NCBI GenBank assembly: GCA_000002435.2 | Contig: CM018793.1 | Strand: one strand, 5' to 3' | Length of the DNA: 64,000 nucleotides | Source of the DNA: Giardia intestinalis | Lineage: Eukaryota | In this document: piece after piece, positions 1-64,000 of the stretch | Position numbering within the stretch: the first letter of the stretch is position 1 | How the letters are laid out: every line of letters begins with the position of its first letter | Translations under genes and position numbers: made by a program | Notes under the pieces: generated by a model | Told to the model about the DNA's origin: nothing | The model's database searches: none | What the model saw: only the letters and a program-made list of their open reading frames with translations

Positions 1-4
1 GACG

Positions 5-2479
5 TTGACGCAGATCCGAGCATACGACCCCCAGACCTATAGGAAGTATAAAAACTATTCTGAAACACGAGTCCTCGCTATTTCTCCTCTCCAGACACGT
101 CTCAACGGGATAGGCTTCATACACGCATTGTATCACGGTTCCGGAGGCGATATGCAAGAGGTCTATGGGGAAACCATTAACCTTTCTGATCTCTCTGGTC
201 CAAAAAATGTCTCTCCATATTACTTGTCAACCCCGGCTCCATTGTCCTCTCAGTTGATTGGCTGTACCATTTCCCTCTGTGTCTTGACTTATGATAGCAC
301 ACTGGATCTTGACCAGCTCAAGGCCCGAGCCTACGCCGTTGCATCGTGTTACGTTTCATTCCAAAAGACTCGAGGAGGATCTAAAAGCGCAAAGAGGGCG
401 TACTATGATCTCTATGGCTACACACTTATTAATGAGCAGGACTTTAGTGATCACATACTTCAGTACAAGGAAAATCTCTCCTTCCAGGTAGATCTGCGGT
501 CCGTCCATGCCGATAGCTTCTTTGATTTGGCGCGAGAGCCGGAGTTCACCCTCGAGATCAACGTGAAACTGAAAACTATGGAGGAAGCGCACTCCCCGGT
601 GGTGAACGACATTCCAAACTTACGCTGGGAAGAATATAAGGTTCTTGAAGACACGACCACGGTCACACTAGACCCCAAGCGACCGGAAAGCAAACCCATT
701 TCTGTGGACGGCCACACTCTAGACCTGCTCGGCACTCAGCGGGACATGACATTGGTAAGAAAAGCTCTTCCGGATAAGAGGCACGTAACAAGGTCTGAAC
801 TTGTTTCCATCCTGGACAACTATCTGGCTTACGTAGAAAAGGAGAACAGCGCCTTTTATACTGCGGAGAGGCTAACGCAGATGTCAATGCGCGCCTCGCA
901 GATCTTACAGCAATATGTGTCCATATATCCGCATTACACAGGCTCTGTGTGCCTTTTTCCTGGCTTAGAAAGCTACGAGCGCCGTTACCACGCCAATGAC
1001 CGCCTCGTTGTGTCGCTGATCTCCCCGATGCCCTCTCAATTGGCGCGGCTGGGGTTGCAGCTGGACTATAAAGCTAATGATTTGTACTTCCTGCAAACTG
1101 GTGAGCCAGGCGGACAGATAAATATTAGGAACAGGCCCCACTGGATGCGGATTAGTGAGCATGAGATACACCTTCAGCTGGCCAATCCTCACCACATCGA
1201 CCAAATACTTTCTCCCTATATTGTCGTCTCCTCGTCCAGTCCAGAGGTCTTTATCAGGTCCACTCAGATTCAGCTAGTCTTTCTTCTAGAGTACATCAAG
1301 AAGGGCATAAAGAGGACAGGAACGCCGCTGACTAGCGTGGTAAATGTCAACTGCCATCCGTATATGCCGCTGATAACCAACTTGCGTGTGTGTTTGCCCC
1401 ACGCAGTACCAAAGGAGTTGCAGAGCACAGTCTTTAATGTGGTTTTTGGGGTCAATACGCTTACGCGCGAGGTCTTTCTTGTGAGCCCAGATTGCAACGG
1501 GTGCTATATTTCTCAGCAGGAGGTAGAATATTTGCAGGTACTTAGCGCCACCAGTGGGGCGGCCAAACATAGAGTAGGCGAATCTGCAATCTATGACGAC
1601 GACGTCCTTCTGGAAAACAGCCACTTTTCTAGCGACAGCCAGACTCTGGAGTGTCGGGTTGTGCGGCTAGATGCGCTTGATGACCAGATTCATGGAATTC
1701 AGGGGGACCTTGCCGGACCGTCGGTGCGAACACCGAAGCCGCGATTGGCCATCCTCCCCGGTGCGAACAGGACCTTCTGCTCGCTGCCTCATATCATCAA
1801 GGCCGGCCTGGGAAGAGTCGGCGTTGTATATTTGGTGTGCAGCCTGAACAGGGAGCTGTTGCCCATTTACTTCAGCGAGGGTAACAATTACCATGTCGTT
1901 GAGCTTTGGAAGGGGCAATCTATAGTTCTCAGGTTTGGCATCACGTGGTCGATGTACAGACACACATACAGTGAGATGAGTGCCGGAGTATCCATCCAGG
2001 CGCCCACCCAGCTCATCTCCACTGAAGCATCTCTTATCAATACGATACCAAACGTCTACAACGGCTCCTTCTCGATCCCCGGGCCGGGGGTGTACGTGCT
2101 GTCTCTCTTCCCCGCAGTTGGCGTAACAACTGCAAATCCGTCGGCGCACAAAGGCATAGTGTGTCTAATAAAAGTGAAGGAGATCCCAGAGATCGCACAT
2201 AGGTATAAGGTCACAGTTAAGGGGGTCGAGAACAAACGCTTTCAATACAGTAACCAGGCATCCAGGGGCCCGAATGTGCAAATGGAGAGGCCGTCCATTA
2301 CTAAGCTTCTTAGCGTGACGCCAGGGTCGGAGTCTGAGCCGGGGTCAGGGATTGTAAAGTTCAGGTGCGGAAGGTGGATATGGTGCCGCCCGTACGAAAC
2401 CACCGCGCGGGTATTGGTCTATAGCGCGGAGGACACACAGGCGCCCTATGCGGTCCTATTTTATTTGCGATTTGAATAA
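5..2479 (+). CDS. Hypothetical host protein (824 aa); no recognisable motifs
   Basis: Long uninterrupted ORF with host-like GC (~52%) upstream of the H2B gene; no family recognised by eye. Confidence 0.35.
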   Translation: MTQIRAYDPQTYRKYKNYSETRVLAISPLQTRLNGIGFIHALYHGSGGDMQEVYGETINLSDLSGPKNVSPYYLSTPAPLSSQLIGCTISLCVLTYDSTLDLDQLKARAYAVASCYVSFQKTRGGSKSAKRAYYDLYGYTLINEQDFSDHILQYKENLSFQVDLRSVHADSFFDLAREPEFTLEINVKLKTMEEAHSPVVNDIPNLRWEEYKVLEDTTTVTLDPKRPESKPISVDGHTLDLLGTQRDMTLVRKALPDKRHVTRSELVSILDNYLAYVEKENSAFYTAERLTQMSMRASQILQQYVSIYPHYTGSVCLFPGLESYERRYHANDRLVVSLISPMPSQLARLGLQLDYKANDLYFLQTGEPGGQINIRNRPHWMRISEHEIHLQLANPHHIDQILSPYIVVSSSSPEVFIRSTQIQLVFLLEYIKKGIKRTGTPLTSVVNVNCHPYMPLITNLRVCLPHAVPKELQSTVFNVVFGVNTLTREVFLVSPDCNGCYISQQEVEYLQVLSATSGAAKHRVGESAIYDDDVLLENSHFSSDSQTLECRVVRLDALDDQIHGIQGDLAGPSVRTPKPRLAILPGANRTFCSLPHIIKAGLGRVGVVYLVCSLNRELLPIYFSEGNNYHVVELWKGQSIVLRFGITWSMYRHTYSEMSAGVSIQAPTQLISTEASLINTIPNVYNGSFSIPGPGVYVLSLFPAVGVTTANPSAHKGIVCLIKVKEIPEIAHRYKVTVKGVENKRFQYSNQASRGPNVQMERPSITKLLSVTPGSESEPGSGIVKFRCGRWIWCRPYETTARVLVYSAEDTQAPYAVLFYLRFE

Positions 2480-2536
2480 CTGCACAGGGGCGCAGATTTC
2501 GGCTGCGGAAGGGGGGAAAAAGCGGGCGGGAAAGAA

Positions 2537-2929
2537 ATGTCGAAGGTGGAGACGAAGCGCCTGATGAAGAAGACGGAGGCCGGGGACAAGGGCGACGCGA
2601 AGCGCAAGCACAAGCGCCACGAGACGTACGCGACGTACATCTACAAGGTCCTCCGCTCGGAGAACATCCGCTCCGAGGCAGACACGGACCTCGGGATCTC
2701 GAACAAGGGCATGGAGGTGATGAACTCGCTCGTGAACGACCTCTTCGAGCGCATCGCGTCCGAGGCGTCGAACCTCGCGAAGATCAGCAAGCGGAACACG
2801 ATCGGGAAGAAGGACATCGAGTCCGCCGCGAAGCTCGTCATCCCGGGCGAGATCGGCCGCCTGATCCGCGACGAGGCCGACAAGGCCCTCTCGAAGTTCA
2901 CGTCCTCGAAGGAGTCCACGAAGAAGTAA
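2537..2929 (+). CDS. Histone H2B (divergent; short insertion in the N-terminal helix region)
   Basis: Lys-rich N-tail (KRKHKRHE) followed by the H2B core pattern YxxYIYKVL...GIS.K.M.VMNS.VND.FERIA.EAS.LA...KR.TI....I..A..L..PGE...........KA..K[FY]TSS; canonical histone-fold spacing. Confidence 0.85.
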   Translation: MSKVETKRLMKKTEAGDKGDAKRKHKRHETYATYIYKVLRSENIRSEADTDLGISNKGMEVMNSLVNDLFERIASEASNLAKISKRNTIGKKDIESAAKLVIPGEIGRLIRDEADKALSKFTSSKESTKK

Positions 2930-2930
2930 A

Positions 2931-3509
2931 TTATAGCCCGCGTGCTAGTATTAGAAGGAAGGCGCCTGCCAAAGCGAGTCCCAGAAGGCCTCGGCGTCGT
3001 GGAGTGCGCGAGAGGACCTCTAGTAGGAAAGGAGGGACCCGAGGCTGATCAGAGGCCGTGGCGTTTTTCATAGGCAAGAGGTCGCTTGCAAGCATCCCAG
3101 AGAGTAGGTATGCCCTGAAAGCATTAGCATCCGCAAATGCGCGGCAACGAGTTGAGTCAGCAAGAAGACCGGCTAGCTCGGCCTGATGGTTTTCGTGGAG
3201 ATTTGTGTTGACAATGAGAAAGTGGGGCAACCGGAGCTGCATGGCCTCCAAGTAAATCCCAGTCGCTGCGTGGCTAAAGATTACATCCGCGTCTTCAAGG
3301 TACGAAGCGAGCGATGGAGCGTAATCAAAGGAGGACACTTTGAGCCCAATGTTAACTGCAGAGGGCGGCACCTTGAATGGCGAGCTGCCATGCTGAACAG
3401 TCAAGTGGGTAACACCGACTCGGGCCAGCGCCTGAAGAACTTCCTCGTCGCCGAAAATGCAGACCAACTCGTCAAATCTCGTGGTCCCGACTGATGTGAA
3501 AACACGCAT
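2931..3509 (-). CDS. ALG13: UDP-GlcNAc transferase subunit ALG13 (glycosyltransferase family 28 C-terminal domain)
   Basis: N-terminus MRVFTSVGTTRFDELV matches the ALG13 start (MKxVFVTVGTTxFDxLI); later VIFSHAATGIYLE matches the ALG13 VISHAGAGSCLE motif; size 192 aa. Confidence 0.65.
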   Translation of the reverse strand: MRVFTSVGTTRFDELVCIFGDEEVLQALARVGVTHLTVQHGSSPFKVPPSAVNIGLKVSSFDYAPSLASYLEDADVIFSHAATGIYLEAMQLRLPHFLIVNTNLHENHQAELAGLLADSTRCRAFADANAFRAYLLSGMLASDLLPMKNATASDQPRVPPFLLEVLSRTPRRRGLLGLALAGAFLLILARGL

Positions 3510-3530
3510 TTTGTTTTAAGTTTCCCCTAT

Positions 3531-4007
3531 ATGACGACAAGCAGCCTCATTGCAGATCTACCGAAGTGGCGGGCTGTGCCTGACGAGCAATATGCAGCGT
3601 TGAAAACAAATGCCCGTTCGCCCAAGGATGCACATGGAGCAAGGGAGTTGACGCCTGCGCAGCGCAACGTGCTCTTCAACCATGGCACAGAACAAGCCTT
3701 TAACAACGAGTACTATGCATGCAAAAGCTCGGGAACATACATTTGTCGCGCTTGCCACCTTGCACTCTTCAGCTCCGGGGACAAGTTTGACTCTGGGACC
3801 GGCTGGCCATCCTTTGTGTCTCCACTTGATTATCGCGTAGTAGCATATACGCATGATACCTCTCATAATATGGAGCGCACAGAGGTGCATTGCGCGAATT
3901 GTGGGGCTCACCAGGGGCACGTGTTCAACGACGGGCCTGCTCCAACAGGTCTTCGCTTCTGCATCAATAGCGCGTCCATCTTATTACGTCCTGAAGATAG
4001 TAAATAG
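3531..4007 (+). CDS. MSRB: Peptide methionine-R-sulfoxide reductase MsrB (SelR domain)
   Basis: CxxC ... FDSGTGWPSF ... RTEVHCANCGAHQGHVFNDGP.PTG.RFCINSAS: diagnostic MsrB zinc and catalytic motifs. Confidence 0.85.
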   Translation: MTTSSLIADLPKWRAVPDEQYAALKTNARSPKDAHGARELTPAQRNVLFNHGTEQAFNNEYYACKSSGTYICRACHLALFSSGDKFDSGTGWPSFVSPLDYRVVAYTHDTSHNMERTEVHCANCGAHQGHVFNDGPAPTGLRFCINSASILLRPEDSK

Positions 4008-4013
4008 CTTAGC

Positions 4014-6440
4014 TTAAGCAAACGTTGCCTCAAATTCTCTGATTCTCTCTATGGCGCCTTCAATACTGTCGACCGGCTGCACTCGGTTGCGAATCCAAGA
4101 GCTCAGTCTCTCGGTGTGCTCAGCGAACCGGCTATCAAAGAGGATGAAGCTGCACCAATCATCCTTGTGGCGAATTCCTCGTCCCATGCACTGGTTGACA
4201 AGCGTGAACGCATGGTCCATAAGAAATTGCTCGCCGCGTTGTCTGTGTTTTTCCCGCACAATTGGGTCACCCAAATTGGGAAACGGAATACCTACAACAA
4301 CGAGGCGGCGGCATAGGTTGTCCTTGAAGTCCAAGCCTTCACTCACCCTGGCTCCTGCACTGGCGCACAAAATGCACCTGGAGCTACCAAGTGCTAGTGC
4401 ATAGGTCTCCATTAGTTTGTCAACAGACTCTCCTGCTCGCTCAAAGAAAACAGCGGGGACGGATTTGTTGGTCAAGGATGCTGAGAAGATAAGAAAGCGG
4501 TCTCTGATCTTCTCCACGATGCGGTACGATGGAAAGAAGACCAGTGTACCAGTACAATCTCTGCCACTCTTGGCAATCTCCATAATATTCTGGAAGACAA
4601 CATCTACTTGCTCAGGCGTCCAACTTGACGCAACAAAGAGGGCTTTTTGCTGCCCAGTGGCCTTTGTAGTCAGCGAGACCTGTTGAATGAGGGTTCTGCT
4701 GGGGGCTGCCACATGATCTATGGAGCAGCAGCTGTTCGGATCTGCTGGCTGACCAAGAAGCTCCCTACTGTAGTAAGAGAAGGGACCTAGTGTTCCAGAG
4801 ACAAAACATATCTGCGCTTCGTAGTCTCTGCGGCCGTCCCTGGATGTATTAAACAATCTTCTGAAAGGAGACCTAGTCTTGCTGTCCACAGGGGAGCTGA
4901 ATTTATATAGATGTAGTGTCCTGGGTCGGTCTCCGGTCACGTAAGTTTTGTACAGCTCGCGCGTGTCAATCTCTGCAAGAATGCGGATCATGGATACAAC
5001 TGAGTAGATTCTCTGGCGCGGCTTATCGGTCATGTCTGACTCCTTGCACAATCCACACAGTTTTTGTGGAATTCTATTCAATAGAAGAAGATTGAGAGCT
5101 TCACAGAAGTCAAATCCCCTCAGTCTGAGTGAGGTTAATAGTTCGGTGATTGGGGTAAGAACATCGCACGTGGCCGTTTTGCTTAGATATTTCCTAATTA
5201 TGCCGAGGACTGTCGCCAGTCTGTCCAAAAGGCGTGCTGTTGGATTGGGAAGGCCTAAGCGCGTCTGGAGAAGATACTTATTGAGCGCTTTGATAAAGCA
5301 GTCCAGATCATCTTCGGAAACAGTACACGAGTTCCGAGCGTCTAAGGCCCCGGGCATGGCGTGTGCCTCGTCCACTAAAAGGAGAAGCGGGGCCGACTCT
5401 AACAGCCCTAACGATCCTGCAGCACCATGCAGTTCCTCCACGAGCATCGCGTGAGAGAGAAGCACGACAGAAGCATGCATTGCGGCATGCCTAGCGCTAT
5501 AATATGGGCATACACCGAGAGCGCTGCAACGTTCACGGAACGCTGAAGGAGAGCGTATCCCAGACAGACACAATGCAGTGCCCACAAGCACCTTGGCGGG
5601 GCTGTAATAGTTACACCTGGAGTTCTTGCGCAAGTCTTCGCAGAGTTCGCCAAGATCCTCTAGGTCTGCACCTGAAGACGACTGGAGACAGTATGTGTCT
5701 CGCCCAGCCAGCGATACAACGGGGGCAGTGGAGAAGTCAAATTTCTGGGGTCCTTGCTTCTCAATGATCCCTCTGAATCGGCGAAATGCTTCTACAAGCT
5801 GTGCTATCTGCGCATGTGTTCGCGTCGAAAGCAGGACGCATCCTTTCCCCAGGTAGCCCGTAGCACCATTCTCTGGATGGCCCCGGCCATCTATAGCACT
5901 GTGTGGCTGCGTGAGGGACAGATAAGTGTCTAGAGACAAGATCTTGTCCAGACCCAGAAATGCAAAGAGGAACGAATACGAGTTTGCAGCTGCCTGCTTA
6001 CGTAGTGGCTCAGCTGTAAGACTAGGGTCCGTGTGCTTCTTGGAGGCGTACTCCAAAAGAGTCTTCAAAGCATCTGGATTTGCGTAAGACTCTGCTATAT
6101 GGAGGAGTTGCCCAACAAAGGCCCTGTTTATGTGCCTCGAAGCAGAAACCAACTCAGCGGCCGCCTGTTCGCTGGCATCTACAGCCCAGTCAGGGAGCTT
6201 GTTGACACTACCCAGCTTAGTACTTGCACCAGATTGCACAGATTCCACTTTAGAATGGGTGCCTACCAAGTTTTCCAGGCTATTGATCCAATCCCACGCC
6301 GTGTGAAACAGCATCGCCGTCTTCCCGGTCCCTGTGGGGGCGTCCAAAAAGGCAGGAACTTTGTTAGCAATGCAGCGCTTTAAGAAGGATACGCCCTCCT
6401 GCTGCACGGCGTAAGGAGAGAAGGGGAAGAAAGCAAGCAT
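4014..6440 (-). CDS. Rad3/XPD-family (DEAD_2) FeS-cluster DNA helicase
   Basis: N-terminal FPFSPY.VQ...FLDAPTGTGKT (motif I); DEAH box LLLLVDEAHAM; four-Cys cluster between motifs I and II; C-terminal GRGIRHKDDWCSFILFDSRF typical of XPD/FANCJ/RTEL/CHL1 helicases. Confidence 0.75.
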   Translation of the reverse strand: MLAFFPFSPYAVQQEGVSFLKRCIANKVPAFLDAPTGTGKTAMLFHTAWDWINSLENLVGTHSKVESVQSGASTKLGSVNKLPDWAVDASEQAAAELVSASRHINRAFVGQLLHIAESYANPDALKTLLEYASKKHTDPSLTAEPLRKQAAANSYSFLFAFLGLDKILSLDTYLSLTQPHSAIDGRGHPENGATGYLGKGCVLLSTRTHAQIAQLVEAFRRFRGIIEKQGPQKFDFSTAPVVSLAGRDTYCLQSSSGADLEDLGELCEDLRKNSRCNYYSPAKVLVGTALCLSGIRSPSAFRERCSALGVCPYYSARHAAMHASVVLLSHAMLVEELHGAAGSLGLLESAPLLLLVDEAHAMPGALDARNSCTVSEDDLDCFIKALNKYLLQTRLGLPNPTARLLDRLATVLGIIRKYLSKTATCDVLTPITELLTSLRLRGFDFCEALNLLLLNRIPQKLCGLCKESDMTDKPRQRIYSVVSMIRILAEIDTRELYKTYVTGDRPRTLHLYKFSSPVDSKTRSPFRRLFNTSRDGRRDYEAQICFVSGTLGPFSYYSRELLGQPADPNSCCSIDHVAAPSRTLIQQVSLTTKATGQQKALFVASSWTPEQVDVVFQNIMEIAKSGRDCTGTLVFFPSYRIVEKIRDRFLIFSASLTNKSVPAVFFERAGESVDKLMETYALALGSSRCILCASAGARVSEGLDFKDNLCRRLVVVGIPFPNLGDPIVREKHRQRGEQFLMDHAFTLVNQCMGRGIRHKDDWCSFILFDSRFAEHTERLSSWIRNRVQPVDSIEGAIERIREFEATFA

Positions 6441-6476
6441 CTGGGCGCCTGCTCAGAAAAATCTAAAAATCAAATT

Positions 6477-9434
6477 ATGACATCCCAACTTGATAAGGTG
6501 TTCGAGCATGAGTTGGATGTTGTCCAGTCGTTGAAGGGAACCCTTAGCAAGAAGGACAAGATACACTTTTGTAAGTGGATCTCGCGGTTACAATACATCT
6601 GCAGAACAAAACACGAACGGACTATCCGGAATCGTTATCTCGAGCTTCTTTCGCTTCAGATCCAGCTCCTAGGGCATCTGGAGGAGCCATTCACGCGACT
6701 ACCGCTGGAGGGTAATCTGGAGTCCATTCCTAGCTACTGGTTGGAGCGATTGCAGAAGACCCGCGCAGGCCTCAGCCGGGGTCGCTCCCCACAGCCTCTG
6801 GTCCACGAGCGGCAGGGGCCACAATCTCCACGATTTTCTCACATGGGAATAGGACAACACGTCTCTTCTCTTCCACACCAGTTTGGAGATCACCGGCACG
6901 TCAGCTTTGGCGAAGATAACGCCAATCCAGACGGGTATGCATACGTTAGCAGCGCCTTGGGGGGAAACCTTTCGAACTCAGGCGTCCACACAGACTATAA
7001 ACATGAACTGCCAAAAGGACAGCAGCAGGCGGAGTTCCCACTGTCTTCTTTTAAGGGGGCGTCGTTTACATCGCAGTCTTTTGCCGACGAGCCAGCGCAC
7101 GCTATTACGATGGCTGCACAGAGAGACACTCCAACCTTTGACACTATTAAGGCAGCCAAGCGTGCAAGATACGATACCCCGGATGCCAGCTTGATGCGCG
7201 ATTCTTTCCCTGACATTCAGTACTTACAACTTACGCGGCCGCCACTAACTGACGCGTTGTCCAATAGGATGAATACATTGCTGCAGCACGAAATCCCAAC
7301 ACACCTGCAGGGACACAATCAGATGCAACCTCACTCCTTACAGAGGGGAGCGACCAACAGCGATGCAGACGAAGCAAATGGATATAATATCTCGATTGCA
7401 GAGCTACGTGCCGTGCCCGAGGCAGTGCCTAGTATGGTTGCAAGCGTTCACAAGCTAGTCGCTTCTGTGATAGATAACAGCTCCGTGGTCCACCAGTTCG
7501 GTAGTCCTAGCAGGAGCTGCTCTGGACTGCCGAGAGCTACTGAGCAGAGCCTGTCTGTGGAAAGCATTCGGAGCCGCAGAATCCTGTCAGCTTCACGTAT
7601 GGACAACGGCGCCGCTCCTGCTCTTGCGACTGAACAGCGCTATGTCGTCGCTGCAACAATAGAGGCGCCTATTTCTGCGCACACATCAAGGAGTGGAACG
7701 GCCGCGAGCACACGGTCGGCACGGGGCTCCGAGGCCCTTGCTGATCCTCCTATCGTGACTGCCTCTCAGCGAGACCTGGGCGGCCATCCTGCCACTACTT
7801 TAACGGACGATGGGCCAGACTGCCACGTTACCACAATGAATGTGCTGCACGCCTCGCAAGCACTGATAGAGCCGTCCGAGGCTCGTCCTGTTTTATCGCC
7901 CCGTCGTAGCGCTGTCAGCTATGTAACCTCTGAGGTCCATGCAGAGCCGCTTCCCACAGACTCTCGCCCTGATGGCACTACCGAATCCGTTACCTATAGA
8001 ACGCAAAAGGACTATGCAACGAGCGAACCAAGCTCTGTTGTGCACAGCTACACTAAAGACGGGCTGGGCCCGACCATTGTATCAGATGCGCTTATGACTT
8101 CGACAGACGTGTCTCTGTCAACAGAAGCTGTTGCAGATGCGGATTCTGGGGTAAGAACGCTTATTATCAAGCCGCGCACGTCTTCCTCTGTTCCAGAGCT
8201 AGCTTCTGTCCAGGTAGTTGGGACTATACCACTGAGAGGACCGGAGTCATTTTCAGTTGCGCCTCCCTCAGCTCAGCAGGATAACAATGGAACGGAAAAC
8301 GAGCCCGCTCCTACTGTTCTTTGTGCGCCGTTAGCAATAGCAGACACTACTGCTGTTCAGGAGACTGAGAACGAGGTCCTGACCGCCATCACTGAACTTC
8401 CTGAAGTGGATGCACAGACACTTTACTTAGAAGGAACACATCAGGACGACCACTTGATAAAGCCTGTGAAGGCAGACTTTGTTCCTCATGTCATTCCCAC
8501 GAGCTCTCCAAGAAGTGGGAGCTACAAGTCCGTCATGGCTCTAGATAAGGGTGACATTTCCCCTGCTAGGTCCCCCACAGGTAGTGCCGATTCCAGGCAC
8601 AAAAAGCCGCGGGTGCGACTCTTACCCACTGATTCGCATGAGCCTGTGCGGAAATTAGATACCAGCGCGTCTTTGACCCCAGATGCAGTAGTAGCCCAGC
8701 CAAGCGGACAAGCAAGTTGCGTCGTTGCCAAGTCATCGCCCCGGCGGATGGCAGGACAGAGTCTATATTCAGACCTCCTGTTCAGCCGCATGGAGTCGCT
8801 GGCCTCTTCAATCTCTCAGTCAATTCTTGAGTCTAAAGGTCCAAACCCAGACCTTATCACGCAGCCCCCGATGCCCAAGCAAGACCCGGACCTGGTGGAG
8901 ACGCTACTGACCAAGAAGGAAGGGGCAGGTTCTAGTTTCGTTGCGCCCGACTTGGCAGACGCGGAGGACAACGTTGATCAGTCACTTTACTTTGTTGTCA
9001 CAGACAAGCGAGGTCAGGACGTCCTGTCCCCAGACACGGTTACATGTGAGGCTGCTGGCCGCCGCCTAATCAACTCCAGCCCCCCAGATGACGACGAGGC
9101 CGCCGTGACGGCGATAATGAGCACGTACCAGCATTTCGGGCAGCGGACCTTCGAGGAGCGCAGTCCTAGCTCTGACTTTGATGAACCAGAGCCTCCCATG
9201 GTTGTTTGCGACGCGGGAGATGCCCCGCCGGTCGTGATAAGGGCCGGGGCCGTTGCGCCGCCCATGTCCTTCGAGGAGAACATAGCCCTGCTGCAGAGCG
9301 CCAAGCAGGACGGCTGCATCTCCTATTCGCGGAGCCGCGCCGGGTCCAGGGCTCTCTCTCTGAGCCGGCGGAGCGTGTCGGCAGGCCGGCGCTCCGAGGC
9401 CCCGCCTCTGCAGCCGCAGCGTCACTGTAAATAG
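6477..9434 (+). CDS. S/T/P-rich low-complexity protein (985 aa); last ~70 codons lie inside the outer inverted repeat
   Basis: Long ORF with a structured N-terminal ~100 aa then disordered S/T/P-rich sequence; the ORF crosses the left IR boundary at ~9213, so its C-terminus may be an artefact of the repeat. Confidence 0.3.
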   Translation: MTSQLDKVFEHELDVVQSLKGTLSKKDKIHFCKWISRLQYICRTKHERTIRNRYLELLSLQIQLLGHLEEPFTRLPLEGNLESIPSYWLERLQKTRAGLSRGRSPQPLVHERQGPQSPRFSHMGIGQHVSSLPHQFGDHRHVSFGEDNANPDGYAYVSSALGGNLSNSGVHTDYKHELPKGQQQAEFPLSSFKGASFTSQSFADEPAHAITMAAQRDTPTFDTIKAAKRARYDTPDASLMRDSFPDIQYLQLTRPPLTDALSNRMNTLLQHEIPTHLQGHNQMQPHSLQRGATNSDADEANGYNISIAELRAVPEAVPSMVASVHKLVASVIDNSSVVHQFGSPSRSCSGLPRATEQSLSVESIRSRRILSASRMDNGAAPALATEQRYVVAATIEAPISAHTSRSGTAASTRSARGSEALADPPIVTASQRDLGGHPATTLTDDGPDCHVTTMNVLHASQALIEPSEARPVLSPRRSAVSYVTSEVHAEPLPTDSRPDGTTESVTYRTQKDYATSEPSSVVHSYTKDGLGPTIVSDALMTSTDVSLSTEAVADADSGVRTLIIKPRTSSSVPELASVQVVGTIPLRGPESFSVAPPSAQQDNNGTENEPAPTVLCAPLAIADTTAVQETENEVLTAITELPEVDAQTLYLEGTHQDDHLIKPVKADFVPHVIPTSSPRSGSYKSVMALDKGDISPARSPTGSADSRHKKPRVRLLPTDSHEPVRKLDTSASLTPDAVVAQPSGQASCVVAKSSPRRMAGQSLYSDLLFSRMESLASSISQSILESKGPNPDLITQPPMPKQDPDLVETLLTKKEGAGSSFVAPDLADAEDNVDQSLYFVVTDKRGQDVLSPDTVTCEAAGRRLINSSPPDDDEAAVTAIMSTYQHFGQRTFEERSPSSDFDEPEPPMVVCDAGDAPPVVIRAGAVAPPMSFEENIALLQSAKQDGCISYSRSRAGSRALSLSRRSVSAGRRSEAPPLQPQRHCK

Positions 9435-10755
9435 TTGTCTGTCGCCGGCCGTGGCACCGGGGCGGTCTTCTGCTGTGCGGCCGCCCTTGGACATTGATCC
9501 GGGGGCTGGGAGCCTGGCGGGCCGCCACCCCTGGGCCAGCGGGTGTCCGGGCGAACCTCCCCACAGTCTGGAGCTGACGCCTGGGGAGCGGTAGCCGCTT
9601 GCACGGTGCCTGGCTCCTGGACGTGTTCCAGCTCATGGGCAAGCCTGAGATTCGTTGTTCTTGGTTCGACCGAGCCCCTGGGGGCACACAGACTCGAGGA
9701 GCCAGCAGTTTGAGCGACACAATGCGAGGGACCAGAGCGTCTCGGATCCATAGAGGGCGCCGCAGGTGGGCGCACAAGACCGACGTTGGTGCACTAGGTG
9801 TTATCATGGCGGGCTTCATGAATAGATGGGAAGCCACATGGAGCACCACAAGGTGAGAGGGTAAGCACTGTGTCCGTGTGTGAGGATGGCCTATGTCTAT
9901 CTCACGTAGCCGGGCTTCCTCCCGCAAAAACGGGTCATCAGGACGACGTCGACCTCTATGAGCCCGTCTGGATGACGCTGTGCCGTCCTGCGCTCAAGGT
10001 CCAGTTGCACGGAGCCATCCTCCTTAGTGCCTGCGTGGTGCTTGGTATCCACTCTTGTGAATGCGGAGCTCAACGGCTGCGCCGACACAGACTGAGCGTC
10101 TGTGGCGAGCCGAGCGGATTGATAGGCGGCTGGTCTGGGGAGGGTGTACAGGAGTGAAGCTAGTTGTTTCCTTGCACCTCAAAGCTAGCCAGGGCGCCGT
10201 CAGGTATGGCCCGGTGGGGGAGCCAGCGGCTAAGGCGTGCGTTGTGTTTGGTTCTGTGTGCTGTAGCTGAGGCCGCTGCCTGCGGGCAACATAGTGCCTA
10301 TCTTAGCGGCGGCCTCTTCCACTTTTGGGTGGTCGGGTGCTTTCCAAGGAGGTGGAGTCGAGCGTTCCGTTGGGTTCGGCGTATAGCTATTCTAGCAGGA
10401 TTAGTGCCTCACCTCCTGGTCTTGGCCCAGGCGCCGCGCGTCGGTGCGCCCACCTGCCCATCTGCTTGCCTCGGGCGCGGTGGAGCCACAGTGCAGAGCG
10501 TTAGGGGGAGGCGGCCACCCACATCTGCGCCTGGGCCCTCCTACCCCACGCCAGCCGTCTGCCCCGCCTGGTTCTCGCCGCTCGGGTCGACTGGTGCATC
10601 CACTCGCGCGGCGCCGCGGCGAAGCACACCGGCGGCGGGTCGCGTCTTTTCGGGCCTGTCTGACTTCTCGTCTAAACTATTTGGCGGACAGATTCCGAAT
10701 TGATTTTGATTCGGCCTCGGGTTGACCTGGTGTCCGGAAATAAAAAGCAGCGACC

Positions 10756-10989
10756 ATGTCTGATGCCACCATTCCGACGCCGCCTCTGGAGCACCCCCCG
10801 AGGCCGCCCGGGATCTTCTCGAGGCTCCTCTGCATCGCTCGAGCCGTTCGAGCCCTCCCCCGCACCGTTCGAGCCGCGTTCCGCGCTGTGATGCGCCTGG
10901 ACCAGCTCACTGTCAGGTTCACGCTCGGCCAGGGGAGGGCTTGCCGCAAGGTCTCGGTTGTGCTCTCCCACGGGAGCCAGCCGAAGTAA
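10756..10989 (+). CDS. Small ORF (77 aa) inside the outer IR, preceded by an element-type promoter motif; relic first gene of an old element?
   Basis: Preceded by GGAAATAAAAAGCAGCGACCATG and by AATTGATTTTGATTCGG repeats resembling the inner end of element TIRs; mirrored copy at 52865-53098(-). Confidence 0.25.
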   Translation: MSDATIPTPPLEHPPRPPGIFSRLLCIARAVRALPRTVRAAFRAVMRLDQLTVRFTLGQGRACRKVSVVLSHGSQPK

Positions 10990-11333
10990 ACAGCGCCCAG
11001 GGCAGGCCGCGCAGGCTCTTGCCCTGCCCTCCGCAGAGGGGCTTGAGGAAAGGCCTTCCAGGCGCCCGCACGACACCTCGGTGCGACATACCGGCAGCGC
11101 CGGCGTCATTTTATTTTCCGGGAGAGATTCCGATTTGCAATGGTTTGGGTTTTTTGGAAGACGGCGCCGGGTCCCGGGGCGGCCCAGCGCGTGGCGCCGC
11201 GGCATCTCCGGCGGCCGAGAGGCTTGCGGGGGCGCGGGCCGCCGCTCCGACCCAGGGCGCAGGGCCAGCGGCGGCGGGGCAGAGTAGGGCCCGCGGGGCG
11301 GGAGTCCGGCCCAGAGTGTGGGATGGTTGTGGG

Positions 11334-11482
11334 TCTGCTTCGCCATCGTTGGTGCTGTCGTGGATTGGCCGATGCTCGGGCCCTCCCGGACCTGCGGGGT
11401 GCCTCGTGCGGTGACGATGGAGTCCTCCTTGATGTCGAAGGATGAAAGCCCCGTCGTAGTTGAGGCTGTGGAAGTGGACGAG
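11334..11482 (-). pseudogene. Decayed pPolB fragment (Exo II region NRPQLVHFHSLNYDGAFIL...FDIKEDSIVT) at the inner edge of the left outer IR
   Basis: Translated fragment aligns to residues ~565-600 of the intact pPolB (NRPQLVYFHNLNYDGAFVLPYFDVKKDSIVT) with frameshifting deletions; mirrored at 52372-52520(+). Confidence 0.6.
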
Positions 11483-11949
11483 CTGGGGCCTGTTAGCTAT
11501 TGCGAGCTTGACGAAGGCAGCCCGGACCACGGGGTGCTCCCTTGCACTGGACGGTTTACTCACCACTTAATGGAGGCACTGACCTGTGGCCACAGAGGTC
11601 CGCCACGAGATTGCCCAGAAGCAGCCAAGGTGTCTGTCAAGGGTCCGTGCGCATAAGCTTCACCGGCCTCTCTCAGAGTTTTTACTCTGTCCGTACTAAC
11701 GAGGGGGGACATAAAGAAGCTTATACTCAGGATATGGTTCGAATGGCTCCGGCTGCGAACCATACGTGGCCACTACAACAGGCCGGACCCCGGTGGGAAG
11801 TAGGCCGTCTAACATCGCCTTATCTCTGACGTCCTCCAAGCGAAGAAGCATGCGCGCAAAGCGGTGAGTACATGGGGAAGGGTCTGCCCAAGGCGCCCAC
11901 AGGGTGTTGCAGGGGCCTCTCCGGGAGGAAGGGCCGGAACCCTCCCCGC

Positions 11950-11995
11950 GCGCGTATATCTAGGGATATAGGGGTATATAGTATAGGTATAGGGA
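11950..11995. promoter_or_regulatory. Conserved motif GTATAT(C)TAGGGATATAGGGGTATATA marking the left limit of element-A homology to element B
   Basis: Same ~35 bp motif recurs at 31450-31495 in element B between the structural and replication modules; sequences upstream differ completely. Confidence 0.4.
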
Positions 11996-12136
11996 CAGGA
12001 CTATAATAGTTTATGTCAATATGGCGCAATATACTAATAAATGTGAAATGAACACAAGTGTTTTGTGCAATGGTCACAAACGAAATGTGAACTTAGCACA
12101 AAATAAATGTGCACTGGTCACAGCGCCTCAAATAAA

Positions 12137-12622
12137 ATGCTGGCAGACGTCGTGGGCTTCTCAGAGATCCCCCCTTGCCCTGTTATGGATTCAAATGGTA
12201 AACTAACTCTTCCCAAGCCGCTCGAGCACTATGTCTCGGCGGCGAAACTCTCCCCCCGCAGGCGCCACAAAGGCCGTGAGCTCCTCCAGGAGGCGCTAAA
12301 CAAGGCCTGGGACTCCAAAAAGGAGCTCCAGGACCAAATGTTCAAGCTCTCCGTAAGGGCCGACCGCGACAAGCAAGAGATCGCCGAGCTCAAGGAAAAG
12401 CTTCGCCAGAGCGAGAAGCTGGAGTCTCTCCTTGCGGAAACGAGGCGCAACAACGACTATCTCTCGCAAGCGCTCACGAGAGCTCAGGAGAGGGAAACGG
12501 AGCTCCTAAAGGAACTGGAGGCCGCTAAACAGCAAAATGCGCGCCTTAACGACATGCGCGAGAGCCAGGCGCTTTATACACGCGACCTAGAGGCGGTTCT
12601 CAATAAGATAATGAGTAAATGA
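12137..12622 (+). CDS. Coiled-coil protein (element A specific)
   Basis: ORF 12107-12622; start reassigned to the ATG abutting CTCAAATAAAATG; heptad-rich sequence (ELQDQMFKLS...EIAELKEKLRQSEKLESLLAE). Confidence 0.4.
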   Translation: MLADVVGFSEIPPCPVMDSNGKLTLPKPLEHYVSAAKLSPRRRHKGRELLQEALNKAWDSKKELQDQMFKLSVRADRDKQEIAELKEKLRQSEKLESLLAETRRNNDYLSQALTRAQERETELLKELEAAKQQNARLNDMRESQALYTRDLEAVLNKIMSK

Positions 12623-12671
12623 TCCTAAATAGGCCTATATAGCTTGAATAAAGGAAATCAGGGCCGTTTAC

Positions 12672-13361
12672 TTAAAAATAGAGCTTTTGGGCTTTTATTG
12701 CCACCTTGCGGCAAAGGGGGCACTCTATCGGCCTTCCGCGGATCCTTGCTTGCTCATCGAGGACATTAGCGCATTGTTCGCAGTAGGCGGCATGTCCACA
12801 GGGCATTAGAACGTGCGTGCGCTCCCTGTCTAGGCAGATCACGCACGCAGGCATGGTTACCTTATCGGGCAGACTGCGGCGAAGCATAGGGCGTATTCCG
12901 GCTGCTCGGCGCTTATAGCGCGCACAGGCCTTGCGGACGCGGCTATTTTCCTTCATCAACGCGCTTATCTCGCCTGTGAGCTCGTCGATGCGTTCCTCGG
13001 CTGCGTCGGCGACGTCTGCGGCCGCTCTGTAGTCGAGGATGGCCTCCTCCAGCTCCCTGTTTAGCTTTTCGCACTGTGCGTAGTATGTCTTAAGGCGAGC
13101 CTCGTAGTTCTTATGGAGGATCTCCTGGTCGAATTTTGACGCTTTTAGTGTCTCTCGCAGCCTCTTCAGCTTGAGGCCGCGGTGCGAGGACTGGGCGATG
13201 GCGTGGCGCAAAAGCTGCTTATCGGTCATATCAAGGTCCAGCTCGCTTACCGTGGTAGACGAGCTGGAGACCTCTTCCGATGGAGCGGGGCATGAGGGTC
13301 GCGCAGGAAGGCCTGCAATGCCAGGAAAACTCCCTATAACGTCAAAGACAGGCGTAATCAT
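12672..13361 (-). CDS. RING-finger (C3HC4) coiled-coil protein, putative E3 ubiquitin ligase (element A)
   Basis: C-terminal CVICLDRERTHVLMPCGHAAYCEQCANVLDEQARIRGRPIECPLCRKV = C3HC4 RING; paralogue in element B at 32008-32607. Confidence 0.65.
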   Translation of the reverse strand: MITPVFDVIGSFPGIAGLPARPSCPAPSEEVSSSSTTVSELDLDMTDKQLLRHAIAQSSHRGLKLKRLRETLKASKFDQEILHKNYEARLKTYYAQCEKLNRELEEAILDYRAAADVADAAEERIDELTGEISALMKENSRVRKACARYKRRAAGIRPMLRRSLPDKVTMPACVICLDRERTHVLMPCGHAAYCEQCANVLDEQARIRGRPIECPLCRKVAIKAQKLYF

Positions 13362-13512
13362 CTAGACGGGTCTTTTTCTCAATATACAATTTCACTTTAA
13401 AATGCTTTGCCGGCGTATATTATAGTGTAACATAGCAAAGTAGTGTAAATAAGAAAAATGGCGCCAAGGACCTCATAGCGCCTGGAGGTTAAAGAAGTGT
13501 AAATCAGCTCAT

Positions 13513-13995
13513 TTACTCATCGCTTTCCTCCTGGAAGTCCTTCGGTATGAAGCCGTGCTTGTAATAGAAGTCTTCCAGGGCGAGGCAGGCCTCCAGGTGG
13601 TCGCGGGCGAGGTCGTGGCGTTGCTCCGAGCTGTAGACGATCCAATTGCCAAGCATGTCGCGCCGCTTGAAGATCTGGATCGCCTTCAGCTGGAGGAGCC
13701 CGTCCGCCGCGCTGAGAACGTCAGGAAGGAGCCTAGAAAAGAAGTTGCTGCACCGTTCTACGTATAGATCGATGAGCATCAGGCGGTTCTTGTTGATGCG
13801 GGCGATCTGGGCCGCCCGGAGCCCGTTGCGGCGGCGGAACGAGCTTTGGCGTAAACCCTTCCGCGGCACCCGTTCGGTCCGGAGGCGGTGGAGCTGCTTC
13901 GTGTACGCGCTGATCAGCTCCCAGAGGCGCCCCTGGGACTCTGCCGCGTCGCACACCAGGATGGCGGGAATGTGGCCGAAAGCTGGTAGGAACAT
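13513..13995 (-). CDS. Hypothetical protein (160 aa), conserved between elements A and B
   Basis: ORF 13513-14187 trimmed to Met65 (MFLPAFGHIPAIL), which aligns with the start of the B paralogue (MPYLPPFGFVPEIL); conserved GAAAGAAAAAG upstream motif. Confidence 0.45.
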   Translation of the reverse strand: MFLPAFGHIPAILVCDAAESQGRLWELISAYTKQLHRLRTERVPRKGLRQSSFRRRNGLRAAQIARINKNRLMLIDLYVERCSNFFSRLLPDVLSAADGLLQLKAIQIFKRRDMLGNWIVYSSEQRHDLARDHLEACLALEDFYYKHGFIPKDFQEESDE

Positions 13996-14067
13996 TTGAA
14001 GGCTTTTTCTTTCGATTTGAGAATCGAATTTAAAGTGTTTGCAACATATACGCCGCACAAAAAATAA

Positions 14068-16542
14068 ATGACGACGAGCTACATCCAGAGCGGCGGCGCA
14101 AGCCTCGAAATCGACCCGCTGACCGGCGAACTCACGTACGAGGACTTCCTCAACGCCATTGAGAAGGCCGAGCTGGAGCCTATCCAACCACCCAAGATCG
14201 ACCTGGGGAGCCCGTATTCCATATTCGGCATTCCCCTTGTCGATCAGATGTTCTCAGACGTCCTCGAGAACATCGACCTCTTCAAACAGGACATCGACAA
14301 GTTCATCGACTACCTCAAACGGAAGATCAAGCTGACGATCAACTGGACTGTGGCGCTTGCCGGCGTCACAACGATCTCGGCGCTCATCGGCGTGATCACC
14401 AGGGAAATCACCAACGCCATCTTCAACATAAAGCGAAAGCAAGAGTGGGAGGACCTCAACGACCCGGACGCTAAGGCAGAGATGATCCCCCAGGCAGACA
14501 TAGAGGCCAAGGAGGAGATCAGCGAAATGAGCGGGGAGGACATCGAACCGCCAAGTCTAGGAGAGATCGAGGAGCCCGTGCTCGATGAAGAAGGGAACGA
14601 GATGTTAAACCCCGACGGCACAACAATGATGACAACCCGCATCGTAGAACTGCCGCGGGACATCTCGGACCAGTACGACCCGATCCCCGAGCCGGTCGAT
14701 CTCTCCGAGGAGCCTCTTACGCCCGAGCTGGCCGAAGAGATAGAGGAGAACGAGGGCGACATCACCCTAGACGTAATCAATAAGCTTATGATGGAGTTCG
14801 ACCCGCAGGGGGTCACCCACGAGCAGAACAACGAGTGGCTCATCGATAGAGGGGTCTACATCCTGCATATCCCCCATCTGTTCCTCAAAAGGGAATGCCT
14901 CCCAGGCGGAATAAGAGCCGGAATCATAAATGGCGCCTGCGGCATGATTAACGGCGTCGTCATGCCTGCCGTGGCGGAACGCTATTCGCGCACGTACAGG
15001 CGGAGAGTTCACGTCTGTCCCTACGAGGAATCCAAAACGCATGCAGACAAGGAGCAATCCCCGGGCGGCAACCTCATGAACGTCCACTGCTGCATGTGCT
15101 TTGAAAAGAAGCGTGTTCTTAAGAAGGGAGATCCCTTATGGGCCGCCAATGTCTGCACCTGCATGCCGCCCTGCGAGTGTCCGTGCCACGAACGCTCGAC
15201 GAGACACATAAGGTATCTGAAGAAGACCTGCAGATCGTTTGCTCAAGAGGCTCCGTTGACTGGCTGGTGGGTTGGTTCTGATTGTATGGGAGACAGTCAT
15301 AAAACATATGAAAAAGACGATTATAACTGTCGATTCTACCCTTATATCTGCTATGAAAATGAAACGTCCGAACGGATAACAGACAAGCCAGAAAGTCGGT
15401 TTAATGTAATTCAGATCTGCCCGTTCTGCCAGATAATGTATGCCTACATCAATATCGTCGGAAAAGGCTACAAGCTCCACCGCTCCAACACAGAGGTCTA
15501 CATCTTCTTCACGAAGGGCGCCAACTCGACGCTGCTCCTCGGCGAGCCGGCGAAGTATTTGGTAACCGGCCCGGCGACCAACAAGACCTTCGACTATATC
15601 AATAAAAACGATAGCGCCTTCGACGACGCCATCTGGGGCCGTAAACCGTTATTCGAGTACCAGGGGCCTATCCAATGCAAGTGCTCCATTGGTCGCCCCA
15701 TATGCACGGCCGCCTTTAAGGGTAATGCCAACGAAGCACACACCAACCTCGTCACATATATAAAGGGCCACGCGCAGAAGATCAAGTACATCTACATGCC
15801 GGACTTCGAGGTGACGGGCGGCGATCCCTGGTGGTACAACGACCAGCACGACTACCAGTCGATCAAGGACCTCTGCATCTTCGACGGCATCCTCGAGCAC
15901 AAGGTCCCCGAGCACGTCTACCGCTTCTACGAGTACCGCCGGCTCCTCGACAAGACGTGGTTCCCGCGGCTCTACCAGGACATCTACAACCAGCTCACCA
16001 AGGACTATCCCGACATTCCCTCAGGCATGGACCATCCCACGGCCAAGAAGTGGAAGAACTGGAAGGCCTGGATGGCGATCGACAAGTTATTGAACGACCT
16101 CATCCCCATCCCGGAGATCTACCCGGAGCTCGCGGACAACCCGAATCCCCTCTTCGCGCGAAAGCCGGTGGGCTGGGAGCAGGCCAGTGAGTGGGGGACA
16201 GAGGCCGTGCCGTACTCGCTTCGCCTTCCCGAGGAACTCCAGCGCATTAAGGACTACCTCATACTGCTGGACAAATACTACCCGGGCTGGAGAGCGTTTC
16301 GCGATGAGCACGATCCGGGCTGGTGGAGCGACTTCTGGCGGCAGATCCCCGTCATCGACAAGGACGCGCGGACGACCATCTTCCTCTACAGCGACCTCCG
16401 GATCGACAGGTATAAATTCGAGATCACCGGGGAGCCCGAGTGGTGGCGCGACTTCTGGGGCCCCACGATCAAGGACAACCTCCCCGACCCCGAGAGACCC
16501 CGCTCGTACCAGGAGGTCCTCGAGGTCGTAAAGGATTACTAA
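14068..16542 (+). CDS. Cys-rich protein with one predicted TM helix (824 aa), element A
   Basis: N-terminal SLEIDPLTGEL, hydrophobic VALAGVTTISALIGVI, acidic stretch, Cys cluster CCMCFEKK...CTCMPPCECPCH; paralogue 33776-36205; start abuts AAAAAATAAATG. Confidence 0.6.
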   Translation: MTTSYIQSGGASLEIDPLTGELTYEDFLNAIEKAELEPIQPPKIDLGSPYSIFGIPLVDQMFSDVLENIDLFKQDIDKFIDYLKRKIKLTINWTVALAGVTTISALIGVITREITNAIFNIKRKQEWEDLNDPDAKAEMIPQADIEAKEEISEMSGEDIEPPSLGEIEEPVLDEEGNEMLNPDGTTMMTTRIVELPRDISDQYDPIPEPVDLSEEPLTPELAEEIEENEGDITLDVINKLMMEFDPQGVTHEQNNEWLIDRGVYILHIPHLFLKRECLPGGIRAGIINGACGMINGVVMPAVAERYSRTYRRRVHVCPYEESKTHADKEQSPGGNLMNVHCCMCFEKKRVLKKGDPLWAANVCTCMPPCECPCHERSTRHIRYLKKTCRSFAQEAPLTGWWVGSDCMGDSHKTYEKDDYNCRFYPYICYENETSERITDKPESRFNVIQICPFCQIMYAYINIVGKGYKLHRSNTEVYIFFTKGANSTLLLGEPAKYLVTGPATNKTFDYINKNDSAFDDAIWGRKPLFEYQGPIQCKCSIGRPICTAAFKGNANEAHTNLVTYIKGHAQKIKYIYMPDFEVTGGDPWWYNDQHDYQSIKDLCIFDGILEHKVPEHVYRFYEYRRLLDKTWFPRLYQDIYNQLTKDYPDIPSGMDHPTAKKWKNWKAWMAIDKLLNDLIPIPEIYPELADNPNPLFARKPVGWEQASEWGTEAVPYSLRLPEELQRIKDYLILLDKYYPGWRAFRDEHDPGWWSDFWRQIPVIDKDARTTIFLYSDLRIDRYKFEITGEPEWWRDFWGPTIKDNLPDPERPRSYQEVLEVVKDY

Positions 16543-16543
16543 T

Positions 16544-19500
16544 TCACAAGCTGTAGTTCTCGACCGAGCTCCTGGCCCAGTACCAGATCGCCACCCGCTG
16601 GCCGCCGCCAATCTTGCCGATGCTTTTATCATATGCAAAGCGTAGCGTGACGTTGATGTAGCTGTCATTGGAGTTGCCTTCGCGATAGTCGTTCCAGGCC
16701 ACGAAGACGCGGTCGTAGGACGTCACCCAGACGTCGTAGGGCACAATCGAGACGATGCAGTCGTTGCTCTTGCTGATGGCGTCGCTGGGGAGGCTGGACA
16801 TGGAGATCCGCATGAAGCCGTTGCCGTCCGTCGTCTGGCCGGGGATCCACTTCCGGACGAGGTACTGGTACTTCAGCTCTCGGCAGACATAGGTCAGCTT
16901 GTTTGACTGGGCGTTGAGCGTCGCGATGCTGTCCCGGTTCAGCCGGATCGAACTCTCAAAGCCGGAGACGGTCGACTCGAGCCTACTGAGCCTGCTCGAT
17001 GCGGAGCTCAGCGAGCCCTGGAGGTTGCTCACCGTGACTTTGAGGGAGGCGATCTGGTCCCGGTTCTGCCCAACGGACCTCTTGAGAGTCGTTACTTCGT
17101 CTGTCCATATGGCGATGGTATCTGCGTTGTTCTTGATCCTGGTCTCGTTAGCCCTAATTTTGCCTTCGCAATTGGCCACCCTTGTTGTAAGAGCTGATAG
17201 AGCGGTTTCTTGCGTCCTAGTCGTGTCCCAGAGCCCCCGTATGTTGCTCTCGGCGGCGTTGACCCGCGTCTCGAGGGCCGCATAGTCGGTTGTATTGCTC
17301 TTGAGGTCGTTTATGCTAGTCTTCATCTCAGAAATGTCGCTCTCGTTAGTCGCTATGCGCTCTTCATAACCAGCGAGTCGGCCAGACAGAGTGTTGTAAC
17401 GGTCCGATATCTCTGTAATAGTCACATTGAGTCTCTCGATGGTCGCCCGGTCCTCCTCCCTCTCCCTCTCGAGCGCTGCGACCCGGGCCGACAGACCTGA
17501 CACGTCCTGAATAACCGCAGAATCGTCCTTTGAACCCTCCTTGGACTCTAACGCATCGAGGCGCTCGGTAAGCCTTCTGATCAGCTCGTCTTGCGCCACA
17601 ATGCGCTCGGTGAGGAGCCTCCTCTGCTCGGCCGACCGCTCCTGCTCCTCTTCGATCTGGGCTTCCAAAGCATCGTTGCGGGCAGAGGTCAAACTGCTGA
17701 TGGCCTTAACCTGGTACTGCAGCTCCGCGACGAGCTCCCGCAGGTAGTTGTAGGCGCCCTCGAGCTCGGTCCGGATCCCGCTCATGTCTATGATGCCGCC
17801 GACCGGGTCTGTGAACGAGATCCCGTTCCGCTCGAAGAATTGGACAACGACTGTCATCAGGATCTCGATGCGGTTCCGGAAGTCCATGATGTCATTCTGG
17901 TTCTCGGTGAGTCTCTCGATCCGCTTGGCGTGGACCTTCGCCTCCTCCTGCAGCGCTTCGATGGCTACTTGGTCCTCTCCGGCGATGCTCTGAAGCACCT
18001 TGATGTGATTCTTCGCCCGGGCAGCCTCCAGATGCACGAGGGACACGTCCCGGTTGATGTGCGAGAACTCGTTCCAGATAAACTCGAAGCGGTAGAAGAG
18101 GTCGTCGGTCAGGAACTTGTAGATCCTCTTAAACTTGTAATCGTGCTCGTCGAGCCGGTTCTTCGCCTGGATCGCATAGGCAAGGCCTGTGGAGGCGACG
18201 GTCAGGATAGCCGCGTCCAAGGCATAGCCTACGGCCATGTTGATCACGTTGAGCTTCGATCCGATGCCGCCTGTGTTTCCGCCCTTGTTGATTTTGTCCT
18301 GGAGTTTCTTGTAGTCGTTGTCATCGGCCAAAAGCTTCGCCTTGAGGTACTTGACGGCCGCCTGGAGTTTCGTTATCTCGAGGTCGAGCTTCTTGTTGTT
18401 CCGCTCCAAATTCTGGATCTTGGTCTCGTGCTTCAGGGCCCGCTTGCCCAGATAACGCGTCTGGTGCGTGACACGGCCCTGCGAGAGCTTCTTGAGGTTC
18501 TTGATCTTCAGATAGCTGCCCCCGATCTTGTAATTGCCGCCGATGTGCTTGCGAAGTCCGTTGTCCTCGTCTCCGTCTTCGTCCTGGCCCTGCAGCTGGC
18601 GGTAGAGCCACATCGTCTGCTGGTTGACCGTGGCCGCCATGAAATCTGCCCGGGACACGCGGCCGTAGGGAGAAAGCTTCTGGTTGTTCCTGCCAGCCAG
18701 AGAGCCCCCGACCATCTCATAGAGGTACTGGATCTGCTGGAAGAGGGGCTGCTTGCGGAAGTCATCCTGGGAGATGGCGTTCCCTATGCCGATCTTGCCC
18801 TCCAATGCGTCAGGGATGAGATCGTTATCCCTGGTTTTCTTCTTCTTGAGCTTCCGAGGCTTCTTGGGCTTCTGCTCCTTCTTCTTCTTCTTGAGCAGCG
18901 CCTTCTGGTCCGCCATCGGTAAGAGCTCCTCTCGGAAGGCGTAGTTCCCCATCATCATCCACTGGAGGGCGACGATCTTCTGCACGATCGTGAGCCCCCG
19001 CATGTACTCGGACTTGTTCGTCGTGTCGCGCATGTACTCCTCGGGCTGGAAGTTGTTGTTAAAGCCGACGATCGGGGCCGCCTTCTTCATCGCCTTCGTG
19101 AGCTTCCCGCCGTTGAGGGCGATGTTGAAGATGCCCTTCGGCGTATTCTTGAAGCCGATGATCTCCTCCATGAACTTGACAAGAAATACCAGACACGGGC
19201 CCTTCAACGGAGACATCCCATCTAACATGTTTCCGTTGTAGTCTTTGATCTCGTAGTTGTGGGCATTGCAGTAGTACCGGAGAGCACTGGCCTTGTCTTT
19301 TTCGGTCATGAGCTGCGTCGCGCAATGGACGGTCTTCGGACCAAAATATCCCTGAAGACGATGAGTCAGATTTATGTTCAGATTGCTTCCCAAGAGAGCC
19401 CTCCGTTGATCGTCTCTCAAAGCATTACGCTCGCAGAACTCCTTGAGCACATTGAAGTAATACTCTGACGCAAAGCTAAGCTGATCGACGACCTTCTGAA

Positions 19501-19561
19501 GGCTCTCCTTCGTCACGAACTTCCCATCCAACTGCTCCGTGCGGATGATGAGGTTGTTCAT
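16544..19561 (-). CDS. Large coiled-coil protein (1005 aa) with conserved N- and C-terminal globular domains; possible virion fiber/attachment protein, element A
   Basis: MNNLIIRTEQLDG N-terminus, basic KKKKKEQKPKKPRKLKKKK tract, >300 aa heptad-repeat region, C-terminal beta-rich domain ending WYWARSS; paralogue 36214-39090. Confidence 0.55.
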   Translation of the reverse strand: MNNLIIRTEQLDGKFVTKESLQKVVDQLSFASEYYFNVLKEFCERNALRDDQRRALLGSNLNINLTHRLQGYFGPKTVHCATQLMTEKDKASALRYYCNAHNYEIKDYNGNMLDGMSPLKGPCLVFLVKFMEEIIGFKNTPKGIFNIALNGGKLTKAMKKAAPIVGFNNNFQPEEYMRDTTNKSEYMRGLTIVQKIVALQWMMMGNYAFREELLPMADQKALLKKKKKEQKPKKPRKLKKKKTRDNDLIPDALEGKIGIGNAISQDDFRKQPLFQQIQYLYEMVGGSLAGRNNQKLSPYGRVSRADFMAATVNQQTMWLYRQLQGQDEDGDEDNGLRKHIGGNYKIGGSYLKIKNLKKLSQGRVTHQTRYLGKRALKHETKIQNLERNNKKLDLEITKLQAAVKYLKAKLLADDNDYKKLQDKINKGGNTGGIGSKLNVINMAVGYALDAAILTVASTGLAYAIQAKNRLDEHDYKFKRIYKFLTDDLFYRFEFIWNEFSHINRDVSLVHLEAARAKNHIKVLQSIAGEDQVAIEALQEEAKVHAKRIERLTENQNDIMDFRNRIEILMTVVVQFFERNGISFTDPVGGIIDMSGIRTELEGAYNYLRELVAELQYQVKAISSLTSARNDALEAQIEEEQERSAEQRRLLTERIVAQDELIRRLTERLDALESKEGSKDDSAVIQDVSGLSARVAALEREREEDRATIERLNVTITEISDRYNTLSGRLAGYEERIATNESDISEMKTSINDLKSNTTDYAALETRVNAAESNIRGLWDTTRTQETALSALTTRVANCEGKIRANETRIKNNADTIAIWTDEVTTLKRSVGQNRDQIASLKVTVSNLQGSLSSASSRLSRLESTVSGFESSIRLNRDSIATLNAQSNKLTYVCRELKYQYLVRKWIPGQTTDGNGFMRISMSSLPSDAISKSNDCIVSIVPYDVWVTSYDRVFVAWNDYREGNSNDSYINVTLRFAYDKSIGKIGGGQRVAIWYWARSSVENYSL

Positions 19562-19622
19562 CTATTTTAATTTCGCAACCATTTAGAATCAGAATCTCGT
19601 TTCGGAAAATAAAATGGTGTAA

Positions 19623-20145
19623 ATGGCTACTCTCAAAGACCTTCTGAACACCAATCCAATCGGCATGAGCGAGGAGAACTACGCGCAGCTGCTGCGCTCC
19701 CTCGAGACCCTCAACTACGGCCAGCTGCGCCAGTACGTGCTGGCCCGCCTCAAGCCCCTCGTCGACAACGTCCGCAAGCATCTCCAGGAGGACCCTGTCG
19801 GCTCGATCGACCAGGTCCTCGACTTCCAGGACGCCTTCTGCACCAAGGAGCTGATCCAGACCGTCCGCTGGAACCTCGCGCAGTTCCAGGTGAACGCGAA
19901 GAACCCCCGCAAGGCGCCGGCCGTGCGCAGCAAGGAGGCGACGGAGCTCTCGTACGCGACGGACTACAGCTTCCGGCGCATCGTCTACCCGATCGTCGCA
20001 GACCTCGCGAAGATCCTCTACCTCCGCGCCGAGGAGGCGAACGTCCGGAACCCGAACAGCCTCGTGCGCTACATCCCGCTCCTTATCATGTTCAACCAGC
20101 AGAACGCAATCGGCTACCCGCCCCGCGTCGCCTTCCTCGTGACGC
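19623..20145 (+). pseudogene. N-terminal 174-codon fragment of element-A pPolB, truncated by insertion of element B
   Basis: MATLKDLLNTNP...RVAFLVTP aligns residue-for-residue with residues 1-176 of the intact pPolB at 39160; reading frame runs into the TIR of element B after codon TP. Confidence 0.85.
20140..20145. repeat. Target-site duplication GACGCC (left copy)
   Basis: GACGCC immediately flanks both ends of the 26,015 bp insert; the uninterrupted paralogous pPolB has a single GACGCC at the corresponding site (cgtGACGCCtgccgtc). Confidence 0.8.
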
Positions 20146-20627
20146 CAGTAGTATATATCCTTGTGGTGCCCACTTTCGTTTTTTTGGGCCTGCACGGGGC
20201 TGGGCCCAAAAAAACGAAAGCGTCCCCCACAAGTGCGTCTGCGTGTGCCGGTCCGCCCACTAGGCTCCCACACGCTGGCGCTCGTTTACCTACTTTTCAA
20301 CAGAATAAAAAACCTGTAAATTTTCAAAAAAAATCGCGGCCTCCCCCCGGAACCGCCCAGCGTGGTGCCGTGCACGCCGGGAGGAGACCGCGTTGTCCTT
20401 GGATGTGTGTGATGCGTTCGCGCCCGGTTCAGCTGCCGGCCAGCCTGGTCTGCTCCCTGCCCCCGGGCCCGCACGACACCGAAGTGCGACATACAGACAG
20501 CCCGAAAGCAGAAAGCAGGCCAGCGTTATTTTTTTTTTCTGGGAGGCGGCAGTCAGGAAGTGCAAACCATTCTGACGAATTGATTCTGATCTGATTAATT
20601 GATTCAGGGCGGGGAGGAAAATAAAAT
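20146..20627. repeat. Element B left terminal inverted repeat; reaches the start codon of the first gene
   Basis: Exact reverse complement of 45680-46160; inner end GAGGAAAATAAAATATG supplies the promoter/start of ORF 20628. Confidence 0.85.
20172..20219. other. Conserved 18 bp-stem hairpin 26 nt inside the TIR tip (CTTTCGTTTTTTTGGGCC / GGCCCAAAAAAACGAAAG)
   Basis: Perfect inverted repeat with a 12 nt loop; present in all three TIR copies (also 46087-46134 and 52157-52204) with a different loop in the diverged copy. Confidence 0.7.
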
Positions 20628-21074
20628 ATGACGGATGAGCATTTGGGTGGCGGCGACGTTCAACCTGATAGGGACGATGGCGACGCTGGTGTGTCTGGGG
20701 ATAACGGCGTCGTCGTGCAAGAAGACAGCGTCGATCATGCAGGAGATCCTGGACAGACAGAAGGCCCGCCAACAGCAGAGCCAGCCACAGTACCAGCAGG
20801 CGCCGACTCCCCCGCTGTACCAGACGAGCCAATGGATGAGTCAGAGCTACTAGCAGAGCTCGCGTCTGATAAGATTACCATGCCGATGATGGTTATCACT
20901 ATGGGAGGAAGGTTCTTCGACTGCAAGGACGCTGAGCTCACTGTCACGATGAAGGTAAACGACGAGACGATGGAAGGATGCTATGTCTTGATTGGAGATA
21001 CTGTTCAGGAGGGGGAGGATGGAATAAAGTTAATGGGGTTGGTGTTCAAGCGCAAGGACGTGCCGGCAGAGTGA
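20628..21074 (+). CDS. Hypothetical acidic protein (148 aa), first gene of element B
   Basis: ORF starts exactly at the TIR inner end with AAAATAAAATATG; D/E/P-rich N-half. Confidence 0.45.
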   Translation: MTDEHLGGGDVQPDRDDGDAGVSGDNGVVVQEDSVDHAGDPGQTEGPPTAEPATVPAGADSPAVPDEPMDESELLAELASDKITMPMMVITMGGRFFDCKDAELTVTMKVNDETMEGCYVLIGDTVQEGEDGIKLMGLVFKRKDVPAE

Positions 21075-21076
21075 AT

Positions 21077-22543
21077 TCACTTGTAGAAGAGCTGGAAGAT
21101 GGGGGCCCAGTCGCCCTCTATCTTGGCAGAGAAGGGCCTTGCGTCGACAGAGCCGTCGGGGTAGGTGACTATGTGGTCTGCGCGGAAGTGTAACTTGTTG
21201 GTCGGCTTTTCCAGCTCGTGCCACGCCCAGAACAGCGGGTTGATGACTTGGTAGCGGTCGTGGATGCGGCGGGCAGAGACGATGGGATATCTCTCGTGGT
21301 ACTCTTTGCAGTAGAGGTTGATGCGGCTGTCCTTGTTATACCAGACATACGGCGGAATCTTTATGCGCGTTGTAGGAGAGATCGCCTCATAGAGCTTGAT
21401 AAGATCCGTCTTCCTGATGTGCCAGGCAGTGATAAAGTCTGGCGTTATCATTAGCATGGTTACCGTGGTCATCAGAACGAGATCGTCTCCATCTAACCAG
21501 GCCGCGATATAGGGACCGCTTGGGTTAGGCCCTATTTCTTTCAAGAAGTAGTTGTTGATGTATTTGAAGATGTTGACCATGGCGGTCTTAGTGATGACTG
21601 TTCCGCGGAGCGACAGGAAGTACGGGTCCTTGTGGGGGTAGAAGCGTCTGACCTTCTTGCTTGTTACCTCGATATATGCGTCTTTGCCATATTCGAAGGT
21701 GAAGGTCGGCTCAAGGAAGAAAAAGTCAGGGACGCTCAGCTTGGCGACGGGCGAGTGCAGGAGGATGGCATGAGGCTTTTCGAAACGAAAAAACCCCTGC
21801 TTCTTTTCGTGTTCTGCAGACTCCGTGATGAAGAGTTCGAGATAGACGGGAGCGAGGGTGAATGGGCGGTTGTTTTGGTCAAGGATCTCTATGTCGATGA
21901 TTCGGCCCTCATTGATGCGGTGGTTAACGGCGATGTGGGGGTTGATGAGGGAGAAGTTGTTTGTGATGTGCATAACGCCAATGCAGGCCGGCATTGTCAT
22001 GTTGGAGTCAGACGTGCCGCAGACGTTCTTGCAGATGATCTGGAGATACTTGAGGGTGACGGGAGGATAGGGGATGTCTGAGAGGAGGATGCTCCGTTCG
22101 CCTTGCGGAAGGTTTCGGGAGAATAGTTGCTTGGTGGTTCCGAAGCCAAGTGCCCAGGCAGCCGACGGAGAGAGGTTGAGATTTATGAAGTGGTTCTCTG
22201 CTGTGATTGCTTGTGTTAGTATGAAACGAACAAAGCCATCCTCGGTAATGTTTATTTCGACGTTAGCAGATATGCTGTGTGAGATCAGGTCAGCAAGGTT
22301 CTTAGCGACTCCGTCGAATTCGAATAACGTCTGGTTGGCGGTTACGTCGGTAATGTTGAAGGCGCCGATGCTGTCGAATATAGAAAGCGGGGAGTATGCG
22401 CTAACGAGACTCATATAGTGGCCTGTCGGATAGTGAGAGAGGATTTCGCGGATCTTGTTGCTGTATATCGCATGGTTTACGAGACCCTTTCCTATATTTT
22501 TAATTGTTATAACACCTGTCTGCTTTGTCTCGAGTCTCAGCAT
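21077..22543 (-). CDS. Hypothetical protein (488 aa); candidate virion structural (jelly-roll/penton-like) protein
   Basis: Beta-rich composition, lower GC, position in the structural module next to the packaging ATPase; start abuts AATTAAAAAATAATG; no motif-level assignment possible by eye. Confidence 0.35.
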   Translation of the reverse strand: MLRLETKQTGVITIKNIGKGLVNHAIYSNKIREILSHYPTGHYMSLVSAYSPLSIFDSIGAFNITDVTANQTLFEFDGVAKNLADLISHSISANVEINITEDGFVRFILTQAITAENHFINLNLSPSAAWALGFGTTKQLFSRNLPQGERSILLSDIPYPPVTLKYLQIICKNVCGTSDSNMTMPACIGVMHITNNFSLINPHIAVNHRINEGRIIDIEILDQNNRPFTLAPVYLELFITESAEHEKKQGFFRFEKPHAILLHSPVAKLSVPDFFFLEPTFTFEYGKDAYIEVTSKKVRRFYPHKDPYFLSLRGTVITKTAMVNIFKYINNYFLKEIGPNPSGPYIAAWLDGDDLVLMTTVTMLMITPDFITAWHIRKTDLIKLYEAISPTTRIKIPPYVWYNKDSRINLYCKEYHERYPIVSARRIHDRYQVINPLFWAWHELEKPTNKLHFRADHIVTYPDGSVDARPFSAKIEGDWAPIFQLFYK

Positions 22544-22555
22544 TATTTTTTAATT

Positions 22556-23500
22556 ATGCCGCTCGATCTCTCGCTCAAGACTGCGTCTACCAAGGACGCG
22601 CTCGAGTTCCGGGAGAAGCGCTTCCCGGTCTCGAACAACTGCTTCATCCCGATCGTGGGTGTGACGGGCTCTGGGAAGACGACGATCATCATCAACCTCT
22701 TCCGTCTTCTCAATGAGATCTACCGCTACAGCCACATCATCTATGTCGCCGCGAACTACCGCCAGGACGCGACGCTCAGGGCAGCGAACCTCACCCAGGT
22801 AGTTCTCGAGGACTACGTGGAGTTCGAGCAGGAGCGCGAGCATACGAAGCACGTCTACACGGCGAGCACCGATCTGCTGGACGTGGCCATCATGAAGATC
22901 TACGAGCTCCAGGACCTCCACGCGAAGGCCGAGGAGCTCCGGGAGCAGAGGAGGCAGATAGCGAGGGCGATCAAGATCGCGAAGGACCAGCAGCCAGAGC
23001 TCCTCGAGGACCTTGTTGCCCGCTACATCACAATCACCGAGGAGATCGACTCCATAGCGCCGACCAGCGACGGCACGCGTCCGAAGGTCCTCCTCGCCAT
23101 CGACGATAACTCGGGTGCCAAGGCCTTCAAGGTCAACTCTGAGAACAACCTTGTGTACCGCCTCATCAGGGACAGGAGACACCACAACACCTCTGTCCTC
23201 GCCTGCATCCACAACCTCAAGGCCTTCCACGCGCCCTTCCGCATGCATGCGACGGAGTTCATCTTCACGGCAGGTCTCAACAGCCAGGCGCTCAAGGATG
23301 TTTACGAGGACCTGGGGAACATCTTCCCGATCATCAACGAGAAGGCCCAGGACGGCACGAAGGCGTGCGACCTCTTCTGCGGGCTCTACGACAAGGTGAC
23401 GGGCGTCTACCCGAACGACGAGAGCCGCCGCTACTACTTCCTCACCGTCTTCCGTAACGCAAGGGAGCTCAGGGAGAACTTCGACACTGTCCTCAAGTAA
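22556..23500 (+). CDS. FtsK/HerA-superfamily (A32-like) genome-packaging ATPase
   Basis: Walker A IVGVTGSGKTTIIINLF and Walker B KVLLAIDDNSG (hhhhDD); ~315 aa from the ATG at 22556 (ORF track start 22418 overlaps the divergent neighbour). Confidence 0.55.
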   Translation: MPLDLSLKTASTKDALEFREKRFPVSNNCFIPIVGVTGSGKTTIIINLFRLLNEIYRYSHIIYVAANYRQDATLRAANLTQVVLEDYVEFEQEREHTKHVYTASTDLLDVAIMKIYELQDLHAKAEELREQRRQIARAIKIAKDQQPELLEDLVARYITITEEIDSIAPTSDGTRPKVLLAIDDNSGAKAFKVNSENNLVYRLIRDRRHHNTSVLACIHNLKAFHAPFRMHATEFIFTAGLNSQALKDVYEDLGNIFPIINEKAQDGTKACDLFCGLYDKVTGVYPNDESRRYYFLTVFRNARELRENFDTVLK

Positions 23501-23506
23501 ATAAAA

Positions 23507-23896
23507 ATGCGTGCTCACACCCAGGCGGACGACTACGGTCGCGTCTACACTGTCTCACACCTCCCCTCCTGCGCTGTCCTGCCGACGGGGTCTCCTCCGT
23601 ATGCGCCTCCCCGCGTCGTGCAGGCCTTCAAGGATCCCCTTGCCGGCACGCAGGTTCCCTTCAACTCGAAGAACGACCCGTCCGTGCACCGCATCGTGAA
23701 GGCCCGCCGCTTCGCCTCCCAGTCGAACCTCATCCCCCTCGACTGCAATAGCAACGCAAGGCACATCCAGGTCCCCATGCCCTCCAAGACCCTGACCCAT
23801 GCGATGGCGAAGCGCATCGACCCGTCACTCGCAGACACAAAGAGGCGCACCGCAAAGATGGAAGAGGCCAAGATGCGCATGCGCACGAAGAAGTGA
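23507..23896 (+). CDS. Small protein with basic C-terminus (129 aa); possible core/DNA-binding protein
   Basis: Start abuts GTAAATAAAAATG; C-terminal KRRTAKMEEAKMRMRTKK. Confidence 0.35.
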   Translation: MRAHTQADDYGRVYTVSHLPSCAVLPTGSPPYAPPRVVQAFKDPLAGTQVPFNSKNDPSVHRIVKARRFASQSNLIPLDCNSNARHIQVPMPSKTLTHAMAKRIDPSLADTKRRTAKMEEAKMRMRTKK

Positions 23897-23916
23897 ACTC
23901 CTAGGAAAAAAAAATA

Positions 23917-24462
23917 ATGACAGCCAACGTTGACGTTCAGGCGATCGTCGCGGCGGTCCTCGAGAAGCTCAAGGAGCCTGCAGCTCCGAAGAGCGTCTAT
24001 GTGCCCCCGCAGGCCAAGCAGGCGAAGACGCGCATGAAGGAGGTCCCGATCACCGCCCGAGAGGACCCTGACATCGACCCCTACAAGGAGCTCCCCGAGA
24101 TCAACCGCGAGACCCACGAGTACATCTATTGCAAGAATGGGAGGTGGAGGGCCGTCCCCAAGCAGACCCCCGAGCAGATCAAGGAGCGCACGGAGAAGAT
24201 GCTCGAGTCGCGCCTCAGGAAGCGCGCCGAGGCCACCAAGAGGCTCGAGGAGAAGCTCGCCCAGATAAGGGCCGAGAAGATGGAGGAGAGCATGGTCGAG
24301 ACCGTGGCGCCCCCCAAGAGCGAGGAGGAGCACGAGTCGGGCGACGAGGGAGACCCGGAGCTCTCGAAGATCATCGCCGACCACCTCGCCGAGAAGCAGC
24401 GCAAGGAGAGCCATGCAGCAAACGTGTCAAGCGTGTTCGGCGTCTCGGTCACGCATAAGTGA
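23917..24462 (+). CDS. Charged K/E-rich hypothetical protein (181 aa)
   Basis: Start abuts GGAAAAAAAAATAATG; highly charged helical sequence. Confidence 0.4.
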   Translation: MTANVDVQAIVAAVLEKLKEPAAPKSVYVPPQAKQAKTRMKEVPITAREDPDIDPYKELPEINRETHEYIYCKNGRWRAVPKQTPEQIKERTEKMLESRLRKRAEATKRLEEKLAQIRAEKMEESMVETVAPPKSEEEHESGDEGDPELSKIIADHLAEKQRKESHAANVSSVFGVSVTHK

Positions 24463-24478
24463 ATGAAAAAAAAAAATC

Positions 24479-27097
24479 ATGGCGATCGCCATTAACCCCG
24501 ATGTCCGCGAGCTGGACTTCAGCGACAACGTCAAGGTCTCGAAGTTCATGCAGGACTTCTCGGACTTCAGGGCGAAGAAGTGGATCACCTACAGGCCAGT
24601 GAACGCGCCCAGCGAGAGCGAGCCCTTCTTCGGGGGGACGAGACAGTTCATTATCAACATGGGCACGGGTCACATCCTCGACACAATGTATTCTGGGCTC
24701 TGGTTTGAACTTTACTTCCAGAATAATAGTGATGTGGTGTTGTGGCCTATACAGGCTTCTCTTCCTCGCACTTCTTCAGCTTGGATCGAGTCGGTGACGT
24801 TCCAGCATTCGAAGGTGGCAGCCCACATAGATGAACGCCTCTGCGATTACAACGCTGTCAGCACCATCTTTATTCCCGCGAAAGACATCCTCAGTATGAG
24901 GCAGACCTTTTTCACTACGGCAAATCAGCAGTTTGCAGACAATAATATGTTCAATGATGCCGTAGCCGATGATATATATGGCAAGCTTATGCCTGTAGGC
25001 TCGTTGACTACTTCTCGCATATCCCAACAAACCTTTTCTTTCTTCATCCCGCTTCGTTATTTATCAACCATCTTCAATTCAGGCAGATACTTCTTCCCAA
25101 GCCTGCTTCGCGGTAATGGTGAGATGACTCTATCTATTCGCTCTGTTGCTGCGTCTCTTTCAGAGGTGTTTGGTGGTTCTCGCAGTTCTATGGCCATTTA
25201 TATGAATCCTAATTTAAATGATTACCTTTGGTCAACTGCCGCTTCTGACAAAAAGATTAACTGGGATGTTTGTATGTATAATATGAAGTTAGTTACGCTC
25301 TGTCTCGATAACGCTTTTCTTACCAAAGAGTACAACGCCTTCATTGCCAGCGGCCGCAAATTTATTCGCTCTTTCAAAGCCTATAACTACCAGTTCTACC
25401 AGGTCAAGCAGGGTTATAATCGAATTGAGATAGCGAACACCCATCAGTCGATATCGCACATTGTTCTTGCGTTCCAGGTGCCGTATTCTGTACGCGTCGA
25501 TGGTCGAGCTATTTCGATGATGGATAATCAGTCATTTGGTATTCAGAAAACAACAGCGGGCACAACAAGCCAAACGATTAATGCCAAGAACCAGGGCGCA
25601 TTTGTTCCGACACGAGCAAGACCTTCTATGACAGGTCACGCCGGTAATAATTATCAGCCAGCGCCAGACAACCCGTACATTTCAGCATCAAGTCCAAACC
25701 CTCCTTCTGGTACTCGCGCATTTGGTAGAAAGGCGTTTGATCTTGGTACTAGTATAATGTGCAAGATATGGGATAGTGCTAAAAATCTGAACTGGTCATT
25801 TTTAGCACAACCGACTCTTGCCCTTGCGGCCAGTGGCCTTCCTAAGTCAGTACAACCTCTCGTAACAGCAACAGCCAATATGTTAGTTCAGAGTTCCTTG
25901 CAAAGCGCCACTAGAGCTGGAAGTGTTAAAAGACCTGCGCCGAGAACGTCCCAAGAGAATGATTTGTTAAAGCTTCAAAGAAATAATGCCCAAAGCCTAG
26001 CTAGAGGTTTTATGGATCCAAAGAATCGTGATGTTATAGGGACGTTTATTGACGAATTTAACAAATCGACAGGCGGTACTCTTGGAATAACCGAATTTAA
26101 TGCTATAGCACATCAGTTCCTAACTATGAATAATGCCAAAAGTAATTTAACACAAAAACAAAAGGATGTTTTTACAGATCTTATGAATATGAAGAAACTT
26201 GATCCTGTCTCAATTAACTTGATAGCTTATTATGCAACAGATGATGAGAGTGGTCCGTCAGCCATCACCAATGACCAAGTGAAGAATTATCTTTTGAAAC
26301 ACAACATAGATGAAGCTGACATAGATGAGGTGACCGATATTATAGCACGTCATAATTTAGAAACGGCAGGGGTATCTGTCTCCCAGGGAAGACTTGCTTT
26401 AAACGGTTTGGAAATAGATACCAATACCCAGAAAGTCGTTGCCGAGACCATGGATCGAATATTCGGAAGCGATGATACGTTAAAGACTGCCTTTACTGAG
26501 AGTCAGAAGACGTACTTGGCAAAAATTCTCGCAGAGCTGACTGACCAGAACCACTTGGATCATCACAAGTTCTTTACGCAAATGTTCCCCGCCGAGCCAA
26601 AGCAACTCTTTGATCTCGGCATGCACGTTATCGAGAACCTTCAGGTGTACCGCGGGACCGGTAACGGTGAGACGGTCTTTTCAGAACCAATTAACGGAGA
26701 CATGTTCTACCACATAAGTAGGGAGGCAATGGGCGATTCTGCTGAGAACCATCCATTTTTCAGTCTTGAGAATTTCAACAAGGACATGGCAGTAATTGTA
26801 ATTAGTCTCAACACTTTCATGCGCGACGCTCACCACGAGTTCTGGGACGGGTTCAGCACGAACCGCGTTGCTGATCGTCTCTATGTGGAGTTCAATAATG
26901 AGGAGTTTGTCATTCCGGATCTGTCTAAGATTCAACCTTGGTTTGATGATATCGGTTACCAGGATAATTGTATCGGCCTAGACTGCAAGGTCTTCACGAT
27001 CTACGACAACATCTACTTCATCGACCGCGACAACAACCTGAACGTGTCCGACACGCTCCTGCCCCTCCAGGAGGGCCGCATTCCTGGGTCTGACTGA
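24479..27097 (+). CDS. Large N/S/T-rich protein (872 aa); candidate major capsid protein
   Basis: Largest structural-module ORF, immediately upstream of the integrase, start abuts GAAAAAAAAAAATCATG; the capsid assignment is inferred from position and size only. Confidence 0.35.
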   Translation: MAIAINPDVRELDFSDNVKVSKFMQDFSDFRAKKWITYRPVNAPSESEPFFGGTRQFIINMGTGHILDTMYSGLWFELYFQNNSDVVLWPIQASLPRTSSAWIESVTFQHSKVAAHIDERLCDYNAVSTIFIPAKDILSMRQTFFTTANQQFADNNMFNDAVADDIYGKLMPVGSLTTSRISQQTFSFFIPLRYLSTIFNSGRYFFPSLLRGNGEMTLSIRSVAASLSEVFGGSRSSMAIYMNPNLNDYLWSTAASDKKINWDVCMYNMKLVTLCLDNAFLTKEYNAFIASGRKFIRSFKAYNYQFYQVKQGYNRIEIANTHQSISHIVLAFQVPYSVRVDGRAISMMDNQSFGIQKTTAGTTSQTINAKNQGAFVPTRARPSMTGHAGNNYQPAPDNPYISASSPNPPSGTRAFGRKAFDLGTSIMCKIWDSAKNLNWSFLAQPTLALAASGLPKSVQPLVTATANMLVQSSLQSATRAGSVKRPAPRTSQENDLLKLQRNNAQSLARGFMDPKNRDVIGTFIDEFNKSTGGTLGITEFNAIAHQFLTMNNAKSNLTQKQKDVFTDLMNMKKLDPVSINLIAYYATDDESGPSAITNDQVKNYLLKHNIDEADIDEVTDIIARHNLETAGVSVSQGRLALNGLEIDTNTQKVVAETMDRIFGSDDTLKTAFTESQKTYLAKILAELTDQNHLDHHKFFTQMFPAEPKQLFDLGMHVIENLQVYRGTGNGETVFSEPINGDMFYHISREAMGDSAENHPFFSLENFNKDMAVIVISLNTFMRDAHHEFWDGFSTNRVADRLYVEFNNEEFVIPDLSKIQPWFDDIGYQDNCIGLDCKVFTIYDNIYFIDRDNNLNVSDTLLPLQEGRIPGSD

Positions 27098-27112
27098 GTG
27101 AATGGAATAAAA

Positions 27113-28141
27113 ATGGCGCTGCTCTCTGCGAAGGGCCCGGGCTACGTCGAGATGGACCTCGTCTACGTCAAGGACGGGGGCAGGGAGGAGAAGTACTTCG
27201 CGGCGGTCGAGGCGTTCTCGCGGCTCTGCTTCGTGCGGCAGCTCCCGGACCGGAAGGCGGCGAACCTCGTCCCGGTCGTCGACGAGATGCTCACGCACTT
27301 CAAGGCGAAGAGCGTCCGGGCGGACATGGAGTTCTCGGCGTTCGAGATCCTCAACCTCTTCGAGCGGCGGAGGGTCAAGGTCGACCTCGTGCCCTTCGAG
27401 GTCAGGGACTACTCGCGCCTCGCCACGATCAACCGCTTCTGCCGGTCCCTGCGCCACTACCGGATGAGCGGCGTCAAGCCGGGGGACATCGAGAAGCACC
27501 ACAACCGGGAGAAGCCGGACCACTACTACCCGCACAAGTGCACGGCGGACGTCACGTACGAGGAGAACGTCGCGGTGATGAACGCGAAGCACCGGAAGGG
27601 GATCCTGCCGCTCCGGGGCGGGCCCAGGGCAGACGCGGGCCAGACGGTCCACGTGCGGCTCCTCAAGGACGGGAAGTTCGACAAGGAGCGGCCGAAGTGG
27701 TCCCGGGCGCGGTTCCGGGTGCTCGGGGTCTTCCAGGGCCGCTACGCACTGTGCCGGGAGGGCGACAAGAGCGGCAACGTCATCCTCCGGCGCTTCAACG
27801 AGGTCGCCCCGGGGAGCAAGACGCACACGTACGCGGACGACCACGTCGAGGAGAGCAACCTCTACGTCGTCAAGCGGATCGAGGAGTGCACGGACCGGAA
27901 GAGCAACCCGGTCAGGACGCTCGCGGAGGCGAACAAGATGGACTGCTGGTACCGCGTGCGGATGCTCGACGACAGCCAGGTCTGGGTGACCGCGAACCAG
28001 GTCCGCTTCCAGTCGAACGAGCCGACGGCGGCGGAGCGGCGCTTCTTCGGGGAGAAGGCGGCCGACAAGCTCACCGTCATGCGCGCGACGAAGGAGGAGC
28101 TCGCTGCGAGCAGGAGGAAGTTCCCAGTAAATAAAAAATGA
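27113..28141 (+). CDS. rve-like (retroviral-type DDE) integrase, possibly DDN variant
   Basis: VEMDLVYV...YFAAVEAFSRLCFVRQL...SVRADMEFSAFEI...RLATINRFCRSL aligns with the retroviral IN core (WQVDFTH...VAVHVASGY...TDNGSEF...G.VERFN.TLK); third acidic residue appears as N; start at the ATG after GGAATAAAAATG. Confidence 0.45.
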   Translation: MALLSAKGPGYVEMDLVYVKDGGREEKYFAAVEAFSRLCFVRQLPDRKAANLVPVVDEMLTHFKAKSVRADMEFSAFEILNLFERRRVKVDLVPFEVRDYSRLATINRFCRSLRHYRMSGVKPGDIEKHHNREKPDHYYPHKCTADVTYEENVAVMNAKHRKGILPLRGGPRADAGQTVHVRLLKDGKFDKERPKWSRARFRVLGVFQGRYALCREGDKSGNVILRRFNEVAPGSKTHTYADDHVEESNLYVVKRIEECTDRKSNPVRTLAEANKMDCWYRVRMLDDSQVWVTANQVRFQSNEPTAAERRFFGEKAADKLTVMRATKEELAASRRKFPVNKK

Positions 28142-30459
28142 AACTGACGCACGAGACCCTGATCCGCTCGAACCCCGCGCAGATCCTCCTCCCGCGGTTC
28201 ACGGTCTCGCAGATCATGCGCAACGACCAGCAGGTCTCCTTCCGGATCTTCTTCACGGCGAACTACAACGCGTTCAAGGCCCGGGACTACCTAGTTGTCA
28301 AGTATGCCCAGCCGGACCAGGACGGTCTTCCGTTGACCGATGCGAACGGCTATGTGAAGTACTTTAAACCGGATACGGATCCGAAGATTCCTGCCAACGG
28401 ACTGGTGTTCGGCACGCTCCGGTATAACCCCGCCAACGACTCATATGACATCGACTGGACGCAAAGCACGGTTTCAGACGATCCGCAGCCGTCTGACATG
28501 CTGATACCTGAGCCCGTCGAGATTAGGGTGAAGAAGGCCAAGCAGAGCCGCATCCTAAAGTCCATCACTCCCACTGAAAAGGCGCTCTCCTCAGCCACGC
28601 TCGACTCGCGCAGCAAAACGCCCATCACAGACGAGTCTTCCAAGACAGACGATCAGCGCGAGGCTGAGGTCGTCGTCATGAACGTGGCCATCCCTGCACC
28701 CGAGTCTTATGCCCAAGTCCGCAAGGTTCACTATGAAGAATCGGTGCAGACTTACGCTTCCAGAATGGCCGACGTGCCCGACACTCCTCTTGGCACCATT
28801 GTATCATGCAATGCGCAGCTGACACCCAATGTTGATACGCCGCCCGAGAAGCAGAAACCAAAGGAGAAGAGGTATAAGCTAACGCCCCGGGGCAGGGTGG
28901 TTGCTGTGCGAAGCGATCGTCTCAACGAGCCGGCTCCGCTGTGGGTGCCAGACGGGATCAGAACGTTGCCACTCACATATGAGGGAGATGACACGGCCGA
29001 TAATCTCTTTCTTACGCCCACAAGGGTGGTTGATGGACAGAGGTTCACTTACTGGAACCCGTCTATGAAGTTCTACTTAAGGAAGTATAATGAAGACAAT
29101 GCCATGGGCAGCGACACTTCCTTCCCTCCGTCTCAATCATCGCAGGATCCGTCGTCGTCGACAACAGATGACCTTTCTAGTGAAATAATACTAGTGGCCG
29201 ATCCTACTGGGGGAGCGATTCCGTATTTCGAAAACGATGAGCAAAGAAACAAGTTTATCAAAGATCTAAGAAAGACACCAGGCGCCTATGCTAAGATACA
29301 ACGTGGTTTGAGTAAGAAAACATATGGATCTCTTGTCCAGGCTGACTATGACAACAGGGAGCATATCAGGGAGATGTTAGAGGAGTCGTCGATCGAGCGG
29401 GACATCCTCATTGACGGAAGCGTGATACATCTGGCAGATGAGCCCGATACGCCGGATTCGACGACGCAAGACAGTAGCGAAAATATCGACAGCGATAGCA
29501 GCGTCAATGTCAACGGCGATAGTAACATATCCGAGCCGCGCGGTCTGACTTCACAGTTACGTGTCGTTCACACGGCAAGCGACGTGGAAGAGATAACGGT
29601 CGACGATGAAGGCGGGATGGACGAGGATCTGGATGATGATGAGACGGTAATCGAAGATATAATTGAGGAGGAAGATGGAGAGGGTGAAGGAGTAGAAGAG
29701 AATGGAGATGACGACAACAATTTCGATGATATAGGCGGAATTACTGAACCGCCTGCTCAAGAGGATCCAGATACTCCTAACGATTTAGTGCCGCCTAATA
29801 ACCAAGATCCCGTTCTCGACCCTGAACCAGTCATACCCATGCGTGCCCACCTGCGACCGTTCAAGAGCCACTTCGAGCCGGGCTATGACACAGCAACCGG
29901 CGACTTCGTCTGGAAGGTCCGCCTTGGCTTCGATGGGGCGTTCGACTCGTTCGAGGACTATGTGCGTGTCTTTACCGATGCGATCTGCAAGCGCGTCCAA
30001 GAGGAAGCCTACATGGCCAGTCAGGGTCGCATGGTCGTCGATCCGAAGGAGATAATCGATGGCCTTGCTATGCTGGCTCAGAAGCGGCTCTACTTTCGCT
30101 CGAATCCGGGCTACGTCTATTGCTACTGGGACCATTGCTCGCCCCGCCTGCGCCGTCTTTTCCAACCGCCGCATTACTTCCGAGACCACTATAGCCGCCA
30201 CCTCTACTGGTACCTCATCTGCGGGACCGCAAACTGCACGGAGCTCAAGGACAACACGTTCCGCATCCTCATCGGCCGCCATGCATTCGTAGGACGCGCG
30301 GAAGAGATAACGATCGCCTCCCACGTCCCGATCACGATCCCCGGGAACTCCTTCTTCAACCCGATGAAGATCGAGATCAGGGACGAGAATGACGAGCTGT
30401 ACGAGCTTGAAACGCCGTACATCGTCGAGTGGACGTTCACGCCCCTGCGGGCGGCCTAG
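28138..30459 (+). CDS. Hypothetical protein (773 aa) with central acidic D/E-rich region
   Basis: Start abuts GTAAATAAAAAATG; long D/E/I tract (EDLDDDETVIEDIIEEEDGEGEG); conserved C-terminal domain. Confidence 0.45.
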   Translation: MKLTHETLIRSNPAQILLPRFTVSQIMRNDQQVSFRIFFTANYNAFKARDYLVVKYAQPDQDGLPLTDANGYVKYFKPDTDPKIPANGLVFGTLRYNPANDSYDIDWTQSTVSDDPQPSDMLIPEPVEIRVKKAKQSRILKSITPTEKALSSATLDSRSKTPITDESSKTDDQREAEVVVMNVAIPAPESYAQVRKVHYEESVQTYASRMADVPDTPLGTIVSCNAQLTPNVDTPPEKQKPKEKRYKLTPRGRVVAVRSDRLNEPAPLWVPDGIRTLPLTYEGDDTADNLFLTPTRVVDGQRFTYWNPSMKFYLRKYNEDNAMGSDTSFPPSQSSQDPSSSTTDDLSSEIILVADPTGGAIPYFENDEQRNKFIKDLRKTPGAYAKIQRGLSKKTYGSLVQADYDNREHIREMLEESSIERDILIDGSVIHLADEPDTPDSTTQDSSENIDSDSSVNVNGDSNISEPRGLTSQLRVVHTASDVEEITVDDEGGMDEDLDDDETVIEDIIEEEDGEGEGVEENGDDDNNFDDIGGITEPPAQEDPDTPNDLVPPNNQDPVLDPEPVIPMRAHLRPFKSHFEPGYDTATGDFVWKVRLGFDGAFDSFEDYVRVFTDAICKRVQEEAYMASQGRMVVDPKEIIDGLAMLAQKRLYFRSNPGYVYCYWDHCSPRLRRLFQPPHYFRDHYSRHLYWYLICGTANCTELKDNTFRILIGRHAFVGRAEEITIASHVPITIPGNSFFNPMKIEIRDENDELYELETPYIVEWTFTPLRAA

Positions 30460-30584
30460 CGTCGTTTACTTGCTGAGTAGCGACGCCTCTGCCTCGGCGC
30501 ACGCCTTGTTGAGCTTCAGGAGCGAGACGATTCCGCGGACCGCGGGCACCCTAGTAAACAGGCTCAGCACGAAGATCGTCAGCT

Positions 30585-31241
30585 CTAGTAGTAGAAGGAA
30601 TACTTTTTTCTGGCGGGCGACTTGATGCGGCGGGGCGTGTGCATCAGGCTCGACTCGATGATCGTGTTGAGGATGTGGTACTGCTGGGTGCTGTCCTCGA
30701 TGACGTGGCGCTTCAGCAGGTAGTAGCTCAGGCACGTGAAGACGACCTTGTGGCGGACCTTCGCGACCTCCTCGCGGTTCTTGCAGCTCTCCTTGTAGAT
30801 CCTCTTCGCGTGGTAGCAGAGCAGGTCGGCCATCGAGCGGATCTTCGCGTGGATGACGTCGTTGGAGAACAGGTCGTACGTCTTGAAGATGCCCGAGACG
30901 ACCTGACGGAACTCGATCATGCGCTCCTCCTGCTGGATGCGCTTCTTCGGATTCGTGTCGAGGCCCTTCAGAAACTCGGCGCCCGTGAGGGTGAGCTCCT
31001 TGAAGCTCTTGTCGTCCTCGAGGACCTGGCGGACGTTTTCGGGAATCTTCGCCACGTTCGTGTTGATATTCTCGAGCATCTGGGGGATCGAGGGCACGTT
31101 TACGAGCGTTTCCGCCCCGAGCATGGGCGATTCCTGCGGGATTACGCTCTTCGGGCGCGGCGGCGCCTGCTCCTCGTGGATGCCGGGCGTCATGACGTCG
31201 GAAAGGATAAGCATGTCCGCAGATTTAGCCGAAAACGCCAT
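30585..31241 (-). CDS. Hypothetical protein (219 aa)
   Basis: ORF 30585-31415 trimmed to Met59, whose ATG abuts GAAAAATAAAAAAATCATG. Confidence 0.4.
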   Translation of the reverse strand: MAFSAKSADMLILSDVMTPGIHEEQAPPRPKSVIPQESPMLGAETLVNVPSIPQMLENINTNVAKIPENVRQVLEDDKSFKELTLTGAEFLKGLDTNPKKRIQQEERMIEFRQVVSGIFKTYDLFSNDVIHAKIRSMADLLCYHAKRIYKESCKNREEVAKVRHKVVFTCLSYYLLKRHVIEDSTQQYHILNTIIESSLMHTPRRIKSPARKKYSFYY

Positions 31242-31449
31242 GATTTTTTTATTTTTCAGTGCAAACTGGCCGTTTTCTGCTATGTATAAACGTGCTGTTT
31301 GCGGCGCTTTGCGGCCGTTTGCAACGGATGTGTTGCGGATATGGCAGAGCGTTGGGCGGCAGCAAAATGAGCCGGCGGGTCGAGAATGCAACCAATGTGT
31401 TGCTGGGGCGCACATATGGGCGCATGGGCGGGAACGGTCATATACGGTC

Positions 31450-31495
31450 CTGTACGCACGTATATAGGGGGATATAGGGGTATATAATGTATGGT
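31450..31495. promoter_or_regulatory. Conserved module-junction motif TATAGGGGGATATAGGGGTATATAATGTA (second copy)
   Basis: Matches 11950-11995 in element A. Confidence 0.4.
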
Positions 31496-31499
31496 AGTG

Positions 31500-31850
31500 T
31501 AGGGATGTCCAAAAAACCAGGCGGCGGGATGGGCCGGGCCCGGCCGGCGGGGCGGGGCAGGCAGGTGGGCCGGTCTGGGGCGGAGTCCGCGGGCGCGGGG
31601 CGCATCGGGCGGCGGGGCAGACCCCGGGAAGGCGGGCGGCTGGCGGCCGGAGGGCGGGGCTAGGCGGGCCAGGGCGTATGGCGGGCGGGGCAGGTCCGGC
31701 CTAGGGGCGTTGTGGGCTGGGCGGCAGGGCAGGCAGGCAGGCGGGCGGACAGACAGCGGAGCGGGCGGGCAGAGAGAAAGCCAGGCGGGCGGCAAAAAGA
31801 ACCGGCCCGGGCCGAAAATGGCGGGGGCAGCGGGACTCGACACGGTATGT
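31500..31850 (+). repeat. G-rich, strand-asymmetric low-complexity tract (GGCGGGC/GGCAGG repeats), potential G-quadruplex-forming region
   Basis: ~350 bp of runs of 3-4 G on the + strand; ORFs called here (31280-31843-, 31660-32007-) are P-rich translations of the repeat. Confidence 0.6.
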
Positions 31851-32007
31851 TGGTACTGTTGATAGCCCGGCTATCCAACTGAGCCAACTGTCCCCGAGGG
31901 CCGGGGCACGAGAAACGGGATATATTACGTGTCGGCCGGCTGGGGAGAGCCCTTCGGGTCCTCTGGGTGCCATACGGCTTGAGTAAAGGAAGTATTAGGC
32001 AATTCAC

Positions 32008-32607
32008 TCAGGTAAAGCGTATCTGGCAGGTTTCCATCGCCCTGGCCCTGCAGTAGGGGCATTTGGCGTCTACACGCATTAGCAGCTCCGCGCAGGAGCT
32101 GCAGACGCACAGATGCCCGCAGGGGACGAAGGCGTGCGTGCTCTGCTTATCTAAGCAGACGCAGCACTCCCCGTCGGGCAGCTGCACCCTCTTGACGGCT
32201 TTGGGGCGGCGGCGGCGTAGGGCGGCTTGCTGTCTCCTGATTATCGTTTGAGCCTTGGCTAAATCGAAACCAAGGCTTCTCGCTGCCCCTTCCGCCCTAT
32301 CAAGCTGCTCGTAGAGCTCAGATAGGGCGGTCCCCGCCGTTGTGTATTTGGCCAGGCGCTGCTCTAAAGAGCACTTCTCTTTCCTGGCCTGCGCGCGCTC
32401 TGCCCAAAGCTTTTCGCGGAGCCTCTTCACTTTGAGGCCCCGACGCTTCGCCTGGCTGCTCGCCATTGCGAGCAGCTCTTCGGCCGATCGGAGGAGGTCC
32501 AGCTCGTCCACCGTAGTGGAATCGAGCTGGAAATCCTCGTCCGGCGTTTGTGGGAAGCCCACAAAGCCGGGGAAGCCGATCATGCAGTCAAAAGGCGGAG
32601 TAGTCAT
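32008..32607 (-). CDS. RING-finger (C3HC4) coiled-coil protein, putative E3 ubiquitin ligase (element B)
   Basis: CCVCLDKQSTHAFVPCGHLCVCSSCAELLMRVDAKCPYCRA; paralogue of 12672-13361; conserved GAGAAAAAG upstream motif. Confidence 0.65.
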   Translation of the reverse strand: MTTPPFDCMIGFPGFVGFPQTPDEDFQLDSTTVDELDLLRSAEELLAMASSQAKRRGLKVKRLREKLWAERAQARKEKCSLEQRLAKYTTAGTALSELYEQLDRAEGAARSLGFDLAKAQTIIRRQQAALRRRRPKAVKRVQLPDGECCVCLDKQSTHAFVPCGHLCVCSSCAELLMRVDAKCPYCRARAMETCQIRFT

Positions 32608-32702
32608 CTGAACGGGACTTTTTCTCTATTTGCAATTTCAATTTAAAATGCTTCTCCGACGTTTATTATCCCTATACTCGTCAATATAGTGTAAATAAGA
32701 AA

Positions 32703-33191
32703 ATGGGCAAGGTCATAAGAGCAGTAAACAGGACAAAGAAGGGCTATGTAGGCGCCCCGCGCAGCGCCCGCTCGACGGAGGTGGTAATTACGCTGCCTCC
32801 GCGCGAGTACAGGCGCCTCAGACGCAGCCTCGGGATGACCCGCCCCCCGCCCGAGTTCGCCGAGAAGGGGCGCATTATAAGACACAATAAGCCCTCCCCG
32901 GCGCGCAAACGGGCCAGGATAGCCGCCCTAGAGGCCCTGAGGGCGGCCAGGGAGGAGGAGCTCGCCCGCAAGCGCTTCCCGGAGGACAAGGAGTACATAC
33001 TGAGGATCCTCCGCAAGTGGCTGGGCGAGGCGGCGGCGCACGAGAACGCCCAGATCGTGGACTCCCGCGCCGTCTGCGGGCCGAGGGCCGTCCGCCGCAA
33101 GACCGCCGTCCGCCTCCTCCCTCTGGTGCGCCAGTGGCTGCTGGAGCCCCTCAAGGACCTCGTGGCGAGGCTTGAGGCGGCCGAGAAGTAA
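32703..33191 (+). CDS. Basic R/K-rich protein (162 aa), element B specific
   Basis: Start abuts GTAAATAAGAAAATG; pI clearly basic (RxxR/KR repeats). Confidence 0.4.
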   Translation: MGKVIRAVNRTKKGYVGAPRSARSTEVVITLPPREYRRLRRSLGMTRPPPEFAEKGRIIRHNKPSPARKRARIAALEALRAAREEELARKRFPEDKEYILRILRKWLGEAAAHENAQIVDSRAVCGPRAVRRKTAVRLLPLVRQWLLEPLKDLVARLEAAEK

Positions 33192-33201
33192 ATTGCACCG
33201 T

Positions 33202-33675
33202 TTACTCGTCGTAGCCCTCCTCGAAGAGGTCCCAGGCATGGTAGAAGCTCTCCAGGGCCGCGCACTTGTCGACGTGCTCGAGCTTGAGCGCCCGCCGCTT
33301 CTCCGGGTCGGGCTCGCGCCAGAAGGCCATCGAGCTGATCTTCTGGAAGGCCCGGAGCGCCCGGATCTGGAGGCGACCGTCCCGGGGCGAGAGGACGGCG
33401 GGGAGCAGCTTCTGGCCGAGGAGCCCCTTCCGCGCCATGTACAGCTCGATCATCTCCGCCCGCCAGCGGGTGAGGCAGCGGATCTGGCCCGCGCGGCGCG
33501 CGCTCCGCCTTCTGAACGCGCGGAGGGGGAGCCTCCCGCGCGGGCACTTATCGCAGCGCAGCCAGAACAGGTGGTCCGAGTAGAACGTGATCAGCTCCCA
33601 GAGCTTCCCCTGGGAGACGGAGGCCGGCTGGGCCAGGATCTCGGGCACGAAGCCGAAGGGAGGGAGGTAGGGCAT
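33202..33675 (-). CDS. Hypothetical protein (157 aa), paralogue of 13513-13995
   Basis: ORF 33202-34128 trimmed to Met152 (MPYLPPFGFVPEIL); shared ...WELI..Y...L..LR...... core with the A copy. Confidence 0.45.
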   Translation of the reverse strand: MPYLPPFGFVPEILAQPASVSQGKLWELITFYSDHLFWLRCDKCPRGRLPLRAFRRRSARRAGQIRCLTRWRAEMIELYMARKGLLGQKLLPAVLSPRDGRLQIRALRAFQKISSMAFWREPDPEKRRALKLEHVDKCAALESFYHAWDLFEEGYDE

Positions 33676-33775
33676 CGCCCTTTTTCTTTCCCGTCCGCAG
33701 AAGCCGATTTGAAGTGGTTTGCAACACATATGTTGCTTGGCCGTTCTGCAACACATATGCTGCCGCGAATAAATA

Positions 33776-36205
33776 ATGACGCGGCGCATCCAGTGCGGAG
33801 GCTCCAGCCTCGAGATCGACCCGCTGACCGGCGAGCTCTCCTTCGAGGACTTCCTGAACACGGCAGAGCCGCCCGAGCAGGACCCGATGCCCGTCCCGAA
33901 GATCGACGTCGGAGGATCGCTGGAGATACTTAACAGCCCGATTGTCGAGGCTATCTTCGGCGACGTCCTTGATAAGCTAGATCTTTTCAAGAAAGATGTC
34001 GACGCGTTCATTGCGATGCTCAAGCAGAAGACGAAGAACGCGATCAATTGGGGGTTAGCGTTAGTCGGCGTGACGACTGTCTCGGGCCTCATGGTCGTCA
34101 TGGTGAGAGAGATCACCATGGCCATCAAGCGCTGGCAGCGAACGAGAGAGTATCAGGACAGTCAGCAGCCAGAAGCCCAGCCGAAGATGATCTCCAAGGA
34201 GAACATGGAGAAGAAGGACGAGATCAGCGAGATTAGCGGCGAAGATGTGGAACCGCCGAGTCTCGGGGAGTACGAGGAGCAGGTGTATGACGAGAACGGC
34301 AACGCCATGTTGAATCCTGACGGCTCGCCGTTGACAAAGACAGTCGTTATCCCCCTCGATCGGGACATCTCCGACCAGTACGACCCAATTCCCGAACCCG
34401 ATGACATCTCAGAAGAGGAAGAGGAGATAGAAGAGGACGAAGTGGAAGAGGAGCCGCCCATCAAGATAACTGATGAGCTGATCAGCGATATCTTCTGGGA
34501 GTTCGACAAGCAGCCCATCCTCAACGAAGAGAACTTCGAGTTCCTCTACGACAGCGGCGTTTACATCATTCACATCCCCCACGTATATATGAAGCGTACA
34601 TGCAAGTTGGGCGGCGACTATGCGGCCTATCCCTGCAAGATGATCGAAAGCATCATCGGACCTGCCTTATGGGACAGATACGGCCATACATTCAAACTGC
34701 GCTTTCCAAACTGCTCACATCAAGTATCTGGTCCCATGGGCACTGAAATCTGTTGTAAGTGTCATATGAATGATTCAGTTCATTGGAGGATACGCGTAAT
34801 ACCGGACGATCAGCCTATATGGTATAACAACGACTGCACGTGCGGCGCTAATTGCAGTTGTCGTTGCCATACCAAGACTCCAGAGAGCGTCTTCACCGTA
34901 ACATACAATTGCGTTTTTTGGTGTGTTCCCTGTGCCACAAGATGTATCTATACCCAGTACGAATCTGACTGTTGGACTCATTACAATTTTTCCACGGATC
35001 GGGGCTTTAGATCAGAAAGTGTCGCCGATAGTAACGGTTTTAGTTCTGCATATATAATACCCGCAGGTAAAAAAATCATACGTTATGAGAGCGAAAACAA
35101 GAACTACCCATATAACTCGCGCGAGTGCTGTGACTTCTGCAAGGTGATGAAGAATTACTTTTACGAAACCGAGGGCTACAAGCTGCACCGCACCAACACA
35201 GAGGTCTACATCTTCTTCTCCCGCGGCGAGAACTCGACAATCTTCGAGAAATGCAACGACCTCTTCAATGGCTATGTGTCCCAGAAGATCCACGACCTTC
35301 TTTCAGACTGGGACGCTGGCAACAATAAGATCATGAATCGACTCAGCATCGACTGTAAGTGCGATGTGAAGCGGCCGCGCTGCACGGACGTCTTCCGAGG
35401 CCTGGGAGAGGTCCATGCTGATACCGTTGGTTTCCTAAAAGGCCATGCCCAGAAGGTCAAATGGATATACCTCCCCGACTACGATTCAAATCTCGGCTTG
35501 CCTTGGTGGTATGACGACCCGCACGACTACCAATCGATCTCGAAGGTCTGCGCATTCGAGGGCTTCCTCGAGCGCAACATCCCCGAGCACGTCATCCGCT
35601 TCTACTCTTACCGCAGACTCACAGACAAGAAGTGGTTCGGGAACCTCTACAAGCAGATCTGCGATGCGATACTCTTGGATTACCCAGACATGCCTGCGGG
35701 CATTGGGGCTGCTGCGCAGAAGTGGAAGGACTTCAACGCATGGAAAGGCATTGATAAGATGCTCAGCGACGTCGTTCCGGTTAAACAGATATATCCCGAA
35801 CAGGTTTATCCTGAGACGCGGCTCTTCACTAGCAAGCCGGCCAACTGGAACCAGCTGAAGCAGCGCGGCGCGAGTTGGACCGGCGAAGTAGAGCCAGAGC
35901 TCGCGTCCTTCAAGCGCTACCTCGACCTCCTCAACAAGTACTACCCGGGCTGGTGGGAGTTCCGGGAGACGCAGGAGCTCGGCTGGTGGGACAATTTCTG
36001 GACCCAGATACCCGACCTCAGGGACCTTGAGCGGACCTCCATCTTCTACTACGAGGACCTCACCATTGACGAGACCCACTATGAGATATACGGCGAACCT
36101 CCTTGGTGGCGCAGTTTCTGGGGGCCGACGATACGAGACAAGGCGCCCGACCCGGAGAGGCCGCGCACATACGAGGAAACAGTTGAAGTGGCAAGTCGAT
36201 ATTAG
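33776..36205 (+). CDS. Cys-rich protein with one predicted TM helix (809 aa), element B
   Basis: Paralogue of 14068-16542 (~55-60% id); TM LALVGVTTVSGLMVVMV; Cys cluster CCKCHMND...CTCGANCSCRCH. Confidence 0.6.
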   Translation: MTRRIQCGGSSLEIDPLTGELSFEDFLNTAEPPEQDPMPVPKIDVGGSLEILNSPIVEAIFGDVLDKLDLFKKDVDAFIAMLKQKTKNAINWGLALVGVTTVSGLMVVMVREITMAIKRWQRTREYQDSQQPEAQPKMISKENMEKKDEISEISGEDVEPPSLGEYEEQVYDENGNAMLNPDGSPLTKTVVIPLDRDISDQYDPIPEPDDISEEEEEIEEDEVEEEPPIKITDELISDIFWEFDKQPILNEENFEFLYDSGVYIIHIPHVYMKRTCKLGGDYAAYPCKMIESIIGPALWDRYGHTFKLRFPNCSHQVSGPMGTEICCKCHMNDSVHWRIRVIPDDQPIWYNNDCTCGANCSCRCHTKTPESVFTVTYNCVFWCVPCATRCIYTQYESDCWTHYNFSTDRGFRSESVADSNGFSSAYIIPAGKKIIRYESENKNYPYNSRECCDFCKVMKNYFYETEGYKLHRTNTEVYIFFSRGENSTIFEKCNDLFNGYVSQKIHDLLSDWDAGNNKIMNRLSIDCKCDVKRPRCTDVFRGLGEVHADTVGFLKGHAQKVKWIYLPDYDSNLGLPWWYDDPHDYQSISKVCAFEGFLERNIPEHVIRFYSYRRLTDKKWFGNLYKQICDAILLDYPDMPAGIGAAAQKWKDFNAWKGIDKMLSDVVPVKQIYPEQVYPETRLFTSKPANWNQLKQRGASWTGEVEPELASFKRYLDLLNKYYPGWWEFRETQELGWWDNFWTQIPDLRDLERTSIFYYEDLTIDETHYEIYGEPPWWRSFWGPTIRDKAPDPERPRTYEETVEVASRY

Positions 36206-36213
36206 TGAATTTA

Positions 36214-39090
36214 CTAATAACTGATGTTTATAGCCGGGTTCTTTGCCCAGTACCAGATCTTCACCCGGTTACCTGAGCCAAGGGATCTCGAATTCGACCA
36301 TGTTAATCGTAGGTTAATGTACGAATCGCTAGTATAGTCCGACCACGAGACTATGATTGTGTCATATGTACTAACGCGACAATCATACGCCTGGATCGAG
36401 ACAATGTCGTCATTGGATCTGCTCTGCATGTCGCTCGGAAAGTCCGCGAGATTCAGTCGCATGAACCCGTTGCCGTCGGTCGTCTGACTCGGCACAAAGC
36501 TCTTCAGCAGACACGGCGTCTTGAGGGCGTTGCATATCCGCTCTGAGTAGCTGCACAGCGTCTCACAGTCAGTAATCCGGCTCAGCTGATTAGAGAGCTG
36601 AGAGGTGTTCTGAGCGATAGAAGCCAGAGCACCCGTGATCTTACCAGCTTGCTGACTGACGTTGTTCGAGATGACCTGCACCTGGTTGTAGAGCTGGTTA
36701 TAACAACTAATGTGCGAGTTCAGAGACGATTGGACACCGCTAATGCGATTCGTGTTCCCTAAGACAGAGTCCCAAATGCCGCGCTCATTCGACTCAAGCG
36801 CATTGATGCGAGTCTCCAGAGCAGGCACATTTCCAACATTGCCATCAAGACGAGTAAGGCTCTCTCGAATCTCGCTGATGCTCTGGTCGACTGCTGTCAT
36901 GTGGCGGTCATGTGCATCTAAGGCGTCCTGCGTAGAGTCTCTCAAGCTCTCTAGTCGACCGTTTATCTCTCTCGCTGAATTGTTAACTGCATCGATAGTA
37001 GTCGCGAACTCTGTCGTTGTCCTCTCTAACGAACCTATCTTCACCTCAGATGCTTCCACTGTCCTGCTCATCCGAGACAGCGATGAAGAGAAGGCTGCAT
37101 TGTCTGTCTCAAAGACGCCTACCTTTTCAGCGAGCCTTCGGATGATCTCGTCCTGTGCAGCAAGGCGTTCTTCAAAAGCGCTTGCCTTTGCGCGCTCCTC
37201 TTCTAACTGTCTCTCAAGAGAGTCGATACGCGCTGCCGTTAATTGAGCGCCCACCTTTGCCTCGACCTTCTGCTGGTCGATGAGCTCTCTGAGATAGTTG
37301 TACGCGCCCTCGAGGTCTCTCTTGATCGTCATAGCATCGATCAGACCTCCCTCGAAGTCGGGAACTGAGATGTCGTTCCGCTCAAAGAACTGTGCGACAA
37401 TGGTCATCAGAATCTCCATGCGGTTCCGGAACTCCATGAGACTGTCCTGGTTACCCTCGAGCACGCTCACGCGGTCCTTCGTTTCATCTAACTGAACGCG
37501 GTCATCGTCAGTGTGACTCGTCAAGTCCCGAATACGCTCTTCAGCTCGCTTTACTTCCAAATGGGTCAAGGTCATATCATCGTTTATGTGTGAGAACTCA
37601 TCCCAAATGAACTGGAAGCGTTTATAAAGATCATCAGTCAGAAACTTGTATATCTTGCCGAACTTATAGTCATGCTGGTCGAGGCGGTACTTCGCTTCCA
37701 CTGCATATGTAAGGGCTACCGCAGCGACGACGCCAAGACACGCGTCTATCACATATCCGGTAATCAAGTTAATCAGATTCAGCTTCCGGAAAAGACCGCC
37801 CCCTGCGGCGATAATAGTATCAAACTCGCCGAGCTTATCCTTCATCAGATCTTCCTTCGTGAACGTCTTCTTCTTGATGAGATCGATCTGGCCCTCGGCG
37901 CGCTTGATGCGAGCCTCTAGAGTCTTCCGCTGCTTCTCGAGACGGTTGATCTTTGAATCGGCTTTCATTGCGTGCTTAGCAAGATAACGCGTTTGATGTG
38001 AGATGCGTCCCTTGCTAAGCTTCTTGAGACTCTTAATGGCTGTAACGTTACCGCCGATCTTGTAGTACTTTCCGAGGTGCTTGCGAAGACCATTGTCCTC
38101 GTCGCCGTCCTCATCGAAGCCCTGAAGCTGTCGATAGAGCCACATTGTCTGCTGGTTGAGCGAGGCGGCCATGAAGTCTGCACGAGACACGCGACCATCG
38201 GGAGAGAGCTTCTGATTGCTGCGACCAGCAAGCGACCCGCCGACCATCTGATAGATATACTGGATCTGCTCGATGACCGGTTGGCTCTTCAAATCGTCTT
38301 CGCTAATAGCGCCCGTCACGCCCTTGATGGAGATATCAGCATCTCTTGCAGCTCGCAGCCCAAACGTCTCAGGCTTCTTTATCTTACGTGGCTTCTTCGG
38401 CTCCTTTGGCTTCCTCTCCTTCTTGAGCTTCTTCTTCTTATCTGTAAGCGGCAGAAGGTCCTCCCGAAAAGCATAGTTGCCCCTTACCATCCACGTGACA
38501 GCAAGGATCTTCTGAACAATCGTCAGGTCGCGCAAATAGTCGAGCTTGTTCGGCGCATTCATATAGTCCTCCGGCTGGAAGTTGTTGTTGAAGCCGACCA
38601 TTGGGACCGACTTGACCTTCGGCTTCGAGAGAGTCTGCCCGGTTAGAGACATCGTATAGAGATCCGCAGGCACAGTCTTGAAGCCCAGTATCTCCTCCAT
38701 GAACTTCACTAGAAACGCTAGACACGGACCCTTCACCGGAGACTCTCCGTCGAAGGCATTGCCGTTCCAGTTCTTGATTTCATAGTTCTCATGATTACAA
38801 TAGTACTTGATGCACTTCTTTCGCTGAGCGGGGTCAAGAAGCTGCACGGCGCAGTGTATTGTCTTCCCGCCAAAGTACCCCGATATGCAGTGAGTCTTGC
38901 TGAGATTCAGGTTAGACCCAAACAGAGCTTTGCGTTCGTCAGGCACTAAGGCACACTGCATCACGTAGTCTTTGATGAGGTTATAATGATACGATGAGAG
39001 TGCGCTGACCTTATCTGCGAACGACTGCATCGACTCTGTCGTCATGAAGACGCCGTCGAGCTGCTCCCTGCGGATGATGAGGTTGTTCAT
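36214..39090 (-). CDS. Large coiled-coil protein (958 aa), possible fiber/attachment protein, element B
   Basis: Paralogue of 16544-19561; MNNLIIRREQLDG; basic KKKKLKKERKPKEPKKPRKIKK tract; long heptad region; C-terminal WYWAKNP domain. Confidence 0.55.
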   Translation of the reverse strand: MNNLIIRREQLDGVFMTTESMQSFADKVSALSSYHYNLIKDYVMQCALVPDERKALFGSNLNLSKTHCISGYFGGKTIHCAVQLLDPAQRKKCIKYYCNHENYEIKNWNGNAFDGESPVKGPCLAFLVKFMEEILGFKTVPADLYTMSLTGQTLSKPKVKSVPMVGFNNNFQPEDYMNAPNKLDYLRDLTIVQKILAVTWMVRGNYAFREDLLPLTDKKKKLKKERKPKEPKKPRKIKKPETFGLRAARDADISIKGVTGAISEDDLKSQPVIEQIQYIYQMVGGSLAGRSNQKLSPDGRVSRADFMAASLNQQTMWLYRQLQGFDEDGDEDNGLRKHLGKYYKIGGNVTAIKSLKKLSKGRISHQTRYLAKHAMKADSKINRLEKQRKTLEARIKRAEGQIDLIKKKTFTKEDLMKDKLGEFDTIIAAGGGLFRKLNLINLITGYVIDACLGVVAAVALTYAVEAKYRLDQHDYKFGKIYKFLTDDLYKRFQFIWDEFSHINDDMTLTHLEVKRAEERIRDLTSHTDDDRVQLDETKDRVSVLEGNQDSLMEFRNRMEILMTIVAQFFERNDISVPDFEGGLIDAMTIKRDLEGAYNYLRELIDQQKVEAKVGAQLTAARIDSLERQLEEERAKASAFEERLAAQDEIIRRLAEKVGVFETDNAAFSSSLSRMSRTVEASEVKIGSLERTTTEFATTIDAVNNSAREINGRLESLRDSTQDALDAHDRHMTAVDQSISEIRESLTRLDGNVGNVPALETRINALESNERGIWDSVLGNTNRISGVQSSLNSHISCYNQLYNQVQVISNNVSQQAGKITGALASIAQNTSQLSNQLSRITDCETLCSYSERICNALKTPCLLKSFVPSQTTDGNGFMRLNLADFPSDMQSRSNDDIVSIQAYDCRVSTYDTIIVSWSDYTSDSYINLRLTWSNSRSLGSGNRVKIWYWAKNPAINISY

Positions 39091-39159
39091 TATTTATTTT
39101 CCCCACTCACACCAACCATTTGAAAGTGGAATCTGTTCTGAGAAAATAAAATGACGTAA

Positions 39160-42100
39160 ATGGCAACCACTAGGGAACTCCTGACCATGCATCCCCAGCA
39201 GATGTCCGAGGACCAGCTCGCCCAGCTCAAGACGTCGCTCGAGACGCTCAACTACACCCAGCTCCGACAATACGTGCTCGGCCGCGTCAAGCCCCTCATC
39301 GAGAACGTCCGCAAGCACATCCAGGAGGACCCCGTCGGCTCGGTAGATCAAGTCCTCGACTTCCAGGACGGCTTCTGGTCCAAGGACCTGATCCAGCGCG
39401 TCCGCTGGAACCTCGCCCAGTTCAGGGTAAACGAGAAGAACCCCCGCAGAGTGCCGACCAGCAGAGCGAAGGAGGCGCTGGAGCTGAACTACATGACCGA
39501 CTACTCCTTCCGGCGCATCGTCTACCCGATCGTCGCAGACCTCGCCAAGGCTCTTTATCTCCGCGCAGAGGAAGCTAACCGCCGCAACACCGACGCTTCG
39601 GTGCGCTATGTCCCGCTTCTTGTCATGTTCAACCAGCAGAACACGTTCGGCTATCCGCCCCGCGTCGCCTTCCTCGTGACGCCTGCCGTCATCACGTTCC
39701 TCCGCGGATGGAAGGTCTTCGCCGACGGAGACGACGCCCACCAGCACTACCTCAACGCGGTCACGAGGGACGCGGCGCAGATCCACGGCGTCCAGTCCGC
39801 AGAGCCTGGCGAGATGCTCTACTGCTTCAACTGGGACCCCATTTTCGCCGGCACAGAGAGCGACCCCGAGAACCCCCGCAACGCCATGTTCTCCTTCGGG
39901 ACGATGTACGAGCCCGTCTTCATCTTCCAGATCCAGATCATCCGCACCAGAGAGGGCCAGCGGAAGCTCATCCACCGCAGGGGAGGTATGGCGCCCTTCA
40001 CGAACGACTCGTTCTTCGACCTCACGCGCTACCAGATCGAGAAGACAGGCGAGGGCTTCAAGAACAGCAAGGACACGTGTTTCCTCTACGCCCTCAAGCA
40101 GAGCGGCGTGCTGAGCGACGACGAGATACGGGCCGCCGCCTTCCACATCAACCAGGCCTCTGTCACCTTCGCGATGATCGACGCCATCGGCAAGCAGCTC
40201 TTCGTCTGCTTCCACATGCACATGGCAGACAGGGTCGTCCTCAAGGGCGCGCAGAAGAACCGCAAGGTTCCGCCGGGCGTCGCGATCCGGAACATCCACC
40301 TGGGCTTCGACTTCAACCACTACTACATCTTCGACGAGAAGCTCCCCTACAGCAAGACGTACGTGAACAACGCAGCCGTCATGATGGAGCACCACACATA
40401 CCCCGCGAACACGAACCTGCGCGAGGTCAACGTCAGAGACACCTTCCACCCGCAGACCAGGGAGCCGACGAAGAAGGTCGTCTTCGGCTACCACCGCGAC
40501 GACGACCCCCATACATGCTCGAGTCGGGACCTCATCCTCTCGCTCCACAAGCAGGGCCTCCTCAAGCCCATCCGCTCCGACAGCCTGCTGGCCATCAAGG
40601 AGTCCTTCATCCGCGAAGAGCACTACGAGGAGGACGCGCTCAACTACTGCGAGGACCAGCTGAAGGAGATCACGCCGAAGAAGAAGACCCAGTCGCCCAA
40701 GGACGTCTGGTTCGCAGACTTCGAGACGACGACCGACGGGGACCAGCACCACCCGTTCCTCCTCTGCTTCCACGGGATCAACAACGTCACGGGGACGTAC
40801 TGGGCGAAGGACTACAACAGCATCGGGGACATGGTCCGAGCGGCCTTCAACCGCCTCGCGATGCTCAACCGGCCCCAGCTGGTGTACTTCCACAACCTCA
40901 ACTACGACGGGGCCTTCGTCCTCCCGTACTTCGACGTCAAGAAGGACAGCATCGTCACCCTCGGGGCGAGCAAGATCATCGCGTTCACGATCCATGTCCG
41001 GCTGAGCGACGACCGGAAGAACAAGCCGATCCCGATCCACTTCCGGGACTCCTACGCCCTGATCACGGCTCCCCTCAGCAAGTTCGGCAAGATGTTCAAC
41101 CTCAACGTGCACAAGGAGGTCCTCCCGTACTCGTTCTACACCCAGGACAACGTCAAGAAGCTGTGCCAGGGCTTCAAGCCGACGCTCGAGGAGTACCTCT
41201 CGTACGAGATCGAGAGCAGGAGGGAGGAGCTCGAGCAGCTGCTCCGTACGCTGCCGGAGATGCTGGTAATAGACAGGGTCGACGCCTTCAAGTACGCCCA
41301 CTACTACTGCGCAAGAGACTGCCACGTGCTCAAGGACGGGGTGATGGGCTTCAGACGCCAGCTCCTCGAGGTCACGGGCATCGACGCCTTCACATCCATG
41401 ACGCTCCCGAGCATTGCCTACAACTTCCTCATCAACGAGAAGTGCTTCGAGGGCTGCTTCAACCTCAACACGGCGCCGCTCCTCTTCGTACGCCAGTGCG
41501 TGACGGGCGGGCGCTGCATGCTCCGGTGCAACGAGAAGCAGTACGTCGAGGGCGAGGTCATGGACTTCGACGCCGTCTCGCTGTATCCGTCTGCCATGGC
41601 GCGCCTCCACACCCTCATGGGCCACCCGAAGATCGTCGACCCCGAGAAGCACGACCTCGGCTGGCTCCTCCGGCAGGACGGCTGCTTCCTCGAGATCGAC
41701 ATCGAGGTCGTCCCGAAGCAGCTCGACTTCCCCCTCATCAACAGGCAGACGGAGAAGGGGAGGCACTTCTCGAACGAGCCGGGCCCGATGTTCGCCGACA
41801 ACATCACGATCGAGGACATCATCGAGTACCACAAGGTCCCGATGAACCGGATCAGGGTCCTCCGGGGCTACTACTACGACGAGGGCAAGAACACGAACAT
41901 CCAGGCCGTCATCCGGAAGATCTTCGAAGCGCGGCTCAAGTTCAAGGCGGAGGGCAACCCGCTCGAGAGCATCTACAAGCTCATCATGAACAGCTGCTAC
42001 GGGAAGAGCATCCTCAAGCCCGTCTACAAGCGGATGAACACGGTCGACCACGCGGGCCTTGAGAGAGAGCTCCTCGACAACTCGGCCGATGTCCTCTGCT

Positions 42101-42756
42101 GGGAGCCGCTCTACGACGGCGGCCGCTTCCTCCTCAAGCAGAGCAAGCCCCTTCTGGAGGCGAACAGCTTCCCGACGTTCGGGGTCCAGGTGCTCTCGAT
42201 GAGCAAGCGCATCATGACGGAGGTGATGGCGACGGCCCAGGACCACGGGCTCCCGATCTACTACACAGACACGGACAGCATCCACATCGACAAGGCGTCC
42301 ATCGAGCCCCTCCGGAACTACTTCCACGCGCGCTTCCAGCGGGAGCTCATCGGGAAGAACCTCGGCCAGTTCCACTCAGACTTCCCCGACAGCCCCTCCG
42401 GGGAGATGTTCGTCAGCCGCTACTTCATCGGCGTCGGCAAGAAGGCATACCTCGACATCCTCCAGGACAGCCAGAACAACATGAGCTACCACGCGCGCCT
42501 CAAGGGCATCCCCGAGCAGGCGATCCTCAACGAGGCCCGGCAGCGCTGCTCCCACAACTTCCTCGGCGGGCTCTACAACCTCTACGCGGACCTCTACAAC
42601 GGCGTGCCCCAGACCTTCAACCTCATCTACGACGGCGCGGTGCGCTTCGTGCGAGACGCCAGCCTCGCCTACCGCTGCAGGGACGACTTCAAGCGGAGAG
42701 TCATCTTCGAGAGGGAGCCCGATGAGCCCCTGAACATATCAAAGCTGATGCAGTAA
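39160..42756 (+). CDS. Protein-primed family B DNA polymerase (pPolB), 1198 aa, with ~520 aa N-terminal extension (putative terminal-protein region)
   Basis: Exo I FADFETTT; Exo II YFHNLNYDGAFVL (phi29 YFHNLKFDGAFII); Exo III YAHYYCARDCHVL; motif A FDAVSLYPSAM (phi29 DVNSLYPAQM); motif B KLIMNSCYGKS (KLMLNSLYGKF); motif C YYTDTDSIH (YCDTDSIH). Confidence 0.9.
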   Translation: MATTRELLTMHPQQMSEDQLAQLKTSLETLNYTQLRQYVLGRVKPLIENVRKHIQEDPVGSVDQVLDFQDGFWSKDLIQRVRWNLAQFRVNEKNPRRVPTSRAKEALELNYMTDYSFRRIVYPIVADLAKALYLRAEEANRRNTDASVRYVPLLVMFNQQNTFGYPPRVAFLVTPAVITFLRGWKVFADGDDAHQHYLNAVTRDAAQIHGVQSAEPGEMLYCFNWDPIFAGTESDPENPRNAMFSFGTMYEPVFIFQIQIIRTREGQRKLIHRRGGMAPFTNDSFFDLTRYQIEKTGEGFKNSKDTCFLYALKQSGVLSDDEIRAAAFHINQASVTFAMIDAIGKQLFVCFHMHMADRVVLKGAQKNRKVPPGVAIRNIHLGFDFNHYYIFDEKLPYSKTYVNNAAVMMEHHTYPANTNLREVNVRDTFHPQTREPTKKVVFGYHRDDDPHTCSSRDLILSLHKQGLLKPIRSDSLLAIKESFIREEHYEEDALNYCEDQLKEITPKKKTQSPKDVWFADFETTTDGDQHHPFLLCFHGINNVTGTYWAKDYNSIGDMVRAAFNRLAMLNRPQLVYFHNLNYDGAFVLPYFDVKKDSIVTLGASKIIAFTIHVRLSDDRKNKPIPIHFRDSYALITAPLSKFGKMFNLNVHKEVLPYSFYTQDNVKKLCQGFKPTLEEYLSYEIESRREELEQLLRTLPEMLVIDRVDAFKYAHYYCARDCHVLKDGVMGFRRQLLEVTGIDAFTSMTLPSIAYNFLINEKCFEGCFNLNTAPLLFVRQCVTGGRCMLRCNEKQYVEGEVMDFDAVSLYPSAMARLHTLMGHPKIVDPEKHDLGWLLRQDGCFLEIDIEVVPKQLDFPLINRQTEKGRHFSNEPGPMFADNITIEDIIEYHKVPMNRIRVLRGYYYDEGKNTNIQAVIRKIFEARLKFKAEGNPLESIYKLIMNSCYGKSILKPVYKRMNTVDHAGLERELLDNSADVLCWEPLYDGGRFLLKQSKPLLEANSFPTFGVQVLSMSKRIMTEVMATAQDHGLPIYYTDTDSIHIDKASIEPLRNYFHARFQRELIGKNLGQFHSDFPDSPSGEMFVSRYFIGVGKKAYLDILQDSQNNMSYHARLKGIPEQAILNEARQRCSHNFLGGLYNLYADLYNGVPQTFNLIYDGAVRFVRDASLAYRCRDDFKRRVIFEREPDEPLNISKLMQ

Positions 42757-42762
42757 ATTTAC

Positions 42763-43794
42763 TTAGCGCTCCATAATCTCCTTGAACCTCCCAAAGGTTA
42801 GAGGCTCAGCATTGAAGAACTTCTTCTTCCTTGCCCACGCAGAGAGACGATCGAAGAAAGCCTCAGACGATATCTGCTTGTCCCCAATGGTAAAGCTGTA
42901 ACGACGATCATGATACTCATCAATATCGAACCAGGCGTCTGTGATCGCAAACTGACGCGTAACAGCAGCTGCCTTTATCAAACAGTACTGGCCACCGCTC
43001 CATATGGTTCCCACATGACCCGGCTCTATCGCGACAACTGGGTTGTAAATGCCCTTATGCTCGAGGAGGAACTCGTTCGTCTGCCTGATCGTGTCAAGCG
43101 CATCGACCTCGCACAGACGATGAGGATCATCCGAGGCCCTGTCCTTGATGTGGTCCTCACAGACAGCCGGGTCGATAGCGAAGCGCACATGGAAGGCCGG
43201 AAGGATGCCTGCGCGGAGCATGTAGTGGTCGATCAGGTAGTGGAGGTACTGGCCTTGCTCCTTCGTGATGTAGCCGTCACTCATCTTGAAGAGGATGAAC
43301 GCGCTAGTAGACGGCAGCCAGCGGTCGAAGATGATGAAGTCGTACTGCTGATACTCTTCGGCAAAACGGCAATGAAGAAGCTGCTTCCCCAGTGCATGGA
43401 CCACCTGCTCCTGGAACTGGAAAGCAAGCTCCCTGGGGTTCTTGTAGTACTCCTCGAGGGTGATGCCTCCGTTCTGTCCAAAGTGGTTGTCTGCCACGGC
43501 CTCCTCGATGATGGTAGCTTCGAAGCCTTGGTCGATCAGGTACTTCTTGAGATGCTTGCAGAAGGTGGACTTGCCTGCGCCGATGGGACCGTCAACAACG
43601 ATGATGCGAGGATCAATGACAACAGGCGGCACAACTCTCGAACTGAAATCGCTGAGCTTCCATACGAGGTTATCGTCCATGTTGATCCCGATGTCAACTG
43701 ACTCCAGAAAGTCTTCGACTGGCCAGTGTGATGATTTACTATCGATGAGGCCTGGCTCAGCTGGCTGGTTCTGGGGCTCGTAGTACTGGCTCAT
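42763..43794 (-). CDS. P-loop nucleoside/nucleotide kinase (thymidylate kinase / deoxynucleoside kinase family)
   Basis: IVVDGPIGAGKSTF P-loop and FDRWLPSTSAF (DRY/ERS-type motif, DRYxxSxxAY); ORF trimmed to MSQYYEPQ, whose ATG abuts GGGAAAATAAAATG. Confidence 0.55.
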   Translation of the reverse strand: MSQYYEPQNQPAEPGLIDSKSSHWPVEDFLESVDIGINMDDNLVWKLSDFSSRVVPPVVIDPRIIVVDGPIGAGKSTFCKHLKKYLIDQGFEATIIEEAVADNHFGQNGGITLEEYYKNPRELAFQFQEQVVHALGKQLLHCRFAEEYQQYDFIIFDRWLPSTSAFILFKMSDGYITKEQGQYLHYLIDHYMLRAGILPAFHVRFAIDPAVCEDHIKDRASDDPHRLCEVDALDTIRQTNEFLLEHKGIYNPVVAIEPGHVGTIWSGGQYCLIKAAAVTRQFAITDAWFDIDEYHDRRYSFTIGDKQISSEAFFDRLSAWARKKKFFNAEPLTFGRFKEIMER

Positions 43795-43867
43795 TTTATT
43801 TTCCCAGTAGTGCACGTCTCAAGAGCCAAACCATTTTAAAGTGAATTCTCCCCACGGAAATAAAAGT

Positions 43868-44122
43868 ATGGCTGGCCACCTTCTCAACAGCAACGGGACC
43901 GCGAAGAACGAGAACAAGCTCTACACCCAGAAGCCGACGCCCTTCTACGACGCGGGCACGGTGCCGGTCCGTCTGTCCTCGGTACCCTTCGAGAGCCGCA
44001 ACGAGCCGATCCGCGTCCAGATCGACGAGCCGCCCAAGCAGCGCCCGCGAGCTGGTCTAGTGCGCACCCGCAAGAGGATGATCCCGAGGAACCGCTGGAA
44101 GAGGAACGGGAACAAGCAGTAA
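43868..44122 (+). CDS. Small protein with Arg/Lys-rich C-terminus (84 aa); candidate DNA-binding/core protein
   Basis: MAGHLLNS...LVRTRKRMIPRNRWKRNGNKQ; start abuts GAAATAAAAGTATG; orthologue at 50366-50617. Confidence 0.45.
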   Translation: MAGHLLNSNGTAKNENKLYTQKPTPFYDAGTVPVRLSSVPFESRNEPIRVQIDEPPKQRPRAGLVRTRKRMIPRNRWKRNGNKQ

Positions 44123-44126
44123 ACGT

Positions 44127-44723
44127 TTACTTCGAGATCTCCTCGAGGAAGCGGTTGAAGGTGTTCGTCTCGGTGGAGGCGTTGAGGAAGCGCTGGATGC
44201 CGTCAGCCCACGCCTGGGCGCTCTCGTCGCTGATGCTGAGACAGGTGGCTGTGTACGTGCGCTTGTTCTTGGGAAGCCTCGAGAGCCTCACGAACTCGTC
44301 TCCGGTCTCCTCGTAGAGATAGAAGGCAGAGCGTGCTCCATCAGAAGCGCGTCTGCAGAAAGCGGTGTAGTGAGGGGCTTGCACGAACTCGTCCTCGGGT
44401 CGCTTGACGAAGCGGAAGACGACGCCCTGCTGGTTGAGCCACTTGCAGAACCAGGAGGTGACTCGCTGATAGTCCTCAGTACCCTCAGCGCACTCTGCGG
44501 TGACTCGACCGAGCAGTCTTCCGACCTGGCCGCAAAAGGACTTAAACGCGGGACTGGACGGGGCGGGAGGATTTGCCACTGGCAGAACGGGCTCGGCGTC
44601 GGCGGTCTGTCGCTGTCGGGTTCTAGAGGCAGACTTCCTATGAGTGGGCTCTCTGGAGGAAGGAATGACATCTTGAAGGAAGGGGTCCTCGGCGAAGTGC
44701 TCTGGTATGAATCCATCTGCCAT
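44127..44723 (-). CDS. Hypothetical protein (198 aa), conserved in A and B
   Basis: Start abuts GGAAAATAAAATAAGCATG; conserved core FKSFCGQVGRLLGR.TA.CAEGTEDY.RVT.WFC.WLNQ.GV.FRFVKRPEDEFV.APHYTAFCRRASDG.RSAFYL.EETG.E.VRLSRLPK. Confidence 0.5.
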   Translation of the reverse strand: MADGFIPEHFAEDPFLQDVIPSSREPTHRKSASRTRQRQTADAEPVLPVANPPAPSSPAFKSFCGQVGRLLGRVTAECAEGTEDYQRVTSWFCKWLNQQGVVFRFVKRPEDEFVQAPHYTAFCRRASDGARSAFYLYEETGDEFVRLSRLPKNKRTYTATCLSISDESAQAWADGIQRFLNASTETNTFNRFLEEISK

Positions 44724-44839
44724 GCTTATTTTATTTTCCTGGGAGCCCTGTAACCAGATCAGATCAGAATTGATTCCTGATCAATTCGGACGAAGCGACG
44801 ACTCCAGAAAAAAAAATAACGCTGACGTGAATTCGATGT

Positions 44840-45679
44840 TTACTTTGCAAACAGCTTTACGATGTCTTCCTTGTCTCCGGCAATGGCCAACGCAAAAACC
44901 CTACCATTATTGATGTCCTTCTCCTTATCTGCCAACAAAGCAGCACAAGCAGCATGGCCATTTCTCACAGCCCACTCGAAAGCAGTACCACGGGCGTTAT
45001 TGCATAACCTGGCCTCCTTATCTAACAACAGCTTGACGATGTCTGCGTAACCACAGGATGCTGCTAGCATGAGAGCGGTCCAGCCGTCGTTATCCTTCAT
45101 GCCTGCCTCCTTCTCCGCTAATAGGTTAGCGCACTTAGTGTGACCCTTACACGCAGCCCACATGAGAGCAGTCCTACCATCTTTATTCTTCATGCCGGCC
45201 TCCTTCTCTAACAACAGCTTAACGCTGTATGCGGAATCCTTGGATGCTGCTATTATGAGAGCCGACCCGCAGCATCTCGCACATATACCGGCCTCCTTCT
45301 TCACTAGCAGGTCAACGCACTTAAAATTAAACTTACTCACAGCCCACATGAGGGCGGTCCTACCGATGACATCCTTCATACCAGCCTCCTTCTCTAACAG
45401 CAGCTTAACGCAGTCTGTATAGCCTTCGGATGCTGCTATCATGAGAGCCGTCAAGCCGTGTCCATCACTCATACCAGCCTCCTTCTCCACTAGCAGGTTA
45501 GCGCAGTTAGTATGACCCTCCCTCGCAGCCCACATGAGGGCAGTCCAGCTGTTGAAATCCCTCAGGCCAGCCTCCTTGTCTACTAGTTCCCTGACGACAT
45601 CGATGTTACCTTGCGCTGCTGCTTCTATGAGATCCCTAAAACCATATCCTGGCGACTTGTATTCTCGATAAGCCTTCAT
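44840..45679 (-). CDS. Ankyrin-repeat protein (8-9 ANK repeats), last gene of element B
   Basis: Repeated G.TALM.AA..GH...V.LLLEKEAG..D units; start codon sits exactly at the inner end of the right TIR (GGAGGAAAATAAAATATG). Confidence 0.8.
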   Translation of the reverse strand: MKAYREYKSPGYGFRDLIEAAAQGNIDVVRELVDKEAGLRDFNSWTALMWAAREGHTNCANLLVEKEAGMSDGHGLTALMIAASEGYTDCVKLLLEKEAGMKDVIGRTALMWAVSKFNFKCVDLLVKKEAGICARCCGSALIIAASKDSAYSVKLLLEKEAGMKNKDGRTALMWAACKGHTKCANLLAEKEAGMKDNDGWTALMLAASCGYADIVKLLLDKEARLCNNARGTAFEWAVRNGHAACAALLADKEKDINNGRVFALAIAGDKEDIVKLFAK

Positions 45680-46160
45680 ATTTTATTTTCCTCCCCGCCC
45701 TGAATCAATTAATCAGATCAGAATCAATTCGTCAGAATGGTTTGCACTTCCTGACTGCCGCCTCCCAGAAAAAAAAAATAACGCTGGCCTGCTTTCTGCT
45801 TTCGGGCTGTCTGTATGTCGCACTTCGGTGTCGTGCGGGCCCGGGGGCAGGGAGCAGACCAGGCTGGCCGGCAGCTGAACCGGGCGCGAACGCATCACAC
45901 ACATCCAAGGACAACGCGGTCTCCTCCCGGCGTGCACGGCACCACGCTGGGCGGTTCCGGGGGGAGGCCGCGATTTTTTTTGAAAATTTACAGGTTTTTT
46001 ATTCTGTTGAAAAGTAGGTAAACGAGCGCCAGCGTGTGGGAGCCTAGTGGGCGGACCGGCACACGCAGACGCACTTGTGGGGGACGCTTTCGTTTTTTTG
46101 GGCCCAGCCCCGTGCAGGCCCAAAAAAACGAAAGTGGGCACCACAAGGATATATACTACT
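45680..46160. repeat. Element B right terminal inverted repeat
   Basis: Exact reverse complement of 20146-20627; ends ...CACCACAAGGATATATACTACT then TSD. Confidence 0.85.
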
Positions 46161-46166
46161 GACGCC
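46161..46166. repeat. Target-site duplication GACGCC (right copy)
   Basis: See 20140-20145. Confidence 0.8.
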
Positions 46167-49100
46167 CGCCGTCATCACGTTCCTCCGCGGCTGGAAGGTC
46201 TTCGCAGACGGCGACGACGCGCACCGGCACTACCTCAACGCGGTTACGAAGGACGCGGCGCAGATCCACGGCGTCCAGTCTGCAGAGCCCGGCGAGATGC
46301 TCTACTGCTTCAACTGGGACCCGGTCTTCGGGGGCACTGAGAGCGACCCCGAGAACCCCCACAACGCGCTCTTCTCGTTCGGGACGATGTACGAACCCGT
46401 CTTCTTCTTCCAGATCCAGATCGTGCGCATGAAGGATGGCCAGCGGAAGTTCATCCACCGGCGCGGCGGCCTGGCCCCCTTCACGAACGACTCGTTCTTC
46501 GACCTCAACCGCTACCAGATCGAGCGGACAGGCGAAGGCTTTCGGAACAGCAAGGACACGTGCTTCCTCTACGCTCTCAAGCAGAGCGGGCAGCTGAACG
46601 ACGAGGAGATCAAGGCCGCGGCGCTCCACATCAACCAGGCGGCGGTCACGTTCGCGATGGTCGACGCGATCGGCAAGCAGCTCTTCATCTGCTTCCACAT
46701 GCACATGCCGGACAGGGTCGTCCTCCGGGGCGCACAGAAGGGCCGCAAGCTCCCGCCCGGCGTCGCACTCCGGAACATCCAGATAGGCTTCGACTTCAAC
46801 CACTACTACATCTTCGACGAGAAGCTCCCCTACAGCAAGGCGTACGTGAACCACGCGTCCGTGATGATGGAGCACAACGCGTACCCGGAGAACGCGAACG
46901 TCCGCGAGGTCAGCGTCCGGAACACCTTCCACCCGGAGACCCGGGAGCCGATGCAGAAGGTCGTCTTCGGCTACCACCGCGACGACGACCCCCACACGTG
47001 CACGAGCCGCGACCTCCTCCTCTCGCTCCACAAGCAGGGCCTCCTCCGCCCGATCCGCTCAGACGACCTCCTCGCCGTCAAGGAGTCCTTCATCCGCGAG
47101 GAACACTACGCGGAGGACAACCTCGAGTTCTGCGAGAACCAACTCAAGAAGATCGAGCCCAAGAAGAAGCAGGCCCCGCCGAAGGACGTCTGGTTCGCGG
47201 ACTTCGAGACGACGACCGACGGGGACCAGCACCACCCGTTCCTCCTCTGCTTCCACGGGGCGAACAATGTGACGGGGACTACTGGGCGAAGGACTACACA
47301 GCATCGGGGACATGGTCCAGCGGCCTTCCCGCCTCGCGACCTCAACCGGCCCCAGCTGGTTACTTCACAACCTCAACTACGACGGGGCCTTCGTCCTCCC
47401 GTACTTCGACGTCAAAAGGACAGCATCGTCACCCTCGGGGCGAGCAAGATCATCGCGTTCACATCCACATCCGACTGAGCGACGACCGGAAGAACAAGCC
47501 GATCCCGATCCACTTCCGGGACTCCTACGCCCTGATCACGGCGCCCCTCAGCAAGTTCGGGAAGATGTTCAACCTCGACGTCCACAAGGAGGTCCTCCCG
47601 TACTCGTTCTACACGCAGGAGAACGTCCGCAAGCTCGCAGAGGGCTACCGGCCGACCCTCGAGGAGTACCTCTCGTACGAGATGGAGAGCAGACGGACCG
47701 AGCTCGAGCAGCTGGTCCGCATGCTGCCGGGGATGCTCGTCGAGGACCGCGTCGATGCGCTCCGCTACGCCCACTACTACTGCGCGCGGGACTGTCACGT
47801 GCTCAAGGAGGGCGTCCTCCGCTTCCGGCAGCAGCTCCTCGAGGTCACCGGGATCGACGCGTTCACGTCCATGACTCTCCCGAGCGTCGCGTACAACTAC
47901 CTCATCAACGAGAAGTGCTTCGAGGGCTGCTTCAACCTCAACACGGCTCCGCTTCTCTTCGTGCGCCAGTGCGTGACGGGCGGGCGCTGCATGCTCCGGA
48001 ACAACGAGAAGCAGTACGTCGAGGGCGAGATCATGGACTTCGACGCGGTCTCCCTGTACCCGTCCGCAATGGCGCGCATCTACACCCTCAAGGGCCACCC
48101 GAAGGTCGTCGACCCCGAGAAGCACGACCTCGGCTGGCTCCTCCGCCAGGACGGCTGCTTCCTCGAGATAGACATTCAGATCGTCCCGAAGACCCTCGAC
48201 TTCCCCCTCATCAACCGCCAGACGGAGAAGGGCCGCCACTTCTCAAACGAGCCAGGCCCGATGTTCGCGGACAACATCACGATCGAGGACATCATCGAGT
48301 ACCACAAGGTCCCGATGAACCGAATCCGCGTCCTCCGGGGCTACTACTACGACGAGGGGAAGAACTTCGCCATCCAGACCGTTATCCGGAAGCTCTTCGA
48401 TACGCGCCTCAAGTTCAAGGCGGAGGGCAACCCCCTTGAGAGCATCTACAAGCTCATCATGAACAGCTGCTACGGGAAAAGCATCCTCAAGCCCGTCTTC
48501 AAGCGGATGAACACCGTCGACCGGGCCGGGCTCGAGCGGGAGCTCCTCGACAACTCCGCCGACATCCTCTGCTGGGAGCCGCTCTACGACGGCGGCCGCT
48601 TCCTCCTCAAGCAGAGCCGCCCGCTCCTCATGGCGAACAGCTTCCCGACGTTCGGCGTCCAGGTCCTCTCGATGAGCAAGCGCATCATGACGGAGGTGAT
48701 GGCAACGGCCCAGGACCACGCGCTCCCGATCTACTACACGGACACCGACAGCATCCACATCGACAAGCGGTCAATAGAGCCGCTCCGGAACTACTTCCAC
48801 GCGCGCTTCCACCGCGAGCTCATCGGCAAGAACCTCGGCCAGTTCCACTCGGACTTCCCCGACAGCCCCTCCGGCGAGATGTTCGTCAGCCGCTTCTTCG
48901 TCGGCGTCGGCAAGAAGGCGTACCTCGACATCCTCCAGGACAGCCAGGGCCACATGAGCTACCACGCGCGCCTCAAGGGCATCCCCGAGCAGGCGATCCT
49001 CAACGAGGCCCGCCAGCGCTGCGCCCAGAACTTCCTCGGCGGGCTCTACAACCTCTACGCCGACCTCTACAACGGCGTCCCCCAGACCTTCAACCTCATC

Positions 49101-49229
49101 TACGACGGCGCCGTCCGCTTCGTCCGCGACGCGCACCTCGCCTACCGCTGCCGCGACGACTTCAAGCGCCGCGTCATCTTCGAGAAGGAGCCCGACGCGC
49201 CCCTGAACGTCGTCAAGCTCATGCAGTGA
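46167..49229 (+). pseudogene. C-terminal ~1020 codons of element-A pPolB, separated from its N-terminus by element B and carrying several frameshifts (~47270-47470)
   Basis: Resumes at ...AVITFLRGWKVF exactly where 19623-20145 stops; nucleotide comparison with 40741-41030 shows at least six 1-3 nt indels, so the ORF track splits it into 46075-47478 and 46560-49229 in different frames; downstream motifs (KLIMNSCYGKS, YYTDTDSIH) intact. Confidence 0.85.
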
Positions 49230-49231
49230 AT

Positions 49232-50293
49232 TTACTCCATGCTGCTCTCCTCGTCGCGCGCAAGGACCTCCTGGAACTCATCAAACGACAAGGCCATCAT
49301 CTGCATGCGGCGCTTGAACGGATTGACGAACCTCCCATATGCGGTCCAATCGCAGAGCTCGTTGAAGAAGACAAACGCGTTGATCCTGCGCATCCCGATC
49401 TGGACGAAGTAGCGGCGGTCCTCGCCGAGGAAGAGAGTATTCTCGACAACGTACTGGCGCGTCACCCTCGCGGCCGCGACGAGCGAGAACTGGTTCCCCG
49501 CCGAGAAGGCCTTGCTCCACTCGGTGTCCGCTGGATGGTTCAGGTTGAAGACCGGCGTGTAGACGCCCTTGTGCTTGAGGAGGAACTCGTTCGTCTTACT
49601 CACGACCCCGAGCGCGTCCTCCTCGCACTGGCGGTGTTCCTCCTCAGCAGCGCGCTGGACGATACGCTGCGCACAGATCAGCGGGTCCGTCGCAAAGCGG
49701 ACGTGTGTCGCCGGAAGGATCCCCGCGTACGACATGTAGACGTCGATCAGGTAGTGGAGGTACATCGCCTGGCGGCCCGTAATATGGCCCTCCTGCACCT
49801 GGAAAAGGACGAACGCACTCGTCGAGGGCAGCCAGCGGTCGAAGATGACGAGGTCGTAGTCCTTGTACTTGTCCGTGAAGCGGTACTCGAGGAGCTGGTC
49901 TGCGAGAGCATGTGTGACGGCGAGCTGGAAGCGGTACGCGTTGGCGTGCGGGTCCCTGTAATACTCGTCGAGCGTGATCCCGTACGCGCTGAAGCACTCG
50001 AGCCCCACAACCTCCTCGATGACCACTGCCTTCAGCCCGCTGTCCTGGGCGTGCTCGACAAGGCGGCGGCAGAAGAGGGACTTGCCGGCCCCGATGGGTC
50101 CGTCGACGACAATCATGCGCGGATCGACGCACGCCGGCGGGATGACGGATGCGTGCCGCGCCAGGCTCAACCCGCGAAGAGTGGACAGCTTCGAGTTCAC
50201 CTCGAGCAGCTCCTCGGACACGTCGTAGTAGAGGCTCGAGTGGCGGACAAGCTCGGTCCCGGGCTGGTTCTGGGGCTCGTAGTACAGGCTCAT
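49232..50293 (-). CDS. P-loop nucleoside/nucleotide kinase (TMPK/dNK family), element A copy
   Basis: IVVDGPIGAGKSLF, FDRWLPSTSAF; orthologue of 42763-43794; trimmed to MSLYYEPQ after GGAAATAAAATG. Confidence 0.55.
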   Translation of the reverse strand: MSLYYEPQNQPGTELVRHSSLYYDVSEELLEVNSKLSTLRGLSLARHASVIPPACVDPRMIVVDGPIGAGKSLFCRRLVEHAQDSGLKAVVIEEVVGLECFSAYGITLDEYYRDPHANAYRFQLAVTHALADQLLEYRFTDKYKDYDLVIFDRWLPSTSAFVLFQVQEGHITGRQAMYLHYLIDVYMSYAGILPATHVRFATDPLICAQRIVQRAAEEEHRQCEEDALGVVSKTNEFLLKHKGVYTPVFNLNHPADTEWSKAFSAGNQFSLVAAARVTRQYVVENTLFLGEDRRYFVQIGMRRINAFVFFNELCDWTAYGRFVNPFKRRMQMMALSFDEFQEVLARDEESSME

Positions 50294-50365
50294 TTTATTT
50301 CCTGGCGGCCTCCCCAATAAATGCCAAAGCATTTGAAAGTGAATTCTCCCGCCAAAAATAAAAGT

Positions 50366-50617
50366 ATGGCAGGCCACCTCCTCAGCAGCAAGGGGACCAC
50401 GAAAAACGAGAACAAGCTCTTCACCCAGAAGCCGACGCCCTTCTACGACGCAGGCACCGTCCCGGTCCGCCTCGCGTCCGTGCCCTTCGAGAACCGCAAC
50501 GAGCCGATTCGCGTCCAGATCGACGAGCCGCCCAAGCCCCGCCCTCGCGCAGGCCTCGTCCGCACCCGCAAGAGGCTGATCCCGAGGAACCGCTGGAAGA
50601 AGAACACGTACCAGTAA
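50366..50617 (+). CDS. Small protein with Arg/Lys-rich C-terminus (83 aa), element A copy
   Basis: MAGHLLSSKGT...; orthologue of 43868-44122. Confidence 0.45.
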   Translation: MAGHLLSSKGTTKNENKLFTQKPTPFYDAGTVPVRLASVPFENRNEPIRVQIDEPPKPRPRAGLVRTRKRLIPRNRWKKNTYQ

Positions 50618-50621
50618 ATGT

Positions 50622-51272
50622 TTACTTCGAGATCTCCTCGAGGAAGCGAGCGAACGTGCCCGGCTCGGTCGAGGCGTTGAGGAAGCACTGGATGCCCTCT
50701 GCCCACTGCAGCGCCTGCTCGTCGGTGAGGCACGGACTTGTCGCCGTGTACGAGCGCTTGAACTTCGGGAGCCGCGACAGCCTCACTAACTCCTCCCCGG
50801 TCTCCTCTAAGAGGTAGAAGGCAGAGCGCACTCCATCTGATGCTCGCCTGCAGAAGGCGGTGTAGTGGGGCGCGCGCACGAACTCGTCCTCGGGCCTCTT
50901 GACGAAGCGGAAGATGACCCCGAGCTGGTTGAGCCACTGGCAGAACCAGGCCGTGACTCGCTCGTAGTCCTCCGTGCCCTCGGCGCAGTCGGCAGTAATG
51001 CGGCCCAGTAGTCTTCCCACCTGGCCACAGAAGCTCTTGAAGGGCGGGCCGGCGCGGGCGGATGTCTGCTGTGCGGGCTCGGGGTGCGAAGTCTGCTGAA
51101 CGGGGTCGGGGTCGGCGTGCGCTCGAGCCTTGAGGGGGCTTCGCTTGCGAGAGGATCCTCGAGGAGGGAGGGCGATGTCTTGCGTGAAGAGGTCCTCGGT
51201 GTAATGCTCAGGAATGATGCCATCTGCCATGCGTCCTTTTATTTTCTTGACGCTCCTATCATAAAGACGCAA
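50622..51272 (-). CDS. Hypothetical protein (216 aa), element A copy of 44127-44723
   Basis: Shared core motifs; start after AGAAAATAAAAGGACGCATG. Confidence 0.5.
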   Translation of the reverse strand: MRLYDRSVKKIKGRMADGIIPEHYTEDLFTQDIALPPRGSSRKRSPLKARAHADPDPVQQTSHPEPAQQTSARAGPPFKSFCGQVGRLLGRITADCAEGTEDYERVTAWFCQWLNQLGVIFRFVKRPEDEFVRAPHYTAFCRRASDGVRSAFYLLEETGEELVRLSRLPKFKRSYTATSPCLTDEQALQWAEGIQCFLNASTEPGTFARFLEEISK

Positions 51273-51343
51273 ACCATTTCAAATCCACTTCTACCAAACA
51301 ATATTAAATTCACTTCCTTCCGGCGTCTGCAGAAAAAAAAAAA

Positions 51344-51787
51344 ATGCTGGACCTCCGCAAGCTTAACAAGGAGGACTTCGAGCAGGCCATAGCCACCTTC
51401 ATCGAGCGTGCTCTTGACCTCGAACGGCCGGAAGATCTGAACAAAGACGAGCCGATTTATAACAGAAGCTATCTCCAGATCGACCCCGTCACGCACGGAG
51501 AGTATAACCTCACCCCGGCCGTTCTCTGGTCGCTGATAGTTATGACACTGACCTCCTATGGCCTTACAATGTTTACTGAGGACGACTGTCTTTGCGTGCA
51601 ATATGGCAAAATATACAAGTTTCCCATCGAGCCGGCAGACGAAGACGTTCTCAGAGAGATACACTATGCCATACACGTTGAAGCGACAGAAGACTTGGAA
51701 CTCTTCCCCCAGACCGAAGAGGAGATCGTGGCAGCGTTCAAACAGATACTTGGCGGACAGATAGAATTCCACATCCGACCCAAGTAA
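51344..51787 (+). CDS. Hypothetical acidic protein (147 aa), last gene of element A (occupies the position of the ankyrin gene in B)
   Basis: Start after AGAAAAAAAAAAAATG; lower GC than neighbours. Confidence 0.4.
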   Translation: MLDLRKLNKEDFEQAIATFIERALDLERPEDLNKDEPIYNRSYLQIDPVTHGEYNLTPAVLWSLIVMTLTSYGLTMFTEDDCLCVQYGKIYKFPIEPADEDVLREIHYAIHVEATEDLELFPQTEEEIVAAFKQILGGQIEFHIRPK

Positions 51788-51804
51788 ACCTGCGCTCCTC
51801 GGTC

Positions 51805-52230
51805 ATGCGAATCAATTCCCGAATCAGAATCAAATCAAAATCAATTCGTCACAATTAATTGCACGAGGGGTCTCACAGGGCTCAGAAAAAAAAAATTACG
51901 CTGACCTGCCGGGCTGTCTGTATGTCGCACCTCGGTGTCGTGCGGGCCCGACAGGCTGGCTGGCTGGCCGGCAGCTGAACTGAGCCTCGAACGTACCACA
52001 CCCACAACGCGTCTCCTCCCGGCGTGCACAGTTCACGCTGGGCGGTTCCGGGGGGAGGCGCGTTTTTTTTAGAAAAATTACAGGTTTTTTATTCTATCAA
52101 AAATCATAATGTTTGGACGGGAGATTGCAGCAGGGAGAACAAAATCGCGGCGGTCGTTTTCGTTTTTTTGGGTAAGGCCCCCGGCCGGCCCAAAAAAACG
52201 AAAGCGGGCGCCTCGAGGATATATACTACT
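51805..52230. repeat. Diverged third copy of the element TIR = right terminus of the old element A (ends ...GAGGATATATACTACT)
   Basis: ~80% identity with 45680-46160 including the AATCAATT repeats, poly-A tract, GTCGCAC...GGTGTCGTGCGGGCCCG block, AAAATTACAGGTTTTTTATTCT and the stem-loop; same orientation as the B right TIR. Confidence 0.75.
52157..52204. other. Stem-loop of the element-A TIR (stem conserved, loop TAAGGCCCCCGGCC differs from the B copies)
   Basis: TTTTCGTTTTTTTGGG...CCCAAAAAAACGAAAG; covariation confined to the loop. Confidence 0.6.
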
Positions 52231-52364
52231 GGCGTGCTCCCTGTAGAGGTGATCGCGCTCTCTACGTTGATCGAGCACGATATTGTACAACTTCTTCACT
52301 TTGAGGTTGCGGCGCCTTATTTGGGTTCTAGCTCGTTCAAAGAGCTCCCCGTCGGTTCTAACAG

Positions 52365-54641
52365 GCCCCAGCTCGTCCACTTCCACAGCCTCAACTACGA
52401 CGGGGCTTTCATCCTTCGACATCAAGGAGGACTCCATCGTCACCGCACGAGGCACCCCGCAGGTCCGGGAGGGCCCGAGCATCGGCCAATCCACGACAGC
52501 ACCAACGATGGCGAAGCAGACCCACAACCATCCCACACTCTGGGCCGGACTCCCGCCCCGCGGGCCCTACTCTGCCCCGCCGCCGCTGGCCCTGCGCCCT
52601 GGGTCGGAGCGGCGGCCCGCGCCCCCGCAAGCCTCTCGGCCGCCGGAGATGCCGCGGCGCCACGCGCTGGGCCGCCCCGGGACCCGGCGCCGTCTTCCAA
52701 AAAACCCAAACCATTGCAAATCGGAATCTCTCCCGGAAAATAAAATGACGCCGGCGCTGCCGGTATGTCGCACCGAGGTGTCGTGCGGGCGCCTGGAAGG
52801 CCTTTCCTCAAGCCCCTCTGCGGAGGGCAGGGCAAGAGCCTGCGCGGCCTGCCCTGGGCGCTGTTTACTTCGGCTGGCTCCCGTGGGAGAGCACAACCGA
52901 GACCTTGCGGCAAGCCCTCCCCTGGCCGAGCGTGAACCTGACAGTGAGCTGGTCCAGGCGCATCACAGCGCGGAACGCGGCTCGAACGGTGCGGGGGAGG
53001 GCTCGAACGGCTCGAGCGATGCAGAGGAGCCTCGAGAAGATCCCGGGCGGCCTCGGGGGGTGCTCCAGAGGCGGCGTCGGAATGGTGGCATCAGACATGG
53101 TCGCTGCTTTTTATTTCCGGACACCAGGTCAACCCGAGGCCGAATCAAAATCAATTCGGAATCTGTCCGCCAAATAGTTTAGACGAGAAGTCAGACAGGC
53201 CCGAAAAGACGCGACCCGCCGCCGGTGTGCTTCGCCGCGGCGCCGCGCGAGTGGATGCACCAGTCGACCCGAGCGGCGAGAACCAGGCGGGGCAGACGGC
53301 TGGCGTGGGGTAGGAGGGCCCAGGCGCAGATGTGGGTGGCCGCCTCCCCCTAACGCTCTGCACTGTGGCTCCACCGCGCCCGAGGCAAGCAGATGGGCAG
53401 GTGGGCGCACCGACGCGCGGCGCCTGGGCCAAGACCAGGAGGTGAGGCACTAATCCTGCTAGAATAGCTATACGCCGAACCCAACGGAACGCTCGACTCC
53501 ACCTCCTTGGAAAGCACCCGACCACCCAAAAGTGGAAGAGGCCGCCGCTAAGATAGGCACTATGTTGCCCGCAGGCAGCGGCCTCAGCTACAGCACACAG
53601 AACCAAACACAACGCACGCCTTAGCCGCTGGCTCCCCCACCGGGCCATACCTGACGGCGCCCTGGCTAGCTTTGAGGTGCAAGGAAACAACTAGCTTCAC
53701 TCCTGTACACCCTCCCCAGACCAGCCGCCTATCAATCCGCTCGGCTCGCCACAGACGCTCAGTCTGTGTCGGCGCAGCCGTTGAGCTCCGCATTCACAAG
53801 AGTGGATACCAAGCACCACGCAGGCACTAAGGAGGATGGCTCCGTGCAACTGGACCTTGAGCGCAGGACGGCACAGCGTCATCCAGACGGGCTCATAGAG
53901 GTCGACGTCGTCCTGATGACCCGTTTTTGCGGGAGGAAGCCCGGCTACGTGAGATAGACATAGGCCATCCTCACACACGGACACAGTGCTTACCCTCTCA
54001 CCTTGTGGTGCTCCATGTGGCTTCCCATCTATTCATGAAGCCCGCCATGATAACACCTAGTGCACCAACGTCGGTCTTGTGCGCCCACCTGCGGCGCCCT
54101 CTATGGATCCGAGACGCTCTGGTCCCTCGCATTGTGTCGCTCAAACTGCTGGCTCCTCGAGTCTGTGTGCCCCCAGGGGCTCGGTCGAACCAAGAACAAC
54201 GAATCTCAGGCTTGCCCATGAGCTGGAACACGTCCAGGAGCCAGGCACCGTGCAAGCGGCTACCGCTCCCCAGGCGTCAGCTCCAGACTGTGGGGAGGTT
54301 CGCCCGGACACCCGCTGGCCCAGGGGTGGCGGCCCGCCAGGCTCCCAGCCCCCGGATCAATGTCCAAGGGCGGCCGCACAGCAGAAGACCGCCCCGGTGC
54401 CACGGCCGGCGACAGACAACTATTTACAGTGACGCTGCGGCTGCAGAGGCGGGGCCTCGGAGCGCCGGCCTGCCGACACGCTCCGCCGGCTCAGAGAGAG
54501 AGCCCTGGACCCGGCGCGGCTCCGCGAATAGGAGATGCAGCCGTCCTGCTTGGCGCTCTGCAGCAGGGCTATGTTCTCCTCGAAGGACATGGGCGGCGCA
54601 ACGGCCCCGGCCCTTATCACGACCGGCGGGGCATCCCTTAG
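52365..54641. repeat. Outer inverted repeat, right copy
   Basis: Reverse complement of 9213-11495; inner edge begins with the pPolB fragment 52372-52520. Confidence 0.85.
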
Positions 54642-56297
54642 CCTTGGGCCAACCGGGCGCCGCCCATGAGCCTCGCTGTCAGGTGATGTAGCGTCTTCAG
54701 GCCCCAACGACGCTCGTCACTGTCTCATCGTGCTTTGTGACTTAACTCGTGTGGCCCTTGGCTTGTCCTTGCCACAGAATGCACTCTTGAAGTCGGATGA
54801 GCGGAAACTGATGGTCGACTGTAGCTCGCTGCAACGTTTGTGTGTCGACCACCTACCCAGCCACGCTCAGAGATCAATGACCCGGCCAACTCTTCTTGGA
54901 CAACAAAAAGGCCACCGGCAGACTCGAAATCCTTGTGGACGACACAGGGAAGGGATCCTCGCTGGCATCGATCTTGTCGGGGTCGTGGAGGTAGGTAAGG
55001 ATGATGACGATCTGCTCCATGATGGAGAGCACTGTATCGGTAGGGTTACCGGTTCTTGCACAATCGGCAACCACATCTTGAGGCACCGATCCCAGCGGTC
55101 CATAACGATGACATGGAGTGGGCGTCTCTGAGCACCCGGTAGTGCCTAATGGCATCTAGGTGTCAGCGTCTGGAAATGGTGGCCAGCGCGACCCAGTGGC
55201 CTCCGTGAGCTTCCCACTCTGAGCCTTGGGTAGCTACCTATCACATGGACAGTACCAAAGCTGCCCACATCAAGCACCCCTCCTCGCATCGATGCAGCTC
55301 GTCAAGAGCGAACACGGAATATCGGGTGCGCCGTCCCCAGCCATGACGGTGTCAACGGCGCTGTGCAGAGCACGCTCGGGGGCAGGGGAGTGGCCACCCC
55401 TTTTCCCGGTTGCTGGCTGGCTGGCGAAGTATACGAGGCGCACCCGCTTGTCAGGCAGCTGTCTGAGATGAGGGCATTCCCGGCCCGGAGAGGCCCCTGC
55501 TTAGAACAGGTCACCAATTGTGTAGTAGAAGGAGCACGATCCTTGACATCCTTCCGTGCCAGACTGAAGGAACAAGCTCTGATGCGCTCCTTGCATTTTC
55601 TATTATCATAAACAGTGCTCGATAAGGTAGACGGTATCCCTAAGGAGACACACCGATGCGCTGTGCGAGTCGTCAACCACTTTCCGATCAATCTTATATG
55701 GGTGCGTCTCAGTATGGCCCATATGTTCGCAACATCACAACCGCCGCAGTTGCTATTTACAAAAAGTGGGCCATCAGTGAATGAAGCCAACAAACCCTGG
55801 ACTGTGAGGGAGACGCCTTTTCACGCCTGTCTCATGCCAGTACTTTGGGCCCTCGAATACTTATTGCCGCAAACCAAGCCAATCTATCGGCGTGTCAGGC
55901 GTATCGTTGCGACCATAAGGCTCAGTTTCTTTCATAATTAGCCCTGCTACCATCCACATCGCTGCGAGTGTCCCGCAATAGACTTGAGTAGGAAGCGCTT
56001 TAAACCCTTGACAAAAGCCCGCAGGCGGCACTAAACGCGCAGTTGATAAGCAAAATGGCCTTAGCCCCAGTAGTCTGTACAGCGCTGGTTGCGCCACGTA
56101 GCAGGCTTTCGGAGCACCCGTCTTCCCCTTCTTCCACAAGGGGTCCCGCTGTTGGTCATGGTGTTCTGAAATTGGACTGTTTTAGGCACATCCAGAATAC
56201 TCACACCCACCCTACTAGCGCACCTAATGCCTGTGCCGGATGAAATAGTGAGCGCGATCCATTTAACCTCAGTTTTCTGCGTTCAAAGTAAAAATTA

Positions 56298-57077
56298 ATG
56301 TGGAGCTGGGAGAGATCGCACTTTCACCACCATCATCACTACTGTCACCACCATAGTGTCCCTGAGTATGGGGTGCTTGGGGGTTTTGGCGGGCTCATCG
56401 GAGGACTCATAGGGGGCGCCATCGGGGCTAATCTGGGTCGCAAAAAAGAGAGAAAAGAGAAAGAAGTTATAGTCCAGCAGCAGCAGATCTCGCCCCCGCA
56501 GCAGAGTAAAGACAAGGAGGTTCACATCCACATTAACCAGTACACCCCGCCAAATAACGCTGCTCCCTCTCCAGCGGCAAACAATGCTAGCAAGCAAGCT
56601 GGGAGCAGTGCAGAGCCGTCTACACAACACATAGAGGCAGGGCTAGCGTCACTGGAGAAGCTTATGTATCTCGGCAACATAGAGGCGGCTAGGCTGCAAA
56701 TGCCGGCATTCAAGAAGTGGTACTTCTCCGAGCGCGAGAAGTTCACCGACCTCAATCTGCTGGGGGTGTACGACACGCGGCTACTGACTGTAGACATGTG
56801 GCTGGTTAACGATGCCGCAAGGGTTGTTAAGGCGCCACAAGGCCCCTTTACGGAGAACGATGCCAAGAAGGTTATGGAGCGCCTGGTAACCAAGGATGGC
56901 CAGCAACAGTTTGTGCAACTGTTCCAACCCGCCCCCATAATGGAGGGTGATAAGCACGAAGACAAAAGCTCAGAGGAACCACTCTTCCTGCGAAGCCTGA
57001 GGAACGCCAATCTCGCCCCCCGCAGCTCTGTTTCAGCCGACCCCATGCAGGCCTACCCGGGCCTAAGAATGAAGTGA
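56298..57077 (+). CDS. Hypothetical protein with His-rich and Gly-zipper N-terminus
   Basis: ORF only; true start uncertain. Confidence 0.25.
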   Translation: MWSWERSHFHHHHHYCHHHSVPEYGVLGGFGGLIGGLIGGAIGANLGRKKERKEKEVIVQQQQISPPQQSKDKEVHIHINQYTPPNNAAPSPAANNASKQAGSSAEPSTQHIEAGLASLEKLMYLGNIEAARLQMPAFKKWYFSEREKFTDLNLLGVYDTRLLTVDMWLVNDAARVVKAPQGPFTENDAKKVMERLVTKDGQQQFVQLFQPAPIMEGDKHEDKSSEEPLFLRSLRNANLAPRSSVSADPMQAYPGLRMK

Positions 57078-57106
57078 CCCTGTACGCGATCGTGCAAGGA
57101 CTCTCT

Positions 57107-58042
57107 TTACTGTTCAACCAGGGCGGTGACCGTGTTTCCAAACAAGTTTTCTGGTTCTAGGGAGGCTACGTCCCGGCGCACTTTATAGTGCGGGTTGTCC
57201 CCCGCCTTTAGCCATGAAAAGTCGCGAACGGTGAAGCACTGGGTCTCGTCTAGCACTGGGTCCAAACCCGACTGCAGTAAACGCTTGTTGAACTCAGGAT
57301 CTAACTTGCCGAGGAGGGCCGTGTGTGCCTCAATGGTGGCACGTGTGAGCGGCGCAAACTGCAGATCAAGGCTGTGCTCAATGATAGGGGAACTTCCGAC
57401 AGCCACGACAAACGTCGAGGACGCTGTGTGGTGGATCCGCAGCTGATGGCAGGAAGCGATGACCACCAGCCCGCGACAGCGCTCCATGTGTAATGCTCCA
57501 GACACGCTGCTGCAAAAGATCATGCAGCCATCACAATCATCGACGTACAATGTAGATAATTGGGTTGGGAGGACTATTCGCGCGTTGACGCACTTGCGCA
57601 GAGTATAGTCCGTGCCTTCTTTGTCCGGCTCGAGTCGAAAGCTAGCGTCAACAATGTCGCAGGTAACGTTTTCATCGATGTACTGAATCACGGGAGCGCT
57701 CGGGGTTTCTACCGCGCTGTCCTTCTTGATATATTTCCTGCTAGAAAAGGCGAAAGCCTTGCGGGGGACCTTGAGCTGCCTCGCTGCAGCCAAATTGTAA
57801 GCCAGCTTAGTCAGCTGGATATTTGTGACGCGCCTGTCATAAGCGCTCAGAGAAGACGTTATTTGTGCCCGGCGCTCATATGCGCGTAGCTGGGCTGCCA
57901 GACCCCGGAGCACCGCCTCTGCCTCGTCCCTGTCTGTGATGGCTCTAAGCTCTCCCAAGGCAGCGTTAAACGCGTCCACCTCTGCGTTCGCTAGGGTCAT
58001 CGGGGTCGACGAGCGCAAGGAAAATAAAACGGGTAAAGGCAC
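57107..58042 (-). CDS. TBCC: Tubulin-folding cofactor C (TBCC/CARP-domain protein)
   Basis: C-terminal beta-helix segment ...LRKCVNARIVL...DDCDGCMIFCSSVSGALHMERCRGLVVIASCHQLRIHHTASSTFVV...IEHSLDLQFAP matches the TBCC pattern (C.QLR.H.T.D...FL.V.S..IIEDC..I.FAP). Confidence 0.6.
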   Translation of the reverse strand: MPLPVLFSLRSSTPMTLANAEVDAFNAALGELRAITDRDEAEAVLRGLAAQLRAYERRAQITSSLSAYDRRVTNIQLTKLAYNLAAARQLKVPRKAFAFSSRKYIKKDSAVETPSAPVIQYIDENVTCDIVDASFRLEPDKEGTDYTLRKCVNARIVLPTQLSTLYVDDCDGCMIFCSSVSGALHMERCRGLVVIASCHQLRIHHTASSTFVVAVGSSPIIEHSLDLQFAPLTRATIEAHTALLGKLDPEFNKRLLQSGLDPVLDETQCFTVRDFSWLKAGDNPHYKVRRDVASLEPENLFGNTVTALVEQ

Positions 58043-58070
58043 AATTCACTGAGCCTGACAAAAGCCTGTC

Positions 58071-58952
58071 TTAGAAGACAAACTTCTCCTCCTGGTCGTC
58101 CTCTGGACGAATGAAGGTCGAGATCTTCTTCATGTTGTTCTGGAGACCGTCGAGGACAGAGCCCATGGTCCTCACAATCTCGTCGTAGCTGGTCTTGCGG
58201 GTCGCAATCAGCTCAGCAACGACGCCGGCGAGAACCTTGCACTCTGCAGACAGCGAGACGACACCGTCGCGTGCGATGGACTCATAGTGCCTGCTCAGGA
58301 TCTCGGAGTCGCGGAGGTACTCGTCGATGCTCTGCTCACGGTCTGCACGCGCACGGTCATTCATGTCGGTGGCATGCTTGAGGTCGCGGTCCACCTTGCT
58401 GTAGATCTCTGTCGCCAGCGCCATCCTGGTATTGCGCTCGTTGGTGAGATTGCCAATAAAGGCGCCAAAGGACTCCTCGGCACTGGTCTTGAAGTAGCGG
58501 ATAGACTCCAGCAGATCGTCGTGCTCCTGGGCGATCTTCGCCATGGCGTGTCTGCACTTGTGGGCGAGGTCGGAGAAGTTGTCATTGTTCTCCTTCGTGT
58601 GGAGGCTCACAGAGGCCCCGAGCGCATCTCTTGTGTCCATTATGCGGGTGGTGAACTTCTTGCGGATGTCATCGAGGCGCTTGGTCGCTCGCTCGGTCTC
58701 CAACTGGAGGATCTTGTCAAGGTGCTCAATCCCGTTCTGGATGAGCTCGAACCTCTCGAGGTCAACCTGCTTGGTCTCGTCAACCTGCCTCTTGAAGTCC
58801 TCGTGAAAGTCGGTCACACGGCTGTTGATCTTTGCGAGGCGGTCCTTGAGAGAAAACGACGTGGAGACGGTGGTCATTTTTTTCTGGCGCAAAAGCGGAC
58901 TATTAATAATTATGAAACAGAGGGCAGAAGGCGCGCATTTGGCCCTGACCAT
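58071..58952 (-). CDS. Coiled-coil protein, SF-assemblin/beta-giardin-like
   Basis: ~260 aa segmented coiled coil with non-helical head, size and heptad pattern typical of striated-fiber assemblins; assignment by resemblance only. Confidence 0.35.
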   Translation of the reverse strand: MVRAKCAPSALCFIIINSPLLRQKKMTTVSTSFSLKDRLAKINSRVTDFHEDFKRQVDETKQVDLERFELIQNGIEHLDKILQLETERATKRLDDIRKKFTTRIMDTRDALGASVSLHTKENNDNFSDLAHKCRHAMAKIAQEHDDLLESIRYFKTSAEESFGAFIGNLTNERNTRMALATEIYSKVDRDLKHATDMNDRARADREQSIDEYLRDSEILSRHYESIARDGVVSLSAECKVLAGVVAELIATRKTSYDEIVRTMGSVLDGLQNNMKKISTFIRPEDDQEEKFVF

Positions 58953-59214
58953 GCACCTGCAGCGTGGCCGGTAGTGCTAGGCGTCTCCTTGCCGTCGAAG
59001 GGTCTGGCTTAGGAATCCGCATCGGCACTCTGCCCGCGGCCAGCCTTTCAGAGCACCAAAATTAGTTTAAGGAACAATCGTCAGCGGAAATCCGTCCATC
59101 GAACAAGGAAAGATCAAGGGTGCATAGCCACTAGCACTACGGTGCAGGATGTTGTGGTAAATTTCCGATTTCACGTGTCTGGACAGGCAGCAGCTTCTGG
59201 GCTCCATCTAAAAA

Positions 59215-62181
59215 ATGCTCCTCTCTCTTCCTGTCCAACCTCTCAGACTACGGCACCTCAAGAGTCACCAGTTGCTCGTGCAGGTCCAGAAGTACTGGGA
59301 GGCAAAGAAAAAGTCGCGTGCAGATGAAGAGTGCCGGTTCTGCGATGCAGCGCGAGACTCCGCTGAAATTTTAGAACAGGAGCATCTTGAGTCAGATACT
59401 GCACTCCGAGAGTATCAGCGGTATTGCGCCATGACAAGCTCTGTCCACTCTTTAACGACCTGGAACAACAATACCCTCTTGCAGCTTACAACCAAGAATC
59501 ACCCAAATGTGTGGCAGTTTTGTGCTACAGATAGCGCTTCCTATCAAAGCACATGTCTCTACAATGATATATTCAGCTCCTTTTACAGTTCTTTCGCCAT
59601 TTTATTCAATGCTTGCTGTGCACAGGCCTCTGCTGGCACTGGTCCCTTAAACGCCGTTCTTCCTCACAAGAGATTCCTGTTCAAAACTATTCTTGAGCTT
59701 TCTAGCATTATCCGTGACTCCTTTGCATGCTACCTCCCCGATGAGCTTTTGAGCACCGAACTCGCCCGCTGCCTCCACAGCGACGCATTTGATGCTCTGT
59801 TTTCTCTTGTTGACCTTTCGATGATAGAGCTACTACTTGCAATTGACATTGATAGGATTGAACAAGGCGGTCCTTCAGATATGCAAAGCTTTTTGTCCGT
59901 TACTTTTCTCTACACAGATATATCTACCTCTTTGCAACAGCAGCTCTTGAGCATCCACGACAAAGATCCTATCTTCCTTGCTATTCAGCAGGATCTTGCT
60001 GTTCGAACACCACTTTTTCTTGCATATACCTACTGTTCCTTTGCGAAAGCAATGATGACATCAGACAGTCTGCCGTTGGCAGGTACATATGCACAAAAAG
60101 CGTACAGCTTCCTGGAGCGGTTCCCCTCCAAGAACAGTGCACCCACCGCTACGATAGATCCAAATCTGGTATCGCCGCCAGAAGATATCAGATTGTTTGT
60201 CCAGCGCTTGCGGAGTGAGATTAACGAAATCGTAGAAAGGTGTGGCACAACAGAATTAGCGGACGTGCCATCTCCCCCGCCTCTGTCTATAGAGCGTGTT
60301 CGTGAGATGCTGCTGGCAGACGATGCAGACTATGAAGTACTCGAGCACTATCGACTTCTTCTAAGCTGGGATCACGAGAAGAAACGACTTGTATTCACAC
60401 CGCCTATGAAGGACTCCACTGGATCGTTCGACATGGAAGGTGATGACATTGATTTTGAGAGCATGCAAGGAGGCTCTCGGTCTATCCAAAAGGGGCTTGA
60501 CTTAGATAACGAGGACCTTCCAGACTTTAAATCAAACCCCTCCGAGCCCACTGATAAGCAGGAGTCTGCTGGTTTGGATGCAGAAGAGAAAGCTGTGGAG
60601 GACCCATCTTCGGATGCTCATCATTCGGACCGGGCTTCGTCCAAAAGCTCTCAACCATCTATGGTGTACATCGAACATACGCCGACCATGAATGGGCTCT
60701 CAGTGAAAGGAGAGCACTCTCTGGATGTGATGGAGACCCCGTCAATAGAGCTACCCACCCTTGCTATTGAAAAGCCAAGCAAAATACCAACTCCCACCTT
60801 TACGAGCAGTTATGTTGACCGCATGGCCACAGAGGATATTCCTTCGGATCCTACATACAAAACAAAGCTACCTGCACTGGAAGGCATGCCGCTCCCCAGG
60901 TCTATGCCTGCTGTTATCAAGCCAGAGTGCTGCGATAAGCGAGATAACCTCGATCCCTCGCTACCCCTTGATCTCTTGTCAGATAGCTCCAGTTCCTTAC
61001 CATTTAATTACGAATCCAAGCCAACGGAGAGTGATGTCCTAGATGTACCTCCTGCACCAGCTCAGCCTTCAGTAATGTCGACATTTGATCATGGAGATCT
61101 CCATACTCCAGAAGACCAGGAGAAGGTGAGCGCGAAAGAGAGCTCGCAGCATCCTGCTGAAGCGCTACAGTCACACGATTTGCAGGATACACACAAGCCT
61201 TCGGGCGACCCAGAGGAGGCCTCTCACGAGCTCTATCTTGGAGCGCCTTCAGATGTCGTGGCCATTGATCGGGATGCGGTCTTTCCAAACGACTCTCCTT
61301 CTGTTGAGAATTGTCCGCCATCGACAGACAAGCTCTCTGGAGACGATGACCTTGACAGTATGACCACTAAAGACTTGATATGCAGTAACGGTGTACATGA
61401 TTCGTTTGAGCACGATTCTATGGAAGAAAAGGAGCCAGAAGATGATGGCAACAGACCGACAGCTTTACTCGATGAGATTGCAATTGGCATGCAACAATCG
61501 ACGCAGAGCGGATGTTTCATGGATAACTCCTCCAGGATAACTGAACCGGTGCGAGAGACAGAGCTAGAACTAGACATGATCGTCAATGAAATGAATATCG
61601 CGCAGAGTGACGACTCTCTGAAGATAAGCTCACATACCAGCATTCATAGTAGTGGGAATGAGCCTGCAATTTCACGGGTGTCTCCCAGCTTGGTTAAGCC
61701 TGGCTCAGCGGTTACATTATCTGCGCCGCCTAACGTTAATTCATCAACAGTTGCAGTCGATGTCAATGCAGTGTTAGCAGAAAAGATAAACCCAGAGGAG
61801 GCCATGAATGTAGCCGCGCCGGTGTTTATGGCAAACATGCGCTCCACTTCATTAGGGCCCACGTCAACCTTGATAGAGAACGCGCTGTCGTACTGCGAAG
61901 AGGTTTCCCTTCACCACTCTGTCACTTCGAGCAACGTTAACAATATAGTTCTTTCCATTGGTTCTGGTGCCAGTTTCTCCACGTCTGCTGATTCTATTAA
62001 GAAGTTTCTGTCTGATTCTCAGACAAGCCTGGGGATGAATCAATCCGTCTCTCTTGGTCACAGTTACATTGACAAAGCACGCATACGCACAAGACTTCGT
62101 CTTCTACAATCGCGTGCCGAGCGAGCAATTCTCATTGCCCTGCTAATTACCTTTGTAATAGCAATAGTATGCACACTATAA
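59215..62181 (+). CDS. S/T/P/D-rich protein (988 aa) with C-terminal tail-anchor TM helix
   Basis: Structured N-terminal ~330 aa, long acidic/Ser-rich disordered region, C-terminal ...RAILIALLITFVIAIVCTL. Confidence 0.35.
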   Translation: MLLSLPVQPLRLRHLKSHQLLVQVQKYWEAKKKSRADEECRFCDAARDSAEILEQEHLESDTALREYQRYCAMTSSVHSLTTWNNNTLLQLTTKNHPNVWQFCATDSASYQSTCLYNDIFSSFYSSFAILFNACCAQASAGTGPLNAVLPHKRFLFKTILELSSIIRDSFACYLPDELLSTELARCLHSDAFDALFSLVDLSMIELLLAIDIDRIEQGGPSDMQSFLSVTFLYTDISTSLQQQLLSIHDKDPIFLAIQQDLAVRTPLFLAYTYCSFAKAMMTSDSLPLAGTYAQKAYSFLERFPSKNSAPTATIDPNLVSPPEDIRLFVQRLRSEINEIVERCGTTELADVPSPPPLSIERVREMLLADDADYEVLEHYRLLLSWDHEKKRLVFTPPMKDSTGSFDMEGDDIDFESMQGGSRSIQKGLDLDNEDLPDFKSNPSEPTDKQESAGLDAEEKAVEDPSSDAHHSDRASSKSSQPSMVYIEHTPTMNGLSVKGEHSLDVMETPSIELPTLAIEKPSKIPTPTFTSSYVDRMATEDIPSDPTYKTKLPALEGMPLPRSMPAVIKPECCDKRDNLDPSLPLDLLSDSSSSLPFNYESKPTESDVLDVPPAPAQPSVMSTFDHGDLHTPEDQEKVSAKESSQHPAEALQSHDLQDTHKPSGDPEEASHELYLGAPSDVVAIDRDAVFPNDSPSVENCPPSTDKLSGDDDLDSMTTKDLICSNGVHDSFEHDSMEEKEPEDDGNRPTALLDEIAIGMQQSTQSGCFMDNSSRITEPVRETELELDMIVNEMNIAQSDDSLKISSHTSIHSSGNEPAISRVSPSLVKPGSAVTLSAPPNVNSSTVAVDVNAVLAEKINPEEAMNVAAPVFMANMRSTSLGPTSTLIENALSYCEEVSLHHSVTSSNVNNIVLSIGSGASFSTSADSIKKFLSDSQTSLGMNQSVSLGHSYIDKARIRTRLRLLQSRAERAILIALLITFVIAIVCTL

Positions 62182-62223
62182 TCGTGATTGTAAATCGCCC
62201 CGTTCACACTAAAAGCTGGCTCC

Positions 62224-64000
62224 CTACTCGCCAGAAAAGGTGAAGGCCCCCACTTGCACATGGCCTCGACCTTCGGGAACGTAATGGAGAATGGGAATCC
62301 CATTCTCAAGCCTGTCAAAGTAGTAGAAGCCCCACCTTTCCAGCTGCAGAGTCTCCTTCGGCTTGACGTATTGTAGTATATTCCCCTGGACGTATGCATC
62401 GAACGTCTTGAAGGAACTCTTGTTAACGAAGTCTCTGAAGTCGTCATCAGGCCCAAGAATGTCCTTGGTTATTAGGTGACCGAAGTAGCACGTCCGCACA
62501 CGCTTCACTGTCCTTGACTTCCCGACCCACGTGATCTTCAAGGTGCCTGAGTAGTCTGTATCCTCAGGAACATGCCTTAGGGCCAGTGTCTGGGCGCCGT
62601 AGTCAACGGCCTCGATCTGCATGTTACCCCACGTCATAAGAGTGAGTTTATCGCCGACCTTCAAGCCCTGGTCCTCCATCTGCTTAAAGTCCGAAGAGTC
62701 GATGAGAACCTCGGGACGATAGAGGACCTGCTTTGTGCCCAAGTCTGCATTCTTTGCATGCAGTGGGACATCCCGCAGCGCGTAGAACGCATGCTTCGGC
62801 GTGAAGTTCACGATTCGGGCAGTGACAGCGTCATCTGAGTGGACGGCGTGGAACCTCTTAGCAATGGGCTCTATGAATTGCTTATTCACGGCCCAGATCT
62901 TCGACCACTCCTGATAGTTGTTGCGGCGCGACGGGCCCTGATCCAATATGAACTTCCGCAAGGCATCGGGGCGCAGTCCTCTGCGCATGAGACCCTGGAC
63001 GGTGGGAAAACGCGGATCGAACCAGCCTTCCACGAGTCCTTCCTCCACAAACCACTGCAGATGACGCTTGCTCATGATACTGTATTGCATACGAAGACGC
63101 GAGAAATCGTATAGCTCAGGCTTGCGTAGGCCTAGCTTATCGCAGAACCACCAGTACTGGTTGTTTCTATCTAGAAACTCCGTGGTGCGAAGGGCGTGCG
63201 TGATTCCTTCCACAGAGTCGACAATCGGACACGCAAAGTCATAGGTTGGATAGACCTTGTATTTTGTCCCGGTCCTGTGGTGCTCGTCCTTGACGTTCAC
63301 CCTGTAGATCACTGGGTCGCGCATGCACTTGTTAGGATCGTCGATGGATATCTTTGCCCGCAAGCACGTCAACTGGCCTTCCTCGCTGCCCTTTTTCATC
63401 TCCTCCCACAGACGGAGAGACTCTCCAACAGCTGTATCACGAAAGTCGGATGCAACTCCATCAAATCGCCTCTTCTGCATCTCTTCTGACGGGGTTTTGT
63501 CGCAGTACGCCAGCCCGTCGAGAATGAGCTTCTCCGCCAACTGGAGCATCAAGTCAAAGTGGTCAGAAGTATAGGAAAAGGAATCGAAGTCGAGCTGCAG
63601 AGACTTCATATCACGCTTCAAATTTTCGACAAACTCCGGGTTTTCGCGCCCGGGATTAGTGTCGTCCATGCGAAAGTGCAGGCGACCCTTATATGCGCGA
63701 GCAAAGTAATGATTGAGCATGGCCGCCTTTGCGTGACCAATGTGCAGGTACCCGGACGGCTCGGGCGGGAAGCGAGTGCAGACCTTTCCGAGCTCCGCGT
63801 TGTTAAGCACAGGCCCGTCTTTCGGCAGAAGAGACCGGGTGTAGTTCTTCACAGCCATGCTTGTCTGCCCGCGGGCAACCTTAAGGGCAACATCTGAAGC
63901 GTATGCCTCAAGCAGAGAAGCTGTCCTAGGGTGTCCGGCGAGGACATCAGCGTGAGGAGCGCCGACGATGATATAGTCAAGCTCCTTGTGTCCTGTTGAG
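62224..64000 (-). CDS. Glutamyl-tRNA synthetase (class I, eukaryotic/archaeal GluRS-GlnRS type); 5' end continues beyond the window
   Basis: TRFPPEPSGYLHIGHAKAAMLN (HIGH), IMSKR (KMSKS), C-terminal beta-barrel anticodon-binding region; reading frame remains open upstream of the annotated Met to position 64000. Confidence 0.85.
   Translation of the reverse strand, partial: STGHKELDYIIVGAPHADVLAGHPRTASLLEAYASDVALKVARGQTSMAVKNYTRSLLPKDGPVLNNAELGKVCTRFPPEPSGYLHIGHAKAAMLNHYFARAYKGRLHFRMDDTNPGRENPEFVENLKRDMKSLQLDFDSFSYTSDHFDLMLQLAEKLILDGLAYCDKTPSEEMQKRRFDGVASDFRDTAVGESLRLWEEMKKGSEEGQLTCLRAKISIDDPNKCMRDPVIYRVNVKDEHHRTGTKYKVYPTYDFACPIVDSVEGITHALRTTEFLDRNNQYWWFCDKLGLRKPELYDFSRLRMQYSIMSKRHLQWFVEEGLVEGWFDPRFPTVQGLMRRGLRPDALRKFILDQGPSRRNNYQEWSKIWAVNKQFIEPIAKRFHAVHSDDAVTARIVNFTPKHAFYALRDVPLHAKNADLGTKQVLYRPEVLIDSSDFKQMEDQGLKVGDKLTLMTWGNMQIEAVDYGAQTLALRHVPEDTDYSGTLKITWVGKSRTVKRVRTCYFGHLITKDILGPDDDFRDFVNKSSFKTFDAYVQGNILQYVKPKETLQLERWGFYYFDRLENGIPILHYVPEGRGHVQVGAFTFSGE

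Follow-up and report, generated by a model that had tools for sequence, protein, structure and literature searches.

The usual description of Polintons/Mavericks lists few core genes, namely those for a polymerase, an integrase, an ATPase, a protease, and capsid proteins. Viral RING ligases are exemplified by poxvirus p28 and baculovirus IAP, and the ankyrin (ANK) genes of poxviruses occupy a terminal genome position. The Giardia elements analyzed here share with the Polintons/Mavericks of Trichomonas vaginalis and Entamoeba a protein-primed family B polymerase, an A32/FtsK-like ATPase, terminal inverted repeats (TIRs) of hundreds of bp beginning AG...CT, a 6-bp target site duplication (TSD), a 15-26 kb size range, and nested insertions. 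In contrast, their integrase is weakly recognizable, Pfam found no adenain-type protease or capsid domain in them, and they carry a deoxynucleoside kinase (dNK), a RING protein, and, in lineage B, an ankyrin gene. A literature search, which was not systematic, found no report of these genes in Polintons, and the Giardia elements are represented in the searchable literature by one tree only, as a polymerase leaf (PMC4642659).

Our best reading is that these accessory genes are element-borne and under purifying selection. With a probability of roughly 0.72, they form the accessory (cargo) set of a Giardia-resident Polinton/Maverick family, kept by selection and with functions predicted by domain homology, such that each element has a dNK, a RING protein, a 198/216-aa protein, and an Arg-rich ORF, and B has the ankyrin gene as well.

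A complete element inside a truncated relative

The window, a 64,000-nt stretch of a Giardia intestinalis WB chromosome, contains one Polinton (element B) nested within an older relative (element A), as listed in Table 1. The proteins encoded in the flanks are identical to G. intestinalis WB proteins from a 4.02-Mb contig. The two had initially been taken to lie side by side; instead, the complete 26-kb B transposed into the polymerase gene of the truncated A, which resumes beyond it. The termini of B are AGTAGTATATATCC...GGATATATACTACT. The terminal 14-mer occurs in the window only at 20147 (+), 46160 (-), and 52230 (-), compared to a chance expectation of 0.08 matches, and one further match with two mismatches was observed at 62550. 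Self-blastn aligned 20143-20634 with the reverse complement of 45673-46164 at 99.6% over 492 bp; this alignment takes in 4 bp of TSD per end, leaving a TIR proper of 488 bp. The near-identity of the TIRs indicates that B is young. The intact polymerase of B reads ...CTCGTGACGCCTGCCGTC... at the site matching the insertion, where GACGCC is found once.

Element A is defective, being truncated and having its polymerase split by B. At its left edge, the match to the intact A-like contig L010 ends near 11904; L010 runs on into 214/767/integrase/MCP genes that A lacks, and the terminal 14-mer was not found at this end of A. At the right, 51818-52234 is 72% identical to the TIR of B. The polymerase is the only close A/B gene pair, with 88.9% nucleotide identity between 46160-49236 of A and 39677-42763 of B. 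Since A is defective, its genes may owe their conservation in part to an origin from active relatives and not to selection in situ.

Table 1. Coordinates of elements A and B and their features in the window
Feature	Positions	Strand	Description
Element A, left arm	~11904-20146		left-truncated; 171-aa coiled-coil gene, RING, ORFm, 824-aa, 1005-aa, polymerase N-terminus (19623-20146)
RING protein, A	12672-13361	-	229 aa; XP_001707461.1; zf-C3HC4_3 E=1.4e-12, 47.6 bits
ORFm, A	13513-13995	-	~160 aa from Met; Arg-rich; no known domain
TSD GACGCC	20141-20146; 46161-46166		6 bp; left and right copies, both ends of B within A's polymerase
Element B	20147-46160		complete Polinton/Maverick, 26,014 bp, inside polymerase gene of A
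Left TIR, B	20147-20634	+	488 bp; 99.6% to right TIR
Morphogenesis/integration module, B	21077-30459		488-aa penton candidate, A32-like ATPase, 129 aa, 181 aa, 872-aa capsid candidate, integrase candidate, 773 aa; order kept in L007 and L010
A32-like ATPase, B	22418-23500		PF04665 Pox_A32, 25.5 bits (cut-off 22.8)
Capsid candidate, B	24479-27097		872 aa; position beside ATPase
Integrase candidate, B	27098-28141		weak PF00665 rve match
276-aa protein, B	30585-31415	-	no known domain; 209-214 aa in other lineages
RING protein, B	32008-32607	-	199 aa; XP_001707481.1; zf-C3HC4_3 E=2.9e-13, 49.8 bits
162-aa Arg-rich protein, B	32703-33191	+	not in A; 241-aa homologue in lineage E
ORFm, B	33202-33675	-	157 aa from Met; homologous to A ORFm
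Polymerase, B	39160-42756	+	protein-primed family B; 1198 aa; XP_001707488.1; PF03175 DNA_pol_B_2 E=5e-37
dNK, B	42763-43815	-	350-aa ORF (annotated 343 aa); PF01712 58.0 bits
198-aa protein, B	44127-44723	-	most conserved accessory gene
Ankyrin protein, B	44840-45679	-	279 aa; Ank_2 E=4e-61, 204 bits; TIR-proximal cargo
Right TIR, B	45673-46160		488 bp; reverse complement of left TIR
Element A, right arm	46161-52230		remaining polymerase (46167-49229), dNK, 216-aa gene, 147/177-aa ORF slot, TIR-like end
dNK, A	49232-50377	-	381-aa ORF; probable Met start 50296, ~354 aa; PF01712 41.9 bits
216-aa homologue, A	50622-51272	-	probable Met start 51230, 202 aa
Right TIR-like end, A	51818-52230		terminal 14-mer ends at 52230

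Among the core genes of B, the polymerase matched PF03175 at 128 bits (cut-off 25.8). The integrase candidate showed a 20.4-bit rve match (E=6e-4) that covers 56 residues and is below the cut-off of 32.6, and a PDB sequence search gave no match. Similarly, the 872-aa and 488-aa capsid and penton candidates had no match in Pfam or PHROG, and their location next to the ATPase is conserved in other contigs. No adenain-like cysteine protease was matched by Pfam among the ORFs scanned, a search that a remote homologue could escape.

Deoxynucleoside kinase, RING protein, and other cargo

Both kinases exceed the 27-bit cut-off of the PF01712 dNK profile and share 50% amino-acid identity. The first-pass annotation had described a TMPK/dNK kinase in A and B; the kinase is present in both and belongs to the non-TK1 dNKs by Pfam. 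The TMPK identity was dropped, because Thymidylate_kin (PF02223) scored 22.8 and 21.2 bits, under its cut-off of 27. The A kinase and 216-aa gene, which had been assigned to the range 12672-45679, lie outside it, at 49232-51272. In 14 sequences of the family, the P-loop GxxGxGKS/T (G76-K82), E104/E105, F134-Q135, and D164-R165-W166 were invariant, as were the lid residues R226/R233/E236 (14/14). An AF2 model of the element dNK has a core pLDDT of 80-93, and its top Foldseek matches were Giardia deoxyadenosine kinase (dAK), Drosophila dNK, dGK, and dCK (8PUU, 1J90, 2OCP, and 2NO9 at probability 1.00, with TM on target of 0.69-0.76). Giardia dAK (GL50803_17451, PDB 8PUU) thus shares the fold (E=1.2e-7, TM 0.69-0.72 on target), whereas its sequence differs, with the element dNK profile scoring it at 13.4 bits (E=0.25) compared to 31 bits for Drosophila dNK. 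With so little resemblance at the sequence level, the kinase of the elements is not a recent copy of dAK. Another host kinase named in Giardia is dNK2 (GL50803_4558).

The dNK cluster has 20 members, and the 15 listed lengths are 342-351 aa. In lineage E, where the protein is 74-78% identical to that of A, it is carried on a 24-kb contig seen in 12 samples. It was also found in a lineage from gut metagenomes with a 61% identical ATPase. On a 26.2-kb contig, whose cluster includes a Giardia DH protein, it adjoins a polymerase only 39% identical. The next-best library matches were almost all on 22-27-kb contigs. An IMG/VR scan gave 67 dNK relatives with 22-42% identity, many in giant-virus bins, which fits the earlier suggestion that genes of this kind belong more typically to large DNA viruses. 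Like those viruses (herpesvirus TK, poxvirus/ASFV TK, iridovirus/giant-virus dNK), the Giardia elements encode their own salvage kinase beside a replication gene, and this kinase has the fold and motifs of the non-TK1 dNK class, as in large DNA virus kinases. However, the Giardia element is only 26 kb, and the kinase has ~60-aa N-terminal and ~90-aa C-terminal extensions peculiar to the A/B/E lineages.

Two RING E3 ligases had been claimed for A and B, and Pfam places a C-terminal C3HC4 RING in each element's protein, above the zf-C3HC4_3 cut-off of 27 bits; there is one per element and not two in one. The A and B proteins are 39% identical. The family comprises 15 clusters, all 196-238 aa, and its eight zinc ligands (C173, C176, C188, H190, C194, C197, C214, and C217 in A numbering) were invariant in 15 sequences. 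The N-terminal 150 residues consist of a family-specific conserved segment (DSTTVDELDL...RGLKxKRLR) and a helical region. A zf-C3HC4_3-class RING at the extreme C-terminus is also found in IAP/XIAP-type E3 ligases, and the best solved matches, scoring 35-36 bits, were the RINGs of XIAP, cIAP1, and cIAP2. Unlike these ligases, poxvirus p28, and baculovirus IAP, the element protein lacks a BIR, a KilA-N, or any other domain known to bind substrates. Its similarity to host Giardia ANK-RING proteins is of about the same degree (33-40% over ~52 aa). The protein is probably an E3 ligase of the IAP/XIAP type, whose N-terminal segment and helical middle would recruit a target for ubiquitination.

The ankyrin protein of B was confirmed by Pfam, but it is cargo of one lineage only, being absent from A, and not conserved across lineages as first described. 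The gene occupies the same TIR-proximal spot in L004, where the protein is 84% identical, and in P15, where it is 55% identical and shorter. It holds 186-nt tandem DNA repeats. Repeat number differs among element copies, and the protein would evolve by gain and loss of repeats. The best named relatives were Giardia Protein 21.1 (XP_001703980.1, 41% over 91%) and G. muris ankyrin proteins. The element protein shares ankyrin repeats with the Protein 21.1 family at 35-45% identity to host proteins, and the terminal gene position with poxvirus ANK genes; it differs from both in consisting of repeats alone over 279 aa, with no kinase, RING, or F-box-like domain. The gene is likely a captured copy from the host Protein 21.1 family encoding a binding scaffold. 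Capture is likely rather than certain, given an identity of 35-45% and the tendency of repeat proteins toward a shared consensus.

As the first-pass annotation had stated, the 198/216-aa protein is common to A and B; the two are homologous and 69% identical. The B protein is 95-96% identical in the P15 and SRR27755824 copies, and the A protein is 78% identical to that of lineage E. No match was found in Pfam, PHROG, or PDB, or by fold. The small Arg-rich protein described for both elements was likewise found in each, as the minus-strand ORFm, for which L010, L011, and L012 each have a gene call; it is 35-40% identical between A and B and 94% identical between B and the L012 copy. The 162-aa Arg-rich protein of B and its 241-aa homologue have the motifs TE(V/I)VVTLP..YRRL.RSLG and DKEYIL..LR.WL in common. 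The 276-aa protein of B is 66-71% identical to its L007 homologue.

Selection on the cargo and alternative explanations

The first-pass annotation had put the identity of A and B proteins at ~55-85%; the values are instead 35-40% for ORFm, 39% for RING, 50% for dNK, and 69% for 198/216. Synonymous sites are saturated between A and B for RING, dNK, and the 824/809 and 1005/958 pairs (pS 0.65-0.74), and pS is 0.51 for the 198/216 pair. dN/dS was taken from pairs with unsaturated dS, using closer relatives that came from gut metagenomes and from further Giardia isolates. The values were 0.10-0.31 for dNK (0.10-0.17 for the B copy, 0.31 for A vs lineage E), 0.27-0.30 for RING (B vs L012 0.27, A vs L010 0.30), 0.29 for the ankyrin gene, and 0.13-0.35 for 198/216 (B copies 0.13-0.17, A vs lineage E 0.35). 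None of these is near 1, all confidence intervals were below 1, and 0/1000 bootstrap replicates reached 1 or more. The smaller genes gave 0.30 (B ORFm vs L012), 0.47 (162-aa protein vs L012), and 0.55 (276-aa protein vs L007). ORFs were intact in all other copies examined, which comprised Giardia P15, Logan runs SRR27755824 and SRR23640012, ENA gut metagenomes, the 15 RING clusters, and the dNK cluster. With the RING, dNK, and ankyrin assignments correct by Pfam and the catalytic and zinc residues invariant, the view that these genes have been maintained over substantial divergence is upheld. Most of the RING protein is weakly constrained, as dN/dS between lineages B and E was 0.69 (CI 0.47-0.97).

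Selection could act at the host level instead of the element level, the extra salvage capacity being favored in the Giardia cell as a domestication in progress. Giardia relies wholly on dNK-mediated salvage (PMC11662666), G. muris has a related 245-aa dNK in surroundings that are wholly those of the host, and the kinase of the defective A is still intact, all of which fit this explanation. However, every lineage examined, whole-element-like contigs among them, shows tight linkage of dNK with the polymerase and further genes of the element, and the WB copies are inside TIR-bounded units whereas the G. muris gene is solitary; we consider host benefit an unlikely explanation for the kinase.

Alternatively, the genes may be neutral passengers in recently copied DNA that has not yet decayed, so that conservation would be uninformative on function. 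The defective state of A, the youth of B, and the high values of some pairs (0.69 for RING B vs E, 0.93 for ORFm A vs B) agree with this, but 51-74% of synonymous sites differ between A and B while ORFs are open and motifs intact. The low dN/dS of dNK, RING, ankyrin, and 198/216 genes, together with the persistence of dNK across lineages with polymerases only 39% identical, makes neutrality very improbable. That these are ordinary Giardia host genes between mobile-element fragments is hardly credible. In its favor, the annotation gives them as plain Giardia genes ("Deoxynucleoside kinase", "Zinc finger C3HC4 domain-containing protein"), the ankyrin sequence is similar to that of the host's Protein 21.1 family, and a G. 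muris chromosomal dNK of the same clade has a host context. Against it, all lie inside TIR/TSD-bounded units, their order and full-length ORFs recur on independent 6.7-25.5-kb contigs, derived from metagenomes and from other isolates, beside polymerase and capsid-module genes, and a 5.8-billion-protein search gave, for the dNK and RING families, element-length relatives only. Because of this recurrence on independent contigs, the gene sharing between A and B is more than chance.

Salvage, host genes, and possible consequences for Giardia

Giardia does not synthesize dNTPs de novo and depends on dNK salvage, with only three dNKs counted in its genome (PMC11662666). For an element-borne, selected cargo set, the element kinase would phosphorylate salvaged deoxynucleosides to provide dNTPs for the protein-primed polymerase, by the same logic as the thymidine/deoxynucleoside kinases of herpes-, pox-, irido-, and asfarviruses. 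Since the host lacks any ribonucleotide reductase, dNTPs would come only through such a kinase, which probably feeds replication of the element. From the domain assignments, we infer that the RING and ankyrin proteins may have roles in host interaction and ubiquitin-pathway manipulation.

The 14 sampled element dNKs form one weakly supported clade with the chromosomal G. muris dNK P0226, which has no sequence-level relation to the characterized Giardia dAK. P0226 is directly downstream of a host ANK-RING gene; thus, all three accessory domain types of the elements are adjacent at this host locus. A broader proposal, which we advance only tentatively and hold to be doubtful, is that Giardia Polinton-type viruses as a group encode dNK because the host lacks ribonucleotide reductase, and that the kinase lineage was exchanged with the host. 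If so, domestication of a Polinton kinase gave Giardia one of its salvage enzymes, or else a host ANK-RING/dNK locus passed into the elements. In both cases, the dNTP supply of a human parasite and its sensitivity to nucleoside analogues would depend in part on element kinases.

The compact 26-kb family thus carries a miniature large-DNA-virus accessory repertoire, consisting of a predicted salvage kinase, RING ligase, and ankyrin protein, kept by selection. The abundance of 24-27-kb contigs in assemblies of isolates and gut metagenomes prompts the question whether the elements are still infectious Giardia viruses. That selection has kept these genes intact across many diverged copies stands out in Giardia, a parasite unable to produce its own DNA building blocks; its salvage kinases are pursued as drug targets, and this host context makes the matter testable. 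The WB genome has at least two apparently intact, element-borne dNKs beyond the three counted (PMC11662666). If active, they could change dNTP supply, nucleoside-analogue activation, and resistance.

Nested organization of the two Polintons

The first-pass annotation had treated Polintons A and B as adjacent; self-comparison of the window and inspection of the junctions instead showed that B is nested inside A. The inverted repeats at the ends of B aligned over 492 bp with 99.6% identity and start with AGTAGTATATATCC. Within the window, this 14-mer occurred only at both B ends and at 52230, plus one match with two mismatches at 62550; chance would give 0.08 matches. The 6-bp duplication GACGCC was found on both sides of B, and the flanks beyond are the halves of a second protein-primed polymerase gene. 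In B's own polymerase, the homologous stretch is uninterrupted and has GACGCC only once; A is thus the outer element. The right arm of A ends in a sequence with 72% identity to the terminal inverted repeat (TIR) of B, and no left terminus was found for A. Compared with an intact A-like contig (L010), A has lost everything past the 171-aa gene, namely the 214-aa, 767-aa, integrase and capsid-candidate genes.

In Pfam searches, the polymerase matched DNA_pol_B_2 (128 bits) and the ATPase matched Pox_A32 over the cut-off (25.5 bits), while the integrase candidate matched rve under the cut-off (20.4 bits); the presumed capsid proteins had no Pfam match, and no protease was recognised by Pfam. By their polymerase, TIRs, target-site duplication and ATPase, the elements fit the structural definition of Polintons/Mavericks. 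An exact-sequence look-up in G. intestinalis WB clone C6 identified the host ORFs around the cluster as a Rad3-related helicase, GL50803_5183 and GL50803_86680. Element ORFs are annotated there as 'putative DNA polymerase', 'Deoxynucleoside kinase', 'Zinc finger, C3HC4 type (RING finger) domain-containing protein' (twice) and hypothetical proteins. The capsid-candidate gene of B is GL50803_16690, which an assemblage A/B diagnostic PCR targeted as locus 3B4-HP under the anonymous label 'hypothetical protein', its element origin unrecognised there (PMC3429382). This origin may matter to copy-number-dependent assays.

The whole cluster is enclosed by a perfect (100%) 2,278-bp inverted repeat, containing the 3' end of GL50803_5183 and about 2 kb of 63% GC, and each of its inner ends carries a ~90-120-nt Polinton polymerase fragment. 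This repeat could have arisen by an inverted duplication connected with the truncation of A, by gene conversion or as an assembly artefact. In addition, the A polymerase lacks 10 nt over a stretch of about 190 nt, as nine small deletions of which eight remove 1 nt and one removes 2 nt; apart from these, the stretch is 95-99% identical to B. In the 2007 annotation, XP_001707491.1 (980 aa) spans this stretch as a single ORF, and the deletions are probably long-read indel errors of the newer assembly, not true frameshifts.

Coordinates of the elements, their genes and associated features (window positions unless a contig is named)
Feature	Coordinates	Description
Element B	20147-46160	26,014 bp; from inverted-repeat ends and junction inspection
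A left arm	about 11904-20146	171-aa coiled-coil gene, RING gene, ORFm (minus-strand Arg-rich ORF), 824-aa gene, 1005-aa gene, polymerase N-terminus
A right arm	46161-52230	remaining polymerase, dNK, 216-aa gene, short ORF slot, TIR-like end
A polymerase halves	19623-20146; resumes at 46167-49229	flank B
Homologous polymerase stretches	39677-42763 (B); 46160-49236 (A)	3.1 kb
Deletion-bearing stretch, A polymerase	about 47280-47463
RING genes	12672-13361 (A); 32008-32607 (B)	zf-C3HC4_3 (Pfam)
dNK genes	49232-50377 (A); 42763-43815 (B)	PF01712, 41.9 bits (A) and 58 bits (B)
Ankyrin gene, B	44840-45679	ankyrin repeats (Pfam)
Tandem repeats in ankyrin gene	45011-45582	186 nt, 3.1 copies
Counterpart slot, A	51272-51818	51344-51787, plus strand (147 aa), or 51239-51772, minus strand (177 aa)
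RING-to-809/824 interval	13362-14067 (A); 32608-33775 (B); L007 9027-10000 (E)	variable
Two large genes	14068-19561 (A); 33776-39090 (B)	824 and 1005 aa (A); 809 and 958 aa (B)
Capsid-candidate gene, B	24479-27097	GL50803_16690
Enclosing inverted repeat	9219-11496; 52358-54635	2,278 bp
Polymerase fragments in repeat	11410-11530; 52360-44	inner ends
Host gene GL50803_5183	6477-9434
G. muris locus	L013 (CM016928) 7131-10738	ANK-RING gene and dNK
Giardia P15 locus	L003 (ACVC01000219) 1-3650	integrase and 773-like genes before ankyrin-198-dNK-polymerase arm, same strand

Accessory gene content and selection

The accessory genes lie within the elements as intact, syntenic ORFs, evolve under purifying selection and have kept their catalytic signatures. 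The RING domains proposed for both elements and the ankyrin repeats proposed for B were recovered by Pfam, the latter in B only, and the 198-aa protein of B and the 216-aa protein of A are homologues as had been suggested. The kinase, previously given as TMPK/dNK, is a non-TK1 deoxynucleoside kinase (dNK) and not a TMPK, because Thymidylate_kin stayed below threshold and dNK was well above it. A small Arg-rich protein common to A and B held for ORFm but not for a second Arg-rich ORF (162 aa), which is present in B without an A copy. Protein identities between A and B had been put at ~55-85%; we obtained 39% for RING, 35-40% for ORFm, 46% for 824/809, 49% for 1005/958, 50% for dNK and 69% for 198/216. 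The polymerase is the only close pair, with 88.9% nucleotide identity.

Synonymous sites between A and B were saturated for the RING, dNK, 824/809 and 1005/958 pairs (pS 0.65-0.74; 0.51 for 198/216), so that the nominal dN/dS of 0.23-0.32, the comparison first proposed, is merely indicative, and closer relatives were therefore fetched. These were B-like L003 (Giardia P15), L004 (SRR27755824, 25.5 kb) and L012 (an ENA contig), A-like L010 and L011, and lineage E (L007/L008, a 24,048-bp contig present in 12 samples). All accessory ORFs were intact and syntenic in these relatives. By the Nei-Gojobori method with 1000 codon bootstraps, which gives pairwise approximations, dN/dS for dNK was 0.15 (CI 0.10-0.22), 0.10 (0.05-0.17) and 0.31 (0.22-0.43) in three relative pairs. 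Similarly, it was 0.30 (0.17-0.49) and 0.27 (0.15-0.45) for RING within lineages A and B, 0.29 (0.18-0.44) for ANK, 0.13 (0.05-0.28) for the 198-aa and 0.35 (0.22-0.57) for the 216-aa gene. None of the 1000 bootstraps reached 1 for any of these pairs. Disrupted ORFs were likewise not encountered in the other copies. Values were 0.30 for ORFm, 0.47 for the 162-aa ORF and 0.55 for a 276-aa ORF. Between lineages B and E, RING gave 0.69 (0.47-0.97), indicating fast evolution of this protein outside its conserved segments.

No function could be assigned to the 198/216-aa protein by Pfam, PHROGs, a PDB profile search, an AF2 model (pLDDT 52) or Foldseek. The small ORFs (148, 129, 181, 162, 276 and 171 aa, and ORFm) and the 773-, 809/824- and 872-aa proteins had no informative Pfam or PHROG match. 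The interval between the RING and 809/824 genes holds ORFm alone in A, a plus-strand Arg-rich ORF alone in E (241 aa, homologous to the 162-aa ORF) and both in B. Each element has two large genes. The 809/824-aa product is Cys-rich and has a hydrophobic segment, and the 958/1005-aa product combines a long coiled coil with a conserved C-terminal domain. Neither protein showed known domains in Pfam or PHROG scans, where 958/1005 gave coiled-coil noise only. Both genes diverge fastest among the conserved genes (dS up to 1.3; 66-85% identity in close relatives), and their products may be virion surface or entry proteins.

The dS between B and L004 was 0.08 for polymerase, 0.15 for the 198-aa gene, 0.29 for ANK, 0.60 for dNK and 0.99 for the 958-aa gene, and comparisons of B with its relatives gave an about 12-fold spread among adjacent genes. 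Between A and B, only the polymerase is close, and neighbouring genes are only 39-50% identical in protein; the elements are thus mosaics. The uneven dS and the close polymerase point to recombination or gene conversion between co-resident lineages. In Giardia P15, the gene order at the start of L003 is impossible in a single B-type element and points to a further insertion, nested or in tandem, or to rearrangement of an element; the terminal 14-mer was not found in this locus.

Relatives of the kinase, RING and ankyrin proteins

Invariant in 14 dNK family members were the P-loop GPIGAGKS/T, an EE pair, FQ, DRW and the lid residues R226, R233 and E236. An AF2 model from the 14-member alignment had a core pLDDT of 80-93, with the N-terminal ~60 residues poor and a C-terminal ~90-residue extension partial (pLDDT 37-80). 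It matched the non-TK1 structures of Giardia deoxyadenosine kinase (dAK, 8PUU), Drosophila dNK, human dGK and dCK with probability 1.00 at 18-22% identity. The dNK profile gave 1,376 matches at E <=0.001 among 1.84 billion representatives, and the five at <=1e-30 all fell within the family. A second tier (E 1e-29 to 1e-19; 281-325 aa) lay largely on 22-27 kb contigs, and one of its clusters contains a Giardia DH protein annotated 'Deoxynucleoside kinase, partial'. On the 26,196-bp contig L005, the dNK adjoins a protein-primed polymerase just 39% identical to B's, and in a human-gut metagenome lineage (L001, L002) a 272-aa dNK (38-40% identical) adjoins an ATPase 61% identical to B's. From these contigs and the second tier, dNK is the most widely retained accessory gene.

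A recently captured copy of dAK, the characterised host enzyme (PMC11662666), was rejected as the source, as 8PUU scored just 13.4 bits with the element profile compared to 31 bits for Drosophila dNK. The chromosomal G. muris dNK P0226 (74 bits, 27-31% identity), which lies in an ordinary host neighbourhood, ranks among the closest relatives outside the elements; a search with P0226 did not detect 8PUU even at E <=10. The proposed phylogeny of host versus viral kinases was run by neighbour-joining, without Giardia dNK2 (GL50803_4558). Family 1 (A, B, E, GS, L001) was monophyletic with 98% bootstrap, and all element dNKs formed one clade with P0226, with or without 20 IMG/VR dNKs partly from giant-virus bins, at a bootstrap of only 39-42% that reflects weak deep support. 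The likeness to large DNA viruses stood for the kinase: IMG/VR relatives were distant and mainly on large viral contigs, which in many cases belonged to giant-virus bins.

In the G. muris locus, a 923-aa ANK and zf-C3HC4_3 RING gene is followed after 99 nt by P0226 (245 aa), so that the three accessory domain types of the elements adjoin one another there.

The RING profile retrieved only 15 clusters, all of 196-238 aa and several on contigs with other element genes. All eight zinc ligands are invariant, and conserved blocks were observed at the N-terminus (DSTTVDELDL ... RGLKxKRLR) and centrally (ARSLGFDLAKA). Among solved structures, the C-terminal RINGs of XIAP, cIAP1 and cIAP2 matched best (35-36 bits), and MEX3C, MGRN1 and MUL1 came next. 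Giardia's own ANK-RING proteins were about as similar (33-40% over about 52 residues). A specific tie to the G. muris ANK-RING protein beside P0226 is unsupported, since other host RINGs were at least as close, and no RING relatives were found in IMG/VR.

The ankyrin gene of B adjoins the right TIR, and its counterpart slot in A holds an unrelated ORF lacking a Pfam match; the cargo carried at this TIR-proximal position appears to vary. The ankyrin protein is 279 aa and 84% identical in L004, and shorter and 55% identical in P15. Its tandem repeats fit repeat gain and loss. The best named relatives were Giardia Protein 21.1 and G. muris ankyrin proteins (35-45% identity), and this gene is lineage-specific cargo that was probably taken from the host.

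Possible roles of the accessory set

Large DNA viruses are well known to carry salvage kinases, RING ligases and ankyrin proteins, and the conserved accessory set of the Giardia Polinton family resembles theirs. In the searchable literature, the only trace of Giardia Polintons that we found was a polymerase leaf in a tree by Yutin et al. 2015, with nothing on their cargo, and a study of Giardia dNKs counted three in the genome, leaving out the element-borne ones (PMC11662666). From sequence, we infer that the RING protein would act as an E3 ligase and choose its target by the conserved N-terminal segment, that the ankyrin protein would be a binding scaffold, and that the dNK would make dNMPs, and through them dNTPs, available to the element polymerase for replication. 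Such a supply would make particular sense because Giardia lacks ribonucleotide reductase and relies on deoxynucleoside salvage (PMC11662666). Retention of the kinase through a benefit to the host seems improbable to us; its retention by the elements plausibly reflects the host's metabolic gap.

Follow-up and report, generated by a model that had tools for sequence, protein, structure and literature searches.

Giardia, a major parasite of humans, has a small and gene-dense genome, and following work by Arkhipova and Morrison in 2001 it reportedly carries only few retrotransposon families. In the window analyzed here, 64,000 nt of a Giardia intestinalis WB chromosome, a gene for a protein-primed DNA polymerase B (pPolB) is present as two halves lying 26 kb apart, which raises the question of what separated them, how long ago and why at this position. 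We consider it very probable that a complete 26-kb Polinton/Maverick-like element, B, was inserted into the pPolB gene of an older truncated relative, A; the nesting itself would most likely reflect the survival of insertions mainly in dispensable DNA.

The split polymerase gene and its junctions

The 5' part of the A pPolB gene, encoding residues 1–175, was located by tblastn and translation at 19623..20146 on the + strand. The 3' part, encoding residues 176–1198, was located by tblastn and alignment at 46167..49229 on the same strand and equals XP_001707491.1 outside a tract of small indels. A tblastn search of the window with the B polymerase placed residues 1–175 at 19623-20147, residues 165–610 at 46135-47463 and residues 545–1198 at 47274-49226. 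An earlier note, made from the letters of this DNA, had suggested aligning the A and B genes across the junctions; in this alignment the halves are contiguous in pPolB coordinates. After removal of B and one GACGCC, the A gene rebuilt from both parts (19623-20146 plus 46167-49229) aligns with B pPolB along 1198 codons at 87.5% nucleotide identity and has no gap at the junction.

B is inserted at codons 173–175 and is flanked by a target-site duplication, GACGCC, whose copies at 20141..20146 (left) and 46161..46166 (right) were determined from the sequence and an alignment with an empty site. The Pro175 codon straddles the left junction. A 6-mer matching on both sides is expected by chance at about 1/4096, and here it is accompanied by exact restoration of the frame and by perfect inverted repeats of 485 nt. 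The single GACGCC that the earlier note had described for the uninterrupted paralogue is seen in B's own pPolB. A further empty site is provided by the metagenomic contig L018, derived from a relative, in which 6137-8620 aligns with 17664-20146 and 8614-9248 with 46160-46797; only one copy is present at the homologous target position, there reading GACCCC. Terminal repeats, duplication and contiguous halves thus bear out the nesting of B in the pPolB of an older relative, as the earlier note had proposed.

Some details of that note required adjustment. The ORF at 19623-20145 had been read as residues 1–176 ending at AFLVTP; its location was correct, but the polymerase part comprises residues 1–175 and extends to 20146, and the ORF continues unbroken to 20594. 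Resumption of the frame at 46167 was correct within one base or codon, the Ala codon beginning at 46168 after the second GACGCC. The junction ORF, GL50803_92663 (323 aa), runs from A pPolB through the B repeat to 20594 and exactly matches XP_001707467.1 and KAE8305689.1. It poses a problem for the reference annotation, being a chimeric ORF made of a polymerase N-terminus and repeat read-through. A second annotation problem is that the A polymerase region differs between two reference assemblies.

Ends and gene content of element B

Element B occupies 20147..46160 on the + strand (26,014 bp) as a complete Polinton/Maverick-like element with the termini AGTAGTATATATCC...GGATATATACTACT, its ends reading AGTAGT...ACTACT. 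The left terminal inverted repeat (20147..20631, +, 485 nt) is 100% identical to the right one (45676..46160, −, 485 nt). Inside the repeat lies a conserved hairpin, CGTTTTTTTGGG..CCCAAAAAAACG, which is present also in A, L001 and L039. The terminus GGATATATACTACT is common to B and A, while the L001 element ends in ...ACTACT and the copy in isolate P15 in ...ATTACT. At its left the L001 element ends in a palindromic fold-back, and this end was left out of the comparison.

B encodes a penton (minor capsid) protein of 488 aa (21077..22543, −) and an A32-type packaging ATPase of 314 aa (22556..23500, +). The latter matches PF04665 with an E-value of 8.9e-6 (25.8 bits, cut-off 22.8), as do five of five homologues. 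Placement of the ATPase on the antisense ORF 22550-23518(−) was ruled out by the gene calls of relatives. An 872-aa ORF at 24479-27097, a candidate double jelly-roll major capsid protein, gave no Pfam match. A putative DDE (rve-like) integrase is encoded at 27098..28141 on the + strand; its match to PF00665 is weak (E 6e-4, 20.4 bits, below the cut-off of 32.6), although the homologue P0060 has a precomputed match to the same family. A PDB profile search with the putative integrase was empty, as was a Foldseek search with its low-confidence AF2 model (pLDDT 50.6). The protein-primed DNA polymerase B of 1198 aa (39160..42756, +) is intact, exactly matches XP_001707488.1 and contains PF03175 across residues 569–974 (E 5e-37).

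We propose that the B integrase joined the two AGTAGT ends to chromosomal cuts staggered by 6 bp and thereby duplicated GACGCC, a catalytic step suggested by the structure of the junctions. The target would have happened to be codons 173–175 of A's polymerase gene, which split the gene in two. The insertion is probably young, since the two repeats of B do not differ, its genes are all open and the A gene lacks stops or frameshifts outside a disputed tract of 184 nt; B is probably a recently active element. An intact Polinton-like element of 26 kb would qualify as a possible DNA virus or mobile vector of the parasite and, with its perfect repeats and its capsid and packaging genes, as a natural tool for Giardia genetics.

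Element A and its flanks

The remaining left part of A (11904..19622, +) contains a 171-aa ORF, a RING protein, an 824-aa protein and a 1005-aa coiled-coil protein, and the Illumina contig L033 is 100% identical to it. Homology of A to complete relatives begins at about 11904, as determined by comparison with L017. Neither a search for the terminal 14-mer nor Smith-Waterman alignment of the A right repeat against all flanks detected a left repeat. A is without its left ~11 kb, left repeat, integrase or capsid module; judged by this content it is a stump that was already truncated. The right part (49230..52230, +) comprises a kinase, a 98-aa ORF, a 202/216-aa ORF and the right repeat ending ...GGATATATACTACT at 52230. 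These three genes are open and 100% identical in Illumina contigs from at least 20 samples, in agreement with the intact A neighbors noted earlier. The flanks and A's right end are likewise 100% identical in Illumina contigs (at least 20 samples).

Traces of a third relative are found on both sides. A RING-gene fragment (about residues 40–82) at 52231..52357 on the − strand adjoins A's right terminus; it was detected with the family HMM at E 2.6e-6, with alignment scores 6–7 SD over shuffles. A relic pPolB fragment of a third relative, C, covering residues 517–600, was found by tblastn at 11410..11617 (−), and a copy of its residues 570–600 at 52358-52444 (+). A(B) is bracketed by an inverted duplication of 2,278 nt with 100% identical arms (left 9219..11496, right 52358-54635), which carries the 3' end of the host gene GL50803_5183 together with relic repeat sequence and whose inner junctions were confirmed in Illumina contigs. 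The region 1-9200 was ruled out as a third element by its host genes (Rad3 helicase, MsrB, ALG13-like, DUF4485). Proteins encoded in the flanks are exact matches to proteins of Giardia WB.

Assembly artefact and decay as alternative explanations

An apparent nest could also arise if A and B were separate loci misjoined via their similar polymerase sequence. Polymerase sequence is indeed common to both, the perfect 2.28-kb inverted repeat nearby could mislead assemblers, and the order of accessions hints at a different orientation of the interior in the 2007 and 2020 assemblies. However, the joins fall at the termini of the B repeats, outside the shared polymerase sequence, and are flanked by the 6-bp duplication, and the relative L018 has the empty site. 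The left junction ORF is moreover identical in the 2007 and 2020 WB assemblies, based on Sanger and PacBio reads, respectively. Short-read contigs end within the repeats, and the comparison between assemblies covers the left junction. Taken together we regard a misassembly as extremely improbable.

The 3' half of A pPolB raises a related issue. The earlier note counted at least six small indels at 47270-47470 and read them as decay following the insertion. We found a cluster of nine deletions on the + strand, 10 nt in total, all located within 184 nt (47280..47463) and none elsewhere in the gene. If these were genuine mutations after the insertion of B, A pPolB would truly be decaying, which we consider possible but doubtful. 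The deletions are present in the 2020 assembly; homopolymer runs account for just 3 of the 10 missing bases, and G for 6, a pattern unlike the classic PacBio homopolymer error; and substitutions of the tract relative to B (M/T, V/I) are missing from the 2007 gene model, so that the 2007 consensus could have borrowed B reads. On the other hand that model (XP_001707491.1), derived from the same isolate, stays in frame through the tract and is otherwise identical to A, with 327/327 matching residues upstream and 586/587 downstream. Once the ten bases are supplied, the ORF has no internal stop. Gradual decay would also hardly be expected to produce nine independent neutral deletions within 184 nt while leaving the rest of a 3.6-kb gene free of insertions and stops, and PacBio-induced frameshifts are known from the 2020 assembly paper (PMC7000408). 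Furthermore the deletions coincide with the only stretch in which A and B are nearly identical (96–99%), suggesting either faulty mapping or polishing or a single event linked to conversion. Contigs of the neighboring genes stop before the tract, breaking at k-mers common to A and B. JGI metagenomes scanned for the tract with a DNA pattern gave no match, nor did hypothetical intact or truncated A pPolB products in the protein collection, and XP_001707491.1, looked up by exact match among assemblies, yielded no record. Because the tract is nearly identical in A and B and the deletions are absent from the 2007 gene model, decay is unproven; of the proposed chronology of A, then B, then decay, the order of A before B stands. 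A mutagenic gene conversion between the two nested elements may have left the near-identical tract and its clustered 1-nt deletions.

Why the elements are nested

Giardia has a very compact genome, in which the insertions that survive would mostly be those into dispensable DNA of foreign origin, and these would thereby become nested; a weak preference for a target sequence may contribute. We infer that survival in dispensable DNA only would account for the nest equally well as active self-targeting, in which the family would favor resident relatives, guided by the target sequence or by an integrase tethered to element chromatin or proteins, and would knock out resident genes. A random hit on a target of 14–25 kb would occur with p ~0.001–0.002, given a genome size of 12.6 Mb (PMC7000408). 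In line with self-targeting, the right end of A is likewise located in a fragment of a relative's gene, the end of the P15 copy adjoins another virus-like gene cluster, and the WB polymerase copies found are all at this one locus; annotated Giardia WB contributes one pPolB cluster among 12 homologue clusters. The flanking sequences GACGCC, GGCGTG, GGCCTC and GTTGTC each match at least three of the four positions of a palindromic G-N-C-G-N-C, a pattern recognized post hoc with n=4. The insertion points vary, however, between a polymerase gene, a RING gene and unrelated virus-like DNA, with no single homing site, and the same site is uninterrupted in B's own polymerase and in L018. The flank of the L001 element is unrelated to the family, the sample is tiny, and the same pattern would be expected from selection alone in a compact genome. 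We consider active self-targeting rather unlikely. A broader version, in which the family would integrate preferentially into relatives or other integrated virus DNA by the weak G-N-C-G-N-C preference or by chromatin tethering, newcomers disabling incumbents and the family being confined to one or few nests, appears distinctly improbable; if true it would amount to element competition or self-limitation of copy number in a Polinton-like virus. No tRNA genes, which might have served as targets, were detected in a scan, and polymerase scans of viral and JGI collections found no further element ends.

The nest represents a clean, datable case of one Polinton-like element inactivating the polymerase of another. 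Element copies occupy different positions in the isolates WB and P15, and the one-locus nest would make the target choice of Polinton-type integrases testable in a small genome that can be surveyed completely.

Comparison with known systems

B shares with Polintons/Mavericks the protein-primed family B polymerase, the A32/FtsK-type packaging ATPase, the penton (minor capsid) protein, long terminal inverted repeats (485 nt) with 5'-AG...CT-3' ends and a 6-bp target duplication, Maverick/Polinton duplications measuring 5–6 bp (PMC8547959). A published tree places a Giardia polymerase among Polinton-type polymerases (PMC4642659 Fig. 6); in the literature we found this polymerase in a tree only, and no paper on the structure, ends or nesting of the Giardia element. 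B differs in its size of 26 kb compared to the usual 15–20 kb (PMC3511435), in its only weakly rve-like integrase, and in that no protease family was detected by Pfam in the B ORFs scanned. It adds a host-like deoxynucleoside kinase (dNK) as well as RING E3-like, ankyrin and ~1000-aa coiled-coil proteins. A casposon was ruled out, since no Cas1 match was found in the B ORFs scanned, the duplication is 6 bp instead of ~14–15 bp and the host is a eukaryote.

The EMALEs (endogenous mavirus-like virophages) of Cafeteria and algal endogenous Polinton-like viruses (PLVs) resemble B and A: they, too, are virus-like integrants that carry repeats, show short target duplications and are themselves invaded by other mobile elements. 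To our knowledge Giardia has no giant-virus partner. Ngaro retrotransposons are located preferentially within EMALEs, which integrate without sequence specificity (PMC8547959), and cryptophyte PLVs contain nested retrotransposons (PMC12220804). The intruder in these cases is an unrelated retrotransposon, whereas in Giardia a member of the same family resides in the polymerase gene of its relative.

Self-nesting is familiar from DIRS-1 of Dictyostelium and the nested LTR retrotransposons of maize, which pile up in their own copies. Like the Giardia nest they show new copies within older relatives, a readable chronology of insertions and clusters of relics. They are, however, retroelements of repeat-rich regions, while the Giardia case concerns a DNA virus-like element in a gene-dense genome of 12.6 Mb, apparently in a single nest.

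Element B interrupts the polymerase gene of element A

B, a complete 26-kb Polinton/Maverick-like element, lies within the gene for the protein-primed family B DNA polymerase (pPolB) of A, an older and truncated relative. It spans 20147-46160 (26,014 bp), its termini reading AGTAGTATATATCC... and ...GGATATATACTACT, with terminal inverted repeats of 485 nt that are identical to each other. When the 1198-aa pPolB of B was used as tblastn query, residues 1-175 were placed at 19623-20147 and the rest at 46135-49226. Joined together, 19623-20146 and 46167-49229 align to the B gene (39160-42756) with 87.5% identity and without a gap at the junction. The hexamer GACGCC is found directly outside both ends of B (20141-20146 and 46161-46166) and only once in the pPolB of B at the homologous position. 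In a relative of A found on a metagenomic contig (L018, ENA ERZ19219916), the sequence is continuous across the insertion site, contig positions 6137-8620 matching 17664-20146 and 8614-9248 matching 46160-46797, and therefore represents the empty site. The nested insertion described in the earlier note is thus real: its coordinates were off by no more than one base or codon, the two halves of the A gene are contiguous across B, and the order of events, A then B, is sound.

The left junction has also been annotated as a gene. The ORF at 19623-20594 consists of residues 1-175 of the A polymerase and a read-through of the B terminal repeat, and corresponds to GL50803_92663, a "hypothetical protein" of 323 aa. 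Since this chimeric ORF is identical in the 2007 (XP_001707467.1) and 2020 (KAE8305689.1) records, the junction is not peculiar to one assembly. The flanking host genes are exact matches to proteins of Giardia intestinalis WB (ATCC 50803) on a 4,018,654-bp record, among them Rad3 helicase (XP_001706782), delta-giardin (XP_001707449) and tubulin cofactor (XP_001707450).

Gene content and termini of element B

Genes of B were placed with the guidance of gene calls from two relatives (L016 and L039). The plus strand encodes an A32-type packaging ATPase (22556-23500, PF04665 above cut-off), an 872-aa capsid candidate (24479-27097), a putative DDE integrase showing only a weak rve match (27098-28141), an 809-aa protein with no Pfam match (33776-36205) and the pPolB (39160-42756, PF03175). 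The latter is XP_001707488.1/KAE8305704.1, annotated as "putative DNA polymerase". On the minus strand we found a RING protein (32008-32607), a 958-aa coiled-coil protein with only weak coiled-coil Pfam matches (36214-39090), a deoxynucleoside kinase (42763-43815) and a 279-aa ankyrin protein (44840-45679), whose ankyrin repeats correspond to 93-nt tandem repeats at 45012-45582. The DNA is GC-rich, and long antisense ORFs at 22550-23518(-) (322 aa) and 39094-42375(-) (1093 aa) overlie real genes. The former was rejected as ATPase, being antisense to the real gene at 22556-23500.

GC content falls to 43% within the 872-aa gene as compared to about 60% elsewhere in B. Identity between B and the P15 copy (L039) is 90% around the integrase and 47-51% in the 872-aa and penton proteins (L039 5288-8059 being compared for the 872-aa gene). 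Low GC content together with uneven identity points to modular recombination between element lineages.

All termini of the A/B family share a conserved hairpin, CGTTTTTTTGGG...CCCAAAAAAACG, situated about 30 nt from the end (20176-20217, 46090-46131 and 52163-52204 in the window, 16744-16781 in L001 and 12209-12246 in L039), which possibly serves in recognition by the integrase or in protein priming. Contig L040 (ENA ERZ27273410 contig_803, 12240-12480), which covers the left end of the L001 element, turns back on itself at the repeat hairpin and continues as an inverted copy, with the terminal ~25 nt missing; this represents either a fold-back artefact of long reads or a dimer joined tail to tail.

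Deletions in the split polymerase gene

The earlier note had regarded the A pPolB as decaying. The indels are indeed present in the 2020 assembly, where nine deletion events relative to B, amounting to 10 nt, fall within 47280-47463; across the gene we found no insertions and no deletions outside this interval. The cluster coincides with the sole A/B stretch of 96-99% identity (47177-47540 compared to 40694-41109), which looks like gene conversion between the nested copies; the rest of the A gene is closer to lineage L004. Subsequent decay was not established, however. The 2007 model XP_001707491.1 (980 aa) represents copy A, being identical at 327/327 residues upstream and 586/587 downstream, and passes through the tract in a single frame. 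Restoring the ten bases yields an ORF of 1198 codons without internal stop, two of whose residues within the tract differ from this model.

The two assemblies disagree over the tract. PacBio-derived frameshifts have been reported for the 2020 assembly, their correction having required 50% support from a minimum of 10 Illumina reads (PMC7000408). Homopolymer runs account for only three of the ten missing bases, and substitutions absent from the 2007 model occur in the tract, so the 2007 consensus could instead have borrowed B sequence here. Whichever assembly is right, the other 3.4 kb of the split gene carry no further lesion, which argues for a recent insertion of B rather than visible decay of A.

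Element A lies among relics within an inverted duplication

A is homologous to B only across B 32011-46160. The left module of its complete relative L017 encodes an 869-aa protein, an integrase and a 767-aa protein; homology of A begins at ~11904, and a left repeat of A was not found anywhere within the window. The right terminus (52230) adjoins a 127-nt minus-strand fragment equivalent to residues ~40-82 of the family RING protein (HMM E 2.6e-6, scoring 6-7 SD above shuffles). Beside it, and inverted at 11410-11617, are remnants of a third polymerase (residues 517/570-600) and of repeat-internal sequence. The 286 nt from the relic polymerase fragment to the left breakpoint (11618-11903) had no match in the window or the compared loci. 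Judged from these alignments, A is a stump within a nest of relics.

The relics are held in an inverted duplication (9219-11496 and 52358-54635; 2,278 nt, 100% identical) bracketing the whole nest. Since the true 3' end of the host gene GL50803_5183 (its final 71 codons), conserved in isolate DH, lies in the left arm, the right arm is the copy. Illumina contigs from at least 20 samples reproduce at 100% identity the right end of A with its flank (49082-52387) and the left breakpoint region (to 11467), so the inner junctions are real; each of them ends 30 nt into a duplication arm. The order of protein accessions indicates that the 2007 scaffold apparently joined the opposite flank to the left side of A, hinting either at possible inversion of the 40.8-kb interior or at its assembly in both orientations.

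Target preference or survival of insertions

If insertion were uniformly random, a target of 14-25 kb in a 12.6-Mb genome would be hit with p ~0.001-0.002, and the right end of A itself lies inside a gene fragment of a relative. The P15 copy (ACVC01000209.1) ends at 12276 with flank GACAAC and adjoins a different cluster at 12277-21317, containing a kinase-like gene and GLP15_2177/2178. The latter carry the UniRef name "Major capsid protein", have no Pfam match and are unrelated to A/B proteins; the cluster may represent another family of integrated virus-like elements in Giardia, besides A/B. Thus each of the three G. intestinalis junctions (B, A and P15) borders on foreign, virus-like DNA. 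The 6-mers flanking the four elements agree loosely with a palindrome, G-N-C-G-N-C, a pattern noticed post hoc with n=4.

These observations would suit elements that integrate by preference into resident relatives, a possibility raised in the earlier note. However, the insertions lie at different points (polymerase gene, RING gene, unrelated element), neither B itself nor L018 is interrupted at the equivalent polymerase site, and the flank of a fourth element, L001, showed no relation to the A/B family. Loss of all insertions outside dispensable DNA in a gene-dense genome would produce the same picture as targeting. We therefore consider true self-targeting rather unlikely and survival bias, to which a weak target preference possibly adds, the more likely explanation.

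Relation to known elements

Transposon insertions nested within one another are already known; self-targeting is a testable idea, and B is a new, well-preserved instance of a known element type in an important parasite. The family is rare, as polymerase homologues form only 12 clusters in 5.8 billion proteins, all of them Giardia records or metagenome/SRA assemblies. Our literature search found no published description of the Giardia element itself; a Giardia polymerase has already been placed in a published tree of pPolB sequences (PMC4642659 Fig. 6). The gene set of B, the 6-bp duplication and the AG...CT ends fit the Polinton/Maverick pattern, duplications of 5-6 bp being described for mavirus and Maverick/Polinton elements (as cited in PMC8547959).

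Follow-up and report, generated by a model that had tools for sequence, protein, structure and literature searches.

A covarying hairpin behind the tips of a Giardia Polinton/Maverick element and its possible part in an origin of protein-primed replication

Does a palindrome that lies just inside the ends of a large mobile element of Giardia serve as a signal for that element, and in which process would it be used? Polintons/Mavericks are thought to be ancestral to adenoviruses, virophages, and giant viruses. To our knowledge, nobody has yet reconstituted the replication of a Polinton or defined its origin, and no cis-acting element has been named beyond "TIRs" (terminal inverted repeats). The palindrome is found in a window of 64,000 nucleotides (64 kb), the whole stretch of DNA that was analyzed, from Giardia intestinalis WB. 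Ordinary host genes occupy the flanks; delta-giardin, the Rad3 helicase, and the element polymerase are exact matches to NCBI proteins of strain ATCC 50803.

Element B and the palindrome at its ends

The palindrome belongs to element B, which is inserted in the pPolB gene of an older copy, element A. The two elements are about 70-89% identical, and the homology to A flanks the insertion on both sides. Element B shows the traits of a Polinton/Maverick, namely pPolB, long TIRs, AG...CT termini, and a 6-bp target-site duplication (TSD). Its termini read 5'-AGTAGTATATATCC...GGATATATACTACT-3'. The TIRs are 488 nt long and 100% identical by repeat search; by blastn the value is 99.6%, with 4 flanking nucleotides counted in the span. 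The main features of the element are the following.

20147..46160, plus strand: element B, an intact Polinton/Maverick-type element of 26,014 bp with termini 5'-AG...CT-3', delimited by TIRs, tip motif, and A homology on both sides
20141..20146 (left) and 46161-46166 (right), unstranded: target-site duplication GACGCC, perfect over 6 bp and read directly
20147..20634, plus strand: left TIR of B, with tip, hairpin, non-conserved spacer, and AT-rich initiator GGAAAATAAAAT followed by ATG
45673..46160, minus strand: right TIR of B, mirror of the left TIR
20147..20159, plus strand: 13-nt tip AGTAGTATATATC, predicted to be unpaired
20628..21074, plus strand: terminal ORF of 148 aa, with its ATG inside the inner end of the left TIR
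21077..22543, minus strand: penton-like (minor capsid) protein of 488 aa, AF2 model with pLDDT 79
27098..28141, plus strand: candidate retroviral-type (rve) integrase of 347 aa, weak Pfam rve match
39160..42756, plus strand: pPolB of 1198 aa, Pfam DNA_pol_B_2 at 5e-37 (128 bits against a cut-off of 25.8)
44840..45679, minus strand: terminal ankyrin-repeat gene of 279 aa, Pfam Ank_2 at 4e-61, with its ATG inside the inner end of the right TIR

The pPolB is identical to Giardia intestinalis XP_001707488.1 (exact look-up). Its polymerase domain spans residues 569-974, and the N-terminal portion of about 560 aa, which has no domain match, is a candidate terminal protein. The rve match of the 347-aa ORF (E 6e-4, 20.4 bits) is under the cut-off of 32.6, and the 50%-identical orthologue in the related contig L014 has an equally weak rve match. 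The same ORF has a PHROG transposase match at 8e-4, and a PDB sequence search against solved integrase structures returned no match. In Foldseek, the penton-like model matched the pentons of mavirus (6g42, E 7e-7), Sputnik (3j26_N, 9e-6), and MELD virus (6e-10), each with probability 1.00 but with low TM-scores. Element B also encodes a deoxynucleoside kinase and a RING-finger protein. No MCP, protease, or packaging ATPase was identified in element B with Pfam and PHROG profiles; a Pox_A32-type packaging ATPase above threshold was found in the relative L014 only. PHROGs and PDB sequence searches were of no help in annotating capsid or integrase genes. Taken together, sequence and structural model indicate that element B is a Polinton/Maverick in which a capsid module is at least partly present.

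At the left end of B, positions 20173-20220 form an 18-bp perfect stem (CTTTCGTTTTTTTGGGCC / GGCCCAAAAAAACGAAAG) with a loop of 12 nt, and a second copy of this stem lies at 46087-46134, at the right end. Both are arms of one 100%-identical TIR, so they amount to one independent observation. A first-pass annotation of this DNA had placed the right-end copy correctly and the left-end copy 1 nt off, at 20172-20219. It had also described a third copy, at 52157-52204 in element A, as an intact stem with a replaced loop. The right arm of this copy is indeed unchanged, but the left arm (TTTTCGTTTTTTTGGGTA) differs at 3 of 18 positions, so that the perfect stem is reduced to 15 bp (52158-52172 / 52189-52203), with a 16-nt loop and a T.G at the stem base. 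As for the loop, the two elements had been compared in opposite orientations; read from the tip inward, the loops of B and A (CCTGCACGGGGCTGGG and CCGGCCGGGGGCCTTA) are identical at 9 of 16 positions, and they have diverged rather than been exchanged.

The stem starts 26 nt inside the tip at 20147, 46160, and 52230, the last being the right tip of A (tip segment 52218-52230). The earlier statement that this distance applies to every TIR tip thus holds for the three tips that are present; the left TIR of A lies outside the window, as judged from the tip motif and the covariance model R1.

Chance can be excluded as the origin of the palindrome. There are 6 matches to the arms in the window against 0.02 expected, and apart from the three hairpins the whole 64 kb has no perfect stem of at least 12 bp with a loop of 3-24 nt. 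Windows simulated by a Markov model contained 0.075 such stems per window on expectation, with a longest simulated stem of 12. Model R1 detected no further or degenerate copies of the module in the window or in 21 loci, and Rfam 15 gave 0 matches across the whole window at the gathering threshold. When folded as DNA, the hairpins of the window have z-scores from -4.5 to -7.0 and extend beyond the 18-bp stem as follows.

20160..20233, plus strand: extended hairpin at the left end of B, DNA fold of -28.7 kcal/mol, z -4.7, with covariation
20160-20166 / 20227-20233: outer 7-bp helix of this hairpin, with a 6x6 internal loop
20173-20190 / 20203-20220: its inner 18-bp stem, with the loop at 20191-20202
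46074..46147, minus strand: extended hairpin at the right end of B, inner stem 46087-46104 / 46117-46134, z -7.0
52145..52216, minus strand: extended hairpin at the right end of the older element A, 15-bp perfect stem and 16-nt loop

The outer helix of the element A hairpin has a sequence unlike that of B.

Conservation of pairing among related elements

The first-pass annotation had taken the comparison of A with B as an argument for selection on structure. These two copies are not enough to tell whether selection acts on sequence or on structure: both have the same arms in the 15-bp core, and there is no covariation between them. With relatives added, the claim proved correct. Homologues of pPolB with 98-54% identity were collected from ENA/Logan assemblies, on contigs of Giardia type. 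Four contigs reach the element tip (L001, L004, L010, and L014), and L015 ends inside the hairpin; the related contigs L002, L003, L005-L009, L011, L017, and L021 stop before the tip. The relatives add four lineages, with pPolB 98-55% identical, so that the sample covers five lineages only (6-7 termini); except for a single pair, every terminus is a right end.

In all relatives that reach the tip, the sequence begins with AGTAGTAT(A/G)TA and the palindrome is at the matching place. The pattern AGTAGTAT.TA is invariant across all lineages, and the tip opens with an AGT AGT triplet repeat. In every lineage a long imperfect hairpin starts at nt 13-23. The first-pass annotation had proposed folding of the TIRs as a check; as single-stranded DNA, every terminus folds into one long imperfect hairpin that begins at nt 14-23, with the tip unpaired (z -4.5 to -9.4). 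It had also suggested a comparison of all genomic copies for covariation, and had stated that lack of the stem in other copies would refute the idea; the stem is kept in all five lineages. The runs T6-7 and A6-7 and an adjacent G:C pair are invariant, the remainder of the hairpin covaries, and the T-run is fixed at nt 33-40 from the tip. The loops vary from 4 to 16 nt and have no common sequence between lineages.

Paired changes are found in several relatives. TTTCG/CGAAA is changed to TTACG/CGTAA in L004, and L010 has TTGTGG/CCACAA in its place, within a perfect stem of 26 bp. The most divergent case is L014, with a pPolB only 55% identical and a different gene order; its 19-bp perfect stem has a mostly different sequence (CCATCTATACTTTTTTGAA) and a 6-nt loop. 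In a six-sequence alignment of the 32-pair helix, 83% of the cells are paired and 15 of the 32 pairs have changes on both sides. No shuffle out of 500 equalled these pairing values. Controls in which the partner was moved by 1-3 columns gave 38-55% paired cells and 2-8 pairs changed on both sides. Independently, RNAalifold predicted 23 pairs, 11 of them with compensatory changes. The alignment indicates that the pairing, and not just the sequence, is under selection.

The arms of a palindrome can be homogenized by repair in the hairpin state, and some of the covariation may not reflect selection. Such homogenization would itself still require that the hairpin forms.

The conserved part of the TIR is narrow. 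Between lineages, identity is 85-100% at nt 1-13, 53-76% at nt 14-91, and 27-36%, essentially random, in the remainder. Tip and hairpin are thus the sole parts of the TIR that are conserved between lineages, and the rest cannot be aligned. The module comprises nt 1-90 of the TIR, with the hairpin proper in a sub-terminal position at nt 14-87; its layout is a 13-nt AT-rich tip without pairing, AGTAGTAT(A/G)TAT., and right after it an imperfect hairpin of 60-75 nt. At the inner end of both B copies the sequence GGAAAATAAAAT-ATGA opens the 148-aa ORF on the left and the ankyrin gene on the right. We take this AT-rich initiator to be of the kind known from Giardia genes. Judged by sequence, the TIR of B is made up of an end-recognition module (tip and hairpin), a spacer that evolves freely, and a promoter that faces inward.

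Outside this group of contigs, the module was not recovered. Viral contigs of IMG/VR contained no relatives when searched with the exact hairpin pattern, the pPolB profile, and a pattern of tip, T-run, and A-run; 12 pattern matches there were rejected as chance matches. A gapped pattern gave at least 120 matches in GTDB, a collection without eukaryotes for which the pattern was too loose; these were chance matches in AT-rich bacterial sequence, none with a palindrome in register. Among JGI metagenome contigs, the pPolB profile found three distant loci only, with at most 39% identity. The contig end of L018 has no AGTAGT tip, and a scan of L018-L020 with the covariance model did not detect the module.

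In two contigs, L001 and L014, the sequence stops precisely at the tip. This would fit free linear genomes and would equally fit a break made by the assembler at a repeat boundary.

Possible functions of the terminal module

With an invariant tip and a palindrome that compensatory changes preserve in distant relatives, it is very probable that the two constitute a working end signal. Our preferred reading, to which we give a probability of about 0.4 by analogy with other replicons, is that the tip-hairpin module is the origin of terminal-protein-primed replication by the pPolB of the element, with the hairpin as an auxiliary part. This reading fits the position of the module, the presence of pPolB, and the adenovirus-like AGTAGT tip. 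As in protein-primed origins, the module lies at the extreme end inside a terminal repeat, and AGT AGT is found at the tips of all five lineages; the supporting gene is the pPolB with its long N-terminal extension.

In the mechanism proposed, the tip would be the core origin, where synthesis would be primed at positions 4-6 of the AGT AGT repeat and then jump back to 1-3, and the hairpin would be an auxiliary element beside it. If a cruciform were extruded at nt 14-87, the end would be reduced to an AT-rich stub of 13 bp, which should fray easily. Alternatively, the hairpin may fold in the displaced or the template single strand and create a defined junction of tail and duplex. The 13-nt tail next to a duplex could then be a dock for the complex of terminal protein and polymerase, or for a protein that recruits it. 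Cruciform extrusion in linear, unconstrained DNA needs the help of protein, and the known minimal protein-primed origins are the terminal 12-20 bp, in which no hairpin is required. In phi29, about 6 unpaired terminal nucleotides strengthen the origin 30-fold when both strands are present, but origins with a purely single-stranded 3' or 5' region work poorly and the displaced strand is needed (PMC4150772). This result weakens the version of the model with a single-strand tail.

The first-pass annotation had suggested an origin or a packaging signal; recognition by the integrase was absent from its list. An rve-type integrase must also recognize the ends of the element, a point that counts against the origin. 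The rve-type integrase or an accessory protein may bind the palindrome, as a cruciform or hairpin or at two sites, and join the ends in a transpososome for 3' processing and integration with a 6-bp stagger. The element did integrate, with a perfect 6-bp TSD and AG...CT ends; the rve-like ORF is kept in both gene orders, and many DDE transposons are established to have sub-terminal binding sites away from the cleavage site. That tip and hairpin are the only conserved parts of the TIR fits any function in end recognition. Retroviral-type integrases, however, need only about the terminal 10-20 bp, as is also established, and the integrase assignment itself is under the Pfam threshold. Moreover, the arm spacing of 18-29 bp and the covariation at unconserved positions point to base pairing rather than read-out of a duplex. 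We regard integrase recognition as a possible but unlikely explanation.

Packaging is a less probable function. The hairpin would mark the genome end for a packaging ATPase or portal of the polintovirus type. B encodes a penton-like fold and L014 a Pox_A32-type ATPase, and the signal is at both ends, as expected if either end enters the capsid. On the other side, no packaging ATPase is detectable in element B itself, and the packaging domain of adenovirus, by established knowledge, lies further inside, at one end only, and consists of repeated short motifs. One publication states that no Polinton virion has been observed (PMC8097293).

A duplex site for a dimeric DNA-binding protein, such as a transcription or bending factor comparable to NFI, would also produce a palindrome, with the arms as half-sites that co-evolve with the protein. 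The core T6-7G / CA6-7 is invariant and the tip-proximal T-run keeps its position. Related single motifs lie deeper in two TIRs: ACTTTTTTGGA recurs at about nt 186-196 in L014 and L015, and L014 alone has GAAAAAAGTAGAG at about nt 122-134. These extra copies make some sequence-specific recognition likely. Against a dimer site, the distance between the centers of the T-run and the A-run is 29, 29, 28, 25, and 18 bp in the five lineages, and the arms are complementary over 19-26 bp, even at positions that vary freely from one lineage to another. Such variable spacing is incompatible with a rigid dimer on B-DNA, and arms of 15-26 bp are too long for half-sites. Neither the arm motif nor an isolated half-site occurs elsewhere in the window, and about 400 nt separate the palindrome from the Giardia-type initiator at the inner end of the TIR. 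Spacing, complementarity at unconserved positions, and the lack of other arm motifs in the window together argue that intrastrand pairing, as a single-stranded DNA hairpin or a cruciform, is maintained, and a dimer site is accordingly improbable. Since the T/A core is invariant and its distance to the tip is fixed, part of the stem may in addition be read by a protein, or a segment that melts readily may be required at a set distance.

Still less probable is a hairpin that acts in RNA, as a Dicer substrate, a precursor of small RNA, or a signal for transcript ends. The total stem of 25-35 bp is within the established range of Giardia Dicer (25-27 nt), and RNA read in either direction would fold just as well. 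The G.U-type pairs, however, have no strand bias, and there is no match to an Rfam family. The sole promoter-like element of the TIR is at the inner end and points inward, with the hairpin upstream of the terminal genes; the nearest gene that reads outward stops 930 nt from the tip. The invariant T-run would be left without explanation.

The palindrome is very improbable as a functionless by-product, in which template switching by a strand-displacing polymerase would have created the symmetry and hairpin repair would have kept it: protein-primed replicons are established to regenerate and homogenize their inverted ends, and the TIRs of B are 100% identical, but the position and the T/A core are shared by lineages with a pPolB identity of only 55% and with TIRs that otherwise cannot be aligned. 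Three further candidates were ruled out: a transcription terminator by the same 930-nt distance, an upstream promoter element by the roughly 400 nt to the initiator, and a coding palindrome by loop length differences that are not multiples of 3.

Comparison with other replicon ends

The origin of adenovirus, like the one preferred here for the Giardia module, belongs to a linear protein-primed replicon. It has a terminal CATCAT, an AT-rich core at nt 9-18 that is bound by pTP-pol, and auxiliary NFI/Oct-1 sites at nt 25-50. The Giardia tip has a triplet repeat of its own (AGTAGT), followed by an AT-rich conserved stretch (ATATATCC, compared with ATAATATACC in adenovirus) and by a partly palindromic auxiliary element about 25 nt in. 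Polintons and adenoviruses share a common ancestry of pPolB and capsid. In contrast, host factors of adenovirus bind auxiliary sites that are short, duplex, and fixed in spacing, whereas the Giardia element has a covarying stem of 15-26 bp with a variable loop and is thus a structure, not a duplex site. A wider claim, which we hold to be doubtful and which draws on this analogy, is that the module is the first defined cis-acting origin of a Polinton/Maverick. A hairpin in single-stranded or frayed DNA would then present the 13-nt AGTAGT tail to the terminal protein fused to pPolB, with no need of a panhandle, and the layout of triplet repeat, AT-rich core, and auxiliary palindrome at about nt 25-50 would be homologous to the adenovirus origin, from a common polintovirus ancestor.

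We know of no hairpin element in the origins of phi29 or of the pGKL killer plasmids. These replicons resemble the Giardia element in that their origins lie in terminal repeats, opening of the end is rate-limiting, unpaired terminal nucleotides stimulate initiation (PMC4150772), and accessory proteins bind inside the TIR; the minimal origin of phi29, by contrast, is about 12 bp.

The 'typical' telomeres of Streptomyces have the same geometry. Their first 13 nt are the template for synthesis primed by the terminal protein, and directly after these 13 nt come conserved palindromes that form hairpins; Tap binds them as single strands and so puts the terminal protein in place (PMC4513846). The 13-nt unpaired tip and hairpin of the Giardia element correspond to this arrangement. 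Streptomyces, however, uses it for patching of the ends after internal initiation, a bacterial process distinct from strand displacement by pPolB. Each of its telomeres packs several palindromes closely together, with conserved loops closed by G:A, and Palindromes I and IV pair with each other (PMC4513846); in the Giardia element a single hairpin with unconserved loops follows a tip that is predicted to be unpaired, so that it does not qualify as a telomere of the Streptomyces type. No homologues of Tap or Tpg were seen in the element.

Palindromes have also been described in the TIRs of Halocafeteria seosinensis virophages and one PLV subtype, with a proposed role in replication (bioRxiv 10.64898/2026.07.28.741278). 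These too are endogenous Polinton-related elements of a protist host. Their palindromes, however, are at the extremity beside the TSD, in elements without pPolB, and self-priming similar to that of parvoviruses or poxviruses was proposed (bioRxiv 10.64898/2026.07.28.741278). The Giardia palindrome lies 13-26 nt inside an invariant tip, pPolB is present, and covariation extends across lineages, an arrangement other than that of self-priming ends. Helitrons provide another parallel: their 3' hairpin is sub-terminal, with conserved pairing, variable sequence, and a fixed short distance to the end, and during replication it is recognized in single-stranded DNA. A Helitron has this hairpin at just one end, in elements with Rep/helicase rolling-circle replication and without TIRs or TSD, and it is a terminator rather than an origin.

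Structured elements that act in cis are known from the ends of other linear replicons, protein-primed or related to Polintons. Our literature search found no description of a conserved sub-terminal hairpin in pPolB Polintons or of the ends of Giardia Polintons, and no paper that links Polintons with slide-back.

The module of 13-nt tip and hairpin, backed by covariation, defines substrates of about 90 nt for assays of initiation, integrase activity, and packaging. The hairpin could also serve as a signature for finding Polinton ends in Giardia assemblies. Element B seems to be intact and to have transposed recently, and it resides in the reference strain of a parasite of humans; since Giardia can be cultured and transfected, the function of the ends is accessible to experiment.

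Tips of the elements and the second lineage

Every tip, in the window as in the contigs of four relatives found through homology of the protein-primed DNA polymerase B, pPolB (L001, L004, L010 and L014), opens with an AGT AGT triplet repeat followed by AT(A/G)TAT. In the window, the repeats were read in the sequence at three positions:

20147-20152, AGTAGT repeat, left tip of element B
46155-46160, AGTAGT repeat, right tip of element B
52225-52230, AGTAGT repeat, right tip of the older element A

The adenovirus end consists of CATCAT and then an AT-rich core. This succession of triplet repeat and AT-rich stretch is the same layout as that of the Giardia Polinton tips, and by analogy suggests jumping-back during protein priming. 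The short-read contigs L001 (end 12945) and L014 (end 17990) stop exactly at the AGTAGT tip; the samples in question may contain the genomes as free linear molecules, or the assembly may simply have broken where a repeated element begins or ends.

The same tip plus hairpin is retained in a second lineage, comprising L014 (ERZ27287779 k141_64424) and L015 (ERZ27273579 contig_3874), in which pPolB is 55% identical, the gene order is rearranged, the putative integrase adjoins the right tip and a Pox_A32-type ATPase exceeds the Pfam threshold. A related single motif, ACTTTTTTGGA, occurs in both contigs at about nt 186-196 from the end, and L014 additionally carries GAAAAAAGTAGAG at about nt 122-134 of its end.

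Inner end and middle block of the terminal inverted repeat

Both copies of the terminal inverted repeat (TIR) of element B end internally in GGAAAATAAAAT-ATGA (20618-20634 and 45673-45689), which, judged from its sequence, is a Giardia-type AT-rich initiator with a start codon. Each copy opens a terminal gene:

20628-21074, plus strand, 148-aa ORF opened by the left TIR copy
44840-45679, minus strand, 279-aa ankyrin-repeat gene opened by the right TIR copy

The TIR thus also serves as the predicted promoter of both terminal genes. In the ankyrin-repeat gene, 5-6 tandem 93-nt repeats (45012-45582) code for the ankyrin repeats. An AT-rich block in the middle of the TIR, GAATAAAAAACCTGTAAATTTTCAAAAAAAA (20294-20347 and 52050-52103), is 83% conserved between elements A and B, and is not conserved in L004 or L010.

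Element A and the flanking inverted duplication

Element A lies in two pieces (14063-20146 and 46161-52230), its pPolB gene having been interrupted by the insertion of B. The window contains the right TIR of A, but neither the left TIR nor the left part, equivalent to about 13.6 kb of B. The entire nested cluster is flanked on both sides by a 100% perfect inverted duplication of 2278 nt (9219-11496 and 52358-54635). The duplicated sequence covers the 3'-terminal portion of a host gene (6477-9434) and part of a third pPolB gene. Either the segment is genuinely duplicated in inverted orientation, or the duplication arose in the assembly. The AT-rich sequence at 11940-12100, tatatctagggatataggggtatatagtataggtataggg, is unusual.

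Genes carried by element B

Three further genes of element B are as follows:

21077-22543, minus strand, 488-aa ORF with no annotated domain (AlphaFold model, pLDDT 79)
32008-32607, minus strand, C3HC4 RING-finger protein
42763-43815, minus strand, deoxynucleoside kinase (Pfam dNK, 1.4e-15)

In its predicted structure, the 488-aa protein matches viral penton proteins, namely those of mavirus, Sputnik, MELD virus and adenovirus. Among the homologues of this penton-like ORF are two 'hypothetical proteins' of Giardia lamblia P15, GLP15_2182 and GLP15_3534. The deoxynucleoside kinase gene adjoins pPolB in all close relatives, a conserved arrangement. The Giardia host relies on nucleoside salvage, and given this dependence a deoxynucleoside kinase borne by the element is noteworthy.

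Follow-up and report, generated by a model that had tools for sequence, protein, structure and literature searches.

An N-terminal extension with a predicted OTU-type protease domain and a candidate terminal protein on a Polinton-type DNA polymerase of Giardia intestinalis

The window analysed in this study is a stretch of 64,000 nucleotides from Giardia intestinalis (GenBank assembly GCA_000002435.2, contig CM018793.1). It contains element A (20147-46160), which sits inside the polymerase gene (pPolB) of a second copy, copy B. The following features were located:

19623..20146, + strand: codons 1-175 of the copy B pPolB, cut off from the remainder by element A
20141..20146 (left) and 46161-46166 (right), no strand: the 6-bp TSD GACGCC; copy A has the uninterrupted equivalent CTCGTGACGCCTGCCGTC
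20147..20634, + strand: left TIR of element A, 488 bp, with the terminus 5'-AGTAGTATATATCC, an AGT-AGT reiteration
39160..42756, + strand: pPolB gene of element A, intact as a single uninterrupted frame of 1198 aa plus stop
45673..46160, - strand: right TIR of element A, its reverse complement 99.8% identical to the left TIR
46161..49226, + strand: the remaining copy B pPolB, codon ~175 onwards, in frame to 47193

The nested insertion of element A has split copy B, which is a pseudogene. Between 47280 and 47463, copy B also contains about ten frameshifting deletions of 1-2 bases, which together remove 10 bases. The annotation GL50803_0092663 covers its 5' part plus a junk tail that reads into the TIR. 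The original prediction gave an identity of ~85% between the two copies. This value is fair for the part downstream of codon 175: residues 176-517, which are stop-free in copy B, are 82.7% identical on the amino acid level, and the DNA of 39677-42763 in A is 89.1% identical to 46160-49236 in B. Codons 1-175 reached 74% (79.6% for the DNA).

Polintons reportedly possess long TIRs, 5'-AG...CT-3' termini and a 6-bp TSD. Element A combines these hallmarks with a pPolB gene, and its termini read AGTAG...CTACT. The large ORFs of element A gave no matches in Pfam, the Polinton genes for a double jelly-roll capsid, a packaging ATPase and a maturation protease included; for the ORF 27098-28141, the integrase family rve scored 20.4 bits (E 6e-4) and thus stayed under the cut-off of 32.6 bits. 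Given the nested insertion, the near-identical TIRs and the intact TSD, the element family has been recently mobile in the Giardia genome.

The intact gene of element A encodes the protein XP_001707488.1 (UniProt A8BF59), a 'putative DNA polymerase' of Giardia duodenalis WB. Pfam DNA_pol_B_2 was matched at residues 569-974 of the 1198-aa product with an E-value of 5e-37 and 128.3 bits, compared to a gathering cut-off of 25.8. Exo II (YFHNLNYD, 576), Exo III (YCARDC, 716), Pol A (DAVSLYPS, 804), Pol B (NSCYGK, 944) and Pol C (YTDTDS, 1035) are intact. By these sequence signatures, the ORF 39160..42756 is a protein-primed family B polymerase. The long extension that had been proposed ahead of the polymerase core is real and lies in one continuous ORF (39160-40710). 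Its length is 517 aa, because Exo I (FADFETTT) begins at residue 518 and not at residue ~528 as previously stated.

The whole 517-aa extension is coding and under purifying selection in every sub-region. Comparison of copy A with copy B resulted in dN/dS values of 0.40 for residues 1-175, 0.16 for 176-276, 0.27 for 277-400 and 0.34 for 401-517. This 1198-aa protein has been recorded from several Giardia isolates, in a 90% cluster of 11 members, strain P15 included. The region is GC-rich and long spurious ORFs are present in other frames, as would be expected if the extension were an annotation or assembly artefact in which two adjacent genes were merged or non-coding GC-rich DNA stayed open by chance. 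This explanation was dismissed on the dN/dS values and the recurrence across isolates; it is effectively refuted and its probability is close to nil. The frame is unbroken across the gene, independent assemblies gave the same product, and the arrangement of protease domain and polymerase is repeated in distant pPolBs.

The extension is composite and contains more than one domain. Its parts, including the candidate functional residues, are:

39160..39489, + strand: basic N-terminal region, residues 1-110, predicted helical (pI 9.15; AF2)
39490..39945, + strand: candidate D1 (terminal-protein core), residues 111-262, alpha/beta, positioned directly 5' of the protease
39853..39861, + strand: T232-E233-S234 in FAG-TESD-PENP, best candidate linking loop (MAFFT alignment)
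39907..39909, + strand: Y250, alternative candidate linking residue, just before the last D1 strand (visual analogy)
39946..39987, + strand: disordered basic linker, residues 263-276, ending in R273-R274-G275-G276 (low pLDDT)
39988..40359, + strand: D2, vOTU-like cysteine protease domain, residues 277-400
40078..40080, + strand: Cys307 (KDTCFLYAL), predicted nucleophile, invariant, N-terminus of helix alpha1
40318..40320, + strand: His387 (FNHYYIF), predicted catalytic histidine, invariant, start of a beta-strand
40360..40710, + strand: protease-exonuclease connector, residues 401-517, with the helix motif SRDLILSLHKQGLLKPIRSD
40711..40734, + strand: Exo I (FADFETTT), residues 518-525, where the polymerase core begins (motif position)

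Pfam searches with the whole extension and its sub-segments returned only noise up to an E-value of 10, and phmmer found nothing for the extension among the PDB sequences. A word-indexed search of 5.8 billion proteins with the extension yielded four sequences, all of them from Giardia.

Residues 277-400 are clearly recognisable in the structural model as an OTU-type cysteine protease domain with Cys307 and His387 as the predicted active pair. Cys307 is the first residue of helix 58-66 in the model and His387 the first of strand 138-141, and this placement of the Cys at a helix N-terminus and the His at a strand start is the same as in OTUs. Both residues are invariant in 26 out of 26 pPolB N-termini, which are mutually only 19-28% identical. 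The acidic residue at His+2 (Asp/Asn of the classical OTU triad) is absent in Giardia (H387-Y-Y-I-F-D-E) and in the family (H-Y-F-x-x-[DE]); therefore, the active site is likely a dyad like that of TYMV PRO. A third catalytic residue is not a requirement for vOTUs. According to the model, the relation of D2 to OTU is recognisable by fold and not by sequence. The Giardia protein matched neither Pfam OTU (PF02338) nor Otubain (PF10275), and across 26 family members each of them was matched once and marginally (E 0.046 and E 0.004, respectively). A D2 profile returned only noise against the PDB sequences and three matches in the word-indexed search of 5.8 billion proteins, none with an informative name. 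D2 precedes DNA_pol_B_2 in eight out of eight distant homologues scanned, as it does in the Giardia protein. The helix motif SRDLILSLHKQGLLKPIRSD of the connector recurs in other pPolBs as well.

The order TP(D1)-vOTU(D2)-Exo-Pol has been published for polinton and virophage pPolBs and for those of cytoplasmic plasmids (Krupovic et al. 2024, PMC11071308). Cleavage between TP and vOTU has been proposed in eukaryotic pPolBs, and all those surveyed with an active vOTU carry D1 upstream of it (PMC11071308). The layout of the Giardia extension is the one already described in 2024 for virus-like transposons of this class. The original prediction took the extension as a TP-like priming domain. Its upstream part indeed occupies the TP (D1) position, but residues 277-400 belong to the OTU-type protease. 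An OTU protease match without TP features had been named as the outcome that would speak against a terminal protein. An OTU match is present, but in the published architecture the OTU domain is known to accompany the TP, so its presence speaks in favour of a fused TP upstream.

The fast-evolving region ahead of the protease is probably the protein primer. Judging from position and motifs, residues ~111-262 would be the TP (D1), perhaps with residues 1-276 as the released product (PMC11071308). This reading is based on the position of residues 1-276 directly upstream of D2 at the pPolB N-terminus, on a family-wide G-[ST] loop motif and on a G-[GSA] motif where D1 meets D2. The D1 fold consists of a 4(5)-stranded beta-sheet and two helices in the order beta-alpha-beta-beta-alpha-beta and is LF/PAD-like (PMC11071308). 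For the candidate D1, AF2 predicted strands at 148-157, 168-172 and 251-261 as well as helices at 112-142 and 175-181 with low confidence; the model was poor and the TP fold was not seen in it for residues ~111-262. The last element of the candidate domain is VFIFQIQII (253-261), a strand that is hydrophobic and conserved.

The Giardia D1 was compared with the sequences that precede D2 in 23 other pPolBs. No matches were obtained with phmmer and jackhmmer, the best E-value with phmmer --max was 0.095, the best p-value of shuffled Smith-Waterman alignments was 0.02 (uncorrected over 23 comparisons), and hhalign gave a probability of 0.1%. When Giardia residues 1-276 and the family D1 alignment were aligned to the PRD1 TP (sequence taken from AY848689), hhalign gave a probability of 0.2% and E 0.3. 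Negative results are expected either way, because TPs of different lineages are without sequence similarity (PMC11071308). The motifs DASV-RY and NW-D...G[ST], which were picked out in D1 by eye, had no statistical support in the similarity tests.

Homologues of residues 1-110, and likewise of residues 1-186, were found only in Giardia-like sequences. AF2 placed helices in residues 1-40 with pLDDT values of 81-85. Residues 1-110 possibly serve in DNA binding, in nuclear targeting or as a TP extension that docks the polymerase. For residues 1-145, an all-helical TP of the phi29 type was also weighed and rejected, as nothing was found in its favour and polinton TPs are assigned to the PRD1 class in the literature.

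The linking residue is expected to be a Ser or Tyr in the loop before beta4 with Gly or Pro nearby (PMC11071308); here, a Ser, Thr or Tyr in an unstructured stretch between alpha2 and the last strand was looked for. In the MAFFT alignment, which joins sequences without detectable similarity, the loop G231-T232-E-S234-D-P aligns with a G-S-D motif of other pPolBs. In 12 out of 21 sequences, G[ST] occurs within 50 residues upstream of the junction (with the enrichment at 30-53 residues), compared to ~17% expected per sequence, the sequences being non-independent. T232 or S234 are thus the best candidates for the DNA-linking hydroxyl, with Y250 (G247-T-M-Y250-E-P) as an alternative candidate.

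The linker between D1 and D2 has pLDDT values below 50 at model residues 10-25. Most of the 26 pPolBs have G-[GSA] as the pair just before D2 and three have A-G, and Giardia and its closest relatives have RRGG. No other G-G pair is present between D2 and Exo I in the Giardia sequence. OTU, tymoviral and arteriviral proteases prefer Gly-Gly-type residues at P2-P1, and RRGG fits this preference. Cleavage by the vOTU between RRGG and M277 would release a TP of ~32 kDa (32.1 kDa computed). Across diverse polinton-type pPolBs, the G-[GSA] pair could tentatively be regarded as a ubiquitin-tail-mimicking site at which the protein's own OTU domain cuts off the fused TP; this is a real possibility that falls somewhat short of an even chance. 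Alternatively, what lies upstream of the protease in Giardia may be a priming domain of a new kind that is not PRD1-like. G-[GSA] may also be merely a structural turn that opens the OTU domain. The junction motif is absent from the text of Krupovic et al. 2024 (PMC11071308; term search).

The product of the gene is probably a replication polyprotein that processes itself and belongs to a Polinton/Maverick-type element. Its parts would be the helical region (1-110), D1 (~111-262), the RRGG linker (263-276), D2 (277-400), the connector (401-517) and Exo/Pol (518-1198), in this order. The polymerase, working at the termini of the linear element (TIR terminus 5'-AGTAGTA...), would join the first nucleotide to a hydroxyl in the D1 loop before the last strand, with T232 or S234, alternatively Y250, as acceptor. 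The OTU protease would then cut after Gly276, which would leave the ~32-kDa TP covalently on the 5' end and free a ~107-kDa protease-polymerase for processive strand-displacement synthesis. We infer that D1 is a TP, which residue links the DNA, where the protein is cleaved and in which order these events take place.

Another explanation accepts the protease as real and takes residues 1-276 as a lineage-specific domain instead of a PRD1-like TP, with possible roles in DNA-end binding, nuclear import or host interaction. Priming would then be done elsewhere, by another part of the protein or by another element-encoded protein. It is consistent with the failure of the AF2, sequence and profile tests to find a TP fold or homology in residues 1-276, and with the restriction of residues 1-186 to Giardia-like sequences. 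Compared to other pPolBs, Giardia has a helical extension of ~145 aa and an insertion of ~45 aa before the G-T-E-S-D loop, and replacement of N-terminal domains is documented, as an unrelated 'DX' replaces D2 in the kalilo plasmid pPolB (PMC11071308). However, the negative tests are uninformative for either side given the missing similarity between TP lineages, and the terminal strand, the basic linker and the G-[GSA] junction are common to other pPolBs. The constant presence of D1 upstream of active vOTUs in the surveyed eukaryotic pPolBs (PMC11071308) also speaks against it, and it would be strange for an active protease to have no product to release. A lineage-specific domain is therefore considered unlikely.

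It is less likely still that the OTU domain does not release a primer and acts mainly as a deubiquitinase or host-defence antagonist or cuts elsewhere, so that the whole 138-kDa protein stays on the DNA. Viral OTUs are often deubiquitinases as well, and an uncleaved pPolB-TP is documented in kalilo-type mitochondrial plasmids and bidnavirids (PMC11071308). Those uncleaved systems, however, either lack the vOTU or have other residues at its catalytic positions (PMC11071308), whereas Cys307 and His387 are invariant here. Furthermore, the ubiquitin-tail-like RRGG lies in a disordered linker exactly at the D1/D2 boundary, and no second G-G pair occurs from D2 to Exo I.

The polyprotein resembles the Polinton/Maverick pPolBs (Krupovic, Kuhn, Fischer & Koonin 2024, PMC11071308 / PMC11161782) in its domain order, the OTU-fold D2 whose Cys lies in alpha1 and whose His lies in a beta-strand, the unstructured linker, the Exo/Pol core with the pPolB Pfam signature, the TIRs and the 6-bp TSD. 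It differs by the additional ~110-145-aa helical N-terminus of the candidate D1 and the insertion before the candidate linking loop. In the yeast cytoplasmic linear plasmids pGKL1/pGKL2, compared here by description, the TP is likewise N-terminal to the polymerase. As cited in PMC11071308, a ~26-kDa N-terminal fragment remains on the DNA after cleavage, compared to the 32 kDa predicted for Giardia; pGKL1/pGKL2 are extrachromosomal cytoplasmic plasmids without integrase. Tymovirus PRO (TYMV, 4a5u) and the other viral OTU polyprotein proteases originate from RNA-virus replicase polyproteins and have ~11% identity to the Giardia D2. The PRD1 TP P8 (Tyr190) and adenovirus pTP (Ser580) have the same proposed function, with the hydroxyl in the loop before the last strand, but are encoded by separate genes, unlike the fused Giardia candidate. 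FMTY190-DIIIDAV of PRD1 resembles GTMY250-EPVFIFQI of Giardia on visual comparison, without statistical support. Among the Polinton-derived family B2 polymerases of Entamoeba histolytica, only the shortest (813 aa) has been biochemically characterised, as a polymerase (Pastor-Palacios et al. 2012, PMC3511435).

The previously unannotated 517 aa of the Giardia 'putative DNA polymerase' are hereby divided into defined parts, with a predicted catalytic Cys307/His387, a predicted cleavage site between Gly276 and Met277 and a small set of residues that are candidates for priming. The TP-vOTU-pPolB architecture is extended to a diplomonad. If the G-[GSA] pair is the cut site, the protease, the site and the product size of TP release would become directly testable, and the family-wide G-S-D loop (T232/S234 in Giardia) would be marked as the DNA-linking position. 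The current picture of polinton replication is unchanged, and Giardia is a consistent further instance of it with testable details.

The pPolB gene (protein-primed family B polymerase) of element A is an uninterrupted frame of 1198 codons (39160..42756, +). The product of 39160..42753 is exactly XP_001707488.1 / UniProt A8BF59, a 'putative DNA polymerase' of Giardia duodenalis assemblage A (WB chromosome) in a 90% cluster of 11 members, isolate P15 among them. Pfam DNA_pol_B_2 matched residues 569-974 (E 5e-37), and the motifs Exo I-III and Pol A-C are all intact. Exo I (FADFETTT) starts at residue 518 (window 40711) and not at ~528 as originally predicted; therefore, the extension upstream of the polymerase core, correctly recognised as long, measures 517 aa (39160-40710) instead of ~520.

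The extension had no match in Pfam or among PDB sequences, and a word-indexed search of 5.8 billion proteins returned Giardia relatives only. A profile search run exhaustively against 1.84 billion representatives yielded 30 proteins. Apart from Giardia-like fragments, each aligned solely at residues ~255-420; these hits have 1000-1400 aa and carry the aligned segment upstream of the polymerase (DNA_pol_B_2 downstream in eight out of eight scanned). In an alignment of 26 segments with 19-28% identity to Giardia, three columns are invariant, namely a Leu, Cys307 (KDTCFLYAL) and His387 (FNHYYIF). AlphaFold2 was run on residues 250-425 with this alignment as input and gave a pLDDT of 79.8 overall and >90 in the core; Cys307 opens a helix and His387 a strand. 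The known OTU-type proteins named beside this model are Otu2, nairovirus vOTUs and the MRFV protease 7mia. With Foldseek against BFVD, giant-virus OTU proteins and polyproteins of tymo/betaflexiviruses ranked highest, though with weak E-values (~1e-3), and Pfam matches within the family were marginal, with one member hitting Otubain (E 0.004) and one OTU (E 0.046). An OTU protease within the extension is almost certain: residues ~277-400 (domain D2) form a vOTU-like cysteine protease, very likely an active one. As no acidic residue occupies the His387+2 position, D2 would be a Cys-His dyad enzyme like TYMV PRO. Between the protease and Exo I lies a connector helix motif, SRDLILSLHKQGLLKPIRSD (residues ~454-476, window 40519-40587); this motif recurs in distant pPolBs, e.g. 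TPLRVIEAMETRRILVPIPPDD and SSYDMINILFKNNLFTPM, as a conserved connector element.

Upstream of D2, residues 1-276 fairly probably hold a terminal-protein (TP) domain, D1. AlphaFold2 on the full extension reached a pLDDT of 41.7 with only six near-identical sequences as input. Giardia residues 100-265 were compared with the pre-D2 regions of 23 other pPolBs, and nothing significant was found by phmmer, jackhmmer, phmmer --max or hhalign, nor by shuffled Smith-Waterman alignment (best p 0.02, uncorrected). Nor did the Giardia pre-D2 region resemble the PRD1 TP. Such negative results are uninformative either way, because the pre-D2 regions lack detectable mutual similarity except within small subgroups and TPs have no sequence similarity among them, as remarked previously (PMC11071308). 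The position immediately ahead of a vOTU that appears to be active favours a TP, as do a conserved hydrophobic strand, VFIFQIQII (253-261), and the basic disordered linker behind it, both common to Giardia and other pPolBs. Further support comes from G-[ST](-D), a motif that 12 out of 21 sequences carry 30-53 residues ahead of the D1/D2 junction (~17% expected per sequence) and that reads G231-T232-E-S234-D-P in Giardia. Y250 directly precedes the last D1 strand in a context that resembles, by eye only, that of PRD1 Tyr190, and this placement may likewise speak for a TP. The conserved Ser/Thr/Tyr proposed as a check thus has candidates in T232/S234 and Y250, each a putative linking residue.

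Most of the 26 sequences have G-[GSA] as the last two residues before the structured D2, and three have A-G. Arg/Lys stands ahead of this pair, as in Giardia (IHRRGG/MAPF, junction at G276/M277) and its nearest relatives (RRRRGG/LAPW, TRRRGG/WAPF). The RRGG junction is similar to the C-terminus of ubiquitin (RLRGG) and to the sites cut by OTU-type proteases of tymoviruses and arteriviruses. A cut after Gly276 would release a product of predicted 32.1 kDa and pI 8.9, comparable in size to the 26-kDa TP of pGKL1 (PMC11071308). The G-[GSA] pair is not mentioned in the text of PMC11071308, and the motif could be a structural turn rather than a cleavage site; cleavage at Gly276 specifically has slightly less than an even chance.

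In the proposed mechanism, T232/S234 (or Y250) on the TP domain would accept the initial nucleotide opposite the 3' end of the terminal inverted repeat (TIR), the vOTU would next cut at RRGG276 and the 107-kDa vOTU-polymerase would then elongate. In the TIR tip AGTAGTATATAT (window 20147-20160, 46147-46160), a 3-nt unit is reiterated (AGT-AGT) and (TA)n comes next. Terminal repeats serve sliding-back or jumping-back in phi29, PRD1 and adenovirus, and by analogy the 5'-AGT-AGT-A tip would be the kind of repeat suited to it.

Element A has TIRs of 488 bp (99.8% identical; termini 5'-AGTAGTATATATCC...GGATATATACTACT-3', i.e. 5'-AG...CT-3') and a perfect 6-bp target-site duplication (TSD), GACGCC (insertion including TSD 20141-46166). 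It is a nested Polinton-in-Polinton insertion in the older copy B, and its completeness, near-identical TIRs and perfect TSD indicate recent transposition in Giardia.

20147-46160 (26.0 kb): element A, inserted at codon ~175 of the copy-B pPolB gene
19623-20146, +: copy-B pPolB, first 175 codons
from 46161: copy-B pPolB, remainder
19623-20594, +: GL50803_0092663, annotated 323-aa ORF
27098-28141, +: integrase-core-like ORF, 347 aa
33776-36205, +: Cys-rich protein ORF, 809 aa, without Pfam family
36214-39090, -: coiled-coil protein ORF, 958 aa, without Pfam family
42763-43815, -: deoxynucleoside-kinase (dNK)-like gene of element A, directly downstream of the polymerase (Pfam dNK, E 1.4e-15)
about 49232-50377, -: dNK-like homologous stretch after copy B (74-83% DNA similarity)
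44840-45679, -: ankyrin-repeat-like ORF, 279 aa, in element A close to its right TIR

The copy-B polymerase gene is in two pieces because the complete element A sits inside it, and GL50803_0092663 is a chimera of its 175 split codons and read-through into A's left TIR. The gene is also frameshifted, since 10 bases are gone relative to A (eight 1-base and one 2-base deletions) at 47280-47463 in the Exo domain (aa 546-610). The extension, estimated to be ~85% identical between A and B, shares 82.7% amino-acid identity at residues 176-517, where B is without stops, and 74% at residues 1-175. With dN/dS (Nei-Gojobori) of 0.40 (1-175), 0.16 (176-276), 0.27 (277-400) and 0.34 (401-517), the whole extension is coding sequence under constraint. 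Judged by its sequence, 51883-52230 (~83% similar to A's TIR, with ATATATACTACT at its end, 52219-52230) probably forms the right end of B; the window yielded no left terminus to match it. An inverted duplication of 2278 bp with 100% identity (9219-11496 and 52358-54635) is located just beyond this terminus and contains a small piece of pPolB-like sequence (about aa 517-600; 11410-11617 and 52360-52444). Rearrangement, very recent duplication and assembly artefact are all possible origins.

The ORF at 27098-28141 matched Pfam rve below threshold (E 6e-4; 20.4 bits versus a cut-off of 32.6) and is likely the integrase of element A; the large ORFs abutting it (24479-27097 and 28138-30459) had no Pfam match. 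The Cys-rich and coiled-coil ORFs have homologous stretches at 14044-16542 and 16544-19561, common to A and B with patchy DNA identity of ~72-83%. The ankyrin-like ORF contains tandem repeats of ~186 bp (45011-45396 versus 45197-45582, 76% identical). Capsid, ATPase and protease hallmarks were not recognised by Pfam. For a Polinton, the dNK-like gene is unusual cargo; it is of interest because Giardia depends on deoxynucleoside salvage.

By structure modelling, Krupovic, Kuhn, Fischer and Koonin 2024 (PMC11071308) described two N-terminal domains on eukaryotic pPolBs of polintons, mavirus and cytoplasmic plasmids. Their D1 is a homologue of the PRD1 and adenovirus TPs (4-stranded sheet and two helices) with the linking Ser/Tyr on the loop that joins alpha2 to beta4 and Gly/Pro nearby; in D2, a vOTU, the Cys lies in alpha1 and the His in beta4, and D2 was proposed to cut the TP free between D1 and D2. 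The Giardia D2 agrees with this point for point. The original prediction of a TP-like priming domain is supported in part: the extension is composite, with a probable TP and the protease. The OTU result it had named as contrary to a TP did occur and is no refutation, since the OTU marks the TP-bearing architecture. The Giardia extension is thus a further instance of the already described TP-vOTU-pPolB layout.
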